DNA from: Candidatus Omnitrophota bacterium
GTDB lineage: Bacteria; Omnitrophota; Omnitrophia; Omnitrophales; Aquincolibacteriaceae
NCBI GenBank assembly: GCA_043732705.1
Contig: JAYTHE010000002.1
Coordinates: 191,608-255,607 of the forward strand
Direction: 5' to 3'
Length of the DNA stretch: 64,000 bases
In this document: in pieces, positions 1-64,000 of the stretch
Numbering within the stretch: position 1 is the stretch's first letter
Layout of the letters: each line of letters begins with the position of its first letter
Notes under the pieces: model-generated
The model's database searches: none
What the model was told of the DNA's origin: nothing
The model's input: only the letters and a program-made list of their open reading frames with translations
Translations under genes and position numbers: made by a program

Positions 1-325
1 GTCTTTCGTGTTTCTGGCGGCAGGGAGTATTGCTTGGAGCATTTGCCGCCTCTGCCTAAGCCGTAACAGGCATTGAAGATTTAATTGTCAAATTTACTAT
101 CCTGATAGGCTTGAAGTTTGCTAGAATTCTCCAGAAGCCATCCGTAAACCTTCCCTGAGAATGGGCCGGCTTGATGACCTGCCGAAGCAAGGAAGACGAG
201 GAGTTCATACTGAGTAAGTATGGGCGACGAGTATGACGAAGTTGCAGGCATGTCAGCTGCGGCCACTTTCCGGTAGGGGTTTATGGATGGCTTCTAGTTC
301 CAATCCTCTCTGAGAGAAGGTATTC

Positions 326-1306
326 ATGAAAAAAAATTGGTCTTTTTCCCTTTTATTTATTTTAGCTTCATTGCTTATGCCGCTGTCTTACGCGGTCGCG
401 GATGACGCGTCGGATGTTATGGATGCCGCTTTAGCGGAACACACGCAAATTACTCAAGATAAAAAGACCGCTGCGCCCGTTGAACCTGTACAAAATTTAC
501 CTGCGATTGCCCAACCAGCTGTTGTAGCAGAAAAACCACATGTCCCTTCTGCCCCGGAATCCATGAAAGCGCGTGATGTTTTAACCCGTGAAGAACGGCA
601 CCATGCCGCTTCCGCGCAGGGAGATGAAGTTAACACCGAAAAATTAGATGCGGAGGGAAACCCGCTTCCGTCTAAGGATGCTATTTTAGAATCCGCTTCC
701 ACAAAAGGTGAATTGATGATTGCGGACTTTGATATTGGAGATAAGCCGAATAATTTAGGCGGAGATTTCGGAGGTTTCGCGAAAGACCCGAATGATGATA
801 CGCAAGACTGCCGTGCGACTTTCGCCTCGGATGATGCCCTTGGAAACATGGATGGGTTTGCTTTGCGGCTTGATTATGACGTTGATTCTCCTTCGCCGGC
901 GTATAACGGATTTTGGATGAAGCTTGAAAATCTTAATGCTACGCCGTATGACACGCTTTCTTTTTATGTGCGCGGAGCTTCGAAGCGTTTTACGAAGCGC
1001 CTAAAGGTTGAGCTTAAAAGCCCCGATCATCGCTCCGCGTCTTTTATCATCGCGGGCATCAGCGATCAATGGCAGAAAATCCAAATTCCTTTGAAACGTT
1101 TTAAAGGAATTAAAAATTGGTCGATTTTATCGGAATTGGTTTTGGTTTTTGATGATGTGAATACGGCACCCAAAAAAGGAACGCTTTTAATTGACCAAAT
1201 GATGTTTGAGCGGCATGAAAAGGGAATGGCCTCCTCACATCTGGCGCCCGAAAATATTCCAGTTTCCGCGAATTCACCGCAATTCGCCCAGCCAACACCA
1301 TCCTAA
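326..1306 (+). CDS. Secreted hypothetical protein with an N-terminal Sec signal peptide
   Basis: ATG at 326 preceded by a purine-rich stretch. The N-terminus (MKKNWSFSLLFILASLLMPLSYAVA) is a classic signal peptide. The remainder is acidic and Ser/Asp-rich with no catalytic motif recognised. Confidence 0.5.
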   Translation: MKKNWSFSLLFILASLLMPLSYAVADDASDVMDAALAEHTQITQDKKTAAPVEPVQNLPAIAQPAVVAEKPHVPSAPESMKARDVLTREERHHAASAQGDEVNTEKLDAEGNPLPSKDAILESASTKGELMIADFDIGDKPNNLGGDFGGFAKDPNDDTQDCRATFASDDALGNMDGFALRLDYDVDSPSPAYNGFWMKLENLNATPYDTLSFYVRGASKRFTKRLKVELKSPDHRSASFIIAGISDQWQKIQIPLKRFKGIKNWSILSELVLVFDDVNTAPKKGTLLIDQMMFERHEKGMASSHLAPENIPVSANSPQFAQPTPS

Positions 1307-1373
1307 TTTGTCCTCGCGAAAGGCTTGGGTTTTAATCATGATCCTGGGATTTCTTTTTGGAGGAGGCTCTTCG

Positions 1374-1880
1374 ATGCGCGCAAACTCCACTCAGTCGATT
1401 TATGATTTCAAAGCTAATTTAATTAATGGCAAAGAAAAACCCTTATCTGATTATAAAGGTAAGGTGCTTTTGATTGTGAACACCGCTTCCGGCTGCGGAT
1501 TTACCCCTCAGTATGCGACGCTACAAAACCTTTATGAGAAGTATCAAGCTCAGGGACTTGAGATTTTAGCTTTCCCATCCAATGATTTTGGCAAGCAAGA
1601 ACCGGGCTCCAATCAGGAAATTCAGCAATTTTGTAATTTGCGCTTCAAAGTAAAGTTTCCGCTTTTTGAAAAAGTTGATGTAAAAGGTAAAAATATTCAT
1701 CCGCTTTATCAGTATTTAACTGAAACGAGCCCAAAGAAAGGCTCGATCAAATGGAATTTCTCAAAATTCTTGATTGATCGCAATGGGAATGTTGTTGATC
1801 GTTTCGCATCTATGACCGACCCTATGGCTGGCAAAGTAGTGAAAGCCATCGAAGAGTTTCTCGCTCAGCCTGCCAAATAA
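1374..1880 (+). CDS. gpx: Glutathione peroxidase (BtuE/Gpx family)
   Basis: NTASGCGFTPQY ... ILAFPSNDFGKQEP ... KWNFSKFLIDRNG are the hallmark Gpx motifs. Start moved to the internal ATG at 1374, which follows GGAGG. The tracked ORF at 1206 would overlap the preceding gene. Confidence 0.85.
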   Translation: MRANSTQSIYDFKANLINGKEKPLSDYKGKVLLIVNTASGCGFTPQYATLQNLYEKYQAQGLEILAFPSNDFGKQEPGSNQEIQQFCNLRFKVKFPLFEKVDVKGKNIHPLYQYLTETSPKKGSIKWNFSKFLIDRNGNVVDRFASMTDPMAGKVVKAIEEFLAQPAK

Positions 1881-1924
1881 TTTTTGATTTTTACTTGAGT
1901 TCTGCTAGAATCCATCCCGTTTGA

Positions 1925-2110
1925 GACAGGTCTCGTAGTTTAAGGCTGGTAACAGACCTTAGATTTTCGAGTCAAATTGGAAGAAAGCGTTTCCTGAAAA
2001 GGAAATGACTTCGCCGTGCCGCGACTGTCGGCTGTGCTGCTTATGTTTTTATTCCTCGATGAAACTCGGAATAAGTGTAAGTAACACAACCTAGCCAGAT
2101 ACAAGCCTAT
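1925..2110 (+). promoter_or_regulatory. Candidate cobalamin riboswitch / 5' leader of the B12 uptake operon
   Basis: A 500-bp untranslated leader lies upstream of a BtuB-like receptor. Partial matches to cobalamin-riboswitch core elements: CCGCGACTGTCGGC (compare CCCGCCACTGT) near 2018-2032, and AGCCAGATACAAGCC (compare the 3' B12 box AGYCMGGAGACCKGCC) near 2090-2106. The match is imperfect. Confidence 0.3.
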
Positions 2111-2388
2111 TTCAGTTTTATTCCGCTCCTCATTGCGAGCTACAAATTGAGGAACGAGAGAGCCTTGCCCAAATCGCAATCTCCTTCGTTCTTCTTAGCT
2201 TACATTTCTATCGGTTTTTGTCGCGAATCGGCGTAGGTGCTGGGGATACAAGGCATACGAGCGAAGAACCCGCAGGTATACTCTTTGCAGTACACCGAGG
2301 GAAGCTTCGCGAGTATAACGCCGTAGACACAGCAAAATACGTCGATGTAGCAGAAAACGGATGAGAAATGTGAGCGTAAAGGAGATTC

Positions 2389-4596
2389 ATGTCACGTTTT
2401 ATTTGTCTTGTTCTCACCATTTTTTTAATTTCATTTTCCGCCCAAGCACGGGAAACTCAAACTACTGCGCCTGTTTCCACGATATCCAAAGAAGATATCG
2501 AAAAACCGAAAGACCCTGAAAATACAATTTATGTATCGGCGGCGCGTTTGCCGGTTTTAAAGCAAAAGCAAAGCAGCTCCTCGTCCAATGTGACCTTTAT
2601 TTCCAAAGAAGAATTAAAAGCAAAAAAATCCTCTTCGCTTCAAGATGCGTTGGTGTCACAGGAAGGCGTTGTGCTTTATGACGATGTCGGAAACGGCCTC
2701 GATTCAACTTTGAGTTTGCGCGGTTTTAACCGGGCGAGCGCGGTTACTTTTTTGGTGGATGGCGTGCGTGTCAATGAAATTGACGGAAATACAATGACCT
2801 TTCCGCTTGTCTCGATGGATGATTTGGAAAGCATTCAAATTGAGCGTGGCTCTTCTGCCGCAGTGTATGGCTCGAATGCCCTGGCGGGAGTGATCAGTAT
2901 TACCACGGGACGTCCCAGCAAAAAGCCATGGAGTTTATTCGGCGGATTTGATGTGGCGAGCCATCGCGGAATTCATTTTTATCAGGGTGTCAGCGGAACG
3001 GTTCAAGACCATTTCACTCCGCTTGGCGGGGCTTTTGAATATTATTTCAAAGGCGGACGAAATCTGGGCGAAGGTTTTCGCGGGAATTCCGAATTCCGTA
3101 TCACGTCCTTTGACCTTAAAACCGCCTATGTTTTGCCTGAGAATTCGGGGAAGGTTTATATCAACGCGAAACATACCGATGACATGATTTCTAATCCGGG
3201 CGAATTAACACGATTGCAATATGATGCTTCCGCGAAACAGACTAATAAGCCTTCAGACGCGCGTCAGTTTAGAAATACCATTGTTCAAATCGGCGCTGAT
3301 AAAAAGTTTTGGGATAATAAAATTACGGCATCACTTATGGGTGACTGGCGTTTCAATAGTCTTGATTTTGTTAATACGACGACGCAGTTCGGAACAAACA
3401 CGACTTTGGTGCAGTCCAAGTCGCGTACGCCCGAGCTTATCGGACAGCTTTCGTATGAAGATGCATGGGATTGGCTTACCAATACCAGTTTGATTGGTTT
3501 TGAAGTGCGTAAGACTTATGAGCTGGCCACGCGTATTGCCGCTCCGGGCGGGGCAGTTTCTCCCACGGCGGCAACATCGCTTGACCGCGACGGGCATTTT
3601 TTTAACTCCGCGCTTTTTTGGAATGAGCGCCTGGGATTGACTAAGTACGCAGATGTGAATGTGGGCATGCGGCATGATCATTACACTTTAAGAACGCTGA
3701 ACCCTAAATCTCCTTCGAGCAATTATTCGGGACGCTGGAATGATAATACGGTATCGACCGGCTTAACATTGCATCCGCTTAAATCAACCGACGTTTTTTT
3801 TCAATTTTCCCAGGGCTTTCGAGTCCCTAATTTGAGCGATGTGAATCCTTTTGCCGGTTCCACGCCGCCTGATTTTTTAAAACCTGAAACCAGCAATCAA
3901 TACGAGGTCGGAACCCGTTATGCTTTCGGCGATATTTTGAAATTGCGCGCAAGCTGGTTTTTAATCGATATGCAGGATGAAATCGTGAATGACACGAACG
4001 CTGTTTCTCCGACGAATCCGTTCGGCCAAAATATCAATGTCGGCAAAAGCCGCCGGCAGGGAATCGAAACGGGAATGGAAGTCAAACCGCTGCGGGAAGT
4101 TTCTTTTTTCGGGACATACACTTTGACGCATGCTTATGTGCGTGAAACCAATGTGGATGCTTTCGGAGGACAAATTTATGACGGCCGAGATTTGGGGCAA
4201 GTACCTCAAAACAGAATGACCTGGGGCACGGAAGTTAATCCTTTAATTCGTTTAGGAGAGCCTTTTGCCGGCCTCAAATTTCGCGTGGACGGTAATTTTA
4301 CCGGGCAACAGCACCCGCAAGGCTTTGAATCCACGCCTCAATCTTATTTGGACGCCACCGGCGGCGCAGGGCATGTGATCAAGTCTTTTACTTTGTGGAA
4401 TTTTCTGGCAAGTTATACGTTTAAAAAACAGGAAATCTACTTTAAGATTAATAACATGTTTGATAATAAATATTATTCTCGGGCTGTTGTTTCTGAGATT
4501 TTTGCTCCTGGAACTTACCCCGCCGGTATTGATACTTTTGTGAATTCCGGTGCGCCGCGCGAATATCTTATGGGAATGCGCTGGGAAATTGAATGA
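2389..4596 (+). CDS. TonB-dependent outer-membrane receptor, BtuB-like (vitamin B12/cobalamin)
   Basis: Signal peptide, a TonB-box-like ENTIYVSAARL, a plug domain (LRGFNRASAVTFLVDGVRVNE, SIQIERGSSAAVYGSNALAGVISITT) and a long beta-barrel. It heads an operon with btuF/C/D-like genes and cobO. Confidence 0.85.
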   Translation: MSRFICLVLTIFLISFSAQARETQTTAPVSTISKEDIEKPKDPENTIYVSAARLPVLKQKQSSSSSNVTFISKEELKAKKSSSLQDALVSQEGVVLYDDVGNGLDSTLSLRGFNRASAVTFLVDGVRVNEIDGNTMTFPLVSMDDLESIQIERGSSAAVYGSNALAGVISITTGRPSKKPWSLFGGFDVASHRGIHFYQGVSGTVQDHFTPLGGAFEYYFKGGRNLGEGFRGNSEFRITSFDLKTAYVLPENSGKVYINAKHTDDMISNPGELTRLQYDASAKQTNKPSDARQFRNTIVQIGADKKFWDNKITASLMGDWRFNSLDFVNTTTQFGTNTTLVQSKSRTPELIGQLSYEDAWDWLTNTSLIGFEVRKTYELATRIAAPGGAVSPTAATSLDRDGHFFNSALFWNERLGLTKYADVNVGMRHDHYTLRTLNPKSPSSNYSGRWNDNTVSTGLTLHPLKSTDVFFQFSQGFRVPNLSDVNPFAGSTPPDFLKPETSNQYEVGTRYAFGDILKLRASWFLIDMQDEIVNDTNAVSPTNPFGQNINVGKSRRQGIETGMEVKPLREVSFFGTYTLTHAYVRETNVDAFGGQIYDGRDLGQVPQNRMTWGTEVNPLIRLGEPFAGLKFRVDGNFTGQQHPQGFESTPQSYLDATGGAGHVIKSFTLWNFLASYTFKKQEIYFKINNMFDNKYYSRAVVSEIFAPGTYPAGIDTFVNSGAPREYLMGMRWEIE

Positions 4597-5450
4597 ACAA
4601 TAGTACCCGAGGCCCGAGGCCCGAGACCCGAGGGTTTCGGGAGCAGAACTTCTGGTTTGGGGCTTTGCTGGCATTATCAATATTGCTTTCTTCGAACTAT
4701 TCTGTTGCTGCCGCGCGCGTCGTTTCTTTAAACGCCTGTACCGATGAGCTTTTATTGCAGTTTGCTGAGCCGCAGCAAATCGCGGGTGTCACTCATCTTC
4801 TGCATTCACCGCAAAGCGAGGCTGTGCTTGACGATCATCCTGAAATTTTAAAATTATCCGGGGATGCCGAAAGAATTTATAAAATTCGTCCATCGATTGT
4901 TATTGCTGGCCCTTTTTCCAATCCCCAAACGCTTGAGCAGTTAAAACGAGCGCATATCAAGATTTTAATTTTTAGAGACCCGGGGAATTGGGAGGATTTA
5001 CTGCAAACGGTAAAATCTTTGGAGGAGATGCTCGGCACAACGCCGCAAATGGCGCTTTTCAGAAGAAATATTTTAAATTTAAACCTTCATGGCCCGGATT
5101 CTCAATGGGCCAGAAAGCGCGCGTTGTTCTGGAGCGCTGCCGGCCATGTTCCTGGCCGCGGCACATTTGAAAATACGATTCTTCAAACATTCGGAATGCG
5201 AAACGCGGTGAATTATGAAGGCTATGCTTTTCTTTCGCTTGAGAAGCTAATTCAGCTTCAGCCCGATATTATTATTGTGACTGAAGGCCCGAATCAAAGA
5301 AATTCCTGGAATCATGATACGCTTTTCCATCCCGCTTTGCGCGCGGCATTGCCGCATTTGGAATATATGCAAATTCCGGAAGAAGCAGTCAGTTGTGCTT
5401 CGGGTTATACCGTCGAAGTTTTAGAAAATCTTTTAAAGGGCAAGGCATGA
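4593..5450 (+). CDS. Periplasmic substrate-binding protein of an Fe-siderophore/cobalamin ABC transporter (BtuF/FecB family)
   Basis: RVVSLNACTDELLLQF ... IRPSIVIAG ... PDIIIVTEG pattern typical of class III SBPs. Its start overlaps the receptor stop (ATGA). Confidence 0.75.
   Translation: MNNSTRGPRPETRGFREQNFWFGALLALSILLSSNYSVAAARVVSLNACTDELLLQFAEPQQIAGVTHLLHSPQSEAVLDDHPEILKLSGDAERIYKIRPSIVIAGPFSNPQTLEQLKRAHIKILIFRDPGNWEDLLQTVKSLEEMLGTTPQMALFRRNILNLNLHGPDSQWARKRALFWSAAGHVPGRGTFENTILQTFGMRNAVNYEGYAFLSLEKLIQLQPDIIIVTEGPNQRNSWNHDTLFHPALRAALPHLEYMQIPEEAVSCASGYTVEVLENLLKGKA
4604..4641. repeat. Heptameric GTCTCSG-type tandem repeat, copy 1 (reverse orientation, in the btuF-like N-terminus)
   Basis: CCCGAGGCCCGAGGCCCGAGACCCGAGGG. 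Encodes RGPRPETRG. Confidence 0.8.
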
Positions 5451-6421
5451 AAAAAATCCATTGGATTTTAACCGCGGTTCTTGCGGCGTTATTTGTTGGC
5501 TCTCTTAATGCCGGAGCTTTGGATATTTCAATTTTTAAAGCCATGGCAGGTAAAGTTTCTGCGGCAGACGCTGCGATTTTTTGGCAAATCCGTTTTCCAA
5601 GGACTTTGCTTGCTTTGATGGTCGGTGTAACTTTGGGATTATCCGGTGCCGCGATGCAGGGTCTTTTAAGAAACCCTTTGGCTGATTCGGGCTTGCTCGG
5701 GATTTCCGGCGGCGCGGTACTTGGCGCAATGTTTGCGCTTTACTCAGGCATTACCGCCTGGGGAATTTGGCTTTTGCCCGCGGGCGGATTTTTAGGGGCG
5801 CTTGCGGCGGCAGCTTTAATTCTTCTTTTTTGCGTTCGGCGTACCGGTTTGCTTGGTTTAATTCTCGCCGGCACTGCCTTAAACACGCTTTTTTTCGCGC
5901 TGGGAAGTTTGCTGCTTAATTTTTCAAAAAATCCTTACGCAATTTTAGAAATTATTTATTGGCAAATGGGTTCCTTTGAAAACCGCACTGTGGAACAAGT
6001 GCTTGCCGCGGCGCCATGGATGATTTTAGGCTGGATTTTTCTTTTGCGAACGGCGCCTGCCCTGAGTCTTTTAACTTTGGGAGAGGATGTCGCGCGCACA
6101 TCGGGGGTTTCAATGCCAAAAACATTGCGTTTCGTTGTATTGGGTACGGCCTTTTCCGTGGGCGCCGCGGTTTCGATTTGCGGCAGCATCAGTTTTGTTG
6201 GACTTTTGATTCCGCATTTGATGCGCCCTTTCGTAAAACAGGAGCCGGGGCAATTGCTCTCCGTAAGTGCGTTAGCGGGCGGTATTTTTATTTTGCTCAC
6301 GGACTTAATCTGTCGCGCTGCCAGCTCCGGCGTGGAGTTAAAAATTGGGGTTTTAACCGCGCTTCTGGGAGCACCCTTTTTTATTTATTTGGCCTTTAAA
6401 ACACGGACACAAATTACATGA
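5447..6421 (+). CDS. FecCD-family ABC permease (BtuC-like)
   Basis: Ten or so TM helices and the FecCD signature region (TLGLSGAAMQGLLRNPLADSGLLGISGGA). ATG at 5447 overlaps the btuF-like stop. Confidence 0.85.
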   Translation: MKKIHWILTAVLAALFVGSLNAGALDISIFKAMAGKVSAADAAIFWQIRFPRTLLALMVGVTLGLSGAAMQGLLRNPLADSGLLGISGGAVLGAMFALYSGITAWGIWLLPAGGFLGALAAAALILLFCVRRTGLLGLILAGTALNTLFFALGSLLLNFSKNPYAILEIIYWQMGSFENRTVEQVLAAAPWMILGWIFLLRTAPALSLLTLGEDVARTSGVSMPKTLRFVVLGTAFSVGAAVSICGSISFVGLLIPHLMRPFVKQEPGQLLSVSALAGGIFILLTDLICRAASSGVELKIGVLTALLGAPFFIYLAFKTRTQIT

Positions 6422-7197
6422 GATTTTCACCATCCAGACCCTGTACACATCCGATGTGTACAAAGGTGCACATCGGATGTGTACAGGGGGTAAAGTTTGA
6501 AAACATATCCTGCAAGTTGGGCGGCCGGGAGATTTTGAAAAATCTTACCGGAGAAATTTTACACGGAAAAATAACAGCTTTACTTGGCCCCAATGGGTGC
6601 GGCAAATCAACCTTTTTGAAAGCCTTGCTTGGCTTGGTTGATTTACAAACGGGGGAAATATTTTTAGATCAGAAAAAAATAATGGGACTTTCTTCTCAGG
6701 CGTCGCTTTTGGGTTATATGCCGCAAAGCAAAGAGATTTATTGGCCATTGACCTGCGAAGCGATCACTATGCTTGGTACGGGCGGGCGAACCGAGGCAGA
6801 GATTAAGACTGTTTTCGAACGGCTTGGAATCATGTCTTTACGGGAAAAACAGATTGATCAGGTTTCGGGCGGCGAGCGGACATTAGTTTTATTAGCGCGT
6901 ATTTTAATAAGTAAACCGCAGGTGATTGTCGCAGATGAACCGATTTCTGAGCTCGATCCGGCTTATCAAATCAGAGTCATGAAAATCTTGCGTGAAGAAG
7001 CTCTGCGCGGTGCGATAGTTTTGGTAACGATGCATGATATTCATTTAACCCAGCGCTTTTGCGATGATGTCTTTTTGATGAAAGGCGGGGAAATTATTTG
7101 CGGAGGTTCCGCGTTTCATATATTGACCGAAAAGAATCTTCGGGAAACTTTCCAAATTTCATTTCGACCGGAAGTGGGGTTTTATGCCGAAGGATAA
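6418..7197 (+). CDS. ABC transporter ATP-binding protein (BtuD/FepC-like)
   Basis: Walker A GPNGCGKST, ABC signature LSGGERTLVLLARIL, Walker B VIVADEPISELD. The start is uncertain: ATG 6418 (ATGA-coupled), ATG 6454 or GTG 6466. Alignment to BtuD favours roughly 6466. All candidate starts lie in or next to a 20-bp perfect hairpin. Confidence 0.85.
   Translation: MRFSPSRPCTHPMCTKVHIGCVQGVKFENISCKLGGREILKNLTGEILHGKITALLGPNGCGKSTFLKALLGLVDLQTGEIFLDQKKIMGLSSQASLLGYMPQSKEIYWPLTCEAITMLGTGGRTEAEIKTVFERLGIMSLREKQIDQVSGGERTLVLLARILISKPQVIVADEPISELDPAYQIRVMKILREEALRGAIVLVTMHDIHLTQRFCDDVFLMKGGEIICGGSAFHILTEKNLRETFQISFRPEVGFYAEG
6439..6488. repeat. Perfect 20-bp inverted repeat with a 10-bp spacer at the btuC/btuD junction
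   Basis: CCCTGTACACATCCGATGTG-tacaaaggtg-CACATCGGATGTGTACAGGG. The arms are exact reverse complements. It contains the candidate btuD start codons at 6454 and 6466. Confidence 0.9.
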
Positions 7198-7750
7198 AGC
7201 TCCGCGCAAACATCAGAAGCCAAAACGTAAACCGGACAAAGGGCTGGTGATTGTTTATACCGGTAAAGGTAAAGGTAAAAGCACCGCTGCTTTTGGAACG
7301 GTTTTACGCGCGCTTGGTTACGGAATGAAAGTTGTGGTAATCCAATTTATTAAAGGGAATTGGCCTTCCGGAGAGGAAGCAGCATTAAAAAAGTTTGCTG
7401 AGTGCCGGTTTTTTAAAGTCGGCGAAGGATTTACGTGGGACACAAAAGATTTTGAACGGGATGCCGCGAAAGCCGCCCAAGGCTGGCTTTTGGCGCAGAA
7501 ATTTATTTTAGATTCTAAAATTGATTTAGTTGTGCTGGACGAAATTAATTGTTGTTTTGATTATGGGTTTTTAAAAATGGATCCGGTTCTTCAAATATTA
7601 AAAGAAAAGCCTTTGAAGAAGCATGTCATTCTTACGGGACGCGGCGCACCTAAGAAATTGATCCAGTTCGCGGATCTTGTAACAGAAATGAAATGTGTAA
7701 AGCATCCCTATGACCAGGGCATTTGGGCCCAGAAGGGCATTGATTTCTAG
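7184..7750 (+). CDS. cobO: Cob(I)alamin/cob(I)yrinic acid a,c-diamide adenosyltransferase (CobO/BtuR/CobA family)
   Basis: GLVIVYTGKGKGKSTAAFG P-loop, DLVVLDEIN, and a C-terminal HPYDQGIWAQKGIDF, all typical of CobA/BtuR. It overlaps the ATPase stop. Confidence 0.8.
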   Translation: MPKDKAPRKHQKPKRKPDKGLVIVYTGKGKGKSTAAFGTVLRALGYGMKVVVIQFIKGNWPSGEEAALKKFAECRFFKVGEGFTWDTKDFERDAAKAAQGWLLAQKFILDSKIDLVVLDEINCCFDYGFLKMDPVLQILKEKPLKKHVILTGRGAPKKLIQFADLVTEMKCVKHPYDQGIWAQKGIDF

Positions 7751-7756
7751 CTCATC

Positions 7757-7788
7757 TGTCATTCCCGCGAAGGCGGGAATCCAGGGCC
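7757..7788. repeat. Intergenic hairpin repeat, copy 1 (GTCATYCCCGCGMAGGCGGGRATCCAG)
   Basis: 8-bp stem ATTCCCGC / GCGGGAAT with a GAAG (GNRA) loop. The same 27-nt element recurs at 44331-44360 and 46601-46632. Confidence 0.8.
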
Positions 7789-7864
7789 TTTTTAGAAAAT
7801 GAAGCGATAGCAGTCTTCGGTCGTTGGTCCCTGCCTGCCCGTAGGCAGGTTTCGTCGAGTTGTC

Positions 7865-8077
7865 CTAAAGTTTATAGCGAATTTGGATTTGCGGCTTATC
7901 CCAATAAGGGCAATGACGGCAGCCCTGATTGCAGCAAAAGCCGCGGTCAATTAAATAAAATTCCGTATGCACAGTTTCCTGCGTAAAAGGATCTTCATAG
8001 GTCTTAAGCTTAGCCGCGCAGGCCGTTCGGTGAGCTTCCAAAGTTTCCGCGGGCAGGTTGGGATCGCGTGATGTCAT
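7865..8077 (-). CDS. Small cysteine-rich protein (C-terminal GFCCNQGCRHCPYW motif), hypothetical
   Basis: A 70-aa ORF with a clustered CCxxGCxHCPY motif suggesting metal or Fe-S binding. No family assigned. Confidence 0.35.
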   Translation of the reverse strand: MTSRDPNLPAETLEAHRTACAAKLKTYEDPFTQETVHTEFYLIDRGFCCNQGCRHCPYWDKPQIQIRYKL

Positions 8078-8098
8078 GCGCGCATTATAAATGAGGGT

Positions 8099-8180
8099 AC
8101 AAGTTATGAGCTATAACTTGTTTGACTCACTTTATCGTTTGTAGAAGCAGGCGAAGGAAGAGCGCACGCACCCTTCCTTC
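8099..8180. terminator. Two perfect stem-loops between the minus-strand Hsp20 gene and the small Cys-rich gene
   Basis: ACAAGTTAT-gagc-ATAACTTGT (8099-8121) and CGAAGGAAG-agcgcacgcacc-CTTCCTTCG (8150-8180). No clean U-tract follows either, so terminator function is unproven. Confidence 0.3.
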
Positions 8181-8188
8181 GTTAAATA

Positions 8189-8866
8189 TTAAGCGACGTT
8201 GATTTTCTTTGAAGCTTGTTCTTCGCTTACTTTGGGCAAAGTAATTGTCAGAACTCCATTCTGATAGTCTGCTTTTATATTGCCCTCATCAACGGGCCCC
8301 GGCAGTCTTAGACTACGAGAAAAAGATCCGTAGCTTCGTTCTTGGGTGTAATAGCTTCCGCTTTGTTCCTGGTTGATGCTTTCACGCATGCCTTGAATGG
8401 TGAGGATTTCTCCGCGAACGGTGATTTCAATTTTATCTTTATTCAGGCCGGGAATATCCACGCGCACGATGTAAGAATTGTTCTTTTCTTCCATGTCTAC
8501 TGAAGGCATGGAATCAATGCCCATATGTTGATTCATTTGAGTCATCATGCCCGGAAGGCCTGCCATGAACCCACCCATCATGTGCCCCATATCTTCCTGC
8601 ATTTGATCAAAGGCGGACCACGGGTCTTGATAAGTATTGGCAGAAAGGGGCTGGTGCTTTTGTCTCAATGCGTTTGAAAAAGTACTTTTTGGATAAGCTG
8701 TTGGCGCATTTTTAAAATGAAAGAGCTGAGCAAACTCTTTCTTTGAGTCGGATTCCTTTTTATTGAGCCAATAAAAAAAAGCACCTGTTTGTGTGATAAG
8801 TAACAGGGCTAATAAGATGCTTAGAATAGCGAGCCAATTTATTTTTTTATCATATGTTTCAGTCAT
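8189..8866 (-). CDS. Hsp20/alpha-crystallin small heat-shock protein with an N-terminal membrane-anchor extension
   Basis: C-terminal alpha-crystallin domain (YIVRVDIPGLNKDKIEITVRGEILTIQG ... GVLTITLPK). The N-terminus carries a hydrophobic helix (WLAILSILLALLLI). Start chosen at the ATG (8866) preceded by GGGAGG. The tracked ORF extends to 8917. Confidence 0.8.
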   Translation of the reverse strand: MTETYDKKINWLAILSILLALLLITQTGAFFYWLNKKESDSKKEFAQLFHFKNAPTAYPKSTFSNALRQKHQPLSANTYQDPWSAFDQMQEDMGHMMGGFMAGLPGMMTQMNQHMGIDSMPSVDMEEKNNSYIVRVDIPGLNKDKIEITVRGEILTIQGMRESINQEQSGSYYTQERSYGSFSRSLRLPGPVDEGNIKADYQNGVLTITLPKVSEEQASKKINVA

Positions 8867-8932
8867 GGCCGGTTCCTCCCTTAAGAACACCGTGAGAAAG
8901 CGACTATGCTTCCTCACGGTATTTCGACGAAA

Positions 8933-9382
8933 TTAATTCACCTGAACTTCAATTTTTTTTGTCTTTTCCTTGGCCGTTTTGGGAAGCGACACTTCCAAGA
9001 CGCCATTCTTATAGCTGGCTTTGACTTTTTCGGCATCAATTTCAGCCGACAAGGCAAAGGCTCGCGCGAAACTTCCGTAGCGGCGTTCGGAATAGTGATA
9101 ACCTTTCTTTTCTTCGTTGGTTTCCTCTTTGCGTTCACCGCGCAAGATGAAGCGATTACCTTCGACGGTAATATCGAAGTCTTCACGTTTCATCCCGGGT
9201 AGATCCGCATGGACAACATACTCTTGGTCTTTTTCCGTAACTTCCACTTGTGGGGTAAGCCCGGAATCCCAATTTTTTGAGGTGAGCGGTGCTGCCGCAA
9301 AGAAACGGTCTAGGTCCGTTTGGAAATCCTTTAAAACTTCAAAAGGGTCAAAGGTGTCTTTTCTGCGTTGAATAATATTCAT
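8933..9382 (-). CDS. Hsp20/alpha-crystallin small heat-shock protein
   Basis: EYVVHADLPGMKREDFDITVEGNRFILRGER ... GVLEVSLPK. A strong RBS (AAAGGGAGGAAACT) precedes the ATG. It sits in tandem, probably in an operon, with the downstream Hsp20. Confidence 0.85.
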   Translation of the reverse strand: MNIIQRRKDTFDPFEVLKDFQTDLDRFFAAAPLTSKNWDSGLTPQVEVTEKDQEYVVHADLPGMKREDFDITVEGNRFILRGERKEETNEEKKGYHYSERRYGSFARAFALSAEIDAEKVKASYKNGVLEVSLPKTAKEKTKKIEVQVN

Positions 9383-9550
9383 AGTTTCCTCCCTTTAATT
9401 TAGAATAGCTCTGAACAAAGAGATTCAATTCGCGTGCCAATTTCCCTGAGAGGGGAAAGAGGCCGGCGTGTTTTTGGAGTGTAAAAAAATGTCACAGAAT
9501 GATTCAATTTTTCACACGATAATGACTATTTAGCAAAGCGATCAATTAAT

Positions 9551-10120
9551 ATGGAAAAGACAGAAAGGCTTTTTTTAGGGCTGCATCTTGACGCGCTTTT
9601 TCAGAAGCAAGTCGCTGATTTTTCAAAAAAACTGCATGTTCTTTACCCTGACCAAAAGTGGGTCAAGCTTCGCCACTTTCATTTTACGATTCATTTTTTG
9701 GGTGATACGACTGAGGAACAAAAGGAAAAAATTAGAGTTATCGCGAAGGGAGTGGCGGCAGACACAAAGTCTTTTCCCATCGCGCTTGAGGGTATGGGCG
9801 CTTTTCCGAGTTTGATAAAGCCCCGCGTCATTTGGATTGGCGCCGCAGAGGAGTGTAAGAAAAGTCTCTTTGATCTTTATACGCATGTGACACTGCCGCT
9901 TATTGCGAAAGGTTTTCCCGTAGAGCATGAAACATTTACGCCGCATGCCACGCTTTTCCGCGTTCGAGCCGAAAAACCGATTGTCTGGGATACAAACATT
10001 TTCAGTTTTACTAAGACGGAGCCGCGCTTAATTAGCGGGCTCAGTCTTTTTAAGAGTATTCTCGGCACCGATGGTTCGGAATATCAGCCTATAGAAGCGT
10101 TCCCATTTAGAGCGACGTAA
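9551..10120 (+). CDS. thpR: RNA 2',3'-cyclic phosphodiesterase (ThpR/LigT, 2H phosphoesterase)
   Basis: Two H-x-T/S-x motifs (HFTIHFLG and HATLFRV) at the expected spacing for the 2H family. Protein length is about 189 aa. Confidence 0.75.
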   Translation: MEKTERLFLGLHLDALFQKQVADFSKKLHVLYPDQKWVKLRHFHFTIHFLGDTTEEQKEKIRVIAKGVAADTKSFPIALEGMGAFPSLIKPRVIWIGAAEECKKSLFDLYTHVTLPLIAKGFPVEHETFTPHATLFRVRAEKPIVWDTNIFSFTKTEPRLISGLSLFKSILGTDGSEYQPIEAFPFRAT

Positions 10121-10312
10121 AGTTTTCTACCCCCGAGGTTGATGAAGGTCAGCCTTGGGGGTGGGCATAGCGGTTCTTTGAATGCTATAATTTAAATGAA
10201 GCCGCAAGTTGCTAAGCAAAGCAACTTGCATGGCTGAATTTACACCGGGCGGCGTTTCGCCAAGAAGTCCCGGTGCTTAGATGTAAACTGCGAAGCGGTT
10301 TTCCGAGGTGAT

Positions 10313-10585
10313 ATGAGCGAACACGATCCTTTTAATGGCGAAGAAATTAAGTTTCCGGTGGTGTGTCATTTTAAAATCATTGCCGATAATATGCCGGGCG
10401 TGCGCGTCATGCTTGAAAAGAAACTCCAGGACTTAGGCGTGATTAATCCGCTTTCCGAAGGAACCCATTCTTCGGGTAATAAATACGTGACCTACAATAT
10501 TGAAGTCAAAGTCGCGAGTAAAGAATATATGCATCAGCTTGACACAGCAATTCGATCCACTAAGCATGTTCGAATGGTGCTTTAA
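10313..10585 (+). CDS. YbeD-like protein (DUF493/UPF0250)
   Basis: A 90-aa protein. FPVVCHFKIIADNM and the C-terminal HVRMVL resemble E. coli YbeD (FPTPFTYKVMG ... IVRMVL). Confidence 0.55.
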   Translation: MSEHDPFNGEEIKFPVVCHFKIIADNMPGVRVMLEKKLQDLGVINPLSEGTHSSGNKYVTYNIEVKVASKEYMHQLDTAIRSTKHVRMVL

Positions 10586-10599
10586 AGGTGTTTTAAAAT

Positions 10600-11425
10600 A
10601 TGGCCCTGTCATTTTTGAAGGAGTTTTCACGCTCGATATTAGGGGCTTTTTCCCCAAAGCCTTTATTTTATTGGGTTCCACATAAGGCTTCTTATGGAAT
10701 AGAACGTAATTTTGGCGATGAGATTTTTTTTCTAATCGTGAATAAAATTCTAGGCAAAAATATTCGAGTTGTAGATATGAACTATTTTGGGCCTAAATTT
10801 ATTGCAGGGGGGGTCTTTATTGCATGAGGCAAAGGGTTTTGACACTCTTTGGGGATGTGGTATTTTAAGAGCAGACAATTTCGGAAGGGAATTATCGCCT
10901 AATCTTGATATTCGGGCAGTCAGGGGCCCTATAACGAAAGATTATTTGTTAAAAAAAGGATTAAAATGTCCTGATATTTTTGGGGATCCAGCTATTTTAT
11001 TGCCGGGTTTATTCCCAGAATTTAAAAAAATGCCTCAAAAAGGAATCGTTGGGTTGGTGCCCCACTTTCGCAATCGCTTTCGATATGAGGGCCTGCCTTC
11101 TTATATCCGCATTATTGACCCGGCGCGGTCAGCCAAAACAGTAATTCAGGAAATATTACAATGTGAGTTTGTAATTTCTGGTTCCTTGCACGGAATTATT
11201 GTGGCCGAAGCTTTCGATATTCCAGCGCGTTGGTTTCCTGATACAGGGGAAGAGCCTGATTTAAAGTACTATGATTATTATGCGAGTACAAATCGTTCTC
11301 CTCAGCCGGCGGGGTCTCTAAAAGAAGCAGAAAAACTAGGGGGGGAATCTAAATTCTGTGTGGATGCTAAAAAGCTTTTAGATGCATTTCCTCATGATAT
11401 TCGTTTTGATTTCCTAAAAAAATAA
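10600..11425 (+). pseudogene. Polysaccharide pyruvyl transferase (CsaB/WcaK family) split by a +1 frameshift at a G7 tract
   Basis: N-terminal NFGDEIFF motif in ORF 10600-10827 and the C-terminal SGSLHGIIVAEAFDIPARWF motif in ORF 10787-11425 lie in different frames. The two ORFs overlap exactly at GGGGGGG (10807-10813). Confidence 0.6.
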
Positions 11426-11441
11426 CCTCGCTTTTAAGAGC

Positions 11442-12668
11442 TTACTTTAAATTTCGAATGCGATTGATGGCCTCAATAACGTTTTCACGGAAGCCAAAAG
11501 AGCTGAGGCGGAAATAGCCTTCACCACTTGGTCCAAATCCCGCGCCCGGGGTTCCAACAACATTGATTTTGTTGAGCAGTAAATCAAAGAAATCCCATGA
11601 ACCCATGCCGTTGGGTGTTTTGAGCCAAACATAAGGGGCATGAATTCCGCCAAAAGCCTTAATGCCGGCAGCTTTGAGACCTTCCCGGATGAGTTTTGCA
11701 TTTTCCATGTAATAAGCAATGACATCCACGACTTCTTTTTTGCCTTGGGGGCTATAAACTGCTTCCGCTCCGCGTTGAATCGGATAAGAAACACCGTTAA
11801 ACTTTGTGGATTGTCGCCTATTCCAAAGTGAGTGCAAAGAAACTTTTTCGCCTTTTTCATTTTTCGCCATCAAATCTTTAGGAATAACTGTGAACGCACA
11901 GCGTGTTCCTGTAAACCCGGCTGTTTTTGAAAAACTGCGAAACTCAATTGCAACATCACGGGCGCCCGCAATTTCAAAAATAGAATGAGGCAGAGAAGCG
12001 TCAGCTATAAAAGCTTCATAAGCCGCATCAAAAAGAATAATCGCATCATTTTTTTTCGCGAAGGCGACCCAGCCTTCCAAATCTTTTTTATCAAGCACCG
12101 TACCTGTGGGATTGGCAGGAGAACATAGGTAAATTAAATCGACGCGTTCTTTTGGAAACGCAGGTTTGAAATTATTTTCTGCTGTGGCCGGCATATAAAC
12201 AAAATTTTCATAGCGCCCATCTTTGTAGTTTCCGGATCGGCCTGCCATGACATTAGTATCCACATAAACAGGATAAACCGGATCCACTACCGCGATTTTA
12301 GAATCAAGGCTAAATATTTCCTGAATATTGCCACAGTCGCATTTGGATCCGTCAGAGACAAAAACTTCGCCCGCTTCAATTTTTGCGCCACGGCTTTGGA
12401 AGTCATTTTTTGCGATAGCTTCACGCAAAAAATCATAGCCTTGCTCCGGGCCATAACCGCGGAATGTTTTGGCATCGCCTAATTCATCAGTCGCTTTTTT
12501 GATCGCATCACGAACTGATGCAGGTAAGGGAAGCACAACATCGCCAATTCCAAGACGAATAATTTTTGCAGTTGGATTTTTTGTTGAAAACTCTTTAACC
12601 CGTCGGCCGATTTCCGGAAAAAGATAACCCGCCTGCAATTTCTGAAAATTTGAATTGATTTTTGCCAC
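11442..12668 (-). CDS. dapL: LL-diaminopimelate aminotransferase
   Basis: The N-terminal [14 protein letters not shown] is characteristic of DapL. The protein is a 408-aa class I PLP aminotransferase ([15 protein letters not shown] lysine region). Confidence 0.8.
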
Positions 12669-12837
12669 AATAAAATCCCCTGTAAACTTTAAAATAATGC
12701 CGATATAAAAGAAGATGGATTATAGCTAAAGGCTTGGGTCTAACCAGCTTATTTTAAATGACTTGAAGCATTTAATTAAAAAAGATTGATATAGAAAGCT
12801 ATATATGTCAAAATATAACTAATTATAGTAATTAATA

Positions 12838-14682
12838 GTGATAAATATGCAGAACACACCTCGATTTCTACAAAATCTTAAAAGGCTTAGGCAATTCTTT
12901 AAAGAATTGAATCTTGAGCCGGTTCATTTATTTTTACCGTCGCTGCTTGCTTTGGCAGCATCTATTTTTGAAGGGATTACCTTTTCTTTACTGGTGCCGA
13001 CAATTCGCGGTTTGATGGAGGCAAATTTTAGCTTTGTTGATTCCATCAAAGTGATAGGTTCCTTTACGCGCTTTTTTCCTGAAATTTTTTATAATCGTAA
13101 CTCCGCGATTTTTGCATTTTTGATCTCATTAATAGTTTTAAGCGCTATTTCAAAAAATATATTTGCGTATGTTTCTTCAGTACTTGTTTCCAATCAAGTT
13201 CGGCGCCTAAGCCATGAAATTCGCCGAATCATTTTTAATTCATATATGGATTTCAACAAAGCTTTCTTTGATAGTAATAGTACGGGACATCTGCAAAATA
13301 TTTTAATTGGCTATACTGAACAAATCGCAAATCAGTTTAGATCATTGCACGCCGCTCTTTTTGGGATTTTTAGTTTAATTGTTTATTTAGTCGTTATGGC
13401 GACGATGTCCTGGAAAGTAACGCTTTTTGCGCTTGTCGTTTTCCCAATTATGTTTTTTTCATTTCAAAAGCTCATTGTGACAATTCGACAAGAATCAAAA
13501 AAATTCTCCGAAGCATTTTCCTTGCTTGGAAAAAAAATCTCAAATGCGCTTTCATGTGTGCTTCTGGTCAAAGCATCATGTTCAGAAGATCGCGAAAAGA
13601 AATGGTTTGCGCATATCAGCGAGGAGGTTCGCAGGGCCCAGCTAAAAATAGACCATCGAACTCTTTTGATTGCGCCCGTACAAGAAGTGTTTCTGTTAAT
13701 TATGCTGATTGTCCTGGTTGGCTTTATGGCCTATTTAATTGTTCACGAAAAAGAGGGGCGATTGTCATCGTACCTTGTCTTTTTTGTGATTTTGCGCCGC
13801 GCTATGTCAAGCATGGGAAGTATCACGGCGATTCAAGGATCGATCGCATCGGTTATGGGGCCTTTGAAGGAAGTTATGACCGTGGTTGAGACTCGTAATC
13901 AGCACCAGGAGAAAACAGGTGTTTTGCCCTTGCTTAGCTTTAAAAATAAAATCGAATTTAAGAATCTAACATTTTCCTATCTTGACCGTGAAGTCCTTCA
14001 GAAAATAAGTTTTGAAATACAAAAGGGACAAATGGTTGCCATCATCGGCAGAACAGGCTCGGGCAAGTCGACTTTGGCGCAGCTTCTCATGCGTTTTTAT
14101 GATTCTCCACGAGGCGCCATTTTGATTGATGGGCAAGATATAGGAGATTTTCAAACCTCCGCGCTTCGTAGGAAAATTGCTTATATTTCTCAGGAAAGTT
14201 ATTTTTTTGACACAAGCATTGAAATCAATCTTAAGTACGGTTGCTTACACGAGCTATCTGAAGCCGAAGTTGATTCTGCTTTGGAAAAGGCACAGCTAAA
14301 AGACTTGATCGCAAAGCTACCGCATGGGATTAAAACAAAAATTGGAGAAAGAGGCGTTCAGCTTTCCGGAGGTGAAAAACAGCGCTTGTCTTTGGCGCGC
14401 GCCATATTAAAAAACCCGGAAATTTTAATTTTAGACGAAGCAACCAGTGCCATGGATTCACAAACTGAAAAATTAGTTCAAGCATCCATTGCGGAGGCTG
14501 CGAAAGGGCGCACATCCATTGTCATTGCGCATCGGCTTACCACGATTCAAAAAGCTGATGTGATTTTAGTTTTGGAGCATGGACGACTTGTTGAGAGAGG
14601 TTCTTTTGCCGAACTTATGAAAGCAAACAGCAGTTATTTTAAAGTTTTTTGGAATTCTCAAAGTACAGATGAAACAAATTAG
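12838..14682 (+). CDS. ABC transporter, fused permease and ATPase (MsbA/lipid export-like)
   Basis: Six N-terminal TM helices followed by an NBD with GRTGSGKSTL, LSGGEKQRLSLARA and ILILDEATSAMD. Confidence 0.85.
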   Translation: MINMQNTPRFLQNLKRLRQFFKELNLEPVHLFLPSLLALAASIFEGITFSLLVPTIRGLMEANFSFVDSIKVIGSFTRFFPEIFYNRNSAIFAFLISLIVLSAISKNIFAYVSSVLVSNQVRRLSHEIRRIIFNSYMDFNKAFFDSNSTGHLQNILIGYTEQIANQFRSLHAALFGIFSLIVYLVVMATMSWKVTLFALVVFPIMFFSFQKLIVTIRQESKKFSEAFSLLGKKISNALSCVLLVKASCSEDREKKWFAHISEEVRRAQLKIDHRTLLIAPVQEVFLLIMLIVLVGFMAYLIVHEKEGRLSSYLVFFVILRRAMSSMGSITAIQGSIASVMGPLKEVMTVVETRNQHQEKTGVLPLLSFKNKIEFKNLTFSYLDREVLQKISFEIQKGQMVAIIGRTGSGKSTLAQLLMRFYDSPRGAILIDGQDIGDFQTSALRRKIAYISQESYFFDTSIEINLKYGCLHELSEAEVDSALEKAQLKDLIAKLPHGIKTKIGERGVQLSGGEKQRLSLARAILKNPEILILDEATSAMDSQTEKLVQASIAEAAKGRTSIVIAHRLTTIQKADVILVLEHGRLVERGSFAELMKANSSYFKVFWNSQSTDETN

Positions 14683-15154
14683 ATGAAAAAGGCTTCCCAT
14701 ATAAACTGCGTTTGCTCGACTATTCCGCCGCACATGTTGAAGCATATCGCCCGCAAGGGAAGTGATGTTCAAAAAAACCGGGCTTTGCAAACTTTGGCTG
14801 CAACCGAACAAATGCGCGGCCGGCGGAATGTTTTACAGAAAACATCTTTTTTGTCGCCGGGGTCACATACCAGTAAGAATCGGCTTGTTTATGATGCCCG
14901 TGATCATGAAACTCTTCCCGGGGTGTTAATCAGGAACGAATCGGATGTTTACGATTTTTATCAAAAGGTTTATGGGCGCAATTCTCTGGATAATCAGGGG
15001 CTTACTTTGCGCTCAAGCGTTCATTATAGCCGCGATTATGACAATGCTTTTTGGGAATGGCTCGGAAATGGTCTACGGTGACGGTGACGGTGATGGCGAT
15101 TTGTTTGGGCCTTTTACGGAATGTCTCGATGTCATCGGACATGAGCTAATATGA
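14683..15154 (+). pseudogene. Remnant of a protealysin-like M4 (thermolysin-family) metalloprotease, frameshifted and truncated after HEL
   Basis: LRSSVHYSRDYDNAFW | [13 protein letters not shown] ... DVIGHEL aligns with thermolysin [29 protein letters not shown] ... VVAHELTHAV. The two halves are in different frames (extra G near 15055) and a stop follows HELI. The roughly 170 C-terminal residues are absent. N-terminal CSTIPPHMLKHIA resembles the propeptide motif of signal-less protealysin-like proteases. Confidence 0.8.
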
Positions 15155-15263
15155 GCCCATCTATGTGTTGAGTTCAAATGATGCATCGAAGACCATTACA
15201 TTTAAAAGAATAAAATTGCCCGAAAAAGAGAGATTAAGGGGCTTTTCAAATAAAACATTTACA

Positions 15264-15602
15264 ATGAAAGAATCCGACCTGTTAAAAAAAATTCGTGTTC
15301 CTTCTCAAAATCTGTCCGCTGTTTTTGAAGGGTTGGCATTAGTCAAAATGTTTGATTATTCGCTTAAGTTTGGTGAAATTAAAATCGACGTTTCCGCACG
15401 AGACCAATTTTTAAAAAAGCTTCCGGTAGTTCGCCGAGTTAAGGCCGGTAAGTATCATATTTTGATTACTTATGATCCCGATGTTATATATGGGGGCAGT
15501 CCAAGATCTATTCTTTTAGAGAACTTTGATGGACATACAGGGTTAAGCCTGACGCTTCCGGCCGATGATCAAACGAGAATTTATGTTGTTCAAGAAGATT
15601 AA
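15264..15602 (+). CDS. Small hypothetical protein (112 aa), possibly an emfourin-like inhibitor partner of the M4 protease
   Basis: Lies immediately next to the M4 remnant. From the internal ATG at 15264 it encodes 112 aa, the size of emfourin-family protealysin inhibitors. The assignment rests on context and size only. Confidence 0.35.
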   Translation: MKESDLLKKIRVPSQNLSAVFEGLALVKMFDYSLKFGEIKIDVSARDQFLKKLPVVRRVKAGKYHILITYDPDVIYGGSPRSILLENFDGHTGLSLTLPADDQTRIYVVQED

Positions 15603-15855
15603 ATCTCTTGGTGGTGGTTTATGGTTTACCCCTAAAAGGACGATAAAGTAGCATGTGCCTAAATCAACTTGTCATGCCGAAGCCTCGGCGAAGACAGATC
15701 AAATTGTCGCGCCGAAGCTTTGCGATGGCGGATGTATCGCGCCGAAACTTGAGTGTAGGTGGATGGCCTAACACTTGCCCTGAGCAGCGTCGAAGGGGTG
15801 TCCCGTTTCCGAAGTTTGAAGATAGTAGAAGCAGGCTTCTGATGGAGGAAGAGTT

Positions 15856-16869
15856 GTGAACCATATTCAAATAATAGAAGAGCTTCAGCAAAAGATAGAA
15901 ACTGTATTAAACCCTATTCTGCCACCAAATACAAAATTGGCACTTTTGGACTTCCCTAGCTATCCAAATGTGGGTGATAGCGCGATTTGGGTGGGGGAAA
16001 TGGAATATTTTAAAAAAAGAAAATTGAAAATCGCTTATTCCTGTACTGTTGAGGCCTATTCAAAGGAAAGACTATTAAAGAAAATAGGTGAGAGGGGCAT
16101 TATTTTAATTAGCGGCGGCGGAAACTTTGGCGATTTGTGGGAGAGACACCAGCTGTTTAGAGAAAAAGTAATATGTGATTTTCCTAACCATCGCATTGTT
16201 CAGTTGTCCCAAAGTATTCACTTTAAAGATAAGCAAAAATTAGAAAGAGCTAAAAGCATAATTAATGAACATTTTGACTTTTACCTGTTAGTTAGAGACA
16301 AGGAGAGCTATAAGCTCGCGCGAGAAACATTTAGTGCCAAATTGGTCTTATGTCCGGATATGGCTTTTATGTTGGGAAGCCTTACTAGCTTTCGAAGAAA
16401 AGCTAAAAAAAATGTGTTTGCATTAATTAGAACAGACAAAGAAAGCATTAATAAAATAAATCAATCTTCTTTTTCTGCTTTGTGCGATTTTGATCCACAA
16501 CTAGCTATTGTTATTCAGGATTGGGACACAGGCAATAACACTTTAAATAGAATTCAAACGGCGCTTTGTTCTGGATTTGACTCTAGATTTGAAATGCCGA
16601 CTTTTCTAAAGAACGAAATTGCAAGGCTGAGACTACTGAAAGGAATAAATCAATTAAGTCAAGGGGATGCTATTCTGACAGATCGTTTGCATGGCTACAT
16701 ACTAAGTCTGCTGCTGAATATTCCGCATATTTTCCTAGACAATAGTTATGGGAAACTTAGTGCGTTCTACGATACATGGCTCAAAGAATCAGAACTTACA
16801 TTTTTTGAAAAAAACTTTGAAAAAGCTCTCGATAAGATTAGACGTGGGGTGCTTAAAAGTCCGCTGTAG
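15856..16869 (+). CDS. Polysaccharide pyruvyl transferase (CsaB/WcaK family)
   Basis: NVGDSAIWVGE and GGGNFGDLW N-terminal motifs and a C-terminal TDRLHGYILSLLLNIPHIF motif. GTG start. Confidence 0.7.
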   Translation: MNHIQIIEELQQKIETVLNPILPPNTKLALLDFPSYPNVGDSAIWVGEMEYFKKRKLKIAYSCTVEAYSKERLLKKIGERGIILISGGGNFGDLWERHQLFREKVICDFPNHRIVQLSQSIHFKDKQKLERAKSIINEHFDFYLLVRDKESYKLARETFSAKLVLCPDMAFMLGSLTSFRRKAKKNVFALIRTDKESINKINQSSFSALCDFDPQLAIVIQDWDTGNNTLNRIQTALCSGFDSRFEMPTFLKNEIARLRLLKGINQLSQGDAILTDRLHGYILSLLLNIPHIFLDNSYGKLSAFYDTWLKESELTFFEKNFEKALDKIRRGVLKSPL

Positions 16870-16991
16870 CACAGGGCTAGGCTTTAATGTCAATTCGTAT
16901 GAACTTGGGGGCCATTTAACTTGGGTAATTTATAAAAAAAAAGTATAAAAAAATAATTTGCATTATTACTCACAAAGGAAGTGCCGATCGA

Positions 16992-17726
16992 TTGCAGGTA
17001 ATCAAAGATACCTGGCTGTCGAGGCCATTGCCATCAGACCACCTTGTTCTTTTTGTTTATGGCAATGATGGTGGCGTTGTGCCACGACTAGAAGGACAAA
17101 ACCTTTATCTTGAAGCGAAAGAAAGTTGGGCCAATTTACCAAATAAAATTTATGATCTTTATAAATTTTGTGTGAATAGCTATGATTTTGAGCACCTTTT
17201 TAAAATCGATGACGACGTTTATGTTGCATCACAATCTTTAGTCCGGTATCCTAAAAATCAGATTGATTACGGAGGACGTTTTTTTAATGACCCAGACTTC
17301 AGATCGAATCCAATTGCTTATGAGAAACATCGAAAGCATCGGGCAAAACGGGGGCTGCCAGTTTATGAAGGAAAGATTCCTGCTGAGTATGCCTACGGAC
17401 AATGCTATTTATTAAGCTATCACCTTGCGAAACAAATAGTGAGCCTTTCAAGAGAAGGGCTTGAAGATTGCTTTTTGAATGGTGGGTTGGAAGACGTTAT
17501 GGTCGGAAAAGTCGTTGAGCAATTGAGGGTGAGTGGTCTTCACGTAGAGGTAGATAATTGGAGATCGAGCATTTGGAAGCGCTACTTTATAGCACCCTTT
17601 TGCGAAGCTGATTTATCAAAAGAACAAATTCTGGCACGTCATAAAATTTCACCATTTAGGTTTATTATTTCTATTTGGAATGTTTCACGCAATGTTCTAA
17701 GGCGGTTTTTAACTTATTTAAAATAG
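16992..17726 (+). CDS. Putative glycosyltransferase (GT31/fringe-like, DDD motif)
   Basis: VIKDTW (compare R-x-x-IR-x-TW) and FKIDDDVYV motifs. TTG start. The N-terminus is short. Confidence 0.4.
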   Translation: MQVIKDTWLSRPLPSDHLVLFVYGNDGGVVPRLEGQNLYLEAKESWANLPNKIYDLYKFCVNSYDFEHLFKIDDDVYVASQSLVRYPKNQIDYGGRFFNDPDFRSNPIAYEKHRKHRAKRGLPVYEGKIPAEYAYGQCYLLSYHLAKQIVSLSREGLEDCFLNGGLEDVMVGKVVEQLRVSGLHVEVDNWRSSIWKRYFIAPFCEADLSKEQILARHKISPFRFIISIWNVSRNVLRRFLTYLK

Positions 17727-18068
17727 CCATGAGTGATCCGTATTTCCATAATTACCCCTTGTCACAACGGAGAAAAATGAATCATAGAATATGTTAAAAG
17801 TTATTTGCTGCAGATATGTGGAGAGTTGGAGGTATTGATGATTGGAACTCCAATCCGATGAGATGCCATTTTGTGAAATTATTTTGGGTGCCAATGCTAT
17901 TTTAGAAAAGCATAAGTGGCAAAAACTTAGAGTTTCGTCTTCTATGATCAGGACTGTAAAGACGAACTTGAAAAAATATTTTCGCGTAATCTGAGCTTTA
18001 TCTGATGAATGTAGGTAGATCGTTAATGCTTTTGTCGTTTCGTAGAACAAGCTTTAGTCGAGGATTAT

Positions 18069-18839
18069 ATGAAAGTAATAGAGGGGATACTGAAAATTAG
18101 AAATTTGTTTAAAAGGCTAGTACGCCGCTTTTTTGTCTGGTGTTTTATTGGGTTTGAGCTTTTTCCTGAAAAAAGCATGGGATTACAAATAAGTAATGAG
18201 CCCAATACAATTCCAAAAATATTTGTGATTAATCTGCCTAGGTCTGTAAAACGGCGTGCATTTATGGAAGAACAGCTTGGAAAGTTGTCGTTGCCGTATG
18301 AGTGGGTGGAAGGAGTAGATGGCTATTCTTTAGATCAAAAGACTTTGGATAGTTATTGTTCTTGGGTTACACCTTTGTGTGCTGGTAGAAAGTTGAAGCC
18401 CGGGGAAATTGGTGCTGCTCTAGCTCATTATAAAATTTGGAAAAAGATAAAAGATGAAAATATGCCATGCGCTCTAATTTTTGAAGATGACGCAGTGGTT
18501 GGCGAAGACTTTAAGAAGATTATTCTAAAATGGAAAACCTATCCAAAAAATACAGGCATCTTGAACTTTAGAACAGAGGCAAAAAAAAGATCCGGGGGGC
18601 CCTTAATTCATAAAGATTATAGAATATGTAGGTTTGAAAGCGATAAATTTATGAATGGACTGGTCGCTTATTTTATTACAAATGATACCGCGAAAAAACT
18701 TTTAAAGAAGGCGCATCCTATGAGAACCAGTTGTGACGGGTTGACTTCTGAAATTAAAGGGGTTGTTAAGTATGGTATTGTCCCTGAGCCGGTTCATCTC
18801 GCTAATTTTTCTTCCGATATATGGAATAGCACCTCGTAA
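18069..18839 (+). CDS. Glycosyltransferase family 25 (LPS/LOS biosynthesis, Lic2B/LpsA-like)
   Basis: KIFVINLPRSVKRRAFMEEQL ... WVEGVDG ... GEIGAALAHYKIW is the GT25 N-terminal signature. Contains A8 and G6 homopolymer tracts (18581-18599). Confidence 0.7.
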   Translation: MKVIEGILKIRNLFKRLVRRFFVWCFIGFELFPEKSMGLQISNEPNTIPKIFVINLPRSVKRRAFMEEQLGKLSLPYEWVEGVDGYSLDQKTLDSYCSWVTPLCAGRKLKPGEIGAALAHYKIWKKIKDENMPCALIFEDDAVVGEDFKKIILKWKTYPKNTGILNFRTEAKKRSGGPLIHKDYRICRFESDKFMNGLVAYFITNDTAKKLLKKAHPMRTSCDGLTSEIKGVVKYGIVPEPVHLANFSSDIWNSTS

Positions 18840-18867
18840 AAAGACATATTTATAAACTTTCTGAATT

Positions 18868-20019
18868 TTGAAAAAAGTGAAAAAAAATCTTTTAAAAAAA
18901 ATCTTCGTCTTTGAGCCCGATTGCTCAGGGCATCATCTTTATTACCTTAATTTGATTGTAAAGTCTTTGCTCCGTTGCCAAATTATATGGGGAGGAACTG
19001 CGTTGGCTATTGCTGAAGCGGAAAAGTGTTTTCCCGAAATCTTTCAAAAAATTAGTGAGGTTAAAATTATTTCAAAAAGCAGTCTGCAGGTTAGTAAGCT
19101 GCTGGCTCTAATTCTGAGTGTTTGGCAAACAAGGCCAAACACAATTTTTTTATGTTACGGGGACCAGCTTGTGTATTTAATTCCAATTTTGAGACTCTTG
19201 ACACTGTTCAAAAGCATGTCTGTGCAGTTGATTTCCTTTCGCGGAAGGTTTTGCCCTAGTGTTTATCCTAGCTGGCTGGGAGGGGTTAAGAAGTTTCTAG
19301 TAACTTTGTATTTAAAATTAGGGATAATTCAAAAAATATTCCTTGTCGATGATTTGGTGTATAAAGATTTCAGCCAAATAAGTTATGGGCTTGAAAACAA
19401 AGTTATTTTTTTGCCGGACCCCATGCCAAATTGGCAACCTATCTCTAAAGGCGAGGCGCGTCGATATTTAAAATTAAGCGAGAATAAAAAATATATTCTC
19501 GGTTTTGGAAGTTTAAGCCCCAGGAAGGGGCTTTCGGATCTTCTTGAGCTAGTAGAACAGAAAATGTTGCCCCAACATGCTTGTTTGCTTTTAGTTGGAA
19601 AACCAGATGTTGAAACCAATAAGCTGATTGAGAAAAAAAAATCCACGATTTTGGATTTTGAAAACAGAGTAATTTTGCGAACGGAGTTTGTACAAGAAAA
19701 AGATATTTCCTTTTATTTTGCTGCTTCGGATGTTGTAATGGCAAATTATATAGATCATGTGGGGTCCAGTGGGGTGGTTTTAAAAGCCTTGGCAATGAAG
19801 CGGCCCGTAATAGGGCCTAATTGCGGTTGGATCGGATGGGCGATTGGACAAGCTAATGTTGACTGGTTATATGTGCATGGTGACAAGAAGGATTTTCGGA
19901 ACAAGCTATTTGATGCTTTGGAAAAAGAAGAGGTGTTGATTGCGGATTGCTTGGCAGAGTTTAAGAGTGCTCATTCTGAGGGAGGTTTTGTGAAAATTCT
20001 CCAAGAGAATTTGGGTTAA
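18868..20019 (+). CDS. Glycosyltransferase-like protein (GT-B fold, GT1/GT4-like C-terminal half)
   Basis: The C-terminal region (VGKPDV ... FYFAASDVVMANYIDHVGSSGVVLKALAMKRPVIGP) resembles the nucleotide-sugar-binding half of GT4 enzymes. Confidence 0.4.
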   Translation: MKKVKKNLLKKIFVFEPDCSGHHLYYLNLIVKSLLRCQIIWGGTALAIAEAEKCFPEIFQKISEVKIISKSSLQVSKLLALILSVWQTRPNTIFLCYGDQLVYLIPILRLLTLFKSMSVQLISFRGRFCPSVYPSWLGGVKKFLVTLYLKLGIIQKIFLVDDLVYKDFSQISYGLENKVIFLPDPMPNWQPISKGEARRYLKLSENKKYILGFGSLSPRKGLSDLLELVEQKMLPQHACLLLVGKPDVETNKLIEKKKSTILDFENRVILRTEFVQEKDISFYFAASDVVMANYIDHVGSSGVVLKALAMKRPVIGPNCGWIGWAIGQANVDWLYVHGDKKDFRNKLFDALEKEEVLIADCLAEFKSAHSEGGFVKILQENLG

Positions 20020-20021
20020 GT

Positions 20022-20834
20022 ATGATTCGAACCGGCATCACAAAAACAAGGTCGAATCAAGCAGCTTATACTTTCTGTCTGCTTTTAACAGCTTCAATTG
20101 ATCCAAAAAACTGTGCTTTTTTGAAGAGGTCAGATCCCAAAATCAGAGAAAAAGATTATTTAAATGCTTTAAAGAAATGGATTGATAAAACCAAATACCC
20201 GATCGTTTTTTGTGAAAACTCAGGTTTTGATATTTCCCAAATTAATAAAACAGCAGAAGAGGGAAGAAAATTGGGGCGTGAAATAGAGGTTATTCAGTTT
20301 GATGGAAATAATTATCCTCGAAATTTTGGAAAAGGGTTCGGTGAGATGTTAATTATAGGTCATGCAATGTGTCACTCAAAGCTGATTCAAAAATCAAAAT
20401 ATATAATAAAGGTAACGGGTCGATTTTTTGTTAGCAATATAAACTCGATCGTTGGGGGGCTGACACAAGCAAACGATTTGTTTGCGATAACATCTTGTCG
20501 GGAGAAAGAATTAGTTCCCTCAGTGTTTTTTTGTGGGACGACAGTTTTTTTCACCAAGTGTTTGTTGCCGTGGCAGCATAAGCTAAACGATCAGACTGGG
20601 TTTTACTTTGAGCACGCTCTAAAACAGGCTTGCGATACCGCTCAGAAAGAAGGTTTTAAGTGCTTTGAATTTGACAAGCCTATTTTGCTATGTGGCTACA
20701 GGGGAACTGACAATAAACTGATCTATGGTTTTTCTGAGTGGGAGGCGAGTGTGCGTGTTAAGTTAAAAAAAGTAGTACCACAGCCTGTGTTTGAATTTTT
20801 TAGGTCTTTGCTGAGTTTTTTTAAAAAAAATTAA
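20022..20834 (+). CDS. Hypothetical protein inside the polysaccharide locus
   Basis: Codon usage is consistent with neighbours and gene junctions are tight. No recognisable motif. Confidence 0.4.
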   Translation: MIRTGITKTRSNQAAYTFCLLLTASIDPKNCAFLKRSDPKIREKDYLNALKKWIDKTKYPIVFCENSGFDISQINKTAEEGRKLGREIEVIQFDGNNYPRNFGKGFGEMLIIGHAMCHSKLIQKSKYIIKVTGRFFVSNINSIVGGLTQANDLFAITSCREKELVPSVFFCGTTVFFTKCLLPWQHKLNDQTGFYFEHALKQACDTAQKEGFKCFEFDKPILLCGYRGTDNKLIYGFSEWEASVRVKLKKVVPQPVFEFFRSLLSFFKKN

Positions 20835-20878
20835 AATTAATAATAAAATATTATTTCAAATTCCCATTAAATTTCAAG

Positions 20879-22186
20879 ATGAACAAAAACAAAAATTTTA
20901 ACAGTGGTTTTTTCAGACCAATAGCAATGAGCCTTTTTACACTTATGAATTTTGTGGGTGCTTTTAAAGAGGGGGCAGGTGTCGAAGGTTTTGGCTCAGG
21001 GAACCCTTTAAAGGATTATACTTTTTTGACCGTGTTGGGAATTGTTGTGTGTTTTGGAATTATTTTTTTATTTTCCAATACTTTCGAGCGTCGCGCAATG
21101 ATTGAAAGGATGTTTTCTCTCTCTTCGTTGATTTGTTTTGGAATATACTTTGCGCTGTGTCAGTTTTTAATGGGTTCCGAAGCAGGTTTTTCCAAGCTTA
21201 GGTATTTTTGGATGCTTGATCTTCCTGCGTGTTTTATTTTTGTTAGTCTTATAAGAAAGCCACAGGATTTAAAAGCATTTCTGTGGTTCATTGTCTTGTT
21301 TTCATGTTTTTTGACCATGGTGGCATTTATTTACAAAACACAAAATCCGTTTTTGTTTTTATCCTCGGGCAATAATGAGGGGCGCACTTGGACTTATATT
21401 CAGTATGGCGCCTTGTCCTGTTCGGCGGGGTTAATCGCTTTAATTTGGAGCGTCGAAAGCACGGGCAATTTATTTTCTAAGATTGTTTCGTTATTCATAT
21501 GTCTCTTAAACTTTGCGGGCACGATTTACTCAGGTGAGCGCGGGAGTATTTTATTTGTTCCCATTATTTTTATTTGTTATCTTTTTATGAGCGGTCGGCT
21601 TATCAGGCTAAATTCCTGGAAAGCATTTTGGATCGGTTTTATTATTATTATTATTTCATTTTCTGCTTTTAGCTTTATTCAGTCGGAGAAAGGGGAAATG
21701 TTTCGAAAGCGTTTTGAGAAACTTGGTGTGACGCAAGATTCTGATGACAAAGATGCCCGTCTTGATATTCAAGGGGAATTTGGAGAAGGGATAAGACAAG
21801 CGACAAAAAAAAGCCCAATTTTTGGACTAGGTCCGGGTAATTATTTTGGATTTAATCAAGGCGGCTATCCGCACAACATGATTCTTGAAACAGGTGGTGA
21901 ATTGGGGTTGATAGGGCTAGCAATTTACTTTTTTATTTTAAGTCGAGTTTGGAAAGGAGTTAGGTGTATTAAGAACTTTATGCAGCCAGACTTATTTTAT
22001 GCTTATTTTGTCGTCTTTTTGTTGTATTTCTTTAGAACTTTAAAGACCGGAGATATTGCGGGTAGTCGGTATTTTTGGTTATTTATAGCTTCGTGGCTTT
22101 TATTTTCGAACATAAGGAATCTGAAGAAGCCAGGTAAGTCGGGCGGGAAAACGTTAAGCCAAGAATTGGTTGTGGCCAATGAATAA
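20879..22186 (+). CDS. O-antigen polymerase/ligase-like membrane protein (Wzy/WaaL superfamily)
   Basis: About ten TM helices and a large loop near the C-terminal third. This topology is typical of Wzy_C-domain proteins, and the gene sits inside a glycosyltransferase cluster. Confidence 0.55.
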   Translation: MNKNKNFNSGFFRPIAMSLFTLMNFVGAFKEGAGVEGFGSGNPLKDYTFLTVLGIVVCFGIIFLFSNTFERRAMIERMFSLSSLICFGIYFALCQFLMGSEAGFSKLRYFWMLDLPACFIFVSLIRKPQDLKAFLWFIVLFSCFLTMVAFIYKTQNPFLFLSSGNNEGRTWTYIQYGALSCSAGLIALIWSVESTGNLFSKIVSLFICLLNFAGTIYSGERGSILFVPIIFICYLFMSGRLIRLNSWKAFWIGFIIIIISFSAFSFIQSEKGEMFRKRFEKLGVTQDSDDKDARLDIQGEFGEGIRQATKKSPIFGLGPGNYFGFNQGGYPHNMILETGGELGLIGLAIYFFILSRVWKGVRCIKNFMQPDLFYAYFVVFLLYFFRTLKTGDIAGSRYFWLFIASWLLFSNIRNLKKPGKSGGKTLSQELVVANE

Positions 22187-22919
22187 AGTAAATGTAATTT
22201 TATCTAATTTGATAAAAATTGATTTGTTAACTGGCGTTCGTATCAAGAGCAGGCAAGATCTTATTCGACTAGGGAAAGGTGCTTCATGGATCATTCCTGC
22301 TACTCTTATTAAAAAGGAATCAATTTGCTACCTAGTTGGTGCCGGTGAAGACATTACGTTTGATGTAGATTTGGCTAACAAGTATTCTGATCATGTCTTT
22401 ATTTTTGATCCTACTCCACGTGCTAAGAAGCATTATGAAAATGTTTGTAGCAATGTTCAAACTGCCTTGGTGCAAAAGACAAATATAGTTTCAAAGGCTA
22501 CTCTTCAAAAAATAAAATTTATAGAGAGAGGTCTTTGGAGCAATGATTGTGAAATGAAGTTTTTTGCGCCTAAGGACCCAGGACATGTTTCTCACTCTTT
22601 GCTAAACTTGCAGGGGACAAAGGATTTTTTTATTGCAAAAGTTAATCGATTGTCCTCGTTAATGAATGAGCTTAAGCATGATTCGTTGGATTTGTTGAAA
22701 ATTGATATAGAAGGTGCTGAATATGAAGTGATTAAGACAATTTTAGAAGACAAGATTTTTATTCGTATTTTGTGTGTTGAATTTGATGAGGCATACAATC
22801 CCTTAGATGGAAAGTATGCTTTTCGCATCAAATCAGCTATTTCTAGTTTAATTAATCATGGTTATGAGCTTGTTGCGTTGTCATCTTGGGGGAATTATAC
22901 ATTCCTCAAAGTAACATAA
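22170..22919 (+). CDS. FkbM-family methyltransferase
   Basis: YLVGAGEDITFD ... FIFDPTP ... LKIDIEGAEYEV pattern of Methyltransf_21/FkbM proteins. Confidence 0.65.
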   Translation: MWPMNKVNVILSNLIKIDLLTGVRIKSRQDLIRLGKGASWIIPATLIKKESICYLVGAGEDITFDVDLANKYSDHVFIFDPTPRAKKHYENVCSNVQTALVQKTNIVSKATLQKIKFIERGLWSNDCEMKFFAPKDPGHVSHSLLNLQGTKDFFIAKVNRLSSLMNELKHDSLDLLKIDIEGAEYEVIKTILEDKIFIRILCVEFDEAYNPLDGKYAFRIKSAISSLINHGYELVALSSWGNYTFLKVT

Positions 22920-22925
22920 GTCTCG

Positions 22926-24056
22926 ATGCGCATCTTATTAATTCATAACATTCTCTGGAGTCATTATAAAGCCGCTGTTTTTTCGGCGTTATCGAGGGCG
23001 TGCAAAGATAAAAGCTACTCCTTTAAGGTTATTCACTTGGCTGAGACGGAAGGTATCCGAAAGCGGTTTGGTGGTATTGACATAGAGTTGCATCAATATA
23101 ATTACGAAGTTCTTCATAAAGGTTCGCACAACGACTTTAAGTTTTTCGAAAAATTAGCCAAACTTATAAAGGTCGTAAAAAAGGAAAAGCCTGATTGTTT
23201 GTCAATAGCCGGTTATTATGATTTTGCTTGTTTGCTGGCGGCTTATTGGGCAAAGTTTCATGGTATCAAAATTGTTATGATGTCTGATTCCGCTGAGGCA
23301 GATCGCGCGCGGAATGTAATTTGGGAGAAAATAAAGAGTTTGCTGATTAAACCCTTTGACCTTTTCTTTTGCTATGGTTCAAAAGCGAGGGAATATTTGC
23401 TTAAATTAAGGGTGAAAGATGACAAGATTAAAATTCGTTTTCAATCCACGCAGAATGAAATTATCCGAAATATTTATCTAAAATCAAAAAATAAACTAAG
23501 GGACCATTTCTCAGAAAAGAATTTTATTTATGTTGGAAGGCTTTCACCGGAGAAAAACATACCAGTTTTGCTTCATGCTTTTGCAGCGGTTAGGAAGTTA
23601 AACTGGGGGCTAGTCTTAGTTGGTGATGGGCCGCAAAGACGCGAGTTAGAAGATTTGGTGAAAAAACTTGCTTTAGAGCAAATATATTTTACAGGTCCCA
23701 AGTCTTGGCATGAAGTTGTCACATATTATGCCTCTGCGGATGTTTTTGTTCTTCCCAGCTTGTCGGAACCCTGGGGGTTGGTGGTTAATGAGGCGATGCT
23801 TTGCGATCTACCAGTGATTGTTTCTAATCGATGTGGATGTGCAATGGATCTTGTTCGAGAGGGGGTGAATGGTTTTGTTTTTGACCCTTTTGATTCCCGG
23901 CAATTGGAGCGATTAATGAGGGACTTTGCGGATGATAATTATGATCTGGTTCAAATGGGGAGGCGATCGAATGAAATTATTCAGAAATTCTCTCCCGAGA
24001 ATTCGGCCCGCCAGATGCTGGAAGGGATAGAGATGCTTTTGCGGGATGCAAAATGA
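22926..24056 (+). CDS. Glycosyltransferase family 4
   Basis: FIYVGRLSPEKN ... ADVFVLPSLSEPWGLVVNEAMLCDLPVIVS is the EX7E/GT4 signature. Confidence 0.85.
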   Translation: MRILLIHNILWSHYKAAVFSALSRACKDKSYSFKVIHLAETEGIRKRFGGIDIELHQYNYEVLHKGSHNDFKFFEKLAKLIKVVKKEKPDCLSIAGYYDFACLLAAYWAKFHGIKIVMMSDSAEADRARNVIWEKIKSLLIKPFDLFFCYGSKAREYLLKLRVKDDKIKIRFQSTQNEIIRNIYLKSKNKLRDHFSEKNFIYVGRLSPEKNIPVLLHAFAAVRKLNWGLVLVGDGPQRRELEDLVKKLALEQIYFTGPKSWHEVVTYYASADVFVLPSLSEPWGLVVNEAMLCDLPVIVSNRCGCAMDLVREGVNGFVFDPFDSRQLERLMRDFADDNYDLVQMGRRSNEIIQKFSPENSARQMLEGIEMLLRDAK

Positions 24057-25210
24057 GAATTGCGCATTTAACGCCATGTTTTTCACTTCAGGGCGGGGGG
24101 GTCCCCCCCGTTGTTCATGCTTTGGCAGCGCATCAAAAGTTGTCTGGTAATCAAATTTGTGTTTTTTCGGTCGATGACCGCAACGCTATTCAAAAGTCGG
24201 CTAATTATGAACTTGTTTTGCTGCCTGTTTTGGGGAGTGAGCGGTTTGCTTTTGCTCCAGGGCTTATTGACAAAATCGTTCGGTTTTCCCCGGATATTCT
24301 TCACAGTCATGGTATTTGGTCGTATTTTTCAATTGCAAGTCAGCGCGCTGCTAAAAAGTTGAAAATTCCGCATGTGATTTCAACGCATGGGATGCTGGAG
24401 CCATGGGCGTGGAATTGGCACCGAGGGAGAAAAAGGATGCTGCAGGTGTTGGCTCTAGATAGCGTCTTAAAAAAAGCTAGTGCATTGTTGGCCTATGAGT
24501 CCGAAATGCCCATAATTAAACAGCTCGGATTTAAAGATAAAACATTTCTTGTTGTCAATGGAGTTGATATAGACACGTTAAGTCAAAGCCATTCAAAGAC
24601 AAAATTTGAACTGGCACACCCCGAGTTTAAAAATAAAAAAATAATTTTATTTTTATCGAGACTCCACCCCAAAAAAGGATTGCCCTCTTTTTTAAATGCC
24701 TTTTCAAAAGTTGTCGTCCAGTTTCCGGAATGGCATTTTGTGATTGCCGGGCCTGATGAAAGCGGGCATGCCAAAGAAATCGCGAAACTTATTCGAAAAT
24801 TAAATTTAATGTCCAATGTGTCTATGTTAGGCATCCAGATCGGCGAGTCAAAAAGGGATTGTTTTGCCGCTGCGGATTTATTTGTTCTCCCGTCATTTAG
24901 TGAGGGCTTCAGCGTTGCAGTTTTAGAAGCGATGGCATCAGGCCTGCCCGTTTTAATTTCGAAAGGTTGTTGTTTTCAAGAAGTCGAAGAAAAAAATTGT
25001 GGTATTGTTTGCGAGGCTAATTCGGTATCGATTGAAAAAGCTTTAAAAAAAATCTTGTCAATGGGTTCCGATGAACTTAAATTGATGGGGCAAAATGGGC
25101 GACAGCTAATTACAGAAAAATACACGTGGTCTAAGGTTAATCACGAAATTTTAGATATTTACCAGAAGGTTATTCATCATTATGAATCTGAAAAAATTCA
25201 AAAAAGTTGA
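24053..25210 (+). CDS. Glycosyltransferase family 4
   Basis: ILFLSRLHPKKGL ... ADLFVLPSFSEGFSVAVLEAMASGLPVLIS. Carries a G7-T-C7 palindromic homopolymer in its sixth to twelfth codons. Confidence 0.85.
   Translation: MRIAHLTPCFSLQGGGVPPVVHALAAHQKLSGNQICVFSVDDRNAIQKSANYELVLLPVLGSERFAFAPGLIDKIVRFSPDILHSHGIWSYFSIASQRAAKKLKIPHVISTHGMLEPWAWNWHRGRKRMLQVLALDSVLKKASALLAYESEMPIIKQLGFKDKTFLVVNGVDIDTLSQSHSKTKFELAHPEFKNKKIILFLSRLHPKKGLPSFLNAFSKVVVQFPEWHFVIAGPDESGHAKEIAKLIRKLNLMSNVSMLGIQIGESKRDCFAAADLFVLPSFSEGFSVAVLEAMASGLPVLISKGCCFQEVEEKNCGIVCEANSVSIEKALKKILSMGSDELKLMGQNGRQLITEKYTWSKVNHEILDIYQKVIHHYESEKIQKS
24095..24109. repeat. GGGGGGGTCCCCCCC palindromic double homopolymer inside the GT4 gene
   Basis: Seven Gs, a T, then seven Cs. 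It encodes GGGVPPV. Confidence 0.9.
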
Positions 25211-25730
25211 TTTTGTTGGAGTGCCAAAATGGAAATGGGCTTTGTGGCTCATGGTGGGGTCGTATTTTGTGGAGTCGAGAATTTTTTGTTATTCTTCATT
25301 TAGAGTTTTTGTTTTGAGGCTGTTTGGAGCACAAATTGGCGAGGGTTGTAATATTAAACCAAGAGTTCGGATTAAACTGCCTTGGAAATTAAAAATCGGC
25401 AATGATGTTTGGTTGGGTGAGAGAGCATGGATTGATAATATCGAAAATGTTGAAATAGGCGACAACGTTTGTATTTCCCAGGAGGCCTATCTTTGTACCG
25501 GTAACCATGACTGGAGCTGCGAGAATTTTAAACTCACCGCGGAACCGATTAACATTGAAGATCAAGTTTGGATTGGCGCCAGAGCTGTTGTTGGACCGGG
25601 CGTTACTGTCAAAACCGGCTCGGTTCTTGCCCTTGGAAGTGTAGCGGTATCTAATCTCGAGCCGATGATGATTTATTCAGGCAACCCTGCTAAACCCATT
25701 AAGCCACGCAAAATAACGGCTGTGGGTTAA
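25182..25730 (+). CDS. Hexapeptide-repeat (LbH) acetyltransferase, WcaF/WbbJ-like
   Basis: IGEGCNIKPRVRI ... IGNDVWLGERAWI ... IGDNVCISQEAYLCTGNHD are left-handed beta-helix repeats typical of colanic-acid/O-antigen acetyltransferases. Confidence 0.8.
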   Translation: MNLKKFKKVDFVGVPKWKWALWLMVGSYFVESRIFCYSSFRVFVLRLFGAQIGEGCNIKPRVRIKLPWKLKIGNDVWLGERAWIDNIENVEIGDNVCISQEAYLCTGNHDWSCENFKLTAEPINIEDQVWIGARAVVGPGVTVKTGSVLALGSVAVSNLEPMMIYSGNPAKPIKPRKITAVG

Positions 25731-25746
25731 TGGCACATCGAACACG

Positions 25747-26967
25747 TTGCAGTTAGTCGTGAAGCCCAAGATTCTCTTTCTCTATCATTTTTACTTTCCT
25801 GATAATGTCGTCAGCCCGCGCCTCTTTCAGGATTTGTGTGAAGACCTTGCTAAAAGAAATTGGGAAGTTGAAGTTTGGCCGTGCAATCGTAACCGCCACG
25901 ATCTTAAAGCTGCCTATCCTGCCAAAGAAATTTTAAATGGTGTTCGGGTCAAGCGAGTTTGGCGCCCATCCTTGAGTCAGTCATCATCTATCGGAAGAAT
26001 TTTAAATTCAATTTGGATGATTTCAAATTGGTCTTTGCGCTATTTGCTTTTATTTCCCAAGCCGCAGATTGTTTTCATTGGCAGTGATCCTGTTTTGGCA
26101 TTGCTTGCGGTGCCACTTATTAAGTTGTTTGATCATAAGGTGAGGGTGGTGCATTGGTGCTTTGATCTCTATCCTGAAGCGGCCGTGGCTGACGGAAAAG
26201 TCAAAGGAAGCGGTTGGTTGTATCGCGTGCTTTCATGGCTTATGCGCCGTGCTTATAATGCGTGTGATCTGATTCTTGATCTGGGTGTTTGTATGAGAAA
26301 AAAAATAACAATGTATTTGCCGCGCTCGCGTTGTGAGACCGTCACGCCCTGGGCTTTTTATGAGCCGACACAAATTCAGTTACCCGCCCCTAGTGAAAAA
26401 CAAGCTTTGTTTGGAAATGCGACCACGGGGATACTTTATTCCGGGAATTTTGGTCTAGGGCATACCGCAGATTTGACTATAAAACTTGCAGCGCGATTAA
26501 AAGAAGTAAGTATTCGATTCTGTTTCAGCACTCAGCGGAATCTGGCAGAGAAGGTTTGTCAAAAGTATGCAGCTGTGAATGCGCCCATTATGTTTGCAGA
26601 TTTTGCCGCTGAAAACAGTTTAAGTAAGAGGTTAGAAGCCGCAGAAATTCATTTGGTGAGCCTAAAGCAGCGCTGGACCGGAACAGTTGTTCCTTCTAAG
26701 TTTTTTGGTTCACTGGCTGCCGGACGACCGGTTATTTTTGAGGGCTCAGAGGAGTCTGCGATTGCAAAATGGATTCGAGAATATCAAGTCGGGTGGGTAC
26801 TTTCAGATGCAACTTTTGAGGAAGTCGCGAATCAGTTAATACAGATTTCGCGAAATCCAAAAGATTTAGAAAGCATGCAAAAGCACTGCCTCGAAATTTA
26901 TCAAGAGCATTTTTCTAAAACACTTTGCCTTGAGAAGCTGCAGAAGCTTTTAAAAGAGCTGGTGTGA
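25747..26967 (+). CDS. Glycosyltransferase (GT-B, WcaI/GT4-like)
   Basis: The N-terminus (KILFLYHFYFPD) is typical of GT-B enzymes and the size and position fit. No clean EX7E motif. Confidence 0.5.
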   Translation: MQLVVKPKILFLYHFYFPDNVVSPRLFQDLCEDLAKRNWEVEVWPCNRNRHDLKAAYPAKEILNGVRVKRVWRPSLSQSSSIGRILNSIWMISNWSLRYLLLFPKPQIVFIGSDPVLALLAVPLIKLFDHKVRVVHWCFDLYPEAAVADGKVKGSGWLYRVLSWLMRRAYNACDLILDLGVCMRKKITMYLPRSRCETVTPWAFYEPTQIQLPAPSEKQALFGNATTGILYSGNFGLGHTADLTIKLAARLKEVSIRFCFSTQRNLAEKVCQKYAAVNAPIMFADFAAENSLSKRLEAAEIHLVSLKQRWTGTVVPSKFFGSLAAGRPVIFEGSEESAIAKWIREYQVGWVLSDATFEEVANQLIQISRNPKDLESMQKHCLEIYQEHFSKTLCLEKLQKLLKELV

Positions 26968-27359
26968 CTCATTGCTATTTTCACAGTTAATGTTGGGTTT
27001 GCGGGGGCTATGAGGGCGCACCGTAATGCGTTAAGGCATAGGTTTGCTTTTTTGATCGACCGAGATGGAGCGGTTTCTGTAAATGTGATAAAAGCGCCAT
27101 GAATTGGTGAAGTGATTTTTAAGGATCATCTCAACTTACGCAGTTACAAACTTTACCATAAAAACATCCGGTGCTAGGACGGAACTCATAGCACTGGCGG
27201 TTAGTTCAGGGGGCTGTTTTTCTTAGCTGTAATTTGCATATTCATATAGCAGGACTAATCATTCGTTAGCAGCCATGGTTTGCCAGCTTGCATTTGAAAT
27301 AATATGGATTATATTTCTCCTAACAATTTCTTTCCTCATAAAAAACATGAGTGTAATCA

Positions 27360-30300
27360 ATGAAAAAACAATCTTCTTTTTTCCGTCGTTTAGTAAGCTT
27401 AGTTACGACACTATTGATTTCTTTTTCAGGAACTCCCGGTTTCTCGGCACCTTCTAGCTCGGATTCTGTCGTGCTTTCTGCGCACGCTTTTTCAAGTTCT
27501 TTAGCTAGTGAAATATTACAAATTCCGCGTCAATTGGGGCGTGTGGAATCTTTTCATGCGGGCAAAGGCAAAACGTTGATTCATATTCAAACCGCGCATG
27601 GCCATTATGAGGCGCAGAAAAAAATCGCCGCAATTTTGCAGGATCTTGAAAATCAATATGGAACAACCACCGTTTTTATTGAAGGCAGCTGGGGGAAACT
27701 TTATCCTGAGATTTTGCGATTTTTCCCTGAAAATCCAAAACTGACGCATGAGTTGAATGACGCCCTCACACATAAGGCGATTGTTAAAGGCGAAGAGCTT
27801 TATTTGATTGATTCGAAAAAAGGTGAAGGCTATGGAATCGAGAATGAACAGGCCTATCTTGAAAACGCAGCGGCATTTGCAAGCGTGGTTAAGGCGCGTG
27901 AAGGCAGTCGGAAATTTTTAACCGCTGCCATGGATGGCATTGAAAAAATTTCAGCCGGTTATTTGAATAATGATTTGCGTGGTTTTTTGCGGCGTGAGGA
28001 GAGCTTTCAAAATGGTGTTACTCCGCTTGATTCTTGGATTGAAGAATTACATAAACAGGTTACAAAGCAGTATGGTCAAGATTTGGCCGACGCTGCCTTT
28101 CAGTTGGAATGGCCCATGCTCGTACGCTATTTTACGATCAAAAAACTTGAATCCTCGATGAATGTTGAAACGCTTGATTCAGAACGGGTTAGTTTTTTAA
28201 AAGAGTTTGATAAAGTCTCTAGTCTCCGGTCTCCAGTCTCCGGTCTCAAGGATTCAATAGAATCCTTGCTGAGCGCCAAAGACGCTAGCCTGGGGTTACA
28301 AGCCGAAATGGTGCAAAGCATTTTTATCCAAATGATGCGAGCCTTGCCCCAGGATTTTGATTACAGTCGCTATCCCAATGTGAAGGCAATGATCGGCATT
28401 TTACTTTTACAAAGTGAGCTTGATGCGCACCTGATGACCGCGGAAATAGAGAAATTAACAAATCTTCTTGCCGGAAAAATGGCAACGCAGGCGACTGAGA
28501 AGCAATTTTTATCGGTTTATCAACGTAAAATTTTGCTTACGAAATTACTTAATTTAGAATTAGCGCCTGATGATTACGAGAAAATTCTCGGGTCTCCGGC
28601 CTCCGGCCTCCGGCCCAGTCATTTATTTTTAGAAATTCAGAAATTAAATACCGAAAACCGTGTCCGTGGAATTGAATTTAAGCATACGGCCGAGTTAGAT
28701 GCGATTTATGAGAAGGCGTTGGCTTTTTATGCGGGTGCGAAAAAGCGTGATCAATATTTAATTGAGAATGTTGAGAAACAAATGGATCAGCTGGGGGTTG
28801 ACAAAGCAGTTGTGATTACGGGTGGTTTCCATGCTGAGCCGTTCCGCAAATACTTTGAAGCGAAAAATTACACTTATGCGCTTCTGATGCCGACTCTTTC
28901 AAGTGTTGATGATAAAGGTCGTGAGGCTTATTTGAATGTTATGAATGAGCAGCTAAAGATTAAAACAAAAACATCTACCGCTAATACAATATCGCCTGCA
29001 ACGCGGGCTGGTGTCTCAACTTTGGAGGCTGGATTAGCTTCTTTGAGTTCGGAGGATGGCAATTTAGCCCTTGCAGGTGTGGAGCGATCAGAATCCCGTC
29101 TTCTATCACTGAGAGCTAAAGCATCGACTTATATTGCGGCTGTATTGTTTGCGTTGTCTTCGGCGTCTCCTGTTTCTGCACAAACACGACGAGTGCTTCC
29201 CGTTGTTCCTTCTGACGCTACAGCGCAACAAGCGGCGTTTGATAAATATATGGAGACAGCTGATGATGGAAAACTAGCCGCGTCGTTTGCCTCTTTTGTG
29301 GAGAAAAAAAATGCCCCTGCTTATTTATTATTTTCATATGCCAAAGCTGCCGCAAAGCAAGGTCGACAAGAAACGGTCGTTAGGCAGCTCGGATTAATAA
29401 TCCAATATTTAGTTGACGCGTATCAATTTAATGAAGCTGATCTTAGAAAAGTTTTAGAGGCGCTTGATTCTAATCCTGAGATCCGTCAAAACAGCGGGGT
29501 GGTTGCTGCTGTTAAATCAATAACGTCACTTGTACCTAAAGAGCTTGTTGGATCGTCGGAGCAGAAGAAAGAAAAACCAGTTGCTTCTGTGATAATAAGG
29601 GCAGAAGGAGGCAAGGGTTTAATTTTAGGACCATCTGAGACGGTTACTGAAAAATCAACAGGTGAAGAAATTAAACTTACCGGAATTCAAAAAGGATCTC
29701 CCGAGGAACTGCTTTTCAATCAGTTTTTTAATGGCGGTGACGTTGTGCAGCCGGGTGGAGTCAATCCAAAGGATGCTTCAAGGGTAAAATTTTCATTACA
29801 GGCATTGGCTCAAATTCACGAGCTTGCACCAGAAAAAAGAGTCCAATTTGTCAAGTCAATGTTCGACTTGTTACCCGCCATGAAGCCGGCATTACCAAAT
29901 GAGAAGGAATTCAAAGAAATAAAAAGAATCACACTAAGTGAATTGGCGAACACTTTTTACTTATTTAAGTTCCCGCCGTCGGCAATTAGTTTTTTTTTAA
30001 ATGAATTGGTCGCCCCCAAAAATAGTTCTCTTGTTGCGGATCCTTTTTTCAGGCCTTATGTATTAGCTTTAGTTTCGGAGTTGGTTGATCAATTGTCCAT
30101 GGACTTACTCGAGTATAAGAAGTGGGCTCAGTCTGTCCTTATAAAAGAATATGAGGTGTTTATCGCCAAATTTGCTGATGATGCGATCCGCAAGGTTTTA
30201 GTAGCGCCTGAGGAAGCGTTAGGTCCCGACACGCGAATGTGGTATATGCGTATGACAGGCGTTCTGTTGAGTGCGCCTAACTTTATTGATCCATTTGTTA

Positions 30301-31451
30301 AGGTCGCACCGCTTGCGCCATCCGTCGGTGGAGGGGACCGAAAATATATTGAGAATAGTAAGGCAGTGGATAGATTTTCACAAATGGTACCTACATCTAG
30401 GCTAAGAAGCTTTATTCTAAATTACTTTGTACTGCAATTCCAAGATAAGGATCTATTGAAAAAAATTTCAAAACGGACAGATCCACGAAAATTCATGCCA
30501 CTTACAACAATAATTAATGCTTTTGTTGTAACTCAGGATCCGAAAGTACTTCAAGAAATGGAAAAAATTTCGACAATCGTAGATTTGCCCGAAAGTTTGC
30601 GAACGGTTGTTGTAGCTAAAATTGTAGAGTTGAAGTTTGGAATTTCACAAAAAAAGGCGAAGGAGAAACGATCTGAGATGCGGGATGCAGTTGCAGATGA
30701 TTTTTTGCTGCCGCAAGGCCCCACGATTGATGTGGCGACGTTGAAACGAATGGCAGAAACATTTAAAGCCGGAATTTATTCCTTGGCGGCGAAGGTAGTT
30801 GCAGGGATGGGTTTTCAGCCTAAGTCACTGATTCTTCCGACCGTAGATTCTATCTTACCGCTTCCGCAAGATGTGTCGAGTTTAGGAGGAAATGTTGTTT
30901 CTATTTTTACGCCTGATAATGCAAAAGCAGAAGCTAAGATCGTCATCGCGCAAAAATTTTCAGCTTTCCCCGAGGCAACATCTGATTTTAAGCAGCTTCT
31001 TTCTTGGGCAAGATATATAGCTAGCCACAAAGGGTTGGTTTGGAGCTTTCAGGTTACACAGTCGCAGGAAGCTTCCGCGAGGAGCTTTCGTCAGATGTTT
31101 TTGCAGCTAGCAAGTCAGAATGGATTGCAAATTTCGCAAAATCAAATTTTTTTGGAACGTGTTCCTGCAGGTGTTTTTAATTTGTCTAAATTTGCCAAGC
31201 TAGACCTCGCCGCGATTGCCCCGGATGCAGCTGTCCTGAGCCCTTTAAATGTGGGCATTAAAGGGCGTGTTATTTTGACAGCAGCTGACGGCATCGATGG
31301 TCTTGCTGCCGGCTTGATCGTTACAGCAGAAGCTTTACTGTCGCCTCTAGGATTTCCTCAAAAGGTGGTTCGTGCAAGTGAGCTGCACCCTTTTGGTTTG
31401 GACTATCAAGCAGTTCTTATGGCCGTAGCTGCGTTTGCAAGAGCTGCATAA
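27360..31451 (+). CDS. Giant secreted protein (1363 aa), function unknown
   Basis: Signal peptide (MKKQSSFFRRLVSLVTTLLISFSGTPGFSA). One uninterrupted ORF with a Rho-independent terminator after it. Two in-frame heptameric repeat blocks. A second hydrophobic segment at about aa 570. Weak GTxH/GxFH resemblance to the TraB/GumN/Tiki fold in the N-terminal 500 aa. Confidence 0.7.
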   Translation: MKKQSSFFRRLVSLVTTLLISFSGTPGFSAPSSSDSVVLSAHAFSSSLASEILQIPRQLGRVESFHAGKGKTLIHIQTAHGHYEAQKKIAAILQDLENQYGTTTVFIEGSWGKLYPEILRFFPENPKLTHELNDALTHKAIVKGEELYLIDSKKGEGYGIENEQAYLENAAAFASVVKAREGSRKFLTAAMDGIEKISAGYLNNDLRGFLRREESFQNGVTPLDSWIEELHKQVTKQYGQDLADAAFQLEWPMLVRYFTIKKLESSMNVETLDSERVSFLKEFDKVSSLRSPVSGLKDSIESLLSAKDASLGLQAEMVQSIFIQMMRALPQDFDYSRYPNVKAMIGILLLQSELDAHLMTAEIEKLTNLLAGKMATQATEKQFLSVYQRKILLTKLLNLELAPDDYEKILGSPASGLRPSHLFLEIQKLNTENRVRGIEFKHTAELDAIYEKALAFYAGAKKRDQYLIENVEKQMDQLGVDKAVVITGGFHAEPFRKYFEAKNYTYALLMPTLSSVDDKGREAYLNVMNEQLKIKTKTSTANTISPATRAGVSTLEAGLASLSSEDGNLALAGVERSESRLLSLRAKASTYIAAVLFALSSASPVSAQTRRVLPVVPSDATAQQAAFDKYMETADDGKLAASFASFVEKKNAPAYLLFSYAKAAAKQGRQETVVRQLGLIIQYLVDAYQFNEADLRKVLEALDSNPEIRQNSGVVAAVKSITSLVPKELVGSSEQKKEKPVASVIIRAEGGKGLILGPSETVTEKSTGEEIKLTGIQKGSPEELLFNQFFNGGDVVQPGGVNPKDASRVKFSLQALAQIHELAPEKRVQFVKSMFDLLPAMKPALPNEKEFKEIKRITLSELANTFYLFKFPPSAISFFLNELVAPKNSSLVADPFFRPYVLALVSELVDQLSMDLLEYKKWAQSVLIKEYEVFIAKFADDAIRKVLVAPEEALGPDTRMWYMRMTGVLLSAPNFIDPFVKVAPLAPSVGGGDRKYIENSKAVDRFSQMVPTSRLRSFILNYFVLQFQDKDLLKKISKRTDPRKFMPLTTIINAFVVTQDPKVLQEMEKISTIVDLPESLRTVVVAKIVELKFGISQKKAKEKRSEMRDAVADDFLLPQGPTIDVATLKRMAETFKAGIYSLAAKVVAGMGFQPKSLILPTVDSILPLPQDVSSLGGNVVSIFTPDNAKAEAKIVIAQKFSAFPEATSDFKQLLSWARYIASHKGLVWSFQVTQSQEASARSFRQMFLQLASQNGLQISQNQIFLERVPAGVFNLSKFAKLDLAAIAPDAAVLSPLNVGIKGRVILTAADGIDGLAAGLIVTAEALLSPLGFPQKVVRASELHPFGLDYQAVLMAVAAFARAA
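28215..28247. repeat. Heptameric tandem repeat, copy 2 (in the giant ORF)
   Basis: GTCTCTAGTCTCCGGTCTCCAGTCTCCGGTCTC. Encodes SLRSPVSGL. Confidence 0.8.
28588..28615. repeat. Heptameric tandem repeat, copy 3 (in the giant ORF)
   Basis: CTCGGGTCTCCGGCCTCCGGCCTCCGGCCC. Encodes GSPASGLRP. Confidence 0.8.
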
Positions 31452-31469
31452 ACTTTTTCTCTAACTTTC

Positions 31470-31510
31470 AAAACCCCTTTGGCCTTTGTGGCTGAAGGGG
31501 TTTTTTCTTT
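31470..31510 (+). terminator. Rho-independent terminator after the giant ORF
   Basis: AAAACCCCTT-tggcctttgtggctg-AAGGGGTTTT followed by TTTTTTCTTT. Confidence 0.7.
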
Positions 31511-31543
31511 TTACTACGCAAACTACTACGCTATAATTTGGGT

Positions 31544-31605
31544 TTGAAATTAATTCAGATCTTGAGGTGAAAGCCGTTACTTAAAAATAATTCTCTTTTG
31601 GAATT
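31544..31605. repeat. Direct repeat A flanking the fic gene (about 62 bp)
   Basis: TTGAAATTAATTCAGATCTTGAGGTGAAAGCCGTTACTTAAAAATAATTCTCTTTTGGAATT. About 85% identical to 32868-32929. Confidence 0.85.
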
Positions 31606-31790
31606 CTCAATATCCAAAGCTTTATATACCATGAAAAAAGAAATATAAAATTTCAATTTTCATGGTCTTGCTCCTCAGCTTAAGGCCGATCTGGCTTTTA
31701 TGAAAAACTACCATAATCGGCGAGTTGGCGATGGCGGTATCCACTTGACAAAAAACTTGACGAAAACTTGACGTAATTATATTCTCTTAT

Positions 31791-32813
31791 ATGCCTTATT
31801 ATCCTCGATTTAAAATTACTCCACGGCTGCTTGCTCTCATTTCAAAAGTAATTATGTTGAAGACGCGTATTGATCAAAGTGCGGTTCAGCTTTTTGTTTT
31901 TCCTGCACTTTCCCGAGATACATTTGTCAGGCTAGCGCATTCATCTACCGCAATTGAGGGGAACACCTTGTCGCTTCATCAAGTCAGTGAATTAGCAAAG
32001 GGGAAAAAAGTGGATGCAGAGGTAAAACAGAAGACCGAAGTTAAGAACTACTTAAGAGCACTCAAAATGATTTCGGGGTGGAGATCGGGGCGATGTATGA
32101 ACGAGGGCAATCTCCTTAAATTGCATCGTTTATTAATGCTCGGACTTTTGGATTCCGGTAAAGCTGGAAAATATAAGCAAAAGCCAAATCGTGTTATGGG
32201 CCCAAAAGGAGAAACGGTTTACTATCCTCCCTCGCCTGAAAAGTGTGTTGCTTTTGTGAAAGAGATGATTCAGTGGCAAAGCTCAAAGCAAGCCAAAGAA
32301 CTTTCGCCTGTTGTGACGAGCGCTATTCTCCATCATCGCCTGGTTTCGATTCATCCATTTACCGATGGCAACGGACGGATTTCCAGACTTTGGGGACTGG
32401 CTTATTTATTTGCAAGCGAATTTGACGCGCATCATTTATTTGCGCTTGATGAATGCTTTGATTTCGATCGACAGAAGTATTATGACAAAATTCAGCAGGC
32501 ACGAGACCTGGATGATGATTTAACTTTTTGGATTGAGTATATAGCGGAATGTTTGGTTGAGACGCTTGAGAAGACATTGCGGCGTATCGCTCAAATTGCG
32601 ATGAGAAATTTAAAGGGTAAGATCAATATTAATTCAAGGCAGGAGCAAATTTTGAATTTTTTGAATCAGCAAGGAACAGCTAAATCTCCCGATCTAGAGA
32701 AAAAATTTAAATTAACAAGGTCGCGGATTCAGCAGCTGATTAAGCCTTTGGTTGACGCGGGTTTGGTCGAATCTTCAGGGAAGACTCGGGCAACATTTTA
32801 TTTTTTAAAATAG
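31791..32813 (+). CDS. fic: Fic-family protein (Fic/Doc AMPylator-type) with a C-terminal winged-helix domain
   Basis: Canonical Fic motif HPFTDGNGRISRLW. The C-terminal 70 aa have a wHTH-like pattern. Confidence 0.85.
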   Translation: MPYYPRFKITPRLLALISKVIMLKTRIDQSAVQLFVFPALSRDTFVRLAHSSTAIEGNTLSLHQVSELAKGKKVDAEVKQKTEVKNYLRALKMISGWRSGRCMNEGNLLKLHRLLMLGLLDSGKAGKYKQKPNRVMGPKGETVYYPPSPEKCVAFVKEMIQWQSSKQAKELSPVVTSAILHHRLVSIHPFTDGNGRISRLWGLAYLFASEFDAHHLFALDECFDFDRQKYYDKIQQARDLDDDLTFWIEYIAECLVETLEKTLRRIAQIAMRNLKGKININSRQEQILNFLNQQGTAKSPDLEKKFKLTRSRIQQLIKPLVDAGLVESSGKTRATFYFLK

Positions 32814-32867
32814 ACTTTGCTTCGCAATCGAGCTTTTTTTACAGAAATTTTCATAGCTAATTTCAAT

Positions 32868-32929
32868 TTGAAGCTCATTCAGATCTTTTGTTTGAAGCCG
32901 TTACTTAAGAATAATTCTCTTTTGGAATT
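32868..32929. repeat. Direct repeat B flanking the fic gene
   Basis: TTGAAGCTCATTCAGATCTTTTGTTTGAAGCCGTTACTTAAGAATAATTCTCTTTTGGAATT. Confidence 0.85.
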
Positions 32930-32994
32930 TATGCTATAAATAAGCAGTTTTAATTCTATTTAGATAGTTAAATAGATAGAATGATATTGAAATT

Positions 32995-35172
32995 ATGATG
33001 TTTAAAAGCAATGTCTTGGAGAAAAACAGCATTATTAGAAGAGGGTTTTGCCTTTTTGTCATGTTTATTTTTTTTTCCGGGCATGTTTTTGCGGAAGATG
33101 ACACGAAGTTAAAAACGAAAGAGGCAGCGCAGAATTCAGTGACTGCAGCCGATTTAGATCAGGTACAGGCAGATCAGACGGCGAAGAAAGGCTCTTCTGA
33201 ATTACACGACTCTCAAGTAACGACAAAGTCAGAATCTAAGGAGCAGGCAAACGATGTTTCGACGGAAGACGTTGTGTCAACAAGTCAGGTTGATGTAAAT
33301 AAAGCGATGGAACAAACTTTGCAAGAAACCATGATTAAAGAGATCAAGGCCTATTATCCTATTATTCGTGGTATTAGTTTTGAATCGAAGGAAGACTTGC
33401 TTGTTATGAAAATTGATTATGACCAATCATCAGAGACAGATCTTTTGAATATTCAAACCAATTTAATAAAAGGGAAAATGATTGCAGCGATAACTTTTAA
33501 ATCAGCTCTTTTGCAAAAGAAAGAAGATGTGAAGGTTGAGGGTGATCATGAGTTGATTGAGGCGGTGACATTGACGCCCAATCTTGGCTTGTCGTCTAAA
33601 CTTGGAAATGATGAAAAACTTTTTTTTGTGAATCAAGTGCAGTTTCAGCTTTTAAAGCCGGTGCGTTGGAAAGTAACTCAAGTTCCGGGGACTTTAAAAA
33701 TAGAATTTAAGCCTTATTTGGCGGGAGAAGAAGAGGAAGAGAAAAAGCAGAAAGAAGACCTCGTTTTTCAAGCTCCGCCGCCGCAAAACACGCAGCAAAT
33801 TTTAGGCGAAAGCTACACCAGGGAACGGGAATATGAAAGCAATGTGGTTTCAGGCGGTGAGCCGACTTTAATTGAAAGCTTAGAAGGGGGCGAGAGGGCG
33901 GCTTCGCAGCTTTTTGGCCGTGGCATTGTCACGGATTATAGTAAAGGTCTTTCGGAAGAAGCGGTTCGCGTGGACATGAAAAGTCGTTACCCCACTTTCG
34001 GGAGTTTGGATTATTGGAAAAAAAATATAAGCGGTGTGATTTCGAACACAGCTCGTTTTATGAAAAAACAGCGCAAGCAAAGCTTTTTTCCCGTGGATGA
34101 TCCCGGTTTGGCCGTTGTTTTTGACCGCAAGGGTCCTGCACATGTTAGGTTGGGATATAATGTTCAGCGTGAACTCCCGTTTTTTTATGGAACTCTTCAC
34201 CGCACAAAGCGATTAGCACCCATGGATGGGTTCATGCGGCATGATATTAAAGGTGGAGTTGTCTTTAAAAGTCAAAGCCCTTGGATTTATTCTATTCAAA
34301 ATAATTACAGCGTCGGAACAAGTGAGAATTTGAGTCAGCCCTCTAAATTTGGTGACCGACTTTCTGCTTACCAATATGCTGCGGGGCATGGCCTTCGTTA
34401 TAATTTTAAACGGGGTTATGCTCAGTTAGGATCAGGGTTGTTGTGGAGGACGGAGGAGCGCGGCATCAACGAAGATGTTAAAGGTTATATTTCCACGCTA
34501 TGGGTGCGTCCTTGGACTAAAAAAATTACAACACGCTTAGAATATGATTATACGCGCACATTTCTGCATGATCCAAGACCCATTCTCGATGTCAATGTTC
34601 ATAAAATGTATTTTGGATTGGATTATAAGCCGAATAAAAATGTGACTCTTACGCCTAATTTAGGCTGGTCCTTTTATGACGGAGAATCATTCGCAGGGTT
34701 TGTGGGTGGATTTAAATACCGACACAAAATTAATTCGCGTGACAGTGTGACGATAAATTATTCCACGGATTTCATCAGAAGCCAATCGCTTAACTTTGCA
34801 TCAGAATCATTGGCAACCACTCGCGGCACGTTTGGTCCAAGCGATGCATTGGTGCGGTATCAAACCATTTCCGCCGATTTTAATCATCAATTAACCAAAC
34901 GAATTAATTTTAATTTTACAGCAAGTTATCGTCGTGAAAGACAGTTCGAAATTAAGGACAGTGACCGATTGGATGAGTACCGTGTTTCAGCCGGATTAAG
35001 CCGCCAAATTTCAAAAGAATGGGCCTTGCAACTGCGCTACAGCCTTATTTATTTAAATGCTTATCGCATATCGGAGGATACATTAGGAAATAAGGTTAAG
35101 CGAGACGCGGGTAATACGGAGCACAGTGTTGATTTAAGAGTGTTGCGCTATTTTGGTGAAACAGGAAGATAA
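32995..35172 (+). CDS. Putative outer-membrane beta-barrel protein of the polysaccharide export block
   Basis: Signal peptide, an acidic low-complexity N-domain, and a C-terminal 400 aa with alternating-hydrophobic beta-strand periodicity (RYSLIYLNAY, VDLRVLRYF). Sits immediately upstream of a Wza-like gene. Confidence 0.5.
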   Translation: MMFKSNVLEKNSIIRRGFCLFVMFIFFSGHVFAEDDTKLKTKEAAQNSVTAADLDQVQADQTAKKGSSELHDSQVTTKSESKEQANDVSTEDVVSTSQVDVNKAMEQTLQETMIKEIKAYYPIIRGISFESKEDLLVMKIDYDQSSETDLLNIQTNLIKGKMIAAITFKSALLQKKEDVKVEGDHELIEAVTLTPNLGLSSKLGNDEKLFFVNQVQFQLLKPVRWKVTQVPGTLKIEFKPYLAGEEEEEKKQKEDLVFQAPPPQNTQQILGESYTREREYESNVVSGGEPTLIESLEGGERAASQLFGRGIVTDYSKGLSEEAVRVDMKSRYPTFGSLDYWKKNISGVISNTARFMKKQRKQSFFPVDDPGLAVVFDRKGPAHVRLGYNVQRELPFFYGTLHRTKRLAPMDGFMRHDIKGGVVFKSQSPWIYSIQNNYSVGTSENLSQPSKFGDRLSAYQYAAGHGLRYNFKRGYAQLGSGLLWRTEERGINEDVKGYISTLWVRPWTKKITTRLEYDYTRTFLHDPRPILDVNVHKMYFGLDYKPNKNVTLTPNLGWSFYDGESFAGFVGGFKYRHKINSRDSVTINYSTDFIRSQSLNFASESLATTRGTFGPSDALVRYQTISADFNHQLTKRINFNFTASYRRERQFEIKDSDRLDEYRVSAGLSRQISKEWALQLRYSLIYLNAYRISEDTLGNKVKRDAGNTEHSVDLRVLRYFGETGR

Positions 35173-35190
35173 TTAATTAAGGAGGAATCA

Positions 35191-35793
35191 ATGAACTATA
35201 AAAAATTAATAGCATGCTTGATGATCATGGGCTTAACCTTTTCAGGGTGGGCTGCTGAGAAAAATCAATCCGAAGGTGTTCGGGCTGTTACCGCTGTTTC
35301 GCAGCGCGGTCTCCGTGTAGGTGACACGTTAAATATTACGGTGTGGCAGCACAAGGATCTGAGTACCACGCTTGTGGTTGATGAAGGTGGCAATATTGAA
35401 TATTTATTTTTGGGTGTTATCCCTGTTGCAGGAAAGACACTCACAGAAGTGAAGGAAATTTTGAAAAAGGGAATTTCTGATAATTACATTGTTGATCCCA
35501 AAGTTGATATTTCTATGGATCGTAAGTCGCTGACATTTTTTGTGACAGGAGAAGTGCTCAAGCCCGGAACTTATGAGTTTCATCCCGGCGTATCCGTTTT
35601 AGAGGCGATTGCTTTGGCGGGAGGTTTTACTGACTACGCTTCGCGTAAAATTAAAGTGATTCGGAAAACTGGGGATGGAAAAGAAAAGGAAATCAAAATA
35701 AATACCAAAAAACTTCTTCGCGCGACAGACAAGCGTGAGGAGTCGAGAGTTCAAGTGGATGACATTCTCGTGGTGGAGCGGGCTTGGTGGTAA
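35191..35793 (+). CDS. Polysaccharide export protein (Wza-like, Poly_export plus SLBB domains)
   Basis: Lipoprotein-like signal, LRVGDTLNITVW (the PES motif region), and a soluble-ligand-binding beta-grasp segment (FVTGEVLKPGTYEFHPGVSVLEAIALAGG). Confidence 0.75.
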   Translation: MNYKKLIACLMIMGLTFSGWAAEKNQSEGVRAVTAVSQRGLRVGDTLNITVWQHKDLSTTLVVDEGGNIEYLFLGVIPVAGKTLTEVKEILKKGISDNYIVDPKVDISMDRKSLTFFVTGEVLKPGTYEFHPGVSVLEAIALAGGFTDYASRKIKVIRKTGDGKEKEIKINTKKLLRATDKREESRVQVDDILVVERAWW

Positions 35794-35815
35794 GGAAGGG
35801 TATTCGAAATAAAAT

Positions 35816-37774
35816 TTGCCTATGATTAATTCTAAGATTTTATATCAATGTTTTAGGGTTTGGATTCTGCCGGTATTTCTTCTTTTAGCGGGAGCGGCGA
35901 CTTTTTTTTATTGGGCTGAAAGCCAGATGCGAGTTCCGGGTGGGCTTCGGGACATTGAATATTGGCAAGCTGCGATGTTATCCACCAATGCCGCTGGTGA
36001 CTTAAAGCCGCTTTCTGGCTATTTACACCAGCGCGTGGCGGAAATGGTAGCGGAGCCCAAACATAATCGCGAAAGTGTTTTTATTTTTGGATTCATGGAC
36101 CGCATTCTTCAAGAGGCAAAGCCGCTTCGAAAAATTTCCGACCTGAAGTATGCGCTATTGGTTTATAAGCAGCAGCTTTTTCTTGCCGCTCCATCTGCCT
36201 TAAGATTGTATTTTTCAATCCGCCATCTTTTAGGTGCGGATAAACTGAATGGGGATATGGGGCAAGATCTCATTTCAGAATCGGATCTGAGGCTTGAGAA
36301 ATTGGTGCATTTGAAAGAGATCGAGAAGATAGGGGGGCTTCCGGCTTTGCGAGCTTTTTTTGAAAAAATGTTAGTGAGCCCTGAATTTTCTCATTTTCAA
36401 GCGCCTGTTATGTTGGATTTGGCCTTTTTTCTTTATGAAAAAGATCCTTCCGAAGCGAGCAGATTGATTGATCGTTTGAATAAAAAAAAGCCCAATTATG
36501 CAGTTCGCCATGCGGCGGCTTATTTACGGAACAAATTGATACAAAAAAGGGCTTTAGATGAAAAGCATTTCAAATCGTCTGAACTTGAAATCGAAAATCT
36601 TTTCAAAATGGGTTTATTTGAACGCACCGCTCAAAGACTGAATGTTGGTAAAAGTCCGCTTTTTTCAAAACAAATGCAGGCAATGCAAAGCTGGCTTGGT
36701 TTGGGAGGTAGTCTGGTTTCAAGCGACAAACAGTCTTTGCTGGCGATCTATTACGGTATTCTTTCGGAGGCTCTTAAGGATCCCTCCGCTGCGTCAGACC
36801 AATTGGTTAAACTTGCGGAAGATAACAACTCTGCTGCATACAGCGCTCTTTTGCGGTATCAGGCTTGGAGTTTGGCCTATTTTGATGCAAAGAGTTATAG
36901 CCGCGCCTTTTTTATTGCTGAGTTTTTAAAATTAAGTGACCCATTAAGTCCGTACAGTCAGCTTGAGTTAGTCAAAGGAATGTTCCGACTTTCCTCTAAA
37001 AGTTTTACCGGCTCAAAATTACTGCAGGCTTGGCAGGAGGAGCCGTATCGTTTTGACATGATTCGTAAAGACAATTGGGGTGGTTTTAAAGAAGGTAAAA
37101 ATCGCAAAAGCGAAATAACAGTTCACGAGGGGCGCGTTTATGTTGTGAAATATAATGAATCCGGACAAGCCGAAATATTGCAAGAAGTTGGCGCAGGTGA
37201 ACGCGTGTCAGATCAAAGGGCGGGAGAGGAGGATTTAAAGGAGCCGGTTAAAATGGGGTGGATGGACCAGTTTTTTTATAGCGCAATGATGAAATTTATC
37301 CCGTTGGGAATTCGAACGTTTAAAGAACAAATTGCTAAGCCGGCACAAAATCTTAAAAAATCAGTTTTTACGCGTTTATATAAGCAGGAAGAGTTTCAGG
37401 TTTTTGTTCTCGATAAAATACGCCCCTCTTTAGGGGGCGCTGTTCAGGCGATGCAGGCTCAGATTAATGAGCAAGGCTTCAGCATTTATTCCGTTTTTAA
37501 TCTTAAACTGGTCACCCTTGCAGTTTCGGGTTTAGGCAAGCTAAAAGCCAATGAGGATGGGCGATTGATCTTGAAACTGGATCATGTTAGAGTCGCAAAA
37601 GTTTATCTTCCGAAATGGCTTTTGAAGCGTGTGGAAAAGAGTTTTAATTTGTCAGCCAATTCAGAGGGGGCATCCGAAACAGCTCAAATTGATATTCTTG
37701 ATATGCAATATCAATCCGGCGGCATTTTGATTCGGTGTCGGAAAAAGTCATTTCAAGCGACCACGATTGTCTAA
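35816..37774 (+). CDS. Hypothetical protein (652 aa) with an N-terminal TM helix, inside the export block
   Basis: Uninterrupted ORF between the Wza-like and Wzc-like genes. No known motif. Confidence 0.5.
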   Translation: MPMINSKILYQCFRVWILPVFLLLAGAATFFYWAESQMRVPGGLRDIEYWQAAMLSTNAAGDLKPLSGYLHQRVAEMVAEPKHNRESVFIFGFMDRILQEAKPLRKISDLKYALLVYKQQLFLAAPSALRLYFSIRHLLGADKLNGDMGQDLISESDLRLEKLVHLKEIEKIGGLPALRAFFEKMLVSPEFSHFQAPVMLDLAFFLYEKDPSEASRLIDRLNKKKPNYAVRHAAAYLRNKLIQKRALDEKHFKSSELEIENLFKMGLFERTAQRLNVGKSPLFSKQMQAMQSWLGLGGSLVSSDKQSLLAIYYGILSEALKDPSAASDQLVKLAEDNNSAAYSALLRYQAWSLAYFDAKSYSRAFFIAEFLKLSDPLSPYSQLELVKGMFRLSSKSFTGSKLLQAWQEEPYRFDMIRKDNWGGFKEGKNRKSEITVHEGRVYVVKYNESGQAEILQEVGAGERVSDQRAGEEDLKEPVKMGWMDQFFYSAMMKFIPLGIRTFKEQIAKPAQNLKKSVFTRLYKQEEFQVFVLDKIRPSLGGAVQAMQAQINEQGFSIYSVFNLKLVTLAVSGLGKLKANEDGRLILKLDHVRVAKVYLPKWLLKRVEKSFNLSANSEGASETAQIDILDMQYQSGGILIRCRKKSFQATTIV

Positions 37775-37791
37775 AAAGTTAAAGGATATTT

Positions 37792-39837
37792 ATGCCTTCT
37801 TCGCATGAAGAAGATAATTCAGATGTTAATTTAGAGGTCGATGATTTAGGGCCGGTGTGGAAACGTTTTTCCAAGCTTTTAGTGCGTTTCTATCCCATGG
37901 TTTTAATTTATATTACCGCGCTTTCATTGGGAACGGGAGTTTGGGCACAGCTTCAAACGCCTCTTTTCCAAGCCGTTGCCACTATTTTGGTGGATCCCAC
38001 CCTTGTTTCGAATAGCGCAGAAAAGCAAAGTCTTGAAAACCTTGCTTTGCAGGCAACTCTTATCGAGAGCCCCGGAGTCCTGAATCGCGTGATTGACCGT
38101 TATAACTTAAGTTCCATTTATCCTTTCAATAAATCAGATAATGCAATGGCGATGCTGCAGGATCAAATGACAGTCAAGCCGAACAGCAAGAGCAAAACGA
38201 TTGAAATCAGTTTTCTTTTTATTTCCGGAGAAGAAGCGGCAAAAATTGCCAATGCCATTGCCGAAACTTACGTTTATTCCAGTGAGGAAAAGAGTCAAGG
38301 CACGACCCAAGAGTCGCTTGCTTCGCTTCAGCTTAATTTTGCTCAGGAAATGGCAAAGCAAGAAGAAGTTAAAGCTAAGATCGAAGAGTTTAAAAAACAA
38401 TTTCCAGAAATGGAAGATGAGACGAGTGATGCTAAGCAGGTTGAGTATTTTAAGTCAGAGCTGGCGAAGTCAGACGCGCAATTAATCGATCTGCGAACTA
38501 AAATTCTTGAAATCGAACAATACAAAAAAGATAATGGGACGATTTATAATCATCCCTATATTCTCGAAGATACCGTGATTGTGCGTCAAATGGAGCGGCT
38601 TCGGCGTGCGGAAAGTGACCTCGAAGAATTAAAGCGCCAATTCCGCGATATGCATCCCGATGTGATTTCAGCCCAGGCGCGCTTTGACAGTTTAAAAAAA
38701 TCAATGGAACAGGATCAAGAGCATGTTTATGTGCAGTTGAAACTGGAGCTTAAGACCCTTGAATCCACTCGCGAAAGAATGAAGGAGCAGCTTACGCAAC
38801 TTAAAGGGGATTCAAGAAAATTTGATCCGCAGAAAATGAAGCTTAAAAGCTTGTTGTCCGAAGATGAAGCTATCGGAAAAACAATTAAATTAATTCAAGA
38901 CCGGATGTCGGTGGCTTCAGTCGAGGGCGGATTGAAACGGCCCGGCGTTGAAATCCTGAACCGTGCGAAAGCTCCGGAAACTTCCTACTGGCCCAATAAG
39001 CCTAAATTAATTGGCGGCGCGGTTATTTTGGGATTGGTTTCAAGTCTCGGGCTTTTTTTTCTTTATTGCTATTTTGACCGCTCAATTCGAACTTACGAAG
39101 ATGTTGAGCTTGTCACCGGAAAGCTTTTCTTGGGAGATTTGCATTTTGCAAAAGTAAAAAAAGGTTTGCTTTACCCTGAGTTTCCAAATGATAAGTCGTT
39201 TATTTTGTTTACGCACGGTCTGCGGCTGATCGCGACGAATATTGAATTTGTGTTGTCCGACCGGCATCAGAAATGTGTTCTTTTTACAAGCGCCATTCCG
39301 GGCGAAGGAAAGAGTTTTGTTTCTTTTCATATCGCGCAGTCCATGGCACGCCAAGGGAAAAAAGTCATTTTGATCGATGCCGATTTTTGCCAATCGTCCC
39401 TGAGAGATAAAATTCCAAGAACGGAATGTGAAACTTATTTACAAGAGTATTTGTCGGGAAGCGCCGAGATCGGCGACATTATCGAGGGCACAGATAATGA
39501 GCTTATTCACTTTATCCGTTCAGGCAGCCGGTCTTCGTTTAGCGCGCCGCATGCCTTAAAGTCAAATCGCATGAAAGATTTAATAACTGTGCTAAAAGAA
39601 AATTACGATTACATTTTAATTGATACGCCGCCGGTTTTGCCGGTCAATGATACTTTAGCGTTAAGCACATTGGTAGACATGCGAGTGATTGTTGTGCGTT
39701 GGGGTTCGACGCATCGTGATTTAGTTCGGAAAGCAGTAGCGAAAATTTCTCCGGGACAACTCATTCTCGGAGGAATTGTTTTGAATCAAGTCAAAGAGAC
39801 GAATGAAAAAGGCTACCATATATATCGGCCCAACTAA
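37792..39837 (+). CDS. Polysaccharide co-polymerase / BY-kinase (Wzc/GumC-like)
   Basis: An N-terminal Wzz-like TM domain and a long coiled coil, then a C-terminal P-loop ATPase (Walker A' FTSAIPGEGKSFVS, Walker B ILIDTPPVLPVNDT) typical of CpsD/Wzc tyrosine kinases. Confidence 0.8.
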   Translation: MPSSHEEDNSDVNLEVDDLGPVWKRFSKLLVRFYPMVLIYITALSLGTGVWAQLQTPLFQAVATILVDPTLVSNSAEKQSLENLALQATLIESPGVLNRVIDRYNLSSIYPFNKSDNAMAMLQDQMTVKPNSKSKTIEISFLFISGEEAAKIANAIAETYVYSSEEKSQGTTQESLASLQLNFAQEMAKQEEVKAKIEEFKKQFPEMEDETSDAKQVEYFKSELAKSDAQLIDLRTKILEIEQYKKDNGTIYNHPYILEDTVIVRQMERLRRAESDLEELKRQFRDMHPDVISAQARFDSLKKSMEQDQEHVYVQLKLELKTLESTRERMKEQLTQLKGDSRKFDPQKMKLKSLLSEDEAIGKTIKLIQDRMSVASVEGGLKRPGVEILNRAKAPETSYWPNKPKLIGGAVILGLVSSLGLFFLYCYFDRSIRTYEDVELVTGKLFLGDLHFAKVKKGLLYPEFPNDKSFILFTHGLRLIATNIEFVLSDRHQKCVLFTSAIPGEGKSFVSFHIAQSMARQGKKVILIDADFCQSSLRDKIPRTECETYLQEYLSGSAEIGDIIEGTDNELIHFIRSGSRSSFSAPHALKSNRMKDLITVLKENYDYILIDTPPVLPVNDTLALSTLVDMRVIVVRWGSTHRDLVRKAVAKISPGQLILGGIVLNQVKETNEKGYHIYRPN

Positions 39838-39989
39838 GGAAGTGATCAGAAATCAGCTTTCAGCGAACCGGTAGTTACGATATGGAGCCTTATAATTTTT
39901 CTGACTTCTGAGAACTGATCACTGACTACTGTAAGCGAGGTTTTTATGAAAAATGCGGTTGAACTTCGCTTAGAGCGAAAGACATCACA

Positions 39990-41324
39990 ATGAACGGAAT
40001 CTCTAGGCGAAGCCTGTTTCTTTTAATTTTAGATTGTATCGCGATGCTGCTTGCGTTTCAGTTGACGGCTTATTGGCTTTATCACCGCGAATTCGGAGTT
40101 TGCGTCAAGCCCGAGATGATGGCGGTGAGTTTTTTTACTTATCCGCTTTTTTTCTATATTTTTGACTTGTATTTTCCATTTAAGTATTACCGCCCCGCTA
40201 AATCGATTATTGATATTGCGTTGGCCAGTGCTTGCGCGGTTGTCGTGGTTTCGACGCTGTGTGCCTTTAACCGCAGCCTCGCGATGCCGCGTCTTTTTTT
40301 TATTGCCGTTAATTTGGTTTTTGTTCCGGGCGTACTTATTGTACGGTTGGTATACGACGTTCTTTTTCAGGCGCGAATGGTCGATAAAAAAACACTTATC
40401 ATCGGTACGGGGGCTTTGGCTCAAACGATTACGCAGGTGATTCATAAGACCCCGCATTCAGGCATTGAGTTGGTTGGTTTGGTTTCGGAGCAAGGCACGG
40501 CAGTTCAGCCCGGCTCGCCGATTCCTGTTGTAGGAAACATTTCACAGCTTCTTAGCTTGATTGATTGGTATCACGTTCAGCTTGTTGTTTTGGCGATTGA
40601 CGCGAAAAGTAAAAGCTCCGAGCCGGAACTGATGCTGGCTTTGATGCGTCAAAAGGTGCAAGTAACAAGCGCAATCCACTTATTTGAAAAGCTGGACGAA
40701 GCGATTCCTTATGATGGAGTGAACGAGCATTTTATTCTTGCGCTTATGTCGGAAGTGCGCAGTCTGCGTTATTTGCATGTGAAACGCATTTTTGATATCG
40801 GAATTGTGAGTGCATTGCTCCTGTTATTTTCTCCCGTGATGCTTTTGGCATATCTTTTTCTTTTTTTTCAGGGACCTAAGACAGTTTTCTTTTTGCAAGA
40901 CAGGATTGGAATCAATGGAAAAATTTTTAAGATGATTAAGTTTCGCACCATGACGCGCCCGGATTCCGCGGGGCGTCAGCGCGTGACAGGCGTCGGGAAA
41001 TGGCTGAGAAAATTTCGTGTCGATGAAACGCCCCAGCTTCTGAATATTTTGAAAGGGGATATGAGCTTGATCGGCCCGCGGCCTGAAATTAGCTATTTTG
41101 TGGAAAAATGCCACAAAATTATACCTTATTATGACGCTGTTTTTTCAGTGCGCCCGGGAATTACGGGCTGGGCCCAAGTTAAGTTTTTGCATACCACGGA
41201 AATGAAAGATTACCCCCGTAAATTTTGTTACAACCTTTTTTATCTGAAAAATCTTTCGTTCTCGCTTGATTTTCTGATTGTGCTTAAAACGATTCGCGTT
41301 GTTTTGCTGGGAAAGGGAAAGTAG
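39990..41324 (+). CDS. Undecaprenyl-phosphate sugar phosphotransferase (WbaP/EpsL bacterial sugar transferase)
   Basis: KRIFDIGIVSALLLLFSPVML ... GPKTVFFLQDRIGINGKIFKMIKFRTM ... DMSLIGPRPE is the Bac_transf signature. Confidence 0.85.
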   Translation: MNGISRRSLFLLILDCIAMLLAFQLTAYWLYHREFGVCVKPEMMAVSFFTYPLFFYIFDLYFPFKYYRPAKSIIDIALASACAVVVVSTLCAFNRSLAMPRLFFIAVNLVFVPGVLIVRLVYDVLFQARMVDKKTLIIGTGALAQTITQVIHKTPHSGIELVGLVSEQGTAVQPGSPIPVVGNISQLLSLIDWYHVQLVVLAIDAKSKSSEPELMLALMRQKVQVTSAIHLFEKLDEAIPYDGVNEHFILALMSEVRSLRYLHVKRIFDIGIVSALLLLFSPVMLLAYLFLFFQGPKTVFFLQDRIGINGKIFKMIKFRTMTRPDSAGRQRVTGVGKWLRKFRVDETPQLLNILKGDMSLIGPRPEISYFVEKCHKIIPYYDAVFSVRPGITGWAQVKFLHTTEMKDYPRKFCYNLFYLKNLSFSLDFLIVLKTIRVVLLGKGK

Positions 41325-41363
41325 GAGAAGCTCACAGCTCACGGCAAATAGCCTATAGCTTTC

Positions 41364-41448
41364 AGAAAAAAACGAAGAAATTGCTTTTGTTGGATCTGAG
41401 CTATCTGCTTTAGGCTATAGGCTCGTAAGCTTTGCGTGCCTGAACCTG
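41364..41448. terminator. Inverted repeat between convergent genes (possible bidirectional terminator)
   Basis: AGCCTATAGC ... GCTATAGGCT arms about 65 bp apart, between the 3' ends of the sugar transferase (+) and the ApaH-like gene (-). Confidence 0.3.
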
Positions 41449-42084
41449 CACAATTTCCCGCCCGGGAAGAATAAGCGCCGATAATTTTTTTCCATAAACG
41501 CAGCCGCTGTCGAGACCGATCGTATTTTCTTTTACGCATAACCCCTCACGCGCCCAATGGCCGTATACGACAAGCTTTTTGCCCGTATAAGTGGCATGCC
41601 AGGGATTGCCGTCTTCTAAATTTCTTAAGTGGCAAAGGTCTTCTTTGGATTGTTTCTCTAAAGGAATGTGCGGGCGTAATCCGGCATGGACAATGACAGC
41701 TTCCGGTAAATCTAAATAAAAAGGCCAGGTGCTAATCCACTCCATGTATTTATTAAAATCCGGGCCAAGTTCCGTGACCACATGCTTTTGATAGTCTTTT
41801 GTCAATGTCTCCAAATTATTTTTTTTCCAGGCGCGTAAAAACTGCAATTCATGATTGCCTGTAACGACTTGAAAACGGGGAAGTTTCCGCGCGAAATCCA
41901 ATGTAGCGCGCGAGGCTGGGCCTTTGCCGATAATATCGCCCACTGAAACAAGCAGGTCTTGTTTAGTAGGCTTGATTTTTTCAATTAATTCACGCCATTC
42001 TTCAAGGCAGCCGTGAATGTCGCCGAAAATGATGGTTTTATTCATGGAAAGCATTCTAAAATACAGTTGTCTAACTTTCATCAA
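41410..42084 (-). CDS. Metallophosphoesterase, ApaH/PrpE-like (diadenosine tetraphosphatase family)
   Basis: IIFGDIHGC ... VSVGDIIGKGP ... VTGNHE ... are calcineurin-like phosphoesterase motifs I-III in ApaH order. Confidence 0.75.
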   Translation of the reverse strand: MMKVRQLYFRMLSMNKTIIFGDIHGCLEEWRELIEKIKPTKQDLLVSVGDIIGKGPASRATLDFARKLPRFQVVTGNHELQFLRAWKKNNLETLTKDYQKHVVTELGPDFNKYMEWISTWPFYLDLPEAVIVHAGLRPHIPLEKQSKEDLCHLRNLEDGNPWHATYTGKKLVVYGHWAREGLCVKENTIGLDSGCVYGKKLSALILPGREIVQVQARKAYEPIA

Positions 42085-42190
42085 CTTTAAATGAGCACAC
42101 AGCTTGCGGAACGAAGTGACGAAAAGTTGTACGTGCGCCTGCCTGCCGGCAGGCAGGAATTTATTTCGGGAAATAAAAGCATTTAATAAT

Positions 42191-43567
42191 ATGTCCGAAC
42201 TTCAGAACTCTAAAATTTTCTTCTCCCAAATTGCCCCCATGGAGATGATTTTATTTATCGGGCCGTTTGTTTTGCTTTTGGCCGCGCTTGCTTTTTCCCC
42301 GCTTTTTTTGAACCATTTTTGGGAAAGTCATAAAAACAAAGCCCTTGTGGCTTTGATGCTGGGATTACCGTCCGCGCTTTTTTTTCTTTTTAAGGATTGG
42401 CATATTCTCGCGCATACCGCTCTTGATTATGCGGCATTTGTCAGTCTTTTGGCGGCGCTTTTTGTTATTTCTGGCGGTATTTATATTCGCGGAGCATTCG
42501 CGGGGCTTCCATGGGTCAATGGACTTTTCTTGTTGATCGGAGCATTGCTTGCGAATTTTATTGGGACGACTGGTGCCAGCATGTTATTGATTCGTCCGCT
42601 TCTTCGCGCGAATCATCTCCGTCAGCATAAAGCGCATATCGTTGTTTTTTTTATTTTCATTGTTTCAAATTGCTCGGGACTTTTAACTCCGCTCGGAGAT
42701 CCGCCGCTTTTTCTGGGTTTTTTGAAAGGTATTAGTTTTGGCTGGACGCTGCGGCTTTGGCCTGAATGGTTGTTTGTGAACACCTCGCTGGGAGTTTTCT
42801 TTTTTGCGATTGATACTTTTTGGTTTAATCAGGAGCACCAGAATACGCAGGAAATTCTGCGCAAAAATGACGGTTATTTGTCGGAGCGTTTTGGAATTCA
42901 GGGGAAACGTAATTTTGTGTTACTCGTATTTGTGATTTCGCTTATTCTCATCAGCGGCTATTGGATTTACCCCATGCAAGGCACGCCAATTTTCGGAGAA
43001 TCATTTGGCGGCGTCTTGTCAAAAGTGTTTCAAATTTTCAGCATGCTTTTATTGGCGTGTTTGTCCTTTTTTATGACTCCTCAGTCTATCCACAAAAAAA
43101 ATCATTTTGGATTCGGTCCGGTCATTGAAGTTGCCGTTCTATTCGCCGGAATTTTTTTGGCCATGATTCCGGCTTTATTGATCCTTGAAACGCAGGGCGT
43201 GAAATTGCATTTAGGGGAATCTTGGCAATTGTTTTGGTCAAGTGGCTTGCTTTCGGGTTTTTTAGATAATGCGCCGACATATCTCACCTTTACCAGCCTG
43301 GCGAAGGGGCTGTTGGGGCTAACCGGAGAAGGCCTTGCGGGACTTATGCATCATCCGGAAGGCGTGAAATTTTTGAAAGCGATTTCATGCGGTTCAGTCA
43401 TGATGGGCGCGCTGACTTATATTGGAAACGGCCCCAATTTTATGGTTAAAGCTGTGGCGGAGCAGGCGAAAGTTAAAATGCCCGGGTTCTTTGGCTTTAT
43501 GCTTTGGTCTTTTTTGATATTGATTCCGATTTTTAGCATTTTGACATGGCTTTTCTTTCGCAACTGA
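42191..43567 (+). CDS. Ion transporter of the ArsB/NhaD permease superfamily (putative Na+/H+ antiporter)
   Basis: About twelve TM helices with an internal two-fold repeat. Start set at ATG 42191 (MSELQNS). The tracked ORF begins at 42104. Confidence 0.5.
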   Translation: MSELQNSKIFFSQIAPMEMILFIGPFVLLLAALAFSPLFLNHFWESHKNKALVALMLGLPSALFFLFKDWHILAHTALDYAAFVSLLAALFVISGGIYIRGAFAGLPWVNGLFLLIGALLANFIGTTGASMLLIRPLLRANHLRQHKAHIVVFFIFIVSNCSGLLTPLGDPPLFLGFLKGISFGWTLRLWPEWLFVNTSLGVFFFAIDTFWFNQEHQNTQEILRKNDGYLSERFGIQGKRNFVLLVFVISLILISGYWIYPMQGTPIFGESFGGVLSKVFQIFSMLLLACLSFFMTPQSIHKKNHFGFGPVIEVAVLFAGIFLAMIPALLILETQGVKLHLGESWQLFWSSGLLSGFLDNAPTYLTFTSLAKGLLGLTGEGLAGLMHHPEGVKFLKAISCGSVMMGALTYIGNGPNFMVKAVAEQAKVKMPGFFGFMLWSFLILIPIFSILTWLFFRN

Positions 43568-43646
43568 CAATCGGGCTGTTTTTTAATGAATTGTCAGTAA
43601 AGCCTTTTTTCGAATACAATGTCGCCTGACAAAAAAGAGGAGGGTT

Positions 43647-44318
43647 ATGAAACGTTATTTTCTTTCAATTGGTTTTATTTTTATTTTATCAGCCTGTGCG
43701 TCGTCCAATGCTTCCCAAAGCGCCGCTCCGGCAAACCCGGTTTGCCCGGCTTGCCAGGAAAAAGCACAAGCATCGGCCGTATCCGTGAAAGCAGCGCCCG
43801 TGGCCGCGCCGGCGGCAGTTCCCATTTCTCCAACTCCAACTCCGAAAGATGAGGGTATCGTGAAAGTTAATATTGAAACAACACTTGGTTTAATTGAAGT
43901 TAAATTATTTGCGGCTGAAGCTCCGAAAACCGTTGATAACTTTGTGAAACTTGCCAACAAAGGTTTTTATGACGGCATTATTTTTCACCGTGTGATTCCT
44001 GATTTTATGATTCAAACCGGCGATCCCACCGGTACTGGTATGGGTGGCCCAGGTTATCAATTTGCGGATGAATTTACGGCTAAGCAAAAACACAGCAAGC
44101 CGGGTATTCTATCGATGGCGAACTCAGGCCCGAATACAAACGGAAGCCAGTTTTTCATTACTGTTGCTCCGACACCCTGGCTTGACGGTAAGCACGCAGT
44201 TTTTGGTGAAGTCACGGGAGGAATGGATATCGCCACTAAGATCTCAATGGTCAACCGTGATCGCAACGATAAGCCCATCAAAGAAATTAAGATGATCAAG
44301 GTGACCGTTCTCAAATAA
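43647..44318 (+). CDS. ppiB: Cyclophilin-type peptidyl-prolyl cis-trans isomerase, lipoprotein
   Basis: Lipobox (ILSACAS), an Ala/Pro-rich linker, then [25 protein letters not shown] ... [17 protein letters not shown]. Confidence 0.85.
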
Positions 44319-44330
44319 GTTTTAATTTAA

Positions 44331-44360
44331 AACAGTGAACGGTCATCCCCGCGCAGGCGG
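44331..44360. repeat. Intergenic hairpin repeat, copy 2
   Basis: GGTCATCCCCGCGCAGGCGGGGATCCAGGA. Confidence 0.8.
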
Positions 44361-44383
44361 GGATCCAGGACGGTAAATGCAGA

Positions 44384-44815
44384 ATGCCTTTTAAGAAAAA
44401 AGACAACCGCCGCAAGCATAGCCGGGTTTCTCTTTGTCGTTTGGTGAAAATTCGTTTTTCAAAAGCGGCGGCGCCCGCCGAGCTGACCAATGTTTATGAT
44501 GTTTCCGAGGCGGGCATGCGGTTTCATGTCACTGATCTTTCGGACACCGGTTTCCAACTCAGCGCCCCCGATCTTGAAAGGGGGCGTTCCGCTTTTCAGG
44601 CATTGTCCGGAATTAAAAAAGGGGACACTCTTTTTTTTCGCTTGAATTTGGATCCGCAGCACGCGGAAATTTCAGTTCTTGGCCGAATGGCTTGGGTCAC
44701 GCGTGAAACGACAAAATCTGGCCAGATTCGAATGCGGGCCGGCATGGAATTTCTTGACGTCGCCGAGGCCGACTTGAAGTTGATCCAGGTTTATGTTTCC
44801 GCATTTCACTCTTGA
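44384..44815 (+). CDS. PilZ-domain protein (c-di-GMP-binding type)
   Basis: RRKHSRVSL (RxxxR) and DVSEAGMRF (D/NxSxxG) motifs. Confidence 0.6.
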   Translation: MPFKKKDNRRKHSRVSLCRLVKIRFSKAAAPAELTNVYDVSEAGMRFHVTDLSDTGFQLSAPDLERGRSAFQALSGIKKGDTLFFRLNLDPQHAEISVLGRMAWVTRETTKSGQIRMRAGMEFLDVAEADLKLIQVYVSAFHS

Positions 44816-44898
44816 GTGCCGCTGAATAATCTGTGACTGCAAGAAGGGTCGTCCGTTTAACTGCAAATTTTTTTCCAATAATTAAAAAGGGAGATTGT

Positions 44899-46224
44899 AT
44901 GATTTCGAAGAAATGGAAAGCCGGGCTTTTTTTTGCTTTTGGCTTGCTGGTTTCTCATTTGGCTTTCGCGGATGAAGTGAAAATTGATACGGGTGTGACC
45001 GCGTGGATGCTGACATCCACCGCGCTGGTGCTTTTAATGGTGCCGGGATTGGCGCTTTTTTATGGCGGACTTGTCCGTACAAAAAACGTGCTCGGAACGA
45101 TGATGCACAGTTTTGTGGCGATGTCGATTGTCGGCGTGCTATGGGTAACTTGCGGATACGCGCTGGCATTTGGTCCGAATGTTTTAGGCGGATGGATCGG
45201 CTGGAATCCCAATTTGCTTTTTTTAAAGGGCATTGAAAATTCAATTTTATCTTCGGGCGTGCCCGAATATGTTTTCGCGATGTTTCAAGGGAAGTTTGCG
45301 ATTATCACGCCGGCCCTGATTGCCGGCGCTTTCGCGGAACGCGTTAAATTTAAAGGCTATTGTATTTATATTTCGCTTTGGCTTTTACTCGTTTATTGCC
45401 CGATTTGTCATTGGGTTTGGGCATCGGACGGTTATCTTTTTAATTTGGGAGCGAAGGGCGCAATTGATTATGCTGGTGGAACCGTGGTTCATATCACCGC
45501 CGGTGTTTCCGCGCTTACGGCCGCGCTTTATCTGGGAAAACGCAAAGGCTATCCTCTTACCGCGATGCATCCCAATAATTTAGTCATGACGCTTCTAGGC
45601 GCGGGACTTTTGTGGGTTGGTTGGTTTGGTTTCAACGCGGGAAGTTCGGTGGCCAGCAATTTGGATACGGCACGCGCATTGACGGTCACTCAGGCTGCTG
45701 CAGCGGCTGGTGCCTTATCATGGATTTTAATTGAAGCCTGCAAACACGGTAAAGCCACAAGTTTGGGTTTTTCGAGCGGTATTTTAGCCGGGTTGGTTGC
45801 CATCACGCCTGCCGCCGGTGTTGTGACACCTCTAGGCGCAATGATCCTCGGTTTCCTGGCCTCGATTGTTTGCTATGTCGCGATTAACATTAAAGCCAAG
45901 ATGGGCTATGACGACAGCTTGGATGTTTTTGGTGTGCATGGAACAGCCGGTATTTTCGGCGCGCTCGGCCTTTCATTTTTGCTGCGTTCCGCTTGGATGG
46001 CAGATGCCGTGAAAGCGAAGGCGGGTTGGAATGTGATGAGTCAGTTTATGGTTCAACTTCAAGCTGTCGGCATGACTGTGGCTTATACCGCGGTGGTTTC
46101 ATTTATTTTGGTGGTGTTTGTCGATAAGGTTTTTGGCTTTCGTGCTGACCGCCGCGAAGAAATGGCAGGGCTTGATGAAACCATGCATGGCGAACAAGGC
46201 TATGGCCTTATCAACTTAAATTAA
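44899..46224 (+). CDS. amt: Ammonium transporter (Amt/MEP family)
   Basis: Signal peptide, eleven TM helices, and a conserved DYAGGTVVHITAG region. ATG 44899 follows AAAGGGAG. Confidence 0.85.
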   Translation: MISKKWKAGLFFAFGLLVSHLAFADEVKIDTGVTAWMLTSTALVLLMVPGLALFYGGLVRTKNVLGTMMHSFVAMSIVGVLWVTCGYALAFGPNVLGGWIGWNPNLLFLKGIENSILSSGVPEYVFAMFQGKFAIITPALIAGAFAERVKFKGYCIYISLWLLLVYCPICHWVWASDGYLFNLGAKGAIDYAGGTVVHITAGVSALTAALYLGKRKGYPLTAMHPNNLVMTLLGAGLLWVGWFGFNAGSSVASNLDTARALTVTQAAAAAGALSWILIEACKHGKATSLGFSSGILAGLVAITPAAGVVTPLGAMILGFLASIVCYVAINIKAKMGYDDSLDVFGVHGTAGIFGALGLSFLLRSAWMADAVKAKAGWNVMSQFMVQLQAVGMTVAYTAVVSFILVVFVDKVFGFRADRREEMAGLDETMHGEQGYGLINLN

Positions 46225-46237
46225 TCGGGAGGAAAAA

Positions 46238-46579
46238 ATGAAACTTATTACAGCTATTATTCAGCCCGATAAATTGGATGAAGTTCGCGAAGCCTTGCAT
46301 GCCGCGGAAATTACGCGCGTGACGGTGAGCCGCTGCACAGGTCGCGGGCATCAAGCTGGCGAAGAAATTTACCGCGGACAATCCGTGATCCCGACTTTGA
46401 TTCCTAAAGTGCGAATTGATATTGCCTGCAACGAAGAATATGTTGATATCGCGATTAACGCAATTTTGAAATCGGCGCGGCATGGTGACGGCAAAATCGG
46501 CGACGGCAAAATTTTTGTAACTGCGCTTGAGCGCTGCATACGCATTCGCACGGGAGAATCCGGAGGGATTGCAATTTGA
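46238..46579 (+). CDS. glnK: Nitrogen regulatory protein P-II
   Basis: MKLITAIIQPDKLDEVREAL ... T-loop RGHQAGEEIYRGQ ... GDGKIGDGKIFV ... IRIRTGE. Linked to amt, so probably GlnK. Confidence 0.9.
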   Translation: MKLITAIIQPDKLDEVREALHAAEITRVTVSRCTGRGHQAGEEIYRGQSVIPTLIPKVRIDIACNEEYVDIAINAILKSARHGDGKIGDGKIFVTALERCIRIRTGESGGIAI

Positions 46580-46600
46580 CACACTGAAAATATATTAGGT

Positions 46601-46632
46601 GTGTCATCCCCGCGAAGGCGGGGATCCAGAAG
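46601..46632. repeat. Intergenic hairpin repeat, copy 3
   Basis: GTGTCATCCCCGCGAAGGCGGGGATCCAGAAG. Confidence 0.8.
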
Positions 46633-46688
46633 TTTAATGATTGTTAAATAAAAAGTCGGGATGGTTGACTTTTTAGCGGAGAAATTTC

Positions 46689-47720
46689 ATGAGTTCGAAA
46701 AAAATATTGGTAACAGGCGGAGCGGGGTATATCGGTTCGCATACCGTGGTTGAACTCGTTCGCGCAGGTTACGATCCCGTAATTTTAGACAACTTCTCAA
46801 ACTCTGAGAAATTTGTTCTCGCAAGGATTCGCAAGATTACGGGTCGGAATATACCGGTTTATACCGGAGATTGCGTGATTGCCGCAGATGTGGCGAAGGT
46901 TTTCAAGAAAGAAGGCCGTTTTCACGGCGTCATTCATTTTGCGGCGCTGAAGGCCGTAGAAGAATCTGTGGCGCAGCCACTTCGCTATTACCGCAATAAC
47001 CTTGGCGGTATGCTGACAATGCTCGAATCGCTTGAGAAGTATCATGTCCCGCATTTCGTGTTTTCTTCCTCCTGCACGGTTTATGGAAAGCCCGACAAGC
47101 TTCCTGTGGGCGAGAAAGCCCCGCTCAAAAAATCCGAGTCGCCTTACGGAGAAACAAAGAAGATCGCGGAGCGAATGCTTGAAACATATGTTTGCGGTAA
47201 TGTTCCTGTGAAAGCTGTTTCACTGCGTTATTTTAACCCTATCGGTGCGCATCCTTCTGCGCTTATTGGAGAACTTCCTCTCGGAACACCGAAAAACCTT
47301 GTTCCTTTTGTGACGCAAACCGCCGCGGGCATGCGTAAAAAATTAAAAGTATTTGGAGATGATTATCCGACGCCGGATGGAACCTGTATTCGCGACTATA
47401 TCCATGTGATGGACCTTGCCGCGGCGCATGTCAAGGCGTTGACGTATCTTGAGAAGAAGCGTGAGCGCACATTTTACGATGTTTTTAATATCGGAACGGG
47501 CCGCGGAAATAGTGTGCTTGAAATTATCAAGACATTTCAGAAAGTGACCGGTGTTAAAGTTCCCTATGAAATTGCGCCCCGCCGCGACGGCGATATTGAT
47601 AAAATTTATGCCGCTGCTGGTAAAGCGAAGAAGGAATTGGGTTGGAGTGCTAAGCTATCGCTCGAAGATTCTCTGCGGAGTAGTTGGGAATGGCAAAAGA
47701 GTATTTCAAAGGGACAGTAG
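46689..47720 (+). CDS. galE: UDP-glucose 4-epimerase
   Basis: ILVTGGAGYIGSHTVVEL Rossmann motif, SSSCTVYG ... YGETK catalytic region, and a 343-aa length. Confidence 0.85.
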   Translation: MSSKKILVTGGAGYIGSHTVVELVRAGYDPVILDNFSNSEKFVLARIRKITGRNIPVYTGDCVIAADVAKVFKKEGRFHGVIHFAALKAVEESVAQPLRYYRNNLGGMLTMLESLEKYHVPHFVFSSSCTVYGKPDKLPVGEKAPLKKSESPYGETKKIAERMLETYVCGNVPVKAVSLRYFNPIGAHPSALIGELPLGTPKNLVPFVTQTAAGMRKKLKVFGDDYPTPDGTCIRDYIHVMDLAAAHVKALTYLEKKRERTFYDVFNIGTGRGNSVLEIIKTFQKVTGVKVPYEIAPRRDGDIDKIYAAAGKAKKELGWSAKLSLEDSLRSSWEWQKSISKGQ

Positions 47721-47804
47721 TTCGCCGCGCTTTTTTAGTTAAGACTTATTTTCTTTACCTGATTTTTACATGAATAGAATCTGTCTTCGGTTAGTCTCAC
47801 CTGT

Positions 47805-48461
47805 ATGAAAGCATTTTCCTTTCTCTTTCTTTTTTGTTTAAGCATTGGCATGGCTTCCGCTGAGCCATCATCTGCCTTGAAACCCCAAGAAGAAGCTTGG
47901 GTTGAGACAGGCATGCAAGCCGTTCAAGCTAATCATTTGCAAGAAGCCTTAGCTGATTTTCGGCAAGCCAAAAAAATTAATCCAAATTTTGCACCCGCTT
48001 TTGTTGGGGAGGCGCAAGTTTTAACGCTGCAGAATGCTTGGGATGAGGCCTTGGCTGTTTTAAACCGCGCAATTCAGCTCGCCCCTCAGTTTGGTATTGC
48101 CTATCATAATCGCGGCGTTCTTCATTATTATAGAAAAGAATACCTTGATGCTCATGCTGATTTGAGAAAAGCAATTAATTTAGGGGAATCGGTAGACCAG
48201 GATTTGCTTTTTCAGGTTTGGGGCGCGGCGTTTCCCGGTGATGCCGTACAATTGATGACTGAACAAATTGCTAAAAATTCGCTGGACGGTGAATCTTACT
48301 TGAATCGCGGCATTGCTTACTTTTATCAAAATAATTATCAAAAAGCGCTCAACGACTGGAAGAAAGCCAAGGAACTAGGTGCGCCGCCGGATGCAGGCAT
48401 GTGGCAAGAATTGGAAAAGAAGATTCAAATGAACAAAGGCTTGAAGCATGCGGCCAACTAA
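47805..48461 (+). CDS. Secreted tetratricopeptide-repeat protein
   Basis: Signal peptide. Repeated A-x-x-x-F/Y-x-x-A-x-x-x-N-P TPR-like units (AYHNRGVLHYYRKEYLDAHADLRKAINL). Confidence 0.6.
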   Translation: MKAFSFLFLFCLSIGMASAEPSSALKPQEEAWVETGMQAVQANHLQEALADFRQAKKINPNFAPAFVGEAQVLTLQNAWDEALAVLNRAIQLAPQFGIAYHNRGVLHYYRKEYLDAHADLRKAINLGESVDQDLLFQVWGAAFPGDAVQLMTEQIAKNSLDGESYLNRGIAYFYQNNYQKALNDWKKAKELGAPPDAGMWQELEKKIQMNKGLKHAAN

Positions 48462-48984
48462 ATCTAAAGGCCAATCCTTTTTTGTTTTTTTTGCGGCTGC
48501 TGTTTTTTTAATTTTATCTTTGTTTCCGGCATATGCCGCTCCTAAACCTAAAAAGCTGGTTTTAAAAGCCCGCCTTTTTAAAGTCGAAGCCTTTTCTCCC
48601 GAAACAGTCGTGGACGCGCTCGATGCTTCCTCGGCTCAAGGGGCTCTTCCCACGGCTTCAGTGTCCTTTCTGATTAAAGATGTTTTGCGCGGAGAATTGC
48701 CTCTGCAAAAACGGCAGGGGAATGCCGGCTCGGTGATAGGGCAGGCTCAAGACGCTGTGAAAGAAAAGAGTTTTTTAAAACTTGTTACGATGGACTTTGA
48801 AAACCCTGATGTGGAACATGAAGATCGTCCGCGTTGGTTTATTGTGGGCGTTCAAAGTCCTCTGGAGTCTTTTAAAATTTTATCCTGGAAAGATTTGCCC
48901 CCAGAGCCTTATCGTCTTGTCCTTTCAAAAGAAAATGATTCCGCGGGCTGGATATTGGAATCCTCGGAGAAAAGCTTCTCTTAA
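48448..48984 (+). CDS. Hypothetical secreted protein
   Basis: Signal peptide (FFVFFAAAVFLILSLFPAYAAP). No motif. Confidence 0.45.
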   Translation: MRPTKSKGQSFFVFFAAAVFLILSLFPAYAAPKPKKLVLKARLFKVEAFSPETVVDALDASSAQGALPTASVSFLIKDVLRGELPLQKRQGNAGSVIGQAQDAVKEKSFLKLVTMDFENPDVEHEDRPRWFIVGVQSPLESFKILSWKDLPPEPYRLVLSKENDSAGWILESSEKSFS

Positions 48985-48999
48985 TCCTCCGGTAAAGTA

Positions 49000-49055
49000 T
49001 TTACACGTACTTTACATGTTCATCACGCACCCTTGACGTGCTTTTTCTATCATTC
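49000..49055 (+). promoter_or_regulatory. Pho-box-like array of direct hexamer repeats with 11-bp periodicity upstream of the porin-pst operon
   Basis: TTTACAcgtacTTTACAtgttcATCACGcacccTTGACGtgcttTTTCTA. TT(A/T/C)ACA-type hexamers spaced 11 bp apart, as for PhoP/PhoB-type response-regulator sites, about 60-110 bp upstream of the porin ATG. Confidence 0.35.
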
Positions 49056-49109
49056 ACCCGTTTGAATTTTGTTTGGGACTCTTTAATCTTGCAATGAAGG
49101 TGATGACAC

Positions 49110-50543
49110 ATGAAAAATAATCTCATTCTCCGCGCTTTAAGCCTCGTGATTGTCGCGGCTTTCAGCCTTACCGCAACCGTATTCGCGCAGGATGCGAATC
49201 TCAACAAGCTCGTTGAACAAATGCAGCAGCAAATGTCTCAAATGCAGCAAACGATTAATTCGCAAAATGCGAAAATTGCTTCGATTGAAGGTCAAACGGG
49301 CGGCAAAAATATCGGCAAGCCGGTTGACCCGCAAGTCGAAGAGCAAAAAATCAAGACCATGTTTGAAAAACAGCTTGGTAAAGAGTATGCAACTTTCAAA
49401 GATTTAAAGTTTGCAGGCGATCTTCGTTTGCGTTATGAAGCTTTCCATAACACCAACAACAGCACGACGGCAGTAAATTTGAATGATCGGAATCGTTTCC
49501 GTTATCGTTTGCGCATGGGCCTTGAGAAAAAATTTAGCGATGAAATCATGGCGGGGTTTTCACTTGCTTCTGGTTCAACAACGGATGCGACGTCAACAAA
49601 CTCAACTCTCACGGGTAATTTTAACTTTGACAGCATCTTGATTGAACGCGTCTGGGCAACGTATACGCCGAATTGGACCAATGTCGGACCGATTTCTAAA
49701 ACCGAAGTTACAGCAGGTAAATTTAAAAATCCTTTCGAAACGGGCTCGTCCGATATGATTTGGGACCGTGACGTTCGCCCCGAAGGTATTTATGAAAAGG
49801 CAGACTTTCGTTTGGTTGACGGCGAAGAGTTTAAGTTGGGTGGTTATGCGACAGCAGGTCAGTTTGTCCTCAATGAAACGGGTACGGCAATTAGCGCTGG
49901 AACAACGGATGCTAATTTGTTTGCGTATCAAATTGGTTTGAATCCGAAGTTTAAAGTTCCTGGAATGGAAAAGCCTGTGAGCTGGCTTTCTGCAGCATCG
50001 ATGTATGACTTTAGCCAATTTGCGGAAAATAGTAACTTTACATCTGGCGGTGTAACAACACGCAATCCGAATATTGCCGGTTCCGCAACACAGCTTGATG
50101 CTGCCGACTTTATGATCTTTGAGTGGTATAACGAATTTAAGTTTCAGCCGATTGCATCACTTCCGATTATGCGTACATCTTTTGATTGGGCGCGTAATGC
50201 AAATGAAAAAGCGCCTGAGTCTTCATACGGTAATTTCAATGACGCGTGGGCGGTTGGTTTTACTCTCGGTGAAGCGAAGACAAAAGGTCAATGGGAAGCT
50301 GGTTATACCTACAAATATATTGCCCCGAACTCCGTAGTGGGACAATTTGCGGACAGTGACTTTGGTGACGGATACTCCGATAAGCAGGGAAGTCAGATTA
50401 AAGCGAAGTATATGCTCACGGATTACCTCGAGCTTGGCGGGACAGCTTTCTATGTAAGAAATGTCTCGAACTTGGCGGCATTGGGAAGCAGCCCCGAATA
50501 TCTTACGCAGCGTTATCAGCTTGATCTTGTTTGGAAGTGGTAA
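49110..50543 (+). CDS. Putative phosphate-selective porin (OprO/OprP-like outer-membrane beta-barrel)
   Basis: Signal peptide, an N-terminal Gln-rich coiled coil, a beta-strand-rich body and a C-terminal aromatic residue (VWKW). Located directly upstream of pstSCAB. Confidence 0.5.
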   Translation: MKNNLILRALSLVIVAAFSLTATVFAQDANLNKLVEQMQQQMSQMQQTINSQNAKIASIEGQTGGKNIGKPVDPQVEEQKIKTMFEKQLGKEYATFKDLKFAGDLRLRYEAFHNTNNSTTAVNLNDRNRFRYRLRMGLEKKFSDEIMAGFSLASGSTTDATSTNSTLTGNFNFDSILIERVWATYTPNWTNVGPISKTEVTAGKFKNPFETGSSDMIWDRDVRPEGIYEKADFRLVDGEEFKLGGYATAGQFVLNETGTAISAGTTDANLFAYQIGLNPKFKVPGMEKPVSWLSAASMYDFSQFAENSNFTSGGVTTRNPNIAGSATQLDAADFMIFEWYNEFKFQPIASLPIMRTSFDWARNANEKAPESSYGNFNDAWAVGFTLGEAKTKGQWEAGYTYKYIAPNSVVGQFADSDFGDGYSDKQGSQIKAKYMLTDYLELGGTAFYVRNVSNLAALGSSPEYLTQRYQLDLVWKW

Positions 50544-50748
50544 CAGTCGTGTTTTTACCGTTGAGTTTTACTCAGCAGGCGAAGAGTAGCAGTCCAAACA
50601 CCGTTCCGCTGCTTCACTTGGGTGGCGGGGCGGAATGGGCGACTTTACTTAGAATTTACAAATCGACTTTGAAGGTTTCTTTAAGATAAGCGTCCTAGCC
50701 ATGATAAATAAAAGTTTCTGGTTTCTCAAAAAAACGAAGGAAGAAAAT

Positions 50749-51735
50749 ATGAAAAATAAAACACAGTTTCTGGCCACGGTGATGGCCTTTTTTGCGATGA
50801 GTGTTTCCGCTGCTTATGCCGCAGGCACAATTGCTGTCGATGGGTCCAGCACGGTTTATCCGATCACGGAAGCGGTTGCTGAAGAGTTTCAGAAGCAGGG
50901 TGACGGTTCCATGGTAACCGTCGGCATTGCTGGAACAGGCGGAGGTTTTAAGCGTTTTTGCAAAGGTGAAACCGATATCTCGGATGCGTCTCGTCCTATT
51001 AAGACCAAAGAAATTGATCAATGTTTTGATGCCGGCATTGAATATGTTGAGCTTCCGATTGCCTTTGACGGGTTGGCTGTCGTTGTGAACCCCAAAAATG
51101 ATTGGGCAGCAACTTTGACAACCGCCGAACTCAAGAAAATGTGGTCGCCGGAAGCTCAGGGCAAGATCACAAATTGGAAACAAATTCGCGCGGGTTTTCC
51201 TGATAAGCCGTTGAAGTTAGCCGGCCCCGGAACAGATTCAGGGACTTTTGATTATTTTACCGAAGCGATTAATGGCAAACAAAGCGCGAGTCGCGGGGAC
51301 TATATTGCCAGTGAAGACGATAATGTTCTCGTTCAAGCCGTCTCGGGCGATACCGGGGCTTTAGGATACTTTGGTATGTCTTATTTAGAAGAAAATAAAG
51401 ACAAACTTAAAGCTGTTGGTGTGGATGGCGGCAATGGTGCCGTGCTTCCTTCAGCGGAAACGGTTATTGCCGGAACGTACCAGCCGCTTTCACGGCCGCT
51501 TTTTATTTATGTGAATAAAAAATCTTTGTCGAAGCCCGAAGTTCAAGCTTTTGTGGAATATTACATCCAGAATGCGGCAAAACTTGTAAAGGAAGTGGGT
51601 TATGTTCCGCTGCCGCAAGAAGCTTATAATTACTCGGTGAATAAGCTGAAGAGCCAGAAAATCGGCTCGCTTTTTAAGGGCAAAGGTGCGGTCGGGTTTA
51701 AAATTTCTGATTTAATTGCGAAAGAAAAAAAGTAA
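50749..51735 (+). CDS. pstS: Phosphate ABC transporter substrate-binding protein
   Basis: Signal peptide, then [22 protein letters not shown] ... SDASRP, the PstS fold signature. Start at ATG 50749 (MKNKTQF). Confidence 0.85.
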
Positions 51736-51766
51736 TTGATTTTTGGGTAGGGAACCCCTAATCTCC

Positions 51767-51846
51767 GAGGACTTCCGGCAAACAGTTGCGCGTCAAGCGC
51801 AGAATAAACTATAACTGTTAGCCGGAAGTCCTCACTCTTTTTTCTA
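51767..51846 (+). terminator. Stem-loop plus T-tract between pstS and pstC (attenuator/terminator)
   Basis: GAGGACTTCCGGC ... GCCGGAAGTCCTC (13-bp arms) followed by ACTCTTTTTTCT. Confidence 0.5.
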
Positions 51847-51896
51847 GCTCTGAGCAAAAGTTCAATCGTATTTTTTGAGGATCGAGAGCAGTATTT

Positions 51897-52790
51897 ATGA
51901 AAAAATTGATTTCAAGAAGCCGGCAAGAAAAAAATATTCAATACATACTTTTATTTTGCGCGTGCGTGTCTGTTCTTACCACGCTTGGAATTATTTTCGT
52001 ACTGTCCTATGAAACTTTTGAATTTTTCAGAGAAGTTTCTTTTTTTCAATTTATAACCGACCAGCAGTGGACGCCGCTTTTTTCCGATAAGCATTTCGGT
52101 ATTTTACCGCTTCTTTGCGGAACTTTTTTAACCTCAGCTATTGCGCTTGTTGTGGCGGCCCCGCTTGGAATTATCATTGCGGTTTATTTAAGTGAATACG
52201 CATCGCCGCGCTTTCGAAGAGTGATTAAGCCAATTCTTGAGGTTCTTGCCGGTGTCCCGACTGTTATTTATGGTTATTTCGCGCTGCTTTTTGTGACGCC
52301 TCTTTTACAAAAAGTGATTCCAAGCTTGCCTGGGTTCAACGCGCTTTCACCGGGACTTGTGATGGGTATTATGATTTTGCCGCTTATTTCGTCTCTCTCT
52401 GAAGATGCAATGTATGCCGTGCCGCAAAGCTTGCGCAATGCCGCGTACGCTTTGGGCTCATCCAAGCTGCAGGTATCTTTTAAGGTCGTGATACCATCGG
52501 CATTCTCCGGTATCACCGCCTCATTTATTTTGGCGATTTCACGTGCAATCGGCGAAACCATGCTTGTCGCGATTGCCGCAGGACAAATGGCAAATGTGAC
52601 GCTTAATCCGCTCCAACCCGTGATGACGATGACAGCTTTTATTGTTGAGGTGAGCTTGGGAGATGTTCCAAGCGGAACATTGGAGTACCGGACTATTTTC
52701 GCGGTGGGCACCATGTTGTTCTTGCTGACTTTTGGTTTAAATATAATCGGGCATAAGCTTCGCCGGCGTTTTCGTGAGGTATACGCATGA
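51897..52790 (+). CDS. pstC: Phosphate ABC transporter permease
   Basis: Six TM helices and an EAA-like loop ([22 protein letters not shown]). Confidence 0.85.
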
Positions 52791-53677
52791 TTCACGGTAG
52801 TATTCCGATTGAGCGGGTGATTGCGTCGCAAAAACGGAACGAAATTATTTTTAAAATGATCGCGTGGTTTGCGATGGCGGTAGCCTTTCTGACTTTGGGA
52901 TTACTTTTATATGACGCACTTTCTGATGGTTTAAGACGCTTGGACTGGCAATTTCTTACGAGCTTTCCATCGCGTAAGCCGGAACGGGCCGGAATTTACG
53001 CGTCCTTGTTCGGAAGTATTTTTGTTGTTTCATTGACCATTGCTTTGGCCATTCCTCTGGGAGTCGCGGCGGCGGTTTATCTTGAAGAGTACGCTTCTAA
53101 AAACCGGTTTAGCCGGATGATTGAAATTAATATTACCAATCTTGCCGGCGTGCCTTCGATTATTTATGGAATTTTGGGCCTCGAGCTTTTTGTAAGGGCC
53201 ATCAAGCTGAATCGCAGTGTGATGGCAGGCGCGATGACATTGGCGCTTTTAGTGCTTCCAACGATTATTATTTCCGCGCGCGAAGCGATTAGAACCGTGC
53301 CGAACTCCATTAAAGAAGCGGCGTATGCTCTTGGAGCGACAAAGTGGCGCACAACAAAAGATCATGTGCTGCCTTTAGCTTTTCCAGGAATCTTAACGGG
53401 CGTGATTCTCGCGGTTTCGCGCGCAATTGGAGAAACCGCGCCGCTGATTATGCTTGGTGCTTTAACTTATGTCGCTTTTTTGCCAAAAAGTATTCTTTCG
53501 CCTTTTACTGTTTTACCGATCCAGATTTTTAATTGGGTTTCACGCCCGCAAAAAGGGTTTCATGATTGTGCAGCGGCAGGGATTGTAATGTTATTATTTG
53601 TCACGCTTGTGCTTAATGCCCTGGCGATTTTATTGCGTAATTATTTTCAACGAAAGTTTTCAGTGAGATCTTTATGA
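52787..53677 (+). CDS. pstA: Phosphate ABC transporter permease
   Basis: PstA-type permease. [29 protein letters not shown]. Confidence 0.85.
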
Positions 53678-54450
53678 CAAATTCCCCAAATTTAGACGAC
53701 ATGGTTTTGCAGGTTAAAAATTTAAATGCCTGGTATGACAAGTTTCATGCTTTAAAAGACATCAACATGGGTATCCGGAAAAATGTTGTGACCGCGATGA
53801 TCGGGCCGTCCGGCTGCGGCAAATCAACTTTGATCCGCTGTTTTAACCGTATGAATGATTTCGTTTCGACCTTTCGCCAAACCGGACAAATTTTGTTTGA
53901 TGGGCAGGACTTAAGCGATAAAACCATTGATCCGGTTGAAGTTCGAATTAAAGTCGGAATGGTTTTTCAAAAGCAAAACCCTTTCCCAAAATCGATTTAT
54001 GACAATGTCACTTATGGTCCGCGTATTATGGGCGTGAAACAAAAAAGCCGCTTGGATTCAGTGGTCGAGGAGAGTTTGAAAAAAGCCGCACTTTGGGATG
54101 AGGTGAAACATAAACTGAAAACCAGCGCGCTTTCGCTTTCCGGAGGACAGCAGCAACGCCTTTGTATCGCGCGCGCGCTTGCGATGGAACCGGAGGTGCT
54201 TCTGCTGGATGAGCCCTGTTCCGCGCTGGATCCGATTGCCACGGCAAAAATTGAAGAATTGATTATTGAGTTGAAAAAAAATTACACGATTTTGATCGTC
54301 ACGCACAACATGCAGCAAGCCGCCCGCGTTAGTGACTACACGGCCTATCTTTATCTGGGGCAATTGATTGAATATGATGAAACGACCAAGATTTTTACGG
54401 CGCCGGATAAGAAAGAAACAGAAGACTACATCACCGGTCGCATGGGGTAG
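53674..54450 (+). CDS. pstB: Phosphate ABC transporter ATP-binding protein
   Basis: [19 protein letters not shown] ... [16 protein letters not shown] ... [11 protein letters not shown]. Confidence 0.9.
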
Positions 54451-54685
54451 GTTCGCTGAAAAGCCATCATCTGCGTCGTTGCAAGCTCACAACTTTCGTC
54501 AACGTATTTCTCCATACGCCTCCTCAGTTTTTTCGCTTGCGCCTAGCATCTGAAGACTTTTGAGCGAACCACTAACTTAGATGATTTTCATGTGGAGTCA
54601 TTCGATCGTTCCTTGTATCCGGAGCTTTTTGTTCGGTTTGCGATTTCAATCTGCTGCCCCGCAGCTCCTCTGCTATAATTCTTTT

Positions 54686-55171
54686 ATGACAGATATTGAA
54701 TCCGCACTTACTCCGGGGCCGAAAAAAAATCCATGGATTGCTTTCTTTTTGACACTTCTTTTTCCAGGGCTCGGGCATTTTTATGTCGGCAATAAATTTT
54801 CGGCGCTAGCGTATGTGATTATTACGACCGGGATTTATATCAGTTATTTTTCCGCACATTCTTTTTTAGCCCGGACTGCGGTTCTTTTTATCGTGCCTTT
54901 TTTTGTTTTCCCCGCGGCACGCGATGCTGTTGCTGTAGCCAGAGGAAAGAAACGTTCCGTAACGGGCGAAGAGTCGCGGATTTATGTCGTTTGGATGCTT
55001 TGCTGCGTAGGGCCGTTCGCGATTCCGCTTTTATGGCAGAATAAAAAGTTCTCCCTGCCCGTCAAAATCGTGTGGACGGTTGTTGTTGTTGCGATTGTCG
55101 CCATGTTTCTCTCCGCGATCGCGGTATTAGGAAAAAGTTATGATCAAATTGCTCAAGCGATCAATATGTGA
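54686..55171 (+). CDS. TM2-domain membrane protein
   Basis: FFLTLLFPGLGHFYVGN matches the G-x-x-G-x-H-x-FY-x-G TM2 signature. Start at the internal ATG 54686. Confidence 0.45.
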   Translation: MTDIESALTPGPKKNPWIAFFLTLLFPGLGHFYVGNKFSALAYVIITTGIYISYFSAHSFLARTAVLFIVPFFVFPAARDAVAVARGKKRSVTGEESRIYVVWMLCCVGPFAIPLLWQNKKFSLPVKIVWTVVVVAIVAMFLSAIAVLGKSYDQIAQAINM

Positions 55172-55625
55172 TCCAGCTGTAAGCCGTAAACTGTGGTTTT
55201 TCACGGGCGCGTTATTTTTTGTCTTTGGCTTAAATGCGTATGCTGCCGGAGCCGGATCGGTTTGTTTTAAAGAGACTTGCTTTCATCCCGAGATCGCACG
55301 CACCCAAGCTGAGAAACAGCATGGGCTGATGGGGCGGACGGCTTTGGCTGCGGACGAAGGCATGCTTTTTGTTTATGAGAAGGAGGTTGTTCCCGTATTT
55401 TGGATGAAAAATATGCGGATACCTCTCGATTTTGTTTGGTTAGATCGTCAAGGAAAGACAGTTGATCTTCATGAAGCGGTTTCGGCTTGCGGGCCGGGAG
55501 ATTGTCCGACGATTGCGAGTCGCAGCCCAGTTCAATATGTTTTGGAAGTTTCTGCGGGCGCAATTCAAAAAAGCGGAATTAAAATAGGCGACCCCGCCGC
55601 GATTAAATTGGGAGCAACAAATTGA
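55140..55625 (+). CDS. DUF192-family protein (COG1430)
   Basis: QHGLMGRTALAADEGMLFVYEKEVVPVFWMKNMRIPLDFVWLD is the DUF192 core. Confidence 0.65.
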   Translation: MIKLLKRSICDPAVSRKLWFFTGALFFVFGLNAYAAGAGSVCFKETCFHPEIARTQAEKQHGLMGRTALAADEGMLFVYEKEVVPVFWMKNMRIPLDFVWLDRQGKTVDLHEAVSACGPGDCPTIASRSPVQYVLEVSAGAIQKSGIKIGDPAAIKLGATN

Positions 55626-56311
55626 AGACAAGAGATTTTAAGCCGCTTTTAATGGCAATCGTTTTTGCTTTGTTTTGTCTCGGGTCTCCGGTCTCGGGTC
55701 TCCGGTCTGCTTGGGCGGACGATTGGCTTGACGGTGCGAATGGTTACGCGCGCGGAAGCGAGCAGGCAAAATTAAGCGGCAAGCCGATGATGGTTTATTT
55801 TTATACGGATTGGTGCCCGTACTGCCGCAAGTTTGAAAAACACACGCTCTCGAACCCCGATGTTCAAAAAGCATTGTCTGCTTTCATAAAAGTCCGCATT
55901 AATCCGGAAAAAGGAACGCGCGAAAATCAACTGGGCGACCAATATCGAATCGAAGGCTTCCCGTCGGTTTATTTTGAAAATCCGGCCTCCGGTCAGGCGA
56001 CGCAGGAAATGACACGTGCCTTAAAAAGCGCGAAAGACTTTATTAACGCGGCGAATGAGTTTTCAAAAGTCACGCATCCTGCGAAGCTTGAAAAGGCCGC
56101 GGCTCCGGCAGCTGCGGTTGTGCCCGTCCAGCCCGCATCTGTTCTTCCGGCGGTGACCAACGAACAAACGCTTTACTTAAAAAGCGGCCGTACAATTGAC
56201 GGTAAAGTTGTTTCCGAGGACAGCAAGGGGATTACCTTTGCTACTTCGGAGCTGGGCAAGGTTTATTTTTCGCGCGGTGAAATTTTAAAAATTGAAAAAG
56301 AAAAACAATGA
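55622..56311 (+). CDS. Thioredoxin-fold protein (secreted, WCxxC)
   Basis: Signal peptide, then MMVYFYTDWCPYCRKFEK. The heptameric repeat is embedded right after the signal-peptide h-region. Confidence 0.65.
   Translation: MKTRDFKPLLMAIVFALFCLGSPVSGLRSAWADDWLDGANGYARGSEQAKLSGKPMMVYFYTDWCPYCRKFEKHTLSNPDVQKALSAFIKVRINPEKGTRENQLGDQYRIEGFPSVYFENPASGQATQEMTRALKSAKDFINAANEFSKVTHPAKLEKAAAPAAAVVPVQPASVLPAVTNEQTLYLKSGRTIDGKVVSEDSKGITFATSELGKVYFSRGEILKIEKEKQ
55676..55710. repeat. Heptameric tandem repeat, copy 4 (in the thioredoxin-fold gene)
   Basis: TGTCTCGGGTCTCCGGTCTCGGGTCTCCGGTCTGC. Encodes GSPVSGLRS. Confidence 0.8.
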
Positions 56312-57087
56312 AGTCGGTATTAAGTATTGCAGGGTCTGACCCTTCCGGCGGCGCGGGAATTCAGGCGGACCTTAAAACTTTCCAGCATTTCGGTGTTTAT
56401 GGCATGGCGGCTGTGGCGTTGATTACCGTTCAAAACACTTTAGGGATTAAAGAAGTGCTTGTGATTCACCCCGACAAAATCAAAGCTCAAATTCTGACCG
56501 TGCTTGAAGACATTCGCCCGGACGCGGTTAAATTAGGTGCCCTCGGCCATGGTCCCGCGGTTTTAGCGGTGGCAGAGGCATTGCAAGGGTATGCCGGCCC
56601 GATTATTGCGGATCCCGTGATGCTTTCAAAAAATGGCGCACCGCTTTTAATGAAAGAAGCGGTTGCGATTTATAAGCAGAAAATTCTCCCCCTGAGTTTT
56701 CTTATCACGCCTAATTTGAGTGAGGCGGCAATTTTGGCGGGGCAGGTTGTGTTGACGGTCGATGACATGAAACTTGCGGCTCAAAAAATTCACACGCTTG
56801 GCGCTAAAAATGTTTTGGTGAAGGGGGGGCATCTCGAAGGCGATGAAGCGATAGATATTCTTTTTGACGGGAAAAATTTTGAAGTGTTTAGCGCCGAAAA
56901 AATTGTGTCTGCGCATACGCATGGGATCGGCTGCACACTTGCTTCGGCGATTGTTTCACGGCTTGTGCTAGGTGATGTTATTTATCAGGCCGTTGATCAA
57001 GCCAAGCAATTTGTTTCTGCCGCGATTCAAAGCGCCCCGCGGCTTGGCCAAGGGAATGGCCCAATCAATCACTTCGCAAGCACATGA
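56308..57087 (+). CDS. thiD: Hydroxymethylpyrimidine/phosphomethylpyrimidine kinase
   Basis: VLSIAGSDPSGGAGIQADLKTF ... VKGGH, the ThiD ribokinase-fold signature. Confidence 0.85.
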   Translation: MKSVLSIAGSDPSGGAGIQADLKTFQHFGVYGMAAVALITVQNTLGIKEVLVIHPDKIKAQILTVLEDIRPDAVKLGALGHGPAVLAVAEALQGYAGPIIADPVMLSKNGAPLLMKEAVAIYKQKILPLSFLITPNLSEAAILAGQVVLTVDDMKLAAQKIHTLGAKNVLVKGGHLEGDEAIDILFDGKNFEVFSAEKIVSAHTHGIGCTLASAIVSRLVLGDVIYQAVDQAKQFVSAAIQSAPRLGQGNGPINHFAST

Positions 57088-57120
57088 CAGCGTACCATTT
57101 ACACGTTATAATTCCGCCCT

Positions 57121-57396
57121 ATGTTTGAAAAAATCGCGCTTATCGCATCCGTCACGCTACCGCTTTGGAATATTCCGCTGATTGTGCGGGTTATACGCAG
57201 GCAATGCTCGGATGACATTAGTCTGGCGTGGGCGCTGGGGGTTTGGTTCTCTTTTCTTGCGATGGCACCGCAGGCTTTCGTGTCAAAAGATGTGGTTTGG
57301 CGCACATTCAACATTGTTAATGCGGTTATGTTTTCCGCGGTTGTTTTTACGGTTTTGTTTTATCGTTTTAAAGGAAGTAAAAAAGGAAAATGCTGA
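57121..57396 (+). CDS. Small membrane protein, hypothetical
   Basis: A 91-aa protein with three predicted TM helices. Tight spacing to neighbours. Confidence 0.4.
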   Translation: MFEKIALIASVTLPLWNIPLIVRVIRRQCSDDISLAWALGVWFSFLAMAPQAFVSKDVVWRTFNIVNAVMFSAVVFTVLFYRFKGSKKGKC

Positions 57397-58010
57397 ATAT
57401 GTCTTCAGAAAACAAAAACATTCTTTGCTGTCTTGATTTGGAAGGCGTTTTAATCCCTGAAATGTGGATCAGTGTCGCCAAGAAAACACGGATTAAAGCG
57501 CTTGAAATCACAACCCGCGAAGAACCCGATTACGATAAGCTGATGCGCTTCCGTTTAGGCGTGATGAAGAAACATGGAATCAAGCTCGCCGCTGTTCAAA
57601 AAGTAATCGCTCAAATGCGCCCGCTGCCCGGCGCCAAAACTTTTCTCGATAAACTGCGTTCAAAGTATCAGGTGATTATTCTTTCGGATACTTTTTTTGA
57701 ATTTGCCCAGCCCCTCATGAAGCAGCTTGGCTGGCCGGTGATTTTTTGTCATACACTTTCCGTGGATTCAAAAGGTTTTATTTCCGCATATCATTTGCGT
57801 CAAAAAGATCAAAAATGCAAAGCCGTTAAAGCTTTGCAGAATTTGAATTTTTATGTCCAGGCGGCGGGTGATTCTTACAATGATTTGACTATGCTGACTT
57901 CTGCGGACAAAGGTGTTTTATTCCGGACGACTGATAAAATTAAAAAAGAATATCCCAAACTTCCCGCGGTTGAGACCTACGCACAGCTTCTCAAGCAGTT
58001 TAACGCGTAA
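57390..58010 (+). CDS. thrH: Phosphoserine phosphatase / homoserine phosphotransferase (ThrH-like HAD hydrolase)
   Basis: ILCCLDLEGVLIPEMWISVAKKTRI ... TTREEPDYDKLMRFRL ... VIILSDTFFEFAQPLMKQLG ... AAGDSYNDLTML is near-colinear with Pseudomonas ThrH. Confidence 0.8.
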   Translation: MLNMSSENKNILCCLDLEGVLIPEMWISVAKKTRIKALEITTREEPDYDKLMRFRLGVMKKHGIKLAAVQKVIAQMRPLPGAKTFLDKLRSKYQVIILSDTFFEFAQPLMKQLGWPVIFCHTLSVDSKGFISAYHLRQKDQKCKAVKALQNLNFYVQAAGDSYNDLTMLTSADKGVLFRTTDKIKKEYPKLPAVETYAQLLKQFNA

Positions 58011-58608
58011 GTTAAAGCAATTATTGGTTTGCGATCATAAAAAGAATTGGATCGGGCTCAAACAACCAGTGCTTCGCCTGGAACTCGCCCGACCCAACTT
58101 TTTTTATAATCGATCTTCGCTAATGTAGGGTGAGGCAAGAATCGGAGAAACAAGGTTTCGGATTCCAAGGCGATTGAAATGCAGCCTTGGGTTTTTCTGC
58201 ATTATCCCTCAAGGCAAATAAAGTCGTTTCCCGTCATGTCTTTTTCCATTTCGGAGAATCCGAAACGGAAAAACGAATTATTGCAATTCCATTTTTTTAT
58301 AAAAATCGATTTTCTTGGTGCGGCTTGCAGAACCAAGAAAAAATGTGATGGAAACTAGTTTGCAGAGATTGAGGAAGGGAGTGGTAAATACTAATTAAAG
58401 CGTCTTCGATGGATTGATATTTACCGCTTTGTTTCTCCGCTTATTGCCCACCACCTCTTCGACGTGAAGGGCATGAAAAAGTAAATTGAAATGCGAGTTC
58501 CACAGCCGAAGGCGAGGACTGTTTGAGCAGGTCAATTTACTTTTATATGACTCAACCCAAGTTTTATTTGCAGTAAAAAATGAATTCAGATTTTTAAACT
58601 ATTTTGAA

Positions 58609-60056
<1,448 letters not shown>

Positions 60057-60275
60057 AACGTCCTTTTCTCAAGGATAAGAGCTTAATAGCCCCGTTCTCC
60101 TTAAGGTAGGCGGCTATTGTATGGAGAAAGAGGGTATTTTCAATGAATAAAAAGCAGGCCTTTGCTGTCTAAATTGTGAGTTTGATGTTTTATTTAGATT
60201 TTACTTGGGATGACTTGTTAGTTTTTAGTATAATTTCAAAATTCCGAAGGCCTTTTCAACTAGGAGTTCGATGTC

Positions 60276-60941
60276 ATGAAAATCCGCGTACTTGTTTTTA
60301 TACTTTTTATGAGCGCTTTAATTTCTTCCGCGTATGCAGCCGAGTATGAGCTTGATTCCGCACACACGGCCGTAACCTTTAAAATCCGCCATTTACTTTC
60401 TAACGTAAACGGAACATTTGACAAGTTTGAAGGGAAGTTTTCTTATACCCCGGATAAACCCGAAGAGTGGAAGGTGGAAGCAAAGATTCAGGCGGACAGC
60501 GTCAACACCCGCAATGAGCAGCGTGACAATCATTTGAAGTCAGCTGATTTTTTTGATGCGATCCACTACCCTGAAATTACTTTTAAAAGTACAAAAGTAA
60601 CAGATTATAAAAAAGGTCACGCTAAACTGCATGGACTGTTGAATATGCATGGCGTTGAAAAAGAAGTGGTCATGGACTTGGAAGTTTTAGGTCTGGAAAA
60701 GGATCCTTGGGGCAATGAGCTTGCCGGTTTCAGCGCAACAACAAAGCTCAACCGTAAAGATTATGGGCTTGTTTGGAATCAGCTGGCCGAGTCAGGTAAG
60801 CTGCTTGTGGGCGAAGAAGTTCAAATTACGATTGATGTGGAAGGTAAAACGATTACTTCCCAGGCTCCTGCAGAAATGGCGGCGTCCGATGCCGCAGAAA
60901 AAGTTCCCGATGATGTTACAACAGAAAAAAAACCTTCTTAA
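60276..60941 (+). CDS. YceI-family periplasmic protein
   Basis: Signal peptide, then YELDSAHTAVTFKIRHLLSNVNGTF ... is the YceI N-terminal signature. Confidence 0.8.
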   Translation: MKIRVLVFILFMSALISSAYAAEYELDSAHTAVTFKIRHLLSNVNGTFDKFEGKFSYTPDKPEEWKVEAKIQADSVNTRNEQRDNHLKSADFFDAIHYPEITFKSTKVTDYKKGHAKLHGLLNMHGVEKEVVMDLEVLGLEKDPWGNELAGFSATTKLNRKDYGLVWNQLAESGKLLVGEEVQITIDVEGKTITSQAPAEMAASDAAEKVPDDVTTEKKPS

Positions 60942-60962
60942 AAATAACCAAAGGAAAATAAA

Positions 60963-61223
60963 ATGAAAACGCAAAATAAAAAGTTTGTAGTTGCTGCGAT
61001 TGCCGGTTTGATGGCGGTTGCGGGTTCTCTTTCCGTTCAGGCGATCGCGCAGGCCGAAGATGTGCATTGCTACGGTGTTAACAAATGCAAGGGTACGGGC
61101 GATTGCGGCGGAAAAGGTACGAGCTGCGCCGGGACAAATTCTTGCAAGGGTCAGGGTTGGGTTACGATGGCTAAAGATGCTTGTCTGAAAATGGATGGCG
61201 GATCATTAGAAGCCAAAGCCTAA
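60963..61223 (+). CDS. Bufferin-like RiPP precursor (DUF2282, six-Cys family) with a Sec signal peptide
   Basis: An 86-aa protein. Signal peptide, then HCYGVNKCKGTGDCGGKGTSCAGTNSCKGQGW ... DACLKMDGG, giving six Cys in the spacing of DUF2282/BufA-type precursors. It lies immediately upstream of an MNIO gene. Confidence 0.6.
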   Translation: MKTQNKKFVVAAIAGLMAVAGSLSVQAIAQAEDVHCYGVNKCKGTGDCGGKGTSCAGTNSCKGQGWVTMAKDACLKMDGGSLEAKA

Positions 61224-61314
61224 GCAAAGCACTCGAGAGATGTAAAAGGAGGGAGTTTATGCTCCCTCCTTTTTTATTTTCACCTAAAATCGATACCAAA
61301 GTTAAAATAGTCGC

Positions 61315-62988
61315 ATGTTAATTCAACCGCGCAATAATTTAGGGCATGGTGTGGGGCTGCGCTCCGAGCATTTCAATGAAATTCTTGAAACCAAACCCAA
61401 GGTTGATTGGTTTGAAGCTATTTCTGAAAACTTTATGGATACGGAAGGGCGCCCTCTCCATATTTTAGAAAAAATTCGCGCGGATTATCCGGTGGTACTG
61501 CACGGAACCTCTTTATCGATCGGTTCCGCGGGCGGTCTGAGCGCTGTTTATTTGGAAAAACTCAAAAAATTAGCTGACCGAATTCAGCCGGCAATGGTAT
61601 CAGACCATTTATGCTGGGCTGATCATGGCGGTAAACGTCTTTTTGATTTGCTGCCGCTGCCTTTCACTGAAGAATCATTGAAGCTCGTTGTTAGGCACGT
61701 TGATCAATTGCAAAGTTTTTTAGGTCGCCGTATTTTGCTTGAAAATGTTTCCGCCTATATTGCTTTTAAACATTCTGAAATGACGGAATGGGATTTTCTT
61801 GACCAGGTCGCGAAGCGAAGCGGCTGCGGTATTTTGCTCGATGTGAATAATATTTATGTGAATAGTTTTAATCACGGCTTCGACCCGCTTGAATATTTGA
61901 ACGGCATATCACCCGAACACGTTTTTCAATATCACATCTCCGGCCATACTGATAAAGGCAAATTTCTTTTCGATACGCATGTCGGTGAGATAATTGATCC
62001 GGTCTGGCAGCTATATGCGACCGCCGTCCGGCGGTTCGGTGACATTTCATCGCTGATTGAATGGGATTCCGAAATCGGCAGCTTGGATCAATTAATTGAA
62101 TTGAATGAAAAAAGCAGAGCCATTGCGAAACAATCTCAGACCGGAGATCGGAGACCGGAGGCCGGAGGGCTAAGAGCTTCCAGCCCTCGTGTCTCGGGTC
62201 TAGGGCCTAAACTTGATCATGTTCAATCCATGTTTGCCTCAGAAATATTGAAGAAATCAAAAACGGCTTTAGCTGAGCTGTTAGAAAAACAGGCCGGTGA
62301 TCCGGGAATTGAACGTGTTGAGGTTTATGCGGAAGGTTATCCGGCGCGCATCCGCGATGCCCTGCTCGAATGTTATCCCGCGATCCATAAAGTTTTAGGC
62401 GAGGGTGTTTTTACGGAGCTGGCGCTTGAATTTGCGGGCTCGCGCAGTTTTGATCATTATAATTTGAGCCGTGCCGCGGATCACTTTCCCGTTTTTTTAC
62501 AGATGAGTTCCCGCAACGAAGAGTTTCCTTTTCTGAGAGATTTGGCGCAGCTTGAAAAATCCGTTCAACGGTCCTTTCATGCCGAAATAAAAGCTTCCGC
62601 GACCGGCGTGGATTTTGCGGAGAAAGCCGCCAGTGACGGTGAAAATGTGGTTTTTCAATTTCAGCCGCATGTTTTTGCCGTGCGTTCATTTTGGCCGATT
62701 CTTGATATTTGGAATGCGCGCAATCTTCCTCCTGATCAAATTAAGATTCAAGTTGAAGGCCGCGCCCAGGCTGTTTTGATTTACCGCCGCGGCGAACAGG
62801 TTGTCTGCCAAAAAGCAGAGGCGCTGGAGGCCGCTATTTTGCAAAGTTTGATGGATGGTAATCCGCTGGGAAAAGCTTTTGATGTGATGACGGAAGCTGA
62901 TGATATGACCCCCGTTCAAGGTTGGTTTTCAAGTTGGCTTGCTAATGGGCTGATTGCTAGCTTTGAGCAGATAGCAGATAGCAAATAG
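61315..62988 (+). CDS. MNIO enzyme (DUF692) fused to its DUF2063 partner (BufB-BufC-like fusion)
   Basis: The N-terminal 270 aa (GHGVGLRSEHFNEIL ... VDWFEAISENFMD ... YPVVLHGTSLSIG ... LLENVSAYI) are the DUF692/MbnB-like TIM-barrel signature. The C-terminal 280 aa have DUF2063-like character. The linker (QTGDRRPEAGGLRASSPRVSGLGPKL) is encoded by the dispersed heptameric repeat. Confidence 0.6.
   Translation: MLIQPRNNLGHGVGLRSEHFNEILETKPKVDWFEAISENFMDTEGRPLHILEKIRADYPVVLHGTSLSIGSAGGLSAVYLEKLKKLADRIQPAMVSDHLCWADHGGKRLFDLLPLPFTEESLKLVVRHVDQLQSFLGRRILLENVSAYIAFKHSEMTEWDFLDQVAKRSGCGILLDVNNIYVNSFNHGFDPLEYLNGISPEHVFQYHISGHTDKGKFLFDTHVGEIIDPVWQLYATAVRRFGDISSLIEWDSEIGSLDQLIELNEKSRAIAKQSQTGDRRPEAGGLRASSPRVSGLGPKLDHVQSMFASEILKKSKTALAELLEKQAGDPGIERVEVYAEGYPARIRDALLECYPAIHKVLGEGVFTELALEFAGSRSFDHYNLSRAADHFPVFLQMSSRNEEFPFLRDLAQLEKSVQRSFHAEIKASATGVDFAEKAASDGENVVFQFQPHVFAVRSFWPILDIWNARNLPPDQIKIQVEGRAQAVLIYRRGEQVVCQKAEALEAAILQSLMDGNPLGKAFDVMTEADDMTPVQGWFSSWLANGLIASFEQIADSK
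62137..62207. repeat. Composite inverted copy of the heptameric repeat forming the MNIO-DUF2063 linker
   Basis: GACCGGAGATCGGAGACCGGAGGCCGGAGGG-ctaagagcttccagccctcg-TGTCTCGGGTCTAGGGCC. The two halves are in opposite orientations around a GAGGGCT/AGCCCTC hairpin. Confidence 0.75.
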
Positions 62989-63037
62989 CCATAAAAAGAA
63001 AGATCGTGTTTCTGCTCAAGGCTATGAGCTGAACTTT

Positions 63038-63424
63038 ATGGATAAATTTAAGATCACTCCTGAAATTCAATTGCGAATCGACAATGATTTTCAATGCCAG
63101 CGCTGCAATGAATGCTGCCACAGGCCGGGATATGTTTATTTGAAGGAGGGTGAGGCGGAACGCATTGCGGAATATTTAAAAATGCCGCTTTATGATTTCA
63201 CGGATCAACATTGCGAAGTAATTGCGCGGCGGCATTTGGTTTTAAAAAAACTTCCTGATGAAACCTGTATCTTTTTGACGGAGGGCGGTTGTTCTATTCA
63301 TGCCGTCAAGCCGGATCAATGCCGCGAATTTCCATACCGTTGGCATACGCCGGCAAGTTGGGATTATTGCGCGGGTTTACGCGCGCTGCGTGATACCATG
63401 GCAGACAAGAAAGAAGGCGTATAA
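63038..63424 (+). CDS. YkgJ-family Zn/Fe-S cluster protein (CxxCxxCC, UPF0153)
   Basis: CQRCNECCHRPGYVYL ... GGCSIHAVKPDQCREFPY. Confidence 0.55.
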   Translation: MDKFKITPEIQLRIDNDFQCQRCNECCHRPGYVYLKEGEAERIAEYLKMPLYDFTDQHCEVIARRHLVLKKLPDETCIFLTEGGCSIHAVKPDQCREFPYRWHTPASWDYCAGLRALRDTMADKKEGV

Positions 63425-63425
63425 A

Positions 63426-64000
63426 ATGCTGCATCATTGGATGGCTCAACTTCTGGTTTTAGCCGCGACACCATGGGGACCCTTTGTTTTAATCATCAAC
63501 GCTTATATTGAAGCGTTTTTCTCGCCGATTCCACATGACCCCGTTTTGATGACTGTGGCTTTGGCTGATCCTAAAAACAGTTTTCTTTATGCCGCGATCA
63601 GCGTGCTTGCCGCTACTTTAGGTATGGCAAGCAGTTATGGGGTTGGGCGATGGGGAAGGAAAACGGCGTTGGTTAAAATTTTTGGCAACCGGCATATGGC
63701 CGAAATCCAGGCGCTCATTTTGCGTTACCAAAATAAGGCCACTTTAGTCGCGCTTTTTACGCCCGTTCCCGACAAGCTTTACTCCATGATGGCGGGGTTG
63801 ATGAAGCTGGACTTTAAAATGTTTATGCTGATTACTTTTATTTCCCGCTTTTTTCGGTATTTTTTCACCGCGACGCTTGTTTTTGTTTATGGCGAGACCA
63901 TACGCAGCTTGTTGATGCATTCCCTGCATTGGATTTTACTGGGCGTGGTCGTAATCGGAGTGGGGCTTTATTTTGCGACCAAATTGTTTTATAGTTTGTT
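63426..64000 (+). CDS. DedA/YqaA-family (VTT-domain) membrane protein, truncated by the window end
   Basis: ATG at 63426. Open to the end of the window, so absent from the ORF track. YIEAFFSPIPHDPVLM and several TM helices. Confidence 0.45.
   Translation, partial: MLHHWMAQLLVLAATPWGPFVLIINAYIEAFFSPIPHDPVLMTVALADPKNSFLYAAISVLAATLGMASSYGVGRWGRKTALVKIFGNRHMAEIQALILRYQNKATLVALFTPVPDKLYSMMAGLMKLDFKMFMLITFISRFFRYFFTATLVFVYGETIRSLLMHSLHWILLGVVVIGVGLYFATKLFYSL

Follow-up and report, generated by a model that had tools for sequence, protein, structure and literature searches.

The STRR repeats of Calothrix and Nostoc lie predominantly between genes. Heptanucleotide repeats as a whole are the most abundant class of long simple sequence repeats (SSRs) in many prokaryotes and form genome-specific dispersed families, at least as presented in passages of PMC4679880, summarising Mrazek 2007, and of PMC4692102. 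The arrays described in this study were found in a window, by which we mean the whole 64-kb stretch of DNA that was analysed. As far as those passages go, they share with the long heptanucleotide SSRs of prokaryotes a tandem 7-nt arrangement and a preference for period 7 over neighbouring periods (Mrazek, Guo and Shah 2007; PMC4679880, PMC4692102), as well as a genome-specific richness and slippage as the proposed origin (PMC4679880, PMC4692102); they differ in lying entirely in ORFs and in frame. The TAACTGA repeats of marine Beggiatoaceae, some cyanobacteria and some Bacteroidetes (MacGregor 2015, PMC4679880) are like the window arrays in that a favoured heptamer is dispersed at many loci, with 2-6 copies in each set, that repeats of related heptamers are rare and that the phylogenetic distribution is sporadic; however, TAACTGA has forward stop codons and is mostly intergenic just upstream of starts, whereas the window unit is free of stops and lies inside ORFs. 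Dispersed arrays that favour about four units, wide variation between close relatives at the same loci and occasional convergent inverted pairs are also features common to the window and to the GGGAATC and GGGGA(T/C)T repeats of Xanthomonas and Nostoc (Rehm et al. 2015, PMC4692102) and the STRR repeats, although the window unit is without G-tracts and is coding.

In the genome studied here, which is probably that of a member of the Omnitrophota, the 7-base repeats form short runs in frame within four genes. Rickettsia palindromic elements are likewise in-frame repeated DNA tolerated in coding genes, and partly form hairpins. Each is a defined element, roughly 100-150 bp long, of conserved sequence and clear presence or absence, whereas the window arrays have only the 7-nt unit in common and no element boundaries. 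Documented SSR switches are longer, near-perfect tracts; most lie close to the 5' ends of surface or restriction-modification genes, and both ON and OFF alleles occur in populations. The phase-variable SSR loci of Haemophilus, Neisseria and Campylobacter resemble the window arrays in being intragenic and in having a unit length that is not a multiple of three (PMC2651432, PMC11868660), but the window arrays are short (3-5 units) and imperfect.

Heptanucleotide arrays in the window

Six arrays of the unit G[T/C]CTC[C/G]G (GYCTCSG), each of 3-5 units, occur at five sites (Table 1), where chance would give about 0.01-0.2. A preliminary description of this DNA had reported short arrays at these five sites, all within ORFs; sequence inspection, Tandem Repeats Finder and a lag scan bear this out, with positions agreeing to within a few bases. 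When up to two mismatches were allowed, GTCTCCGGTCTCCG had 13 matches against 0.18 expected, and a degenerate two-unit pattern had three against 0.01. Tandem Repeats Finder assigned period 7 to the five sites, with 3.1-4.9 copies and matches of 85-100%. A lag scan of the whole window that required 4 or more copies at no less than 85% returned five arrays of period 7, all of them belonging to the G[T/C]CTC[C/G]G family, two of period 6, and none for periods 5 and 8-12. The density of period-7 arrays was 7.8 per 100 kb, compared with 0.64 for unrelated metagenome contigs totalling 621 kb and scored identically, a difference of about 12-fold.

Table 1. Positions of the period-7 arrays and of the ORFs that contain them.
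Feature	Position	Strand	Units or product	Encoded peptide and its place	Tandem Repeats Finder
Site 1 host ORF	4593..5450	+	periplasmic binding protein, Peripla_BP_2, BtuF-like		
Site 1	4604..4641	-	~4 units; + strand CCCGAGG CCCGAGG CCCGAGA CCCGAGG, then a decayed unit	TRGPRPETRG, signal-peptide n-region of BtuF-like protein	4606-4633, CCCGAGG x4.0
Sites 2 and 3 host ORF	27360..31451	+	1363-aa protein, N-terminal signal-like sequence		
Site 2	28214..28250	+	~5 units; AGTCTCT AGTCTCC GGTCTCC AGTCTCC GGTCTCA	VSSLRSPVSGLK, variable region of 1363-aa protein	28214-28247, period 7 x4.9
Site 3	28585..28616	+	~4 units; TTCTCGG GTCTCCG GCCTCCG GCCTCCG GCCC	LGSPASGLRP, variable-length loop of 1363-aa protein	28594-28615, period 7 x3.1
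Site 4 host ORF	55622..56311	+	exported thioredoxin-like protein		
Site 4	55677..55710	+	4.6 units; (GTCTCGG GTCTCCG)x2 + GTCTGC	LGSPVSGLRS, late h-region and c-region of signal peptide	55677-55708, period 7 x4.6; also a perfect 14-mer x2.3
Site 5 and AGCAGAT array host ORF	61315..62988	+	fused MNIO (MbnB/TglH/ChrH) + DUF2063 protein		
Site 5a	62138..62170	-	left arm of inverted pair; + strand AGACCGG AGATCGG AGACCGG AGGCCGG AGGGC	TGDRRPEAGG, MNIO-DUF2063 linker	62138-62167, period 7 x4.3
Site 5b	62184..62207	+	right arm, decayed, opposite strand to 5a; CCCTCGT GTCTCGG GTCTAGG GCC	PRVSGLG	
Seventh period-7 array, other unit	62964..62994	+	(AGCAGAT)x3.4	EQIADSK, final residues and stop codon of MNIO-DUF2063 ORF	

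When the six copies were aligned with their flanks, the centres were clean and the ends ragged and decayed, and nothing was common to them beyond the 7-nt unit. The unit itself is not globally special: GYCTCSG arrays occur in many phyla, and in viral contigs three permuted control units had 12, 24 and 8 matches compared with 7 for the GYCTCSG-type unit. The occurrence of the unit elsewhere can therefore be explained without a special element that spreads horizontally.

Only site 5 among the window sites has an inverted arrangement. The composite inverted pair seen there in the preliminary description is real, with 20-nt arms that are 80% complementary. The fold of 62128-62215 (-35.8 kcal/mol, z = -1.9) is only modestly better than those of shuffled sequences.

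Coding context

All six arrays are within long ORFs whose frame is continuous through each of them. Since about 90% of the window is ORF, this is what random placement would give with a probability of about 0.5. It is notable that the arrays do not share the bias towards intergenic DNA described for TAACTGA (PMC4679880) and GGGAATC (PMC4692102) repeats; predominantly intergenic placement, which the window arrays do not have, is a habit of the described heptamer families and not a defining trait of the class. The host segments are tolerant ones: the n-region of one signal peptide, the c-region of another, two variable loops and the linker between two domains.

The start of the BtuF-like ORF overlaps the stop codon of a TonB-dependent receptor gene. 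The 1363-aa protein has no Pfam match, its named homologues are mostly labelled Omnitrophota, and the gene for one orthologue adjoins a cluster of polysaccharide and glycosyltransferase genes. The MNIO-DUF2063 gene, which sits downstream of a BufA1-type precursor gene, encodes a maturase of ribosomally synthesised and post-translationally modified peptides (RiPPs). At the thioredoxin-like gene, Logan contig L001 has its start inside the site-4 array, a break that would also result if the sample contained a longer array of this unit elsewhere.

None of the six frames of GYCTCSG contains a stop codon, and a stop-free 7-nt unit encodes the same cyclic heptapeptide whatever the frame. Because three units make 21 nt, every frame reads a cyclic permutation of VSGLRSP, and the opposite strand reads cyclic permutations of RRPETGD. 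An array thus fits an ORF either way round, provided that its total length preserves the downstream frame. The S-P-V/A-S-G-L-R-like peptide remarked on earlier is indeed present at four sites, but it is an automatic outcome of the 7-nt period and not an independent observation.

Comparison with relatives

The loci were compared with those of two relatives, A (GCA_043718225.1) and B (GCA_964562525.1), and of the genomes encoding the proteins P0003, P0150 and P0154. Protein identity to the window was 57-80%, and identity at four-fold degenerate sites between genomes was 0.34-0.53, which is near saturation. A period-7 array is present at the orthologous position of each of the five sites in A, B or the P0003, P0150 or P0154 genomes, with varying unit number and unit sequence. 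Related units are found at sites 2 and 4, unrelated ones at sites 1 and 3 and, in relative A, at site 5. Relative A has the unit CCACGAR at site 1 and the same array with point changes at site 2, where the genome of P0003 has AGTCKTY units. The site 3 position is occupied by (GACCAAC)x5 in relative A and by (AGCGGNC)x8 in the genome of P0003; site 4 by GTCTCYT x5 in relative A and, in relative B, by GGTCTNT x5 paired with an inverted AAAGACN; and site 5 by GAGCCAC x4 and GGCCCGA x3 in A and B, respectively. The 3' end of MNIO-DUF2063 in relative A also has heptamers, of ATAGCNN type, in an inverted arrangement. Densities of period-7 arrays were 7.3 (A) and 9.2 (B) per 100 kb, values inflated by the fetching of loci as orthologous to array sites.

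Neighbouring units within the arrays of the window and relative A are 0.73-0.85 identical. When this is set against the near-saturated four-fold sites, the arrays must either postdate the species split or undergo homogenisation. All homologues are hypervariable in the segments of sites 3 and 5, which are no longer in the window than in the others. In the relatives, arrays are also found in short intergenic spacers and, in A and B, immediately upstream of a conserved TATAAT sequence. Inverted array pairs there code whole signal peptides and form strong predicted hairpins (z = -4.3 to -9.3 against shuffles); among the long perfect pairs are L254, with a 30-bp stem (z = -9.3), and L128 (z = -7.1), and one pair has a variant unit mirrored across its arms (GAACTAA / TTAGTTC).

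The orthologues preserve the 7-nt periodicity while the peptide is altered. Together with the inverted orientation of site 1, this upholds the view in the preliminary description that conservation is at the level of DNA and not of peptide: the relatives have repeats with different peptides, and not the same peptides without repeats. A peptide such as an SPVSGLR sorting or cleavage motif was considered as the selected feature, and was rejected, with next to no chance of being correct, because the orthologues code different peptides. Similar peptides at four sites would agree with it; however, that likeness follows from the period, site 1 is inverted and codes a different peptide, and selection on a peptide cannot yield a 7-nt period in DNA.

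Discussion

The arrays are probably a lineage-specific family of heptanucleotide SSRs that evolves fast in tolerant protein segments. As in other such families, they are tandem with at least three copies, they occur at several loci above chance and above other periods, and the relatives vary at a given locus. They are best read as kin of the cyanobacterial STRR, Beggiatoaceae TAACTGA and Xanthomonas/Nostoc GGGAATC repeats, with their coding location as the unusual feature. Ragged, decayed ends around clean centres, without shared flanks, are as expected from the predictions for slippage-driven repeats. Comparison of the genomes indicates that the arrays are unstable over long time scales and, to judge from these sequences, dynamic in situ through turnover or homogenisation.

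The preliminary description had offered two other explanations, that the arrays are contingency loci or that they are footprints of a small palindromic mobile element, and neither fared well. The latter, in which copies of an element like those of Rickettsia or a MITE were inserted in frame, would account for one unit at six places in 64 kb, the inverted pair at site 5, the long perfect pairs L254 and L128 of the relatives and the presence of the unit in many phyla. It is very unlikely, and is largely refuted by the comparisons made here. The six aligned copies have no conserved termini, no common length and no target-site duplication in their flanks, and permuted control units are equally common in viral contigs, so that occurrence across phyla is no sign of spread. 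Alignment of orthologues, suggested in the preliminary description as a way to learn whether the arrays are insertions, gave no net insertion at sites 3 and 5 and placed period-7 arrays at the same positions; since their units are often unrelated, independent hits within the same few nucleotides would be needed. If the arrays were contingency loci, a slip of one 7-nt unit would shift the frame and toggle the host gene within a population. A unit length that is not a multiple of three, the location inside ORFs and the change in arrays across evolutionary time are consistent with this, as are the large secreted protein among the hosts, with its orthologue beside the polysaccharide/glycosyltransferase cluster, and the start of L001 inside the site-4 array, which fits an assembly-graph branch from a longer allele. 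Yet none of the window arrays is a long near-perfect hypermutable tract; they have 3-5 units, mostly with mismatches, the best being the 14-mer x2.3 at site 4. The arrays outside the large secreted protein belong to a B12-type binding protein, a thioredoxin-like protein and a RiPP maturase. Arrays are in frame throughout the window and five other genomes, and those of the P0154 organism are identical in three assemblies from different samples. Phase variation is thus unsupported, and we consider it quite improbable.

The persistence of the periodicity at unchanged positions despite long divergence could alternatively reflect selection for a function at the nucleic-acid level. The arrays might be cis-acting elements, either tandem 7-nt sites bound by a single-strand-binding protein, for instance one with a cold-shock domain, or arms of mRNA hairpins that modulate translation initiation, domain-wise folding or termination. 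Periodicity that stays in position while sequence changes speaks for such elements, as do the relatives' inverted pairs, which fold far above shuffles, the mirrored variant unit and the arrays directly 5' of TATAAT in relatives A and B. CspB of Bacillus subtilis prefers the heptamer GTCTTTG/T (PMC1904285), and as a lead from the literature the GTCT-type units (GTCTCCG, GTCTCTT, TAGTCTT) may be seen to resemble it. We nevertheless regard this explanation as unlikely: four of the six window arrays are without an inverted partner, folds in the window are weak (z = -0.9, -1.9 and -2.4), no Rfam family was matched, unrelated units at one site speak against a sequence-specific binder, and mirrored variants are also expected from template-switch inverted duplication without selection. 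A further possibility, also unlikely, is that in an Omnitrophota clade 7-nt arrays and their inverted copies are perpetually rewritten at fixed permissive positions and there supply working coding sequence. An A/C-rich arm would then encode the charged n-region of a Sec signal peptide, and the reverse complement of that arm would encode the hydrophobic h-region; (GAACCAA)n reads EPRTKNQ and (TTGGTTC)n reads LVLGSWF. Further arrays would supply interdomain linkers and C-terminal tails, selection or trans-acting homogenisation would uphold the periodicity or an mRNA hairpin, and such homogenisation would give each genome its preferred unit.

Returning to a lineage-specific SSR family, the arrays may have originated by slipped-strand mispairing in a 7-nt register and been remodelled repeatedly in place by the same process, and intrastrand template switching probably contributes to the inverted pairs. 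A one-unit slip would frameshift the host gene; candidate routes of turnover inside intact ORFs are three-unit steps, compensated indels and conversion without change of length. Pure local slippage leaves unaccounted for both the six arrays of one unit family in 64 kb and the preference of relative A for CCACGAR at sites that carry CCSGAGR in the window. Homogenisation or bias acting in trans seems necessary, and ectopic conversion between arrays and a unit-specific mutational bias are candidates for the presence of one unit at several sites of a genome. The arrays last only where length and sequence are weakly constrained, in signal-peptide n-, h- and c-regions, variable loops, a linker and a C-terminal tail, and, in relatives, short intergenic spacers. 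There they are most likely neutral or near-neutral fillers whose effect would be to create variation in length and sequence, and not a dedicated switch.

Heptamer arrays in the window and their coding context

The preliminary description reported 7-bp arrays at five sites, and these are borne out by both direct reading and Tandem Repeats Finder (table below). A two-unit probe allowing up to two mismatches gave 13 matches in the window, against 0.18 expected from shuffles. Our own scan, set to four or more copies at 85% or better, found five arrays of period 7 in the window, all of them belonging to the G[T/C]CTC[C/G]G family, together with two of period 6 and none of period 5 or of periods 8-12. 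The G+C content of the window is about 43%.

Heptamer arrays, their counterparts in relatives A and B and other genomes, and associated folds (copy numbers at sites 1 to 5 from Tandem Repeats Finder)
Feature	Position	Repeat or fold	Gene and part	Relative A	Relative B	Other genomes
Site 1 array	4606-4633	period 7, 4.0 copies; CCCGAGG	ORF 4593-5450, Peripla_BP_2 (BtuF-like) binding protein; signal peptide n-region	CCACGAR	no data	inverted pairs (L129, L254)
Site 2 array	28214-28247	period 7, 4.9 copies; GTCTCCR	ORF 27360-31451, 1363-aa protein, no Pfam match; variable region	point-changed version of window array	no data	P0003 genome AGTCKTY
Site 3 array	28594-28615	period 7, 3.1 copies; GYCTCCG	ORF 27360-31451; second variable region	(GACCAAC)x5	no data	P0003 genome (AGCGGNC)x8
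Site 4 array	55677-55708	period 7, 4.6 copies, also perfect 14-mer x2.3; GTCTCSG	ORF 55622-56311, thioredoxin-like protein; signal peptide c-region	GTCTCYT x5	GGTCTNT x5	
Site 5 left array	62138-62167	period 7, 4.3 copies; inverted pair with second arm	ORF 61315-62988, fused MNIO and DUF2063 protein; interdomain linker	GAGCCAC x4	GGCCCGA x3 facing ATCTCCG-type units	
Site 5 second arm	62184-62207	opposite orientation to left arm, weaker	same linker			
Seventh array	62964-62994	period 7, (AGCAGAT)x3.4	last seven residues and stop codon of MNIO-DUF2063 ORF	inverted ATAGCNN-type heptamers at corresponding 3' end (L124, about 10252-10320)		
Stem	28247-28268	perfect 9-bp stem, 4-nt loop (CAAGGATTC and GAATCCTTG)	adjoins 3' end of site-2 array			
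Hairpin, relative A	L128 10005-10125	-60.2 kcal/mol, z = -7.1	5' end of BtuF-like gene			
Hairpin, relative B	L126 4650-4765	z = -4.7	5' end of thioredoxin-like gene			
Hairpin, P0150 genome	L129 10020-10115	z = -4.3	5' end of BtuF-like gene			
Hairpin, P0154 organism	L254 10009-10100 (also L255, L256)	30-bp perfect stem, z = -9.3	5' end of BtuF-like gene			

Every array in the window is traversed by the frame of a long ORF. An enrichment of arrays in coding sequence was ruled out, as ORFs take up about 90% of the window and the presence of all six arrays within them is therefore expected; the notable point is that the arrays lack the preference for intergenic DNA with which other heptamer families have been described. 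The array unit is free of stop codons in all six frames, and this property was also rejected as a strong filter, 50% of all heptamers being likewise stop-free in six frames. The common SPVSGLR-like peptide that had been pointed out earlier is present, but it is an automatic outcome of the 7-nt period: three units make 21 nt, so that (GTCTCCG)n gives a cyclic permutation of VSGLRSP in any frame, while its opposite strand gives cyclic RRPETGD. The related proposal, that conservation lies at the DNA level, holds.

Several features of the surrounding genes may be recorded here. About 520 aa at the N-terminus of the 1363-aa protein (window 27360-28950) are conserved in other proteins, which are 900-2300 aa long and come mostly from Omnitrophota; this segment contains the motifs HIQTAHGxYEAQ and TGGFHAxPF, is matched by no Pfam family and appears to represent a domain not yet described. 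Window 60963-62988 is a bufferin-type locus in which YceI and a BufA1-like precursor are followed by a single MNIO and DUF2063 fusion ORF, and both Pfam domains are present in all 120 of the best homologues listed, the named ones being mostly labelled Omnitrophota. A gap of 508 nt (1881-2388) lies upstream of the operon for a TonB-dependent receptor and the BtuF-like binding protein; the orthologous operons of relatives also hold FecCD permease, ABC ATPase and CobA/BtuR genes. Across the whole window neither a cobalamin riboswitch nor any other Rfam family scored at or above the gathering threshold, and known RNA families and tRNAs were not found in it. GC skew is positive in all 4-kb bins of window 1-64000 and almost all of the long ORFs lie on the + strand, which is consistent with a single replichore whose genes are co-oriented with replication.

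Orthologous positions in related genomes

DNA from five related genomes was compared with the window: relative A (loci L122, L124 and L128 of GCA_043718225.1 and Logan SRR22198336; proteins 57-80% identical to those of the window), relative B (locus L126 of GCA_964562525.1; about 69% identical), and the genomes encoding the homologous proteins P0003 (L123), P0150 (L129) and P0154 (L254-L256), the three assemblies of the P0154 organism being 100% identical. The window's own proteins are recorded a single time, on an NCBI contig of 256,491 bp and in a Logan assembly of SRR23617244. Most of their named homologues (55-70% identity) carry the label Candidatus Omnitrophota or Omnitrophica, by which the source organism is, indirectly, assigned as a probable member of this phylum. 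For all sites of the window, the orthologous position holds a period-7 array in at least one of the five related genomes, and at sites 2 and 4 the unit family itself is kept between the window and relatives. Arrays were absent from the DNA of the P0042-encoding genome (L127, 64% identity), which is not syntenic. In relative B the N-terminus of the MNIO protein holds a GTCTCCG array, which the window is without. In relatives A and B a conserved TATAAT...CCGCC ATG precedes an ORF of 91-94 aa, and spacer arrays stand directly upstream of the TATAAT (TAGTCTT in relative A, L124 4144-4206; TTGTTCT in relative B, L126 6107-6159); the same position in the window, 57088-57120, has a short spacer and no array.

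These genomes are near saturation at four-fold degenerate sites, with identities of 0.34-0.53 between them. Inside one array of the window or of relative A, adjacent units share an identity of 0.73-0.85, and the best alignment of orthologous arrays reaches only 0.48-0.57 (sites 1 and 3, and site 5 for relative A). An ancestral array left unchanged should by now be aperiodic, so the arrays either arose after the split, or were recurrently re-formed, or have been kept homogeneous.

Inverted pairs and predicted signal peptides

Site 5 is the only inverted pair of the window, its arms of 20 nt being 80% complementary. A strong hairpin was ruled out there, the fold being modest (z = -1.9), and the folds at sites 1 and 4 are weak too. 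In the P0154 organism, (GAACCAA)4 lies opposite (TTGGTTC)4.5 and a variant unit of one arm has its mirror image in the other (L254); the A/C-rich arm codes a charged n-region with the cyclic peptide EPRTKNQ, and the complementary arm an h-region that is hydrophobic, with cyclic LVLGSWF. In relatives, inverted heptamer pairs encode n-region and h-region alike of predicted Sec-type signal peptides, one predicted example of an array-encoded signal peptide being MRRQNQELRTKNQVSFLRIIFCLGSWFLVLGSFSAHG, and similar signatures are seen at the protein level in the N-termini of many BtuF-like homologues. These signal-peptide-coding pairs, found in relatives only and not in the window, are the most interesting by-product of the analysis.

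Heptamer arrays in other genomes

Heptamer arrays have already been reported as general in prokaryotic genomes (PMC4679880, PMC4692102) and, according to the summary of Mrazek (2007) in PMC4679880, heptanucleotide repeats are the most abundant class of long simple repeats in many of them. Our literature search found no paper on the repeat sequence itself. In a scan of a genome collection, with one genome per species, a 3.5-unit pattern was found at no fewer than 120 loci from many phyla; these loci (879 kb) contain 246 period-7 arrays, many with other units, versus 3-76 for other periods. Among the scanned loci from low-G+C genomes the arrays are mostly in short open stretches, and so are probably intergenic. 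In viral contigs the real unit had 7 matches, and three permutations of it, taken as controls, had 12, 24 and 8; as the permuted units are as frequent, the array unit is not special, and these controls rule out a special, horizontally spread unit. An unselected control of 621 kb, consisting of 80 metagenome contigs encoding MNIO homologues, has 0.64 arrays per 100 kb compared with 7.8 in the window, and three of its four arrays are in the MNIO linker. Heptamer arrays are hence a general feature of prokaryotic genomes, in which the clade of the window is array-rich. GGGAATC arrays were also seen in an Acidobacteriota locus, their unit being identical to that of Xanthomonas repeats, and composite arrays whose unit shifts lengthwise were seen in Bacteroidales (L033 619-2592; L058 229-439; L008 1803-2229).

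Origin of the arrays

On the best-supported reading, the arrays are heptanucleotide simple sequence repeats forming a family specific to the lineage. Slippage would generate the arrays and remodel them in place, and template switching would be the probable origin of the inverted pairs; the arrays are retained solely in weakly constrained segments. The common unit at several sites of one genome suggests that arrays convert one another or that some bias favours particular units, and the same is suggested by the CCACGAR of relative A in place of the window's CCSGAGR.

It had been thought that the arrays might be insertions relative to their orthologues, left by a small mobile element. The insertions were not borne out, since other period-7 arrays occupy the orthologous positions in relatives, and the element fared no better. 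No termini or target duplications were found in an alignment of the six copies with their flanks, in which the ends are ragged and the unit is the sole common sequence. There is also no net insertion at sites 3 and 5: the site 3 loop of the window is equal in length to that of distant homologues and shorter than that of relatives, and the MNIO-DUF2063 linker, hypervariable in all 32 aligned homologues, is no longer in the window than in these. That differing elements should have inserted separately, in several lineages, at the same few nucleotides is implausible.

That the arrays are contingency loci subject to phase variation is unlikely, as they are short and imperfect and every array seen is in frame. 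A Logan contig from SRR23617244 (L001), identical to the window across 8322 bases, begins at 55679, two bases into the site-4 array, and this start at a repeat suggests a branch of the assembly graph there; a longer allele would fit it, but so, equally well, would a longer array at some other place in the sample. A role in cis, as hairpins or 7-nt binding sites, may be considered a minority possibility; GTCT-type units resemble the CspB consensus GTCTTTG/T (PMC1904285).

The replacement of units in arrays that persist at orthologous positions implies turnover or homogenisation outpacing species divergence. In practice, arrays of this kind can break assemblies, as with the Logan contig beginning inside site 4, and they make low-complexity segments that are open to misreading by annotators. 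The analysis adds a heptamer family residing in frame within genes and, in relatives, inverted array pairs which code an entire predicted signal peptide together with a very stable mRNA hairpin. They offer a testable system for the generation and homogenisation of 7-nt repeats, and for the de novo formation of functional protein segments from simple repeats.

Follow-up and report, generated by a model that had tools for sequence, protein, structure and literature searches.

The segment at positions 14683 to 15602 of the window (the whole 64-kb stretch of DNA analyzed here) begins with a protease gene that breaks off within its HExxH motif and continues, on the same strand, with a small open reading frame (ORF). 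The question raised by this locus is what that small ORF represents. In Serratia proteamaculans, the genes for protealysin and emfourin form one operon (PMC9505478), and the same source states, citing Chukhontseva et al. 2021, that emfourin inhibits protealysin or thermolysin 1:1. The original prediction took the small ORF for an inhibitor of this type, orphaned by the decay of its protease. We conclude instead that the segment very probably consists of two truncated genes that meet head to tail at one breakpoint (15148/15150), with the small ORF most likely being a non-functional remnant of the second gene. As the small ORF is the leftover tail of a different gene and no inhibitor, the locus reads as ordinary genome decay.

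The protease remnant

The left part of the segment starts in frame 1 of the forward strand (14683 to 15054) with an N-terminus that lacks a signal peptide, followed by the PLN propeptide motif (CSTIPPHMLKHI) and the beginning of the catalytic domain as far as SSVHYSRDYDNAFW. It was delimited from the ORF list, from Pfam matches to PLN_propep and Peptidase_M4, and from a tblastn comparison of 119 protealysin homologs with the window. The PLN_propep match (PF16485) spans residues 11-46 with an E value of 9e-8 and 32.2 bits, the cut-off being 28.1. Similarity to the 119 homologs extends from about 14683 to GHEL (15137-15148) at 40-50% identity. Among 5.8 billion proteins searched, the closest non-self relatives of the remnant are metagenomic M4 or protealysin-like proteins with 43-52% identity.

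The frame changes once along this stretch. A GGG run on the forward strand (15053-15055) has one extra G, which causes a +1 frameshift, so that the window reads NAFW-(G)-NG where homologs have NAFWNG, and the tblastn alignments switch frame at 15050-15056. This places the extra G that had been proposed near 15055. The remnant continues on the same strand in frame 2 (15056 to 15154), in which homolog alignments end at GHEL, followed by one isoleucine and a TGA stop (15152-15154). It is represented by two overlapping ORFs, 14683-15081 (frame 1, 132 codons) and 14945-15154 (frame 2), both of them pieces of a protealysin-like N-terminal fragment. Deletion of one G from 15053-15055 fuses the two into a 156-residue product, and solely in this corrected form is Peptidase_M4 (PF01447) matched, with an E value of 3.8e-24 over profile positions 71-139 of 145. 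The frame 2 part also contains an ACGGTG tandem repeat (3.2 copies, 15075-15093), at which the remnant has two residues more than its homologs (GDGDGDGD).

Beyond the stop at 15152-15154, genuine protease similarity is absent, the few longer tblastn alignments crossing stop codons with gaps, and none of the 119 homologs finds M4 similarity past about 15196 or anywhere else in the 64-kb window. Likewise, no similarity to Peptidase_M4_C (PF02868) was detected within the window. The left remnant shares with protealysin-like proteases (PLPs; MEROPS M4, PF16485 + PF01447 + PF02868) the PLN propeptide motif, the lack of a signal peptide and the VHYS-type N-terminal catalytic motifs. Unlike them, it is frameshifted and keeps about 156 of about 340 residues, retaining the first His and the Glu of HExxH and lacking the second His, the third zinc ligand and the whole Peptidase_M4_C domain.

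Judged by its sequence, 14683-15154 thus corresponds to ~47% of a protealysin-like M4 protease gene, counted from its 5' end. A remnant that is fragmentary and frameshifted, with an incomplete zinc site and no Peptidase_M4_C domain, is incapable of protease activity, and the HEL-I-stop ending, the +1 frameshift and the lack of M4_C in the window mark the locus as a pseudogene rather than a functional family member. The earlier description of a decayed protealysin-like gene, carrying a propeptide and a partial catalytic domain and stopping just after HEL with its C-terminal domain gone, is borne out by these results, and the pseudogene is real and ordinary.

Upstream of the remnant lies an ABC exporter gene (12838-14682), whose TAG stop codon (14680-14682) immediately abuts the ATG of the remnant (14683). 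The remnant and the exporter gene were probably co-transcribed, and translation of the truncated 132-aa protease product may persist. The two closest protealysin-like genes examined elsewhere are also each divided into two ORFs (L003, 4001-5056, 254 + 87 aa; L004, 1495-2632, 239 + 147 aa), splits that are probably assembly errors.

The small ORF and its parent family

The neighboring ORF had been described as an intact frame of 112 aa. Its frame is indeed intact and adjoins the protease remnant, but the length hinges on taking the ATG at 15264 as the start. The longest ORF begins at a GTG (15165) and encodes 145 aa, and the frame is open from 15150 to a stop at 15600-15602. A word-indexed protein search returned this ORF itself and one 89-aa fragment, so that its true identity surfaced only in an exhaustive profile search. 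In this HMMER search, which covered 1.84 billion cluster representatives, 112 proteins were found, 95 of them at E <= 1e-10, and the ORF almost always fits the last ~140 residues of proteins that are mostly 580-630 aa long.

In the 617-aa protein P0124, for example, HMMER matches residues 471-616 and tblastn aligns residues 465-616 with the window. The tblastn alignments of the family start at 15150, where the window has YEPIYVLSS and the family RYDVLHVLSVD, and remain colinear to the stop codon at 40-50% identity (E 1e-24 to 1e-42 in the alignments inspected); over a longer stretch, YEPIYVLSSNDASKTITFKRIK in the window aligns with RYDVLHVLSVD...VRFQKI in the family. Homology therefore takes in the entire 145-codon ORF and 15 bp upstream of the GTG at 15165, and it begins 114 bp upstream of the ATG at 15264. 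By HMMER, tblastn and these alignments, 15150 to 15602 of the forward strand is a 3' remnant: the final ~150 codons of a gene whose product was a glycoside-hydrolase-like protein of ~600 aa.

The part that is left is the conserved C-terminal domain of ~145 residues, which in the family is marked by the motifs EGLALVKPFEY, LPIVRRVK, TYDP, DFDG and LPAD..RIFV. The ORF matches family members over this domain at E 1e-30 to 1e-46, and all eight invariant residues of the domain are retained. The domain ends at most 15 residues from the C-terminus in 191 of 213 fetched family proteins (162 are at least 450 aa long). It closes a reading frame of at least 585 aa in 16 of the 18 genome loci, which come from Planctomycetota, Armatimonadota, Lentisphaerae, Verrucomicrobiales and Poribacteria. 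Short family entries are mostly partial genes on short metagenomic contigs. The window ORF thus resembles the C-terminal domain of this unnamed family over its whole length, and differs from the family in having neither the signal peptide nor the ~460-residue barrel that every complete member possesses; tblastn detected no other part of the family in the 64-kb window. With the barrel region absent and the upstream sequence derived from the protease, the window holds a fragment of a family member, not a complete one.

The only close homolog of the ORF, P0002 (61% identity), is encoded at 169-624 of a 693-bp ENA contig (L002), where a frameshift interrupts its gene. The first ~55 residues of P0002 lie in another frame and form the same N-terminal extension as in the window ORF, and the contig is too short to show an upstream barrel. 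The frameshift in L002 is either a sequencing error or the sign of another decayed copy. We also considered whether the family might consist of M4 proteases with a C-terminal extension, in which case the locus would be one gene with an internal deletion. This was rejected, as ten members have no M4 Pfam match and protealysin homologs compared with the family by BLASTP had no match in it.

Members of the parent family are proteins of ~580-630 aa with predicted signal peptides, found in Armatimonadota, Planctomycetota, Lentisphaerae, Verrucomicrobiota and Poribacteria. Those members that carry a name are all listed as "hypothetical protein", and neither Pfam nor NCBIfam was found to contain a domain or model for the family. 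An AlphaFold2 model of full-length P0124, built from a 53-sequence alignment (pLDDT 91.6, pTM 0.92), consists of an N-terminal helix, a region in which beta and alpha elements alternate, and a C-terminal domain that combines a long helix with a beta sheet; we read the N-terminal helix as a signal or anchor. In a Foldseek comparison with the PDB, the best matches of this model are GH56 hyaluronidases (2atm, 2j88; E ~1e-5, probability 1.0), followed by GH35 beta-galactosidases and then by GH66, GH5/GH26 mannanases, GH164 and PslG, all with modest TM-scores (0.26-0.47). A sequence-profile match of the family to a PDB entry was not found. The window ORF modeled alone (pLDDT 87.8) has weak PDB matches (E >= 0.13), in most cases with C-terminal beta domains from GH13 and GH42 enzymes.

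The family also has a conserved D-x-E motif (MIDLEHP in P0124 and its relatives; L005-L025), and in one genome the gene is surrounded by GH39, GH13, GH28 and melibiase genes. With moderate confidence, we take the parent to be a glycosidase-like protein of the TIM-barrel type, as yet unclassified and with a predicted signal peptide. The window keeps only its non-catalytic C-terminal domain. PslG (PDB 4zn2), a glycoside hydrolase of an exopolysaccharide cluster that is among the TIM-barrel matches of the parent model, resembles the parent in fold and in context. In contrast to PslG-type hydrolases, the parent family cannot be placed by sequence in any CAZy or Pfam family, and its function is putative. 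The predicted fold would be consistent with a widespread, unannotated and unclassified glycoside hydrolase family, which the parent family may be. This ~600-aa family with its confidently predicted glycoside-hydrolase-like fold is a mildly useful by-product of the analysis.

The 453 bp from 15150 to 15602 contain no internal stop and no frameshift, and since all eight invariant residues are also kept, the glycosidase-like remnant could be recent or under selection. A stand-alone C-terminal domain, kept or exapted after loss of the barrel, would fit this observation, as it would the confident prediction that the domain folds by itself and the existence of a few short family entries (e.g., P0139, 146 aa). 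Such a protein might be translated from the GTG at 15165 or the ATG at 15264, perhaps by read-through from a transcript of the ABC exporter and the protease fragment. Most short entries are, however, the partial genes mentioned above, and in nearly all of the genome loci the domain belongs to a long frame. The 145-codon ORF has neither signal peptide nor catalytic barrel, a scan of 14400-16000 gave no promoter-like site, and no obvious Shine-Dalgarno sequence can be read before the GTG at 15165 or the ATG at 15264.

Furthermore, of the 40 positions that show at least 90% conservation, 7 deviate from the consensus in the ORF, the family median being 1. One other member has as many deviations and none has more, and three conserved prolines are among the losses. 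Against the family HMM, the ORF has the third lowest score of 55, a somewhat unfair comparison in that the other sequences trained the model. We therefore regard a functional stand-alone domain as unlikely. Less likely still is that the remnant has been selected as a stand-alone cytoplasmic protein with a new role, such as binding the polysaccharide of the adjacent gene cluster; if true, this would add an example of a small new gene born at the scar of a deletion. In all probability, the small ORF is a non-functional remnant and does not inhibit a protease.

Junction and origin of the locus

The junction of the two gene remnants can be placed at 15147-15150 from the ends of homology, the reading frames and GC3 (GC at third codon positions). 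Protease homology ends with the CTA of a leucine (15146-15148), and glycosidase-like homology starts, in another frame, with the TAT of a tyrosine (15150-15152), immediately preceded by an in-frame TAA (15147-15149). With homology to one gene stopping at 15148 and homology to the other starting at 15150 in a different frame, the two truncated genes appear to be joined at a deletion or recombination scar, and since the remnants occupy different frames a fusion protein is impossible. The hexamer ATGAGC occurs as a direct repeat on either side of the junction (15141-46 and 15151-56), perhaps as a vestige of the recombination, perhaps by chance.

Base composition changes at the same point. GC3 is 0.46-0.48 in the protease remnant and 0.32 in the glycosidase-like remnant, which in this respect is like the downstream pyruvyl-transferase and galactosyl-transferase genes (0.33). 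On a larger scale, the 12-24 kb stretch of the window is low in GC (~0.37), the rest having 0.44-0.47. This low-GC segment (12000-24000) overlaps the ABC exporter gene and the first part of an exopolysaccharide cluster, and the protease remnant forms a higher-GC islet within it.

The two genes are not usual neighbors. M4 similarity is absent from all 216 family proteins that were fetched, and no protealysin gene lies near the family genes in the 18 genome loci (L005-L022) or in 3 further loci (L023-L025). From the lack of M4 in the family and of protealysin at the family loci it follows that the adjacency of protease and glycosidase-like sequences is peculiar to this locus.

These observations suggest the following origin. 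The left part is the 5' ~47% of a protealysin-like M4 gene, from the propeptide to the His-Glu-Leu of HExxH, and it also carries a +1 frameshift; the right part is the 3' ~25% of an unrelated ~600-aa glycoside-hydrolase-like gene of which the C-terminal domain alone is left. The simplest event to connect them would be one deletion or illegitimate recombination, at the border of the low-GC exopolysaccharide cluster, in which the protease gene lost its 3' half and the glycosidase-like gene its first ~460 codons, together with any sequence that separated the two. For genes lying side by side, we infer a loss of at least about 2 kb, and it is pure speculation that a real emfourin gene was part of the lost interval. 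The 145-codon ORF would then be open because it is the intact tail of a former frame, with the GTG or ATG being fortuitous. Neither a close relative of the organism nor one with an intact locus was found (a scan of genome contigs did not recover even the source genome, and a metagenome scan with the ABC exporter returned homologs of at most 44% identity without synteny), and for this reason the ancestral arrangement and the deletion are inferred rather than observed. Pseudogenes left by deletion are a known phenomenon, of which this locus is a new instance.

A junction and a frameshift of this kind may also arise in assembly, through a chimeric join or a homopolymer error in a metagenome-assembled genome (MAG). 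The source of the window may be a MAG, its composition shifts at the junction, and the public protealysin genes in L003 and L004 are split by frameshifts as well. Nevertheless, the Logan assembly of SRR23617244 is 100% identical to the window over 1320 bp that include the frameshift, the stop, the neighbor ORF and the junction, which means that over this stretch the products of two different assembly pipelines do not differ by a single base. Moreover, both flanks of the junction run into long, coherent gene arrays on one contig, and the GGG run is too short for a typical homopolymer error. An assembly artefact is thus a very improbable explanation, and we retain a genuine junction of two truncated genes.

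Comparison with emfourin and the surrounding genes

There was some reason to expect an inhibitor at this position. The small ORF is co-oriented with a PLP gene and lies directly downstream of it, as emfourin (M4in, PF20242) does in the Serratia proteamaculans operon. The metagenomic protealysin locus L004 has a 108-aa PF20242 gene directly downstream of its protease, whereas L003 has no emfourin gene downstream, and a 112-aa product from the ATG at 15264 would be roughly of this size. The size match, which had been called exact, depends on the choice of start codon, given that the frame is open and homology runs from 15150, well before the ATG at 15264.

At the level of sequence, the resemblance is not seen. 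The ORF does not match the PF20242 profile at E <= 1, nor do 15 members of its domain family at E <= 10, whereas the L004 emfourin, serving as a positive control, is recognized from the same library at 1.3e-22. When the comparison of the small ORF with emfourin was made by BLASTP, the L004 protein gave an E value of 0.39, and tblastn of this protein against the whole 64-kb window gave nothing. Pfam and NCBIfam scans of the small ORF likewise returned no match at E <= 1. In a PDB sequence search, the best match of the small ORF was PilO (E ~0.6), which we judged to be chance. Emfourin does not appear among the best 50 Foldseek PDB matches of the ORF model, the presence of an emfourin chain in that library being unconfirmed; a PDB sequence search with the L004 emfourin found no entry, and hence the fold comparison has no positive control.

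The ORF differs from emfourin, in addition, by having well-supported relatives of its own. Its homologous region reaches upstream of the 112-aa start, and its homologs are ~600-aa proteins that never occur beside protealysin genes at the loci examined. That the small ORF is an emfourin-type inhibitor left behind by protealysin decay, perhaps now controlling another protease, is hardly credible, and at the level of sequence and profile this proposal is refuted. Position beside a protease gene and a matching length are no evidence for an inhibitor. Annotating the small ORF as an emfourin-type inhibitor would be wrong, and the main value of the present analysis lies in this correction, with little biology attached.

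The preferred reading, two truncated genes at one breakpoint, places the glycosidase-like remnant at the 5' border of an exopolysaccharide cluster (15856-40000), which includes genes for a pyruvyl transferase, a galactosyltransferase, a WcaI-like glycosyltransferase and a Wzc-like tyrosine autokinase (37792-39837). The 253-bp intergenic region before the pyruvyl-transferase gene is GC-rich compared with its surroundings and contains three direct repeats of 30-35 bp (15663-15750). Their core, TGTCRYGCCGAARC, has 3 matches where 0.09 would be expected and occurs nowhere else in the window.

An Rfam scan of the 64-kb window gave no rRNA or other match. A TonB-dependent receptor is encoded in the window, which indicates that the organism has an outer membrane. 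At the far end, a 557-aa ORF (61315-62988) carries at its N-terminus a BufB-type MNIO (bufferin maturase) domain (NCBIfam NF050167; 352 bits, cut-off 310), which suggests a RiPP (bufferin-like) locus there.

What the first reader, a model, noticed from the sequence alone, without database searches (positions are those of the whole stretch)
31544..32929. Fic-domain gene bracketed by roughly 62-bp direct repeats between polysaccharide biosynthesis and export blocks
Two copies (about 85% identical) of TTGAA ... ATTCAGATCTT ... GAAGCCGTTACTTAA.AATAATTCTCTTTTGGAATT lie 184 bp upstream and 55 bp downstream of a canonical Fic gene (HPFTDGNGR) that has a C-terminal wHTH domain. The downstream copy is 66 bp upstream of the outer-membrane protein gene. 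Together with the giant secreted ORF, the Fic gene interrupts an otherwise coherent polysaccharide biosynthesis-to-export gene order. The repeats could be duplicated promoter/operator modules (a shared regulator site), or the footprint of a cassette insertion, with one repeat copy now preceding the OMP gene.
Basis: seen in the sequence. Interest (0 to 1): 0.55.

Follow-up and report, generated by a model that had tools for sequence, protein, structure and literature searches.

The report
Duplicated export-operon promoter flanking fic
The two 72-bp repeats are copies of the conserved promoter module of a polysaccharide-export operon in an uncultured Omnitrophota bacterium: one copy is the native promoter, the other lies upstream of an accessory fic gene that has its own promoter, which makes this a tidy but fairly ordinary case of locus rearrangement.

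Summary
Copies at 31534-31605 and 32858-32929 are 83% identical over 72 nt, are the only two in the window, and recur in an independent assembly. Copy 2 is not a mobile repeat. It is the upstream half of a promoter region conserved in front of the 725-aa OMP / Wza / Wzc export operon in all seven related lineages found. That region has a bipartite element, T..AGTT(T/C)-N11-GCCGTTA(A/C), which matches the sigma-28 consensus TAAAGTTT-N11-GCCGATAA in spacing and in 10-14 of 16 positions. An extended -10 (TGCTATAAAT) follows 27-28 nt later. The repeat includes the bipartite element but not the TGCTATAAAT. R1/R2 mismatches avoid both octamers (0/8, 0/8) and pile up in the spacer (5/11), which suggests both copies are constrained as promoters. 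fic (class II Fic plus wHTH) is accessory. It is absent from a probable close relative that has the giant ORF directly followed by the OMP gene, decayed in another, and present without an upstream repeat in a third. It carries its own deeply conserved triple-TTGAC promoter/operator. The giant ORF belongs to the locus and is not an interruption. Verdict: a duplicated promoter module at a recombination-prone junction. It is a new member of a known kind and of modest interest.

The parts
27360..31451 (+). Giant ORF (1363 aa, signal-peptide-like N-terminus, no Pfam domain). It is a conserved member of the locus, not an insertion.
   Evidence: A homologue of 1212 aa sits at the same position in L003 (59% identity over 575 aa, then 28% over the C-terminal 614 aa). 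A C-terminal remnant is present in L009.
31470..31504 (+). Strong intrinsic terminator of the giant ORF (15-bp stem, T-tract).
31510..31537 (+). Sigma-70-like site TTTACT-N16-TATAAT (10/12) abutting copy 1. Its function is unknown, and the equivalent before copy 2 has a 14-nt spacer.
   Evidence: and the alignment.
31534..31605 (+). Repeat copy 1 (R1): a duplicate of the export-operon promoter module, without the TGCTATAAAT element.
31554..31580 (+). R1 bipartite element: TTCAGATC (-35-like), an 11-nt spacer, GCCGTTAC (-10-like).
   Evidence: Both octamers are identical to R2, and the spacer differs at 5 of 11 positions.
31606..31742 (+). Unique 137-nt spacer containing a 9-bp-stem hairpin (about 31630-31666). 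No detectable relative anywhere.
   Evidence: sequence.
31745..31785 (+). fic's own promoter/operator: three direct TTGAC(A/G) repeats at 11-12 nt phasing. The second repeat is the -35 (TTGACG-N17-TATTCT), and the ATG follows about 6 nt after the -10.
   Evidence: It is identical over 42 nt in L009 and conserved in L011, L012, L023 and L024.
31791..32813 (+). fic: class II Fic AMP-transferase-type protein with a C-terminal wHTH (340 aa).
32858..32929 (+). Repeat copy 2 (R2): the native upstream part of the export-operon promoter.
32878..32904 (+). R2 bipartite element: TTCAGATC, N11, GCCGTTAC. It is orthologous to T..AGTT(T/C)-N11-GCCGTTAA in six other lineages and resembles the sigma-28 consensus.
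32932..32941 (+). TGCTATAAAT, an extended -10 (sigma-70-type) element 27-28 nt after the GCCGTTA octamer. It is conserved in all lineages and absent from R1.
32953..32982 (+). Leader inverted repeat TTCTATTT...AAATAGAA between the -10 and the OMP start codon. It is shared with L003 and L008 only.
32995..35172 (+). 725-aa probable beta-barrel outer-membrane protein, the first gene of the export block.
35191..39837 (+). Rest of the export block: a Wza-like gene (Poly_export/SLBB), a 652-aa ORF and a Wzc-like P-loop protein.

Best explanation
The repeat unit is the promoter module of the polysaccharide-export operon (OMP, Wza, 652-aa ORF, Wzc) of an Omnitrophota bacterium. Copy 2 is the native one. 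It carries a bipartite element, T..AGTT(T/C)-N11-GCCGTTA(A/C), that looks like a sigma-28-class (group 3 alternative sigma) promoter, and a sigma-70-type extended -10 (TGCTATAAAT) follows immediately. Copy 1 duplicates only the bipartite element and its flanks. It arose within this lineage by recombination at the junction between the variable biosynthesis block and the conserved export block. An accessory fic gene, with its own autoregulated-looking promoter, also sits at that junction. Shown: copy 2 is orthologously conserved; fic is accessory; the fic module boundaries differ from the repeat boundaries; the duplication is lineage-specific. Inferred: the bipartite element is a promoter for an alternative sigma factor. 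Also inferred: copy 1 is still active, so fic, and possibly read-through into the export genes, receives the same regulatory input as the export operon in addition to fic's own promoter. The duplication mechanism could not be resolved. Candidates are a single-crossover (Campbell-type) insertion of a circle carrying fic plus one repeat, or a tandem duplication followed by deletion.
For: Once per locus, always directly upstream of the OMP gene, all seven independent lineages carry G[CA]CGTTA[AC]-N27-28-GCTATA[AT][AT]T. Anchored alignment shows conserved octamers (mean 5.6/7 and 6.6/7) separated by a non-conserved spacer of fixed 11-nt length (4.0/7), with an unconserved upstream flank (3.6/7). 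The octamers match the sigma-28 consensus TAAAGTTT-n11-GCCGATAA (consensus taken from PMC2859248) at 14/16 in L003, 13/16 in L006 and L008, 12/16 in L007, 11/16 in L004 and L009, and 10/16 in the window. A match of 14/16 or better is expected 0.2 times per shuffled window. R1 versus R2 mismatches: upstream 6/20, -35 0/8, spacer 5/11, -10 0/8, downstream 1/25. The probability that all five mismatches within the 27-nt core fall in the spacer is 0.006. R1 and R2 are far closer to each other (32/33 core, 28/40 upstream) than to any outgroup (at most 25/33 and 16/40). The strict motif occurs nowhere else in the lineage DNA held. fic is accessory: L003 has giant ORF, a 326-nt intergenic region, then OMP, with no fic, and is probably a close relative (a DapL 93% identical lies on a contig of the same length). 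L006 has only a fic 5' remnant. L009/L010 have fic without an upstream repeat. fic has its own promoter, conserved down to Fic proteins only 50% identical. The locus is mosaic next to fic: versus L010, Fic is 81% identical, Wza 52% and OMP 42%. L009 shows a second, independent case of an accessory gene bracketed by a 126-nt, 85%-identical duplication of local sequence.
Against: There are no transcription-start data. The window's own copies are the poorest match to the sigma-28 consensus (10/16), and in every lineage a T replaces the A of the CGA core that matters for sigma-28 (established knowledge, not tested here). Whether this genome encodes a sigma-28-family factor could not be checked. 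The fixed 27-28 nt distance to TGCTATAAAT fits equally well with a single sigma-70 extended -10 promoter whose upstream conserved blocks are activator or UP-like sites. The mismatch-placement statistics are post hoc and rest on only 12 mismatches, and gene conversion between the copies could give a similar pattern. Copy 1 lies 137 nt upstream of fic's own promoter, and fic functions elsewhere without it (L009, L011, L012, L023, L024), so copy 1 may be dispensable.
Confidence: 0.55

Rival explanations
1. Passive recombination scar. Copy 2 is the working promoter region and copy 1 is a non-functional leftover of the event that placed or reshuffled fic at this junction. It lacks the TGCTATAAAT -10 and is on its way to decay.
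For: The similarity ends at or within the -10 element, which only copy 2 has. At variable positions copy 2 agrees with the outgroups (TAAGAA; CTTTTGTTTG compared with L004's CTTTGTTTG) while copy 1 has the derived states. fic has its own promoter. L009 has fic in the same place without a copy 1. L009 also shows a comparable duplication, one copy of which is clearly a dead pseudogene fragment with an in-frame stop.
Against: The mismatches are not spread evenly. Both octamers and the 25 nt downstream are almost untouched (1 mismatch in 41 nt) while the spacer and upstream flank have 11 in 31 nt. Neutral decay of a redundant copy would not be expected to give that pattern.
Confidence: 0.27
2. Shared transcription-factor operator rather than a sigma-factor promoter. 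The conserved blocks are binding sites for an activator or repressor that works on the sigma-70 extended -10 promoter TGCTATAAAT. The copy upstream of fic is a second operator, for example for co-regulation or DNA looping.
For: There is a fixed N27-28 spacing between GCCGTTA and TGCTATAAAT in all lineages. TGn-TATAAA is a good extended -10 in 5 of 7 lineages. The short palindrome AGAATAATTCT overlaps the -35 position in copy 2 (sequence).
Against: A bipartite conserved motif with a non-conserved spacer of fixed 11 nt, matching a known sigma consensus at up to 14/16, is more typical of a promoter than of a transcription-factor site. The palindrome is not conserved in other lineages or in copy 1. 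Copy 1 has no adjacent -10 to act on.
Confidence: 0.13
3. Attachment-site-type repeats of a small mobile cassette (attL/attR of an integrative element, an integron cassette, or a Xer-dependent module), with fic as cargo.
For: Direct repeats flank a 1.3-kb accessory gene that occurs in several unrelated contexts.
Against: No recombinase lies between or beside the repeats. The fic module shared between loci ends at 31743 and 32818, not at the repeats. Other fic loci have no such repeats. Copy 2 is orthologous to sequence in fic-free relatives. The unit has no attC-like or dif-like symmetry and no significant fold. There are no close phage or viral relatives.
Confidence: 0.03
4. A member of a genome-wide intergenic repeat family (REP/MITE-like) that happens to have two copies here.
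For: None beyond the existence of two copies. The full source genome could not be searched.
Against: There are only two copies in 64 kb. No real match turned up among 185,579 species-representative genomes; the single hit is a chance 21-mer inside an ORF. There are no terminal inverted repeats. Copy 2 is positionally conserved in relatives.
Confidence: 0.02

Closest known systems
Sigma-28 (FliA/SigD/WhiG-class) promoters, consensus TAAAGTTT-N11-GCCGATAA
   Same: Bipartite octamers with the same 11-nt spacing. In relatives, 12-14 of 16 positions match, including the GCCG and TAA of the -10 and the AGTT of the -35.
   Different: An invariant T replaces the A of the CGA core. The window's copies match only 10/16. 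The gene served is a polysaccharide-export operon, not a flagellar or chemotaxis gene. No sigma-28 gene could be shown for this genome.
Conserved regulatory regions at the head of polysaccharide operons (for example JUMPStart/ops upstream of capsule and O-antigen clusters in enterobacteria)
   Same: A short sequence conserved across strains at the boundary between variable biosynthesis genes and conserved genes of a surface-polysaccharide locus, and a likely anchor for recombination (from established knowledge of those loci).
   Different: There is no ops motif (GGCGGTAG) in the repeat. The element here looks like a promoter rather than a transcribed antitermination signal. No NusG/RfaH paralogue was seen among the window ORFs examined.
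Autoregulated Fic-wHTH proteins (CccR of Yersinia pseudotuberculosis; SoFic of Shewanella oneidensis)
   Same: Class II Fic domain plus a C-terminal wHTH. A conserved repeat element overlaps the gene's own promoter, as with CccR's operator near -35/-10 (PMC9755527) and SoFic binding within 100 bp upstream of its start codon (bioRxiv 10.64898/2026.07.09.737422).
   Different: The candidate operator here is three direct TTGAC repeats at 11-12 nt phasing, not CccR's inverted repeats spaced by 26 bp. Binding has not been tested. The closest solved structure is 4RGL (E = 4.8e-27), not CccR or SoFic.
Campbell-type (single-crossover) insertions and tandem-duplication scars that leave direct repeats of host sequence around an inserted gene
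   Same: An accessory gene is bracketed by imperfect direct copies of local host sequence and no recombinase is present. A second example lies in a related locus, L009.
   Different: The mechanism is inferred only. No circular intermediate or donor has been identified.

Membership tests
Sigma-28-class promoter | -35 octamer close to TAAAGTTT | tested here: inconclusive
   Matches are 7/8 in L003, 6/8 in L004, L006 and L008, 5/8 in L007, and 4/8 in L009 and in both window copies. Positions T1, A4, G5, T6 and T7 are conserved within the lineage.
Sigma-28-class promoter | 11-nt spacer between the octamers | tested here: met
   Exactly 11 nt in all seven lineages and in both window copies.
Sigma-28-class promoter | -10 octamer GCCGATAA including the CGA core | tested here: not met
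   The octamer is GCCGTTAA (7/8) in five lineages, GCCGTTAC in the window and GACGTTAC in L004. The A of CGA is T in every case. It is therefore filed as 'sigma-28-like', not as a member.
Sigma-28-class promoter | A sigma-28-family sigma factor encoded by the organism, and a transcript start 5-10 nt downstream of the -10 | not testable with these tools
   The source genome is not among the searchable species representatives. No sigma factor was found among the window ORFs scanned. No expression data are available.
Sigma-70 extended -10 promoter | TGnTATAAT-like element at a suitable distance from the start codon | tested here: met
   TGCTATAAA(T) is present in the window, L006, L008 and L009, and as TGCTATATT in L007. 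L003 and L004 have GCTATAAAT without the TG. The element lies 45-90 nt before the ATG. It is present only after copy 2.
Class II Fic protein (AMP-transferase type with intramolecular inhibitory helix) | Active-site motif HPFx[D/E]GN[G/K]R | tested here: met
   HPFTDGNGR is present. Pfam Fic 1.1e-17, 65.1 bits against a cut-off of 24.
Class II Fic protein (AMP-transferase type with intramolecular inhibitory helix) | Inhibitory motif [S/T]xxxE[G/N] N-terminal to the Fic core | tested here: met
   STAIEGN lies at residues 51-57 and aligns with SLAIENN of 4RGL.
Fic-wHTH autoregulators (CccR/SoFic type) | C-terminal winged-helix DNA-binding domain | tested here: met
   MarR_2 (25.3 bits, just under the cut-off of 27), HTH_27, TrmB and HTH_5 hits at residues 274-337.
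Fic-wHTH autoregulators (CccR/SoFic type) | Binding of the protein to its own promoter | not testable with these tools
   Only indirect evidence: a triple TTGAC repeat overlapping the promoter is conserved from 81% down to 50% Fic identity.
Integrative element att sites / integron cassette | A recombinase (integrase) associated with the repeats, and repeats that coincide with the ends of the mobile unit | tested here: not met
   There is no recombinase ORF between or next to the repeats. The shared fic module is 31743-32818, well inside the repeats. Other fic loci lack the repeats.
REP/MITE-type dispersed repeat | Many copies per genome, with terminal inverted repeats or a stable hairpin | tested here: not met
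   Two copies in 64 kb, no inverted termini and fold z-scores of -0.5 to +0.7. The whole genome could not be searched.
JUMPStart/ops element | ops sequence GGCGGTAG in the transcribed leader of a polysaccharide operon | tested here: not met
   The repeat has no ops sequence. A lone GGCGGTAT at 31732-31739 in the spacer is a 7/8 match of a kind expected several times by chance in 64 kb (my estimate).
Wzx/Wzy-dependent polysaccharide locus with Wza/Wzc-type export | Wzy polymerase, priming sugar transferase, OPX (Poly_export + SLBB) and PCP-type P-loop protein | tested here: met
   Wzy_C (20879-22186), Bac_transf (39990-41324), Poly_export/SLBB (35191-35793) and AAA_31/CbiA (37792-39837).

The most novel reading that the evidence does not exclude
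In this Omnitrophota lineage, a sigma-28-family alternative sigma factor with altered -10 specificity (CGTTAA instead of CGATAA) controls export of a surface polysaccharide. Duplication of that promoter module has wired an AMPylating Fic-wHTH regulator into the same regulon. The two repeat copies could additionally let fic pop out and re-insert by homologous recombination, making fic a homology-mobilised cassette at a hotspot. The 126-nt duplication around a different accessory gene in L009 would be a second instance.
Probability: 0.15. Interest if true: 0.5.

Novelty: new member of a known kind. Interest (0 to 1): 0.3.

Why it matters
It gives a concrete, testable promoter architecture for a phylum with no genetics: a sigma-28-like bipartite element followed by an extended -10. 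It shows that the boundary between the variable biosynthesis genes and the conserved export genes of this polysaccharide locus is a recombination-prone site where accessory genes accumulate (Fic, a toxin-antitoxin pair, an AAA_14 ATPase). It also yields a well-conserved candidate operator for a widespread Fic-wHTH family, for which DNA targets have so far been reported for only a few members (CccR, SoFic). None of this overturns current understanding. It is a clean annotation result rather than a discovery of a new kind of system.

Tried and rejected
- RNA element: Rfam gave no relevant match around the repeats in evalue mode (its one match, a viral pseudoknot model at E=0.36 inside the OMP ORF, is chance) and nothing in the whole window in gathering mode. 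Neither strand of either copy folds better than shuffles. Rejected.
- Dispersed repeat: the core has no further copy in the window. The one genome-collection scan found only a chance 21-mer inside an ORF of a Sumerlaeota MAG. This also showed that the source genome is not among the species representatives, so a genome-wide count was impossible.
- Mobile fic cassette traced by its promoter: the 30-mer of the fic promoter found nothing in the metagenome collection. A 19-mer found nine contigs, none encoding Fic; they are simple ACTTGACGAAA-type repeats.
- Phage origin: phage records hold only distant Fic relatives (26% identity or less), and viral contigs hold none.
- Foreign composition: fic has GC 41.4% and GC3 39.3%, no different from its neighbours.
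- Tandem duplication that included the OMP leader: the 137-nt spacer (31606-31742) is unrelated to the OMP leader, to either flank, or to any relative's intergenic region.
- Fic regulating the cluster through further TTGAC-repeat sites: there are none above chance in the window.
- NusG/RfaH-type or sigma-factor genes in the window: none among the ORFs scanned.
- A third promoter of the same type at 57803: it lies inside an ORF with no gene to serve and is probably chance.
- Structure of the 725-aa protein: the model was too poor (pLDDT 48) to justify a fold search.
Full report
OBSERVATION. The two copies exist as described. The repeat finder reports 31534-31605 and 32858-32929, 72 nt, 83% identical, 1324 nt apart. 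The 33-nt core occurs only at these two places in the window, against zero matches in 100 shuffles. A Logan contig assembled independently is identical to the window over 21,023 nt, including both copies, so the arrangement is not an assembly artefact. Between the copies lies a 340-aa class II Fic protein with a C-terminal winged helix (Pfam Fic 1.1e-17; HPFTDGNGR; inhibitory motif STAIEGN). The surroundings are a Wzy-dependent polysaccharide locus. Upstream are Wzy, a methyltransferase, several GT4 glycosyltransferases and an acetyltransferase, followed by a 1363-aa ORF. Downstream are a 725-aa ORF, a Wza-like gene, a 652-aa ORF, a Wzc-like gene and the priming transferase.

ORGANISM. The LL-diaminopimelate aminotransferase in the window has its best named relatives (87%, 85%, 75% identity) in Candidatus Omnitrophota MAGs. 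The source genome is not among the species representatives of the genome collection.

SYNTENY. The 725-aa protein is lineage-specific, with only five other clusters at 46-62% identity plus a 42% homologue found through fic. Their contigs give seven independent versions of the locus.
- L003 has Wzy, GTs, a 1212-aa homologue of the giant ORF (59% identity over the first 575 residues), a 326-nt intergenic region, then OMP and Wza. It has no fic. A DapL 93% identical to the window's lies on a Logan contig of exactly L003's contig length. L003 is therefore probably a close relative with a positionally orthologous locus; this is an inference and was not verified directly.
- L004, L007 and L008 have a biosynthesis gene directly upstream of the OMP gene, with neither fic nor the giant ORF.
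- L006 has a remnant of the fic 5' end, 85% identical over 114 nt (77% over 39 aa), directly upstream of its OMP promoter. What looks like an insertion-sequence end at the contig start precedes it.
- L009/L010 have a full fic (81% identical) directly upstream of the OMP gene. A 130-aa C-terminal remnant of the giant ORF precedes it (E = 4e-30 against L003's giant ORF), and further upstream are an AAA_14/DUF4143 ATPase and a ParE-like toxin.
So the giant ORF belongs to the locus, and fic is an accessory gene found at this junction in three of seven lineages.

WHAT COPY 2 IS. Every lineage has G[CA]CGTTA[AC]-N27-28-GCTATA[AT][AT]T exactly once, always just upstream of the OMP start. Alignment anchored on GCCGTTA shows two conserved octamers separated by a non-conserved spacer of fixed 11 nt. 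The mean count of the commonest base out of 7 sequences is 5.6 and 6.6 for the octamers, 4.0 for the spacer and 3.6 for the upstream flank. The consensus T..AGTT(T/C)-N11-GCCGTTAA has the spacing of the sigma-28 consensus TAAAGTTT-n11-GCCGATAA (consensus checked in PMC2859248) and most of its bases. Scores are 14/16 in L003, 13/16 in L006 and L008, 12/16 in L007, 11/16 in L004 and L009, and 10/16 in the window; a score of 14/16 or better is expected 0.2 times in a shuffled window. The deviation is systematic: a T replaces the A of the CGA core everywhere. I therefore call it sigma-28-like and do not file it as a member. The second conserved block, TGCTATAAAT, is a good sigma-70 extended -10. 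The repeat unit covers the flank, both octamers and the next 25 nt, and it ends at or just inside the TGCTATAAAT, which only copy 2 has. The strict bipartite motif occurs nowhere else in the lineage DNA held.

WHAT COPY 1 IS. R1 and R2 are much closer to each other (32/33 in the core, 28/40 upstream) than either is to any outgroup (at most 25/33 and 16/40). The duplication therefore happened within the window's own lineage. The 12 mismatches are distributed as 6/20 upstream, 0/8 in the -35 octamer, 5/11 in the spacer, 0/8 in the -10 octamer and 1/25 downstream. Given five mismatches in the 27-nt core, the chance that all fall in the spacer is 0.006. That mirrors the between-lineage conservation profile. 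It is what one expects if both copies have been kept as promoters, although gene conversion and the small numbers are real caveats. Where the copies differ, copy 2 tends to agree with the outgroups, consistent with copy 2 being the original.

THE fic MODULE. Nucleotide similarity between the window and L009 runs from 31743 to 32818 only (79%), that is, from the start of fic's own promoter to 5 nt past the stop codon. The 42 nt CTTGACAAAAAACTTGACGAAAACTTGACGTAATTATATTCT are identical in L009. The element is conserved in L011, L012 and L023 (Fic about 62% identical, in unrelated contexts such as a response regulator, ORF6N or YceI). It is also conserved in L024 (Fic 50% identical, housekeeping context). 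The second TTGAC repeat is the -35 of a TTGACG-N17-TATTCT promoter. Fic-wHTH proteins are known to bind and repress their own promoters: CccR (PMC9755527) and SoFic (bioRxiv 10.64898/2026.07.09.737422). So this is most simply an autoregulatory operator. fic therefore does not need copy 1, and the repeats are not the ends of a fic cassette. The 137 nt between copy 1 and the fic promoter resemble nothing.

HOW THE DUPLICATION AROSE (inferred). This junction is mosaic. Against L010, Fic is 81% identical, but Wza is 52% and OMP 42%. L009 shows an independent parallel: the AAA_14 gene is bracketed by two 126-nt copies (85% identical) of the 3' end of the giant ORF, and one of them is a dead fragment with an in-frame stop. 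Either a single-crossover insertion of a circle carrying fic plus one promoter copy, or a tandem duplication followed by deletion, would produce R1-spacer-fic-R2. I could not discriminate between them.

REJECTED. The region matches no relevant RNA family or fold. It is not a dispersed repeat as far as testable. There is no recombinase, attC-like symmetry or dif-like symmetry. It is not phage-derived, not compositionally foreign, and has no ops element.

VERDICT. The feature is a duplicated promoter module at a recombination-prone junction of a polysaccharide locus, next to an accessory, self-regulated fic gene. It is a new member of a known kind. Interest is about 0.3, mostly for the sigma-28-like promoter in Omnitrophota and the conserved Fic operator.

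Noticed in passing
window 31745-31785; L009 2507-2548; L011 about 1345-1392; L012 about 1813-1857; L023 1745-1791; L024 3948-3985: Three direct TTGAC(A/G)(A/T)AA repeats at 11-12 nt phasing overlap the promoter of this Fic-wHTH family. They are identical over 42 nt at 81% Fic identity and still recognisable at 50% identity in another lineage. This is a candidate autoregulatory operator for the wHTH domain. In the window and L009 the ATG lies about 6 nt after the -10, so the mRNA may be leaderless.
   Followed up: partly
L009 440-565 and 2265-2390: A second example of an accessory gene (AAA_14/DUF4143 ATPase) bracketed by long direct repeats (126 nt, 85% identical) that are copies of local sequence, here the 3' end of the giant ORF. 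The upstream copy is a pseudogene fragment with an in-frame stop.
   Followed up: partly
L006 1-215: A remnant of the fic 5' end (residues 16-54) sits upstream of the OMP promoter. A probable insertion-sequence end at the contig start abuts it; a minus-strand ORF there begins MGKQRFKEEQI, resembling an IS3-family transposase N-terminus from memory.
   Followed up: no
window 32953-32982; L003 about 9960-9989; L008 about 413-442: A conserved inverted repeat TTCTATTT...AAATAGAA lies in the OMP 5' leader (hairpin z-scores -2.1 to -2.9). It is present in three of seven lineages only and lies outside the repeat unit.
   Followed up: partly
window 15620-15646: TATGGTTT-N11-GACGATAA matches the canonical sigma-28 consensus at 13/16. 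It lies in the intergenic region about 210 nt upstream of the first biosynthesis gene (pyruvyl transferase, 15856), on the same strand. There is no comparative support, and about two such matches are expected by chance in the window.
   Followed up: no
window 27360-31451 and L003 6036-9674: The giant secreted ORF has a well-conserved N-terminal domain of about 560 aa (59% identity) and a fast-evolving C-terminal half (28%). It has no Pfam domain. It is a lineage-specific component of the polysaccharide locus with unknown function.
   Followed up: no
window 61315-62988: An MNIO-family (BufB-like) RiPP maturase is fused to an HvfC-like RRE domain (NCBIfam 1.8e-105), suggesting a bufferin-type RiPP locus at the end of the window.
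   Followed up: no
window 58010-58609: A 600-nt stretch with no ORF of 120 aa or more and no Rfam match lies between a HAD hydrolase gene and hemB.
   Followed up: no
window 31791-32813 versus L010; window 32995-35793 versus L010: Divergence is strongly discordant across adjacent genes: Fic 81% identical, Wza 52% (partial) and OMP 42%. This indicates a recombination breakpoint or very different evolutionary rates right at the fic/export boundary.
   Followed up: partly

Follow-up and report, generated by a model that had tools for sequence, protein, structure and literature searches.

Bufferins were first described in 2024–2025, and the enzymes that make them are under active study. The buf2 operon of Caulobacter vibrioides (bufA2-bufB2-bufC2, CCNA_02999-03001; BUF_6/12Cys) encodes a six-Cys precursor with a Sec signal, a BufB-type MNIO, and a partner protein composed of DUF2063 and RRE domains, arranged in the order A-B-C. 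The operon lacks DoxX and its expression is induced by copper (PMC11626156). In the C. vibrioides Buf2 peptide, CysI and CysVI are unmodified, and the four central Cys residues lose 4.03 Da each (PMC11626156). Bufferin 1 (DUF2282) systems, encoded by bufA1BCD or 'gig' operons, rely on an identical pair of enzymes and on thiooxazole formation as well, and their clusters usually contain DoxX and often sigma/anti-sigma genes (PMC12452194). The oxazolin enzymes HvfB and HvfC likewise combine an MNIO with a DUF2063/RRE partner to install Cu-binding heterocycles. An engineered HvfB-HvfC fusion is active, and more so than the co-expressed pair (bioRxiv 10.64898/2026.07.17.739211).

The locus described here lies in a 64,000-nucleotide stretch of DNA, referred to as the window. 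With a probability of about 80%, its sequence encodes a bufferin-2 module of three genes, yceI-bufA2-bufBC, of an Omnitrophota-type genome; BufBC would act as a single-chain maturase. The cluster for a copper-binding "bufferin 2" modified peptide is genuine and, with its natural BufBC fusion and its yceI gene, represents a little-described variant of a known RiPP class. The module shares with C. vibrioides buf2 the precursor type, both enzyme components, the lack of DoxX, and the gene order. However, B and C form one polypeptide in the window, yceI precedes the precursor gene, no SigF/NrsF-type regulator is seen near the module, and the module comes from an uncultured Omnitrophota-type bacterium.

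The bufferin-2 module and its precursor

All ORFs named in the initial annotation were found at their coordinates. The module is encoded on the plus strand and begins with yceI (60276-60941), whose 221-aa product is a secreted YceI-like protein of the lipocalin fold. It is followed by bufA2 (60963-61223), encoding the 86-aa bufferin-2 precursor, and bufBC (61315-62988), encoding a 557-aa protein in which an MNIO is fused to its partner protein. A sigma-70-like promoter candidate, TTGGGA-18-TATAAT, lies upstream of yceI (60205-60234, plus strand); it is a consensus match only (10/12 positions in a consensus scan), and such sites are not above shuffled expectation in the region. Between bufA2 and bufBC, a terminator scan located an intrinsic-terminator-like hairpin (61244-61273, plus strand) with a 13-bp stem followed by a T-run. 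This hairpin is a candidate attenuator that would yield an excess of precursor transcript. Rfam scans at gathering thresholds and tRNA scans gave no matches in the whole window.

BufA2 carries a predicted Sec signal peptide of residues 1-31 (60963-61055, plus strand). By inspection, its N terminus displays a K-rich n-region, a hydrophobic stretch spanning residues 8-25, and a cleavage-type site, AQA/ED. This signal-like layout is common to all homologues. The remaining 55 residues (32-86) constitute the core and hold all six Cys residues, at positions 36, 42, 48, 55, 61, and 74. The six-Cys pattern C.G.N.CKG.G.C...C.G.N.CKG.G...C..GG also adjoins the maturase in approximately 70 related loci.

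The peptide scores 74.8 bits against the NCBIfam BufA2 model (NF050166), above the cut-off of 60. The local Pfam scan with DUF2282/PF10048 gave no match even at E <= 10, and the sole local Pfam match, to DUF6520, is sub-threshold. Since the BufA2 model is passed and the local DUF2282 model is not, the peptide is, as judged from its sequence, a Buf2 (BUF_6/12Cys) bufferin precursor. Thus, of the six-Cys DUF2282 precursor initially proposed, the six-Cys peptide with a signal-like N terminus stands and the family does not: it belongs to BufA2/BUF_6/12Cys, with six Cys rather than four (PMC11626156). Assignment to Bufferin 1, whose four-Cys BufA1 matches PF10048, is rejected on the same two counts. 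A precomputed table lists PF10048:BufA1 for the 86-aa ORF, an entry that probably reflects related termini or a newer model. In line with related termini, a phmmer search with the window peptide matches a four-Cys BufA1 at another locus (L074) with an E value of 2e-12. The DoxX and sigma/anti-sigma genes of buf1 clusters are likewise absent from the window locus.

Two enzyme halves in a single chain

The N-terminal half of BufBC is an MNIO (BufB) TIM-barrel domain, built from residues 11-270 (61345-62124, plus strand). These residues match Pfam PF05114 (MNIO) with an E value of 6.5e-102, and the NCBIfam MNIO_BufB model (NF050167) is passed with 352 bits, above its cut-off of 310. In a Foldseek search, the best matches of this half are TglH, 3bww, and MbnB; PDB 7tcw, which is an H210S mutant, is among the fold-search entries. 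Nine residues are invariant in the homologue alignment: H63, H98, E143, D176, N179, H207, D220, H222, and E249. All but E249 align with residues of MbnB (7tcr), namely H54, H90, E133, D163, N166, H192, D208, and H210, which we take to be iron ligands. The metal-site positions of the MNIO half are thus conserved and intact at the level of the alignment.

The C-terminal half contains a helical DUF2063 domain (residues 303-395; 62221-62499, plus strand), matched by Pfam PF09836 with an E value of 3.3e-12, and an α/β RRE-like domain (residues about 430-552; 62602-62970, plus strand). No dedicated BufC model matched this half in the NCBIfam scan. By sequence, no DUF2063 structure in the PDB came within range of a profile search, and a fold comparison was therefore needed. 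The model of the C-terminal half has a pLDDT of 89.9. In Foldseek, it matches TglI (8hi7_A, E value of 1e-6) and the two-domain protein NGO1945 (3dee, E value of 1.8e-5) over both sub-domains, and it weakly resembles the RRE protein TbiB1. The modelled fold indicates that the partner half corresponds to a complete DUF2063 plus RRE-like protein (BufC; PME type 1).

The full-length AlphaFold2 model of BufBC has a mean pLDDT of 86.8 and a pTM of 0.83. The only internal segment with a pLDDT below 50, residues 277-294, coincides with the linker between the two halves. The confident model with both folds and the PF05114 and PF09836 matches bear out the initial proposal of an MNIO and a DUF2063 partner on one ORF. 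Together with the NCBIfam BufA2 and MNIO_BufB matches, they also uphold the assignment to a bufferin-type RiPP cluster. Among the three Pfam families suggested for a HMMER check, DUF692 and DUF2063 were matched by the 557-aa protein, and only DUF2282, in the local Pfam copy, gave no match to the precursor. Current NCBIfam models would name the locus correctly, so the class is not new.

Two other MNIO systems were rejected as assignments. For the oxazolin system (HvfA/HvfB/HvfC), BufBC scores 239.9 against the HvfB cut-off of 360, and the HvfC match, spanning residues 333-516, reaches 32.9 bits against a cut-off of 142; the EGKCG repeats of oxazolin precursors are absent from the window precursor. 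The engineered HvfBC joins the C terminus of B to the N terminus of C, which is the topology of BufBC, but the window fusion is natural, and some 25 disordered residues link its halves. For the methanobactin system (MbnA/B/C), the MbnB model TIGR04159 scores 60.5 against 325, and the precursor has a signal-type N terminus and no MbnA match. The TglHI and MbnBC heterodimers (8hi7, 7tcr, 7dz9) resemble BufBC in both half folds and in metal-ligand positions. However, they consist of separate chains, act on different substrates with different chemistry, and share only 12-27% sequence identity with it.

Linker repeats and the age of the fusion

The interdomain linker (residues 275-296; 62138-62201) is encoded by an array of 4.3 copies of the heptamer AGACCGG (62138-62167) and an inverted copy (62182-62201). 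The two arms, of 20 nt and 80% complementarity, can form a hairpin. Enrichment of period 7 was assessed with a degenerate-pattern count and a tandem repeat scan, since a test on exact runs proved too stringent to inform. The pattern GGYCTCSGGYCTCS has 13 matches at five sites in the window, compared with 0.06 expected. The linker is therefore encoded by a dispersed palindromic repeat, as initially described. The stability of the linker hairpin does not differ significantly from that of shuffled sequence (z = -1.1 to -1.75), and hence no selected RNA structure is claimed for it. A second hairpin covers the last bufBC codons and the intergenic spacer (62956-63029, plus strand; tandem repeat scan, RNA fold z = -2.3) and includes a heptamer array, (AGCAGAT)3.4, at 62966-62989. 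The equivalent 3' position of locus L002 contains (TAGCCAA)n/(GCTATGT)n, with z = -4.3.

The repeat invites the explanation, put forward initially, that the fusion is recent: a dispersed palindrome would have landed between bufB and bufC, eliminated the stop codon, and so produced a single ORF. The inverted arrays of a dispersed family within the linker are consistent with such an event, as are similar inverted arrays that straddle the bufB stop codon in a split relative (L029) and the elements at the 3' end of the gene. The linkers of relatives argue otherwise. The linker is hypervariable in the alignment of homologues; those of L002 and L003 contain unrelated heptamers, and those of L004, L005, and L006 have no such array. 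Moreover, the fused state is common to a large clade. In the genome scan it extends to homologues of 41-47% identity, and in the set of cluster representatives to about 31%. Because the fusion is widely shared while orthologous linkers differ, the repeat must be younger than the fusion: it is a tenant of a tolerant spacer and not what caused the fusion. A recent repeat-mediated fusion is thus very unlikely, and the sequence comparison already contradicts it.

The fusion is also far from unusual. The 120 best homologues, which reach down to 43% identity, are all fused, as are 37 of 81 loci (36 genome loci and the window locus). The suggested search for DUF692-DUF2063 fusion architectures returned many: 112 of the 150 best cluster representatives at 50% identity are fused, with both halves detected in 92. 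Fused proteins span hundreds of sequences, down to about 31-44% identity. They form one large clade in a neighbour-joining tree, which is crude and supports that clade without fixing the number of fusion or fission events. In split relatives, bufC starts at a P.L..Q motif, which follows the linker in the window protein, and shows ATGA-type coupling. From these comparisons, the BufBC fusion is an old and common arrangement. Natural MNIO-DUF2063 fusions were not found in the text and supplements of the bufferin papers or in library searches, which yielded only precursor fusions and the engineered HvfBC.

Heptamer arrays are prone to error and slippage, and one unit gained or lost shifts the frame. 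A sequencing error in the repeat might accordingly hide a stop codon between a bufB and a bufC that are truly separate. Such an artefact is scarcely credible here. An independent Logan assembly contains a protein identical to that of the NCBI contig, and well over 100 other assemblies show the fused architecture. Close relatives of 64-78% identity are without exception fused, although the DNA of their linkers differs. In addition, the reading frame runs through without a break, and conserved sequence flanks the linker on both sides.

YceI, neighbouring genes, and proposed physiology

The 221-aa protein matches Pfam YceI with an E value of 1.7e-48, and its sequence begins with a signal-like segment, MKIRVLVFILFMSALISSAYA, followed by AE. 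Among evaluable loci, 27 of 30 fused and 14 of 36 split ones have yceI immediately before bufA2 in the same orientation, and yceI still adjoins in the rearranged loci L007 and L076. This conservation makes YceI a conserved cluster member, and its initial designation as an unrecognised accessory component is plausible. In the searchable bufferin literature, YceI receives a single mention, in a supplement. YceI may be a periplasmic helper that fills the place of DoxX in buf1 clusters.

The downstream genes are different. A CxxCxxCC gene (63038-63424) follows bufBC, and a VTT/DedA gene starts at 63426; hemB, a HIT protein, a HAD hydrolase, and a fumarase are also encoded around the module. When neighbours were clustered across 81 loci, CxxCxxCC, DedA, fumarase, hemB, and HIT co-occurred only in L001-L003, and no conserved DoxX-like or other downstream gene emerged. 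Synteny of the CxxCxxCC and DedA genes is limited to the two nearest relatives, which speaks against their proposed accessory role. No copper-resistance (cop/cus) or regulatory genes and no sigma/anti-sigma pair are adjacent to the module.

A mechanism can be proposed, mostly by homology, with putative chemistry, a putative metal, and a suggested role for YceI. BufA2 would be synthesised with its Sec signal peptide and bound in the cytoplasm by the RRE-like/DUF2063 half of BufBC. The multinuclear-iron MNIO half would then oxidise C42, C48, C55, and C61 to 5-thiooxazoles, with a loss of ~4 Da each. After export by Sec and cleavage of the signal peptide after A31, a C36-C74 disulfide would form, and the small folded protein would chelate copper in the periplasm. 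The fusion may fix a 1:1 BufB:BufC complex, the heptamer-repeat linker being a putative passenger in a disordered spacer. By analogy, the locus would serve in copper buffering.

The same biosynthesis might instead serve another physiology, such as copper delivery to haem-copper oxidases or a response to other metal or oxidant stress. In L008, L014, L020, L029, and L044, COX3 and COX4_pro directly follow bufBC (Pfam-confirmed in L008 and L020), which could be a sign of copper supply instead of buffering; this linkage, however, occurs in a minority of loci and is absent from the window. The lack of a sigma/anti-sigma pair and of cop/cus genes near the module would also suit such a role. Three bacteria have DUF692/DUF2063 operons that matter for their resistance to chlorite (bioRxiv 10.1101/072470), and the physiological stress therefore need not be copper. 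MerC-Buf fusions suggest the involvement of other metals (PMC12452194). Nevertheless, buffering is the only role shown experimentally for Buf1 and Buf2 (PMC11626156), and a different physiology appears improbable.

A further proposal concerns YceI and the heptamer arrays. Members of the YceI family are lipid-binding proteins with isoprenoid or quinone-type ligands, a property that would also accord with a function other than buffering. It is possible, if doubtful, that the locus represents a distinct three-component system, in which mature Buf2 cannot do without YceI as its partner in the periplasm and heptamer hairpins at the B/C junction modulate expression or switch between forms. YceI might then be a carrier, a receptor, or a link from the thiooxazole-copper site to isoprenoid quinones or haem-copper oxidase assembly. 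The junction arrays might cause translation pausing, or a switch between fused and truncated forms by 7-nt slippage.

Engineering of an MNIO-partner fusion was needed to obtain a stoichiometric, highly active complex (bioRxiv 10.64898/2026.07.17.739211). Single-chain BufBC maturases form a large and diverse natural family, with at least 92 clusters at 50% identity that contain both halves, and offer ready material for structural and mechanistic studies. The fusion also provides a clean genome-mining marker in Omnitrophota and related uncultured phyla, and the tight, rearrangement-resistant linkage of YceI nominates it as a candidate third component.

Gene organization and the precursor peptide

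The locus is composed of yceI (60276-60941), bufA2 (60963-61223), bufBC (61315-62988), a YkgJ-type CxxCxxCC gene (63038-63424) and a VTT/DedA gene. The last starts at 63426 and runs past the window end; it encodes 206 residues in L001, the window's own locus copy (7748-8368; L handles denote related loci, each with its own coordinates). All ORFs of the initial annotation are present, and the YceI, CxxCxxCC and VTT domains are confirmed by Pfam. A promoter-like site lies upstream of yceI, and a terminator-like hairpin (61244-61273) separates bufA2 from bufBC. The window has a G+C content of 43% and is most closely related to Candidatus Omnitrophota MAGs; its sequence is identical in the 256-kb NCBI contig and the Logan assembly of SRR23617244.

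The 86-residue product of bufA2 contains a signal-like N-terminus, ending AQA/ED, followed by six cysteines (36, 42, 48, 55, 61, and 74). It had been assigned to DUF2282, but PF10048 in the local Pfam library does not match it even at E <= 10, and the peptide instead passes the NCBIfam equivalog 'BufA2 family periplasmic bufferin-type metallophore' (74.8 bits, cut-off 60). About 70 precursors adjoining homologous maturases share the pattern C.G.N.CKG.G.C...C.G.N.CKG.G...C..GG. The six-Cys family (BUF_6/12Cys, Buf2) is distinct from the four-Cys DUF2282 family (Buf1) (PMC11626156). In Buf2 of C. vibrioides, each of the four central cysteines loses 4.03 Da, while CysI and CysVI are unmodified and probably disulfide-paired; the buf2 operon lacks a DoxX gene (PMC11626156). 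A precomputed table assigns PF10048:BufA1 to the window ORF, and phmmer matches the peptide to the four-Cys BufA1 of L074. The two families are thus related at their termini, with the window precursor belonging to Buf2.

Some relatives contain tandem bufA2 copies (L003 4161-4790, L075 4036-4770, L076 7389-7997, and L074 4153-8194). The L074 region comprises two complete bufB/bufC sets, with a six-Cys BufA2-type precursor beside a four-Cys BufA1-type one.

The maturase combines two proteins in one chain

As initially proposed, the 557-residue bufBC product carries both an MNIO and a DUF2063 domain. Pfam places MbnB_TglH_ChrH (PF05114) at residues 11-270 (E 6.5e-102) and DUF2063 (PF09836) at residues 303-395 (E 3.3e-12). 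The N-terminal half passes the NCBIfam equivalog 'MNIO family bufferin maturase' (352 bits against 310) and fails the HvfB, ApyH, MbnB, and ChrH models. Nine residues are invariant in 20 fused homologues: H63, H98, E143, D176, N179, H207, D220, H222, and E249. The first eight align by HMMER with H54, H90, E133, D163, N166, H192, D208, and H210 of M. trichosporium MbnB (7tcr), which are the iron ligands. PDB 7tcw is an H210S mutant.

The full-length AlphaFold2 model is confident (mean pLDDT 86.8, pTM 0.83), with pLDDT below 50 only at residues 1-5 and 277-294. By Foldseek, the N-terminal half resembles TglH, 3bww, and MbnB. Residues 296-557, modelled separately (pLDDT 89.9), resemble TglI, which partners the MNIO TglH (E 1e-6). 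They also match NGO1945, a DUF2063 protein of two domains (PDB 3dee, E 1.8e-5) and, weakly, RRE proteins. By these matches, the C-terminal half is a complete partner protein, composed of DUF2063 and an RRE-like domain; they rule out an unrelated family.

In the bufferin papers and the MNIO landscape paper, the partner is a DUF2063-RRE protein of its own, and fusions are given for precursors only. An engineered HvfB-HvfC fusion, in B-to-C order, is active and outdoes the co-expressed pair; the natural exceptions named are MovX and ChrH only (bioRxiv 10.64898/2026.07.17.739211, July 2026). No description of a natural BufB-BufC fusion was found in open-access texts.

Age of the fusion and the linker repeat

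All 120 best database homologues (400-625 residues) carry both Pfam domains, down to 43% identity. In an exhaustive search of 50%-identity clusters, 112 of the best 150 representatives are at least 480 residues long, and in 92 of these the two halves can both be detected, down to about 31% identity. A species-representative genome scan gave 80 loci: the ORF is fused in 36, and bufB and bufC are distinct genes in 44 (fused in 37 of 81, counting the window). Fused loci occur mainly in Omnitrophota, with some in MAGs labelled Planctomycetia or unclassified and single cases labelled Terriglobales, Eisenbacteria, Deltaproteobacteria, Holophagales, and Gammaproteobacteria. An assembly artefact is rejected: the same protein occurs in two assemblies, and fused orthologues have different linker DNA.

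In a neighbour-joining tree of MNIO domains, most fused genes form one large clade and a few lie elsewhere. The window's subclade is uniformly fused. A split subclade (L012, L029, L032, L041-L044, L054, and L059) is nested inside the fused clade, suggesting secondary fission of a fused gene, or else tree error. Given this nesting and the scattered fused genes, fusion and fission appear to have both occurred. In split relatives, bufB and bufC overlap as ATGA or are 3-37 nt apart, and bufC starts at the P.L..Q motif that follows the linker in the window. Loss of a stop codon suffices to account for the fusion, which the homologues indicate to be old and common.

The linker does contain the dispersed palindromic repeat initially noted, in the form of a heptamer array (62138-62167, 4.3 copies) and its inverted copy (62182-62201). 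The two arms encode residues 275-296, where the model is disordered. The hairpin stability of this linker is not significant (z = -1.1 to -1.75). GGYCTCS-family arrays also occur at 4606-4633, 28214-28247, 28594-28615, and 55677-55708 (13 pattern matches in the window against 0.06 expected). Each lies within an ORF and outside any Pfam domain of the host protein; one host ORF has no Pfam match at all.

The repeat had been taken to suggest a recent, possibly repeat-mediated fusion. Orthologous linkers, however, carry other heptamers or none: (GAGCCAC)4 in L002, (ACCAAGA)n/(TGGTCCT)n with a strong hairpin in L003 (z = -4.7), and no heptamer array in L004, L005, or L006. The fusion thus predates the repeat, which sits in a tolerant spacer, and the reading of a recent repeat-mediated event does not hold. 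Across relatives, arrays of varying units recur at the B-C junction and the gene 3' end, and in one split relative they lie across the bufB stop codon. A change in copy number by one 7-nt unit would cause a frameshift.

Tandem arrays of heptanucleotides, often in inverted hairpin-forming pairs, are dispersed in coding regions of this lineage, outside any Pfam domain of the host protein and with units differing from genome to genome; they resemble cyanobacterial STRR repeats. Such arrays lie at 55981-55994 (beside 55677-55708) and 62966-62989 in the window, at 5823-5852, 6647-6727, and 9439-9467 in L002, and at 4973-5003 and 5799-5881 in L003. A 1363-residue ORF (27360-31451; no Pfam match at E <= 0.001) hosts two of the GGYCTCS-family arrays, which share an orientation and are separated by about 380 nt. 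At 2389-5450, a TonB-dependent receptor gene (Plug and beta-barrel) overlaps a gene for a periplasmic binding protein (Peripla_BP_2) by 4 nt, and an array lies within the first 14 codons of the latter. This locus looks like one for metal-chelate or siderophore-type uptake.

Neighbouring genes and the nature of the cluster

Among the evaluable loci, 27 of 30 fused and 14 of 36 split ones have yceI directly upstream of bufA2 on the same strand, usually at a spacing of 10-70 nt. The yceI gene is still adjacent in the rearranged gene orders of L007 and L076. No mention of YceI paired with MNIO or DUF692 was found in the searchable literature; one paper's supplement lists just one cluster, which contains YceI along with a cytochrome b.

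The CxxCxxCC, DedA, fumarase, hemB, and HIT genes are common only to the window and its two nearest relatives, which amounts to ordinary local synteny. The CxxCxxCC and VTT/DedA genes are one base apart (stop 63422-63424, start 63426), and the fumarase gene follows. Since this set is conserved only in L002 and L003, the first two genes, once suggested as accessory components, are probably a separate unit. No conserved downstream gene, DoxX-like or other, was found across the loci compared. COX3 and COX4_pro, the genes for subunits III and IV of cytochrome c oxidase, directly follow bufBC in five relatives (L008, L014, L020, L029, and L044; Pfam-confirmed in L008, 6685-7550, and L020, 6779-7695), which hints that this bufferin subfamily is linked to haem-copper oxidases.

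The locus is a genuine bufferin cluster of the Buf2 type and so belongs to a known class; its chemistry and copper role would be those expected from homology. Its variant traits are a conserved yceI and a natural single-chain BufBC maturase that is widespread both in Omnitrophota and outside them. Although not new in kind, the system is of use for MNIO enzymology and genome mining.
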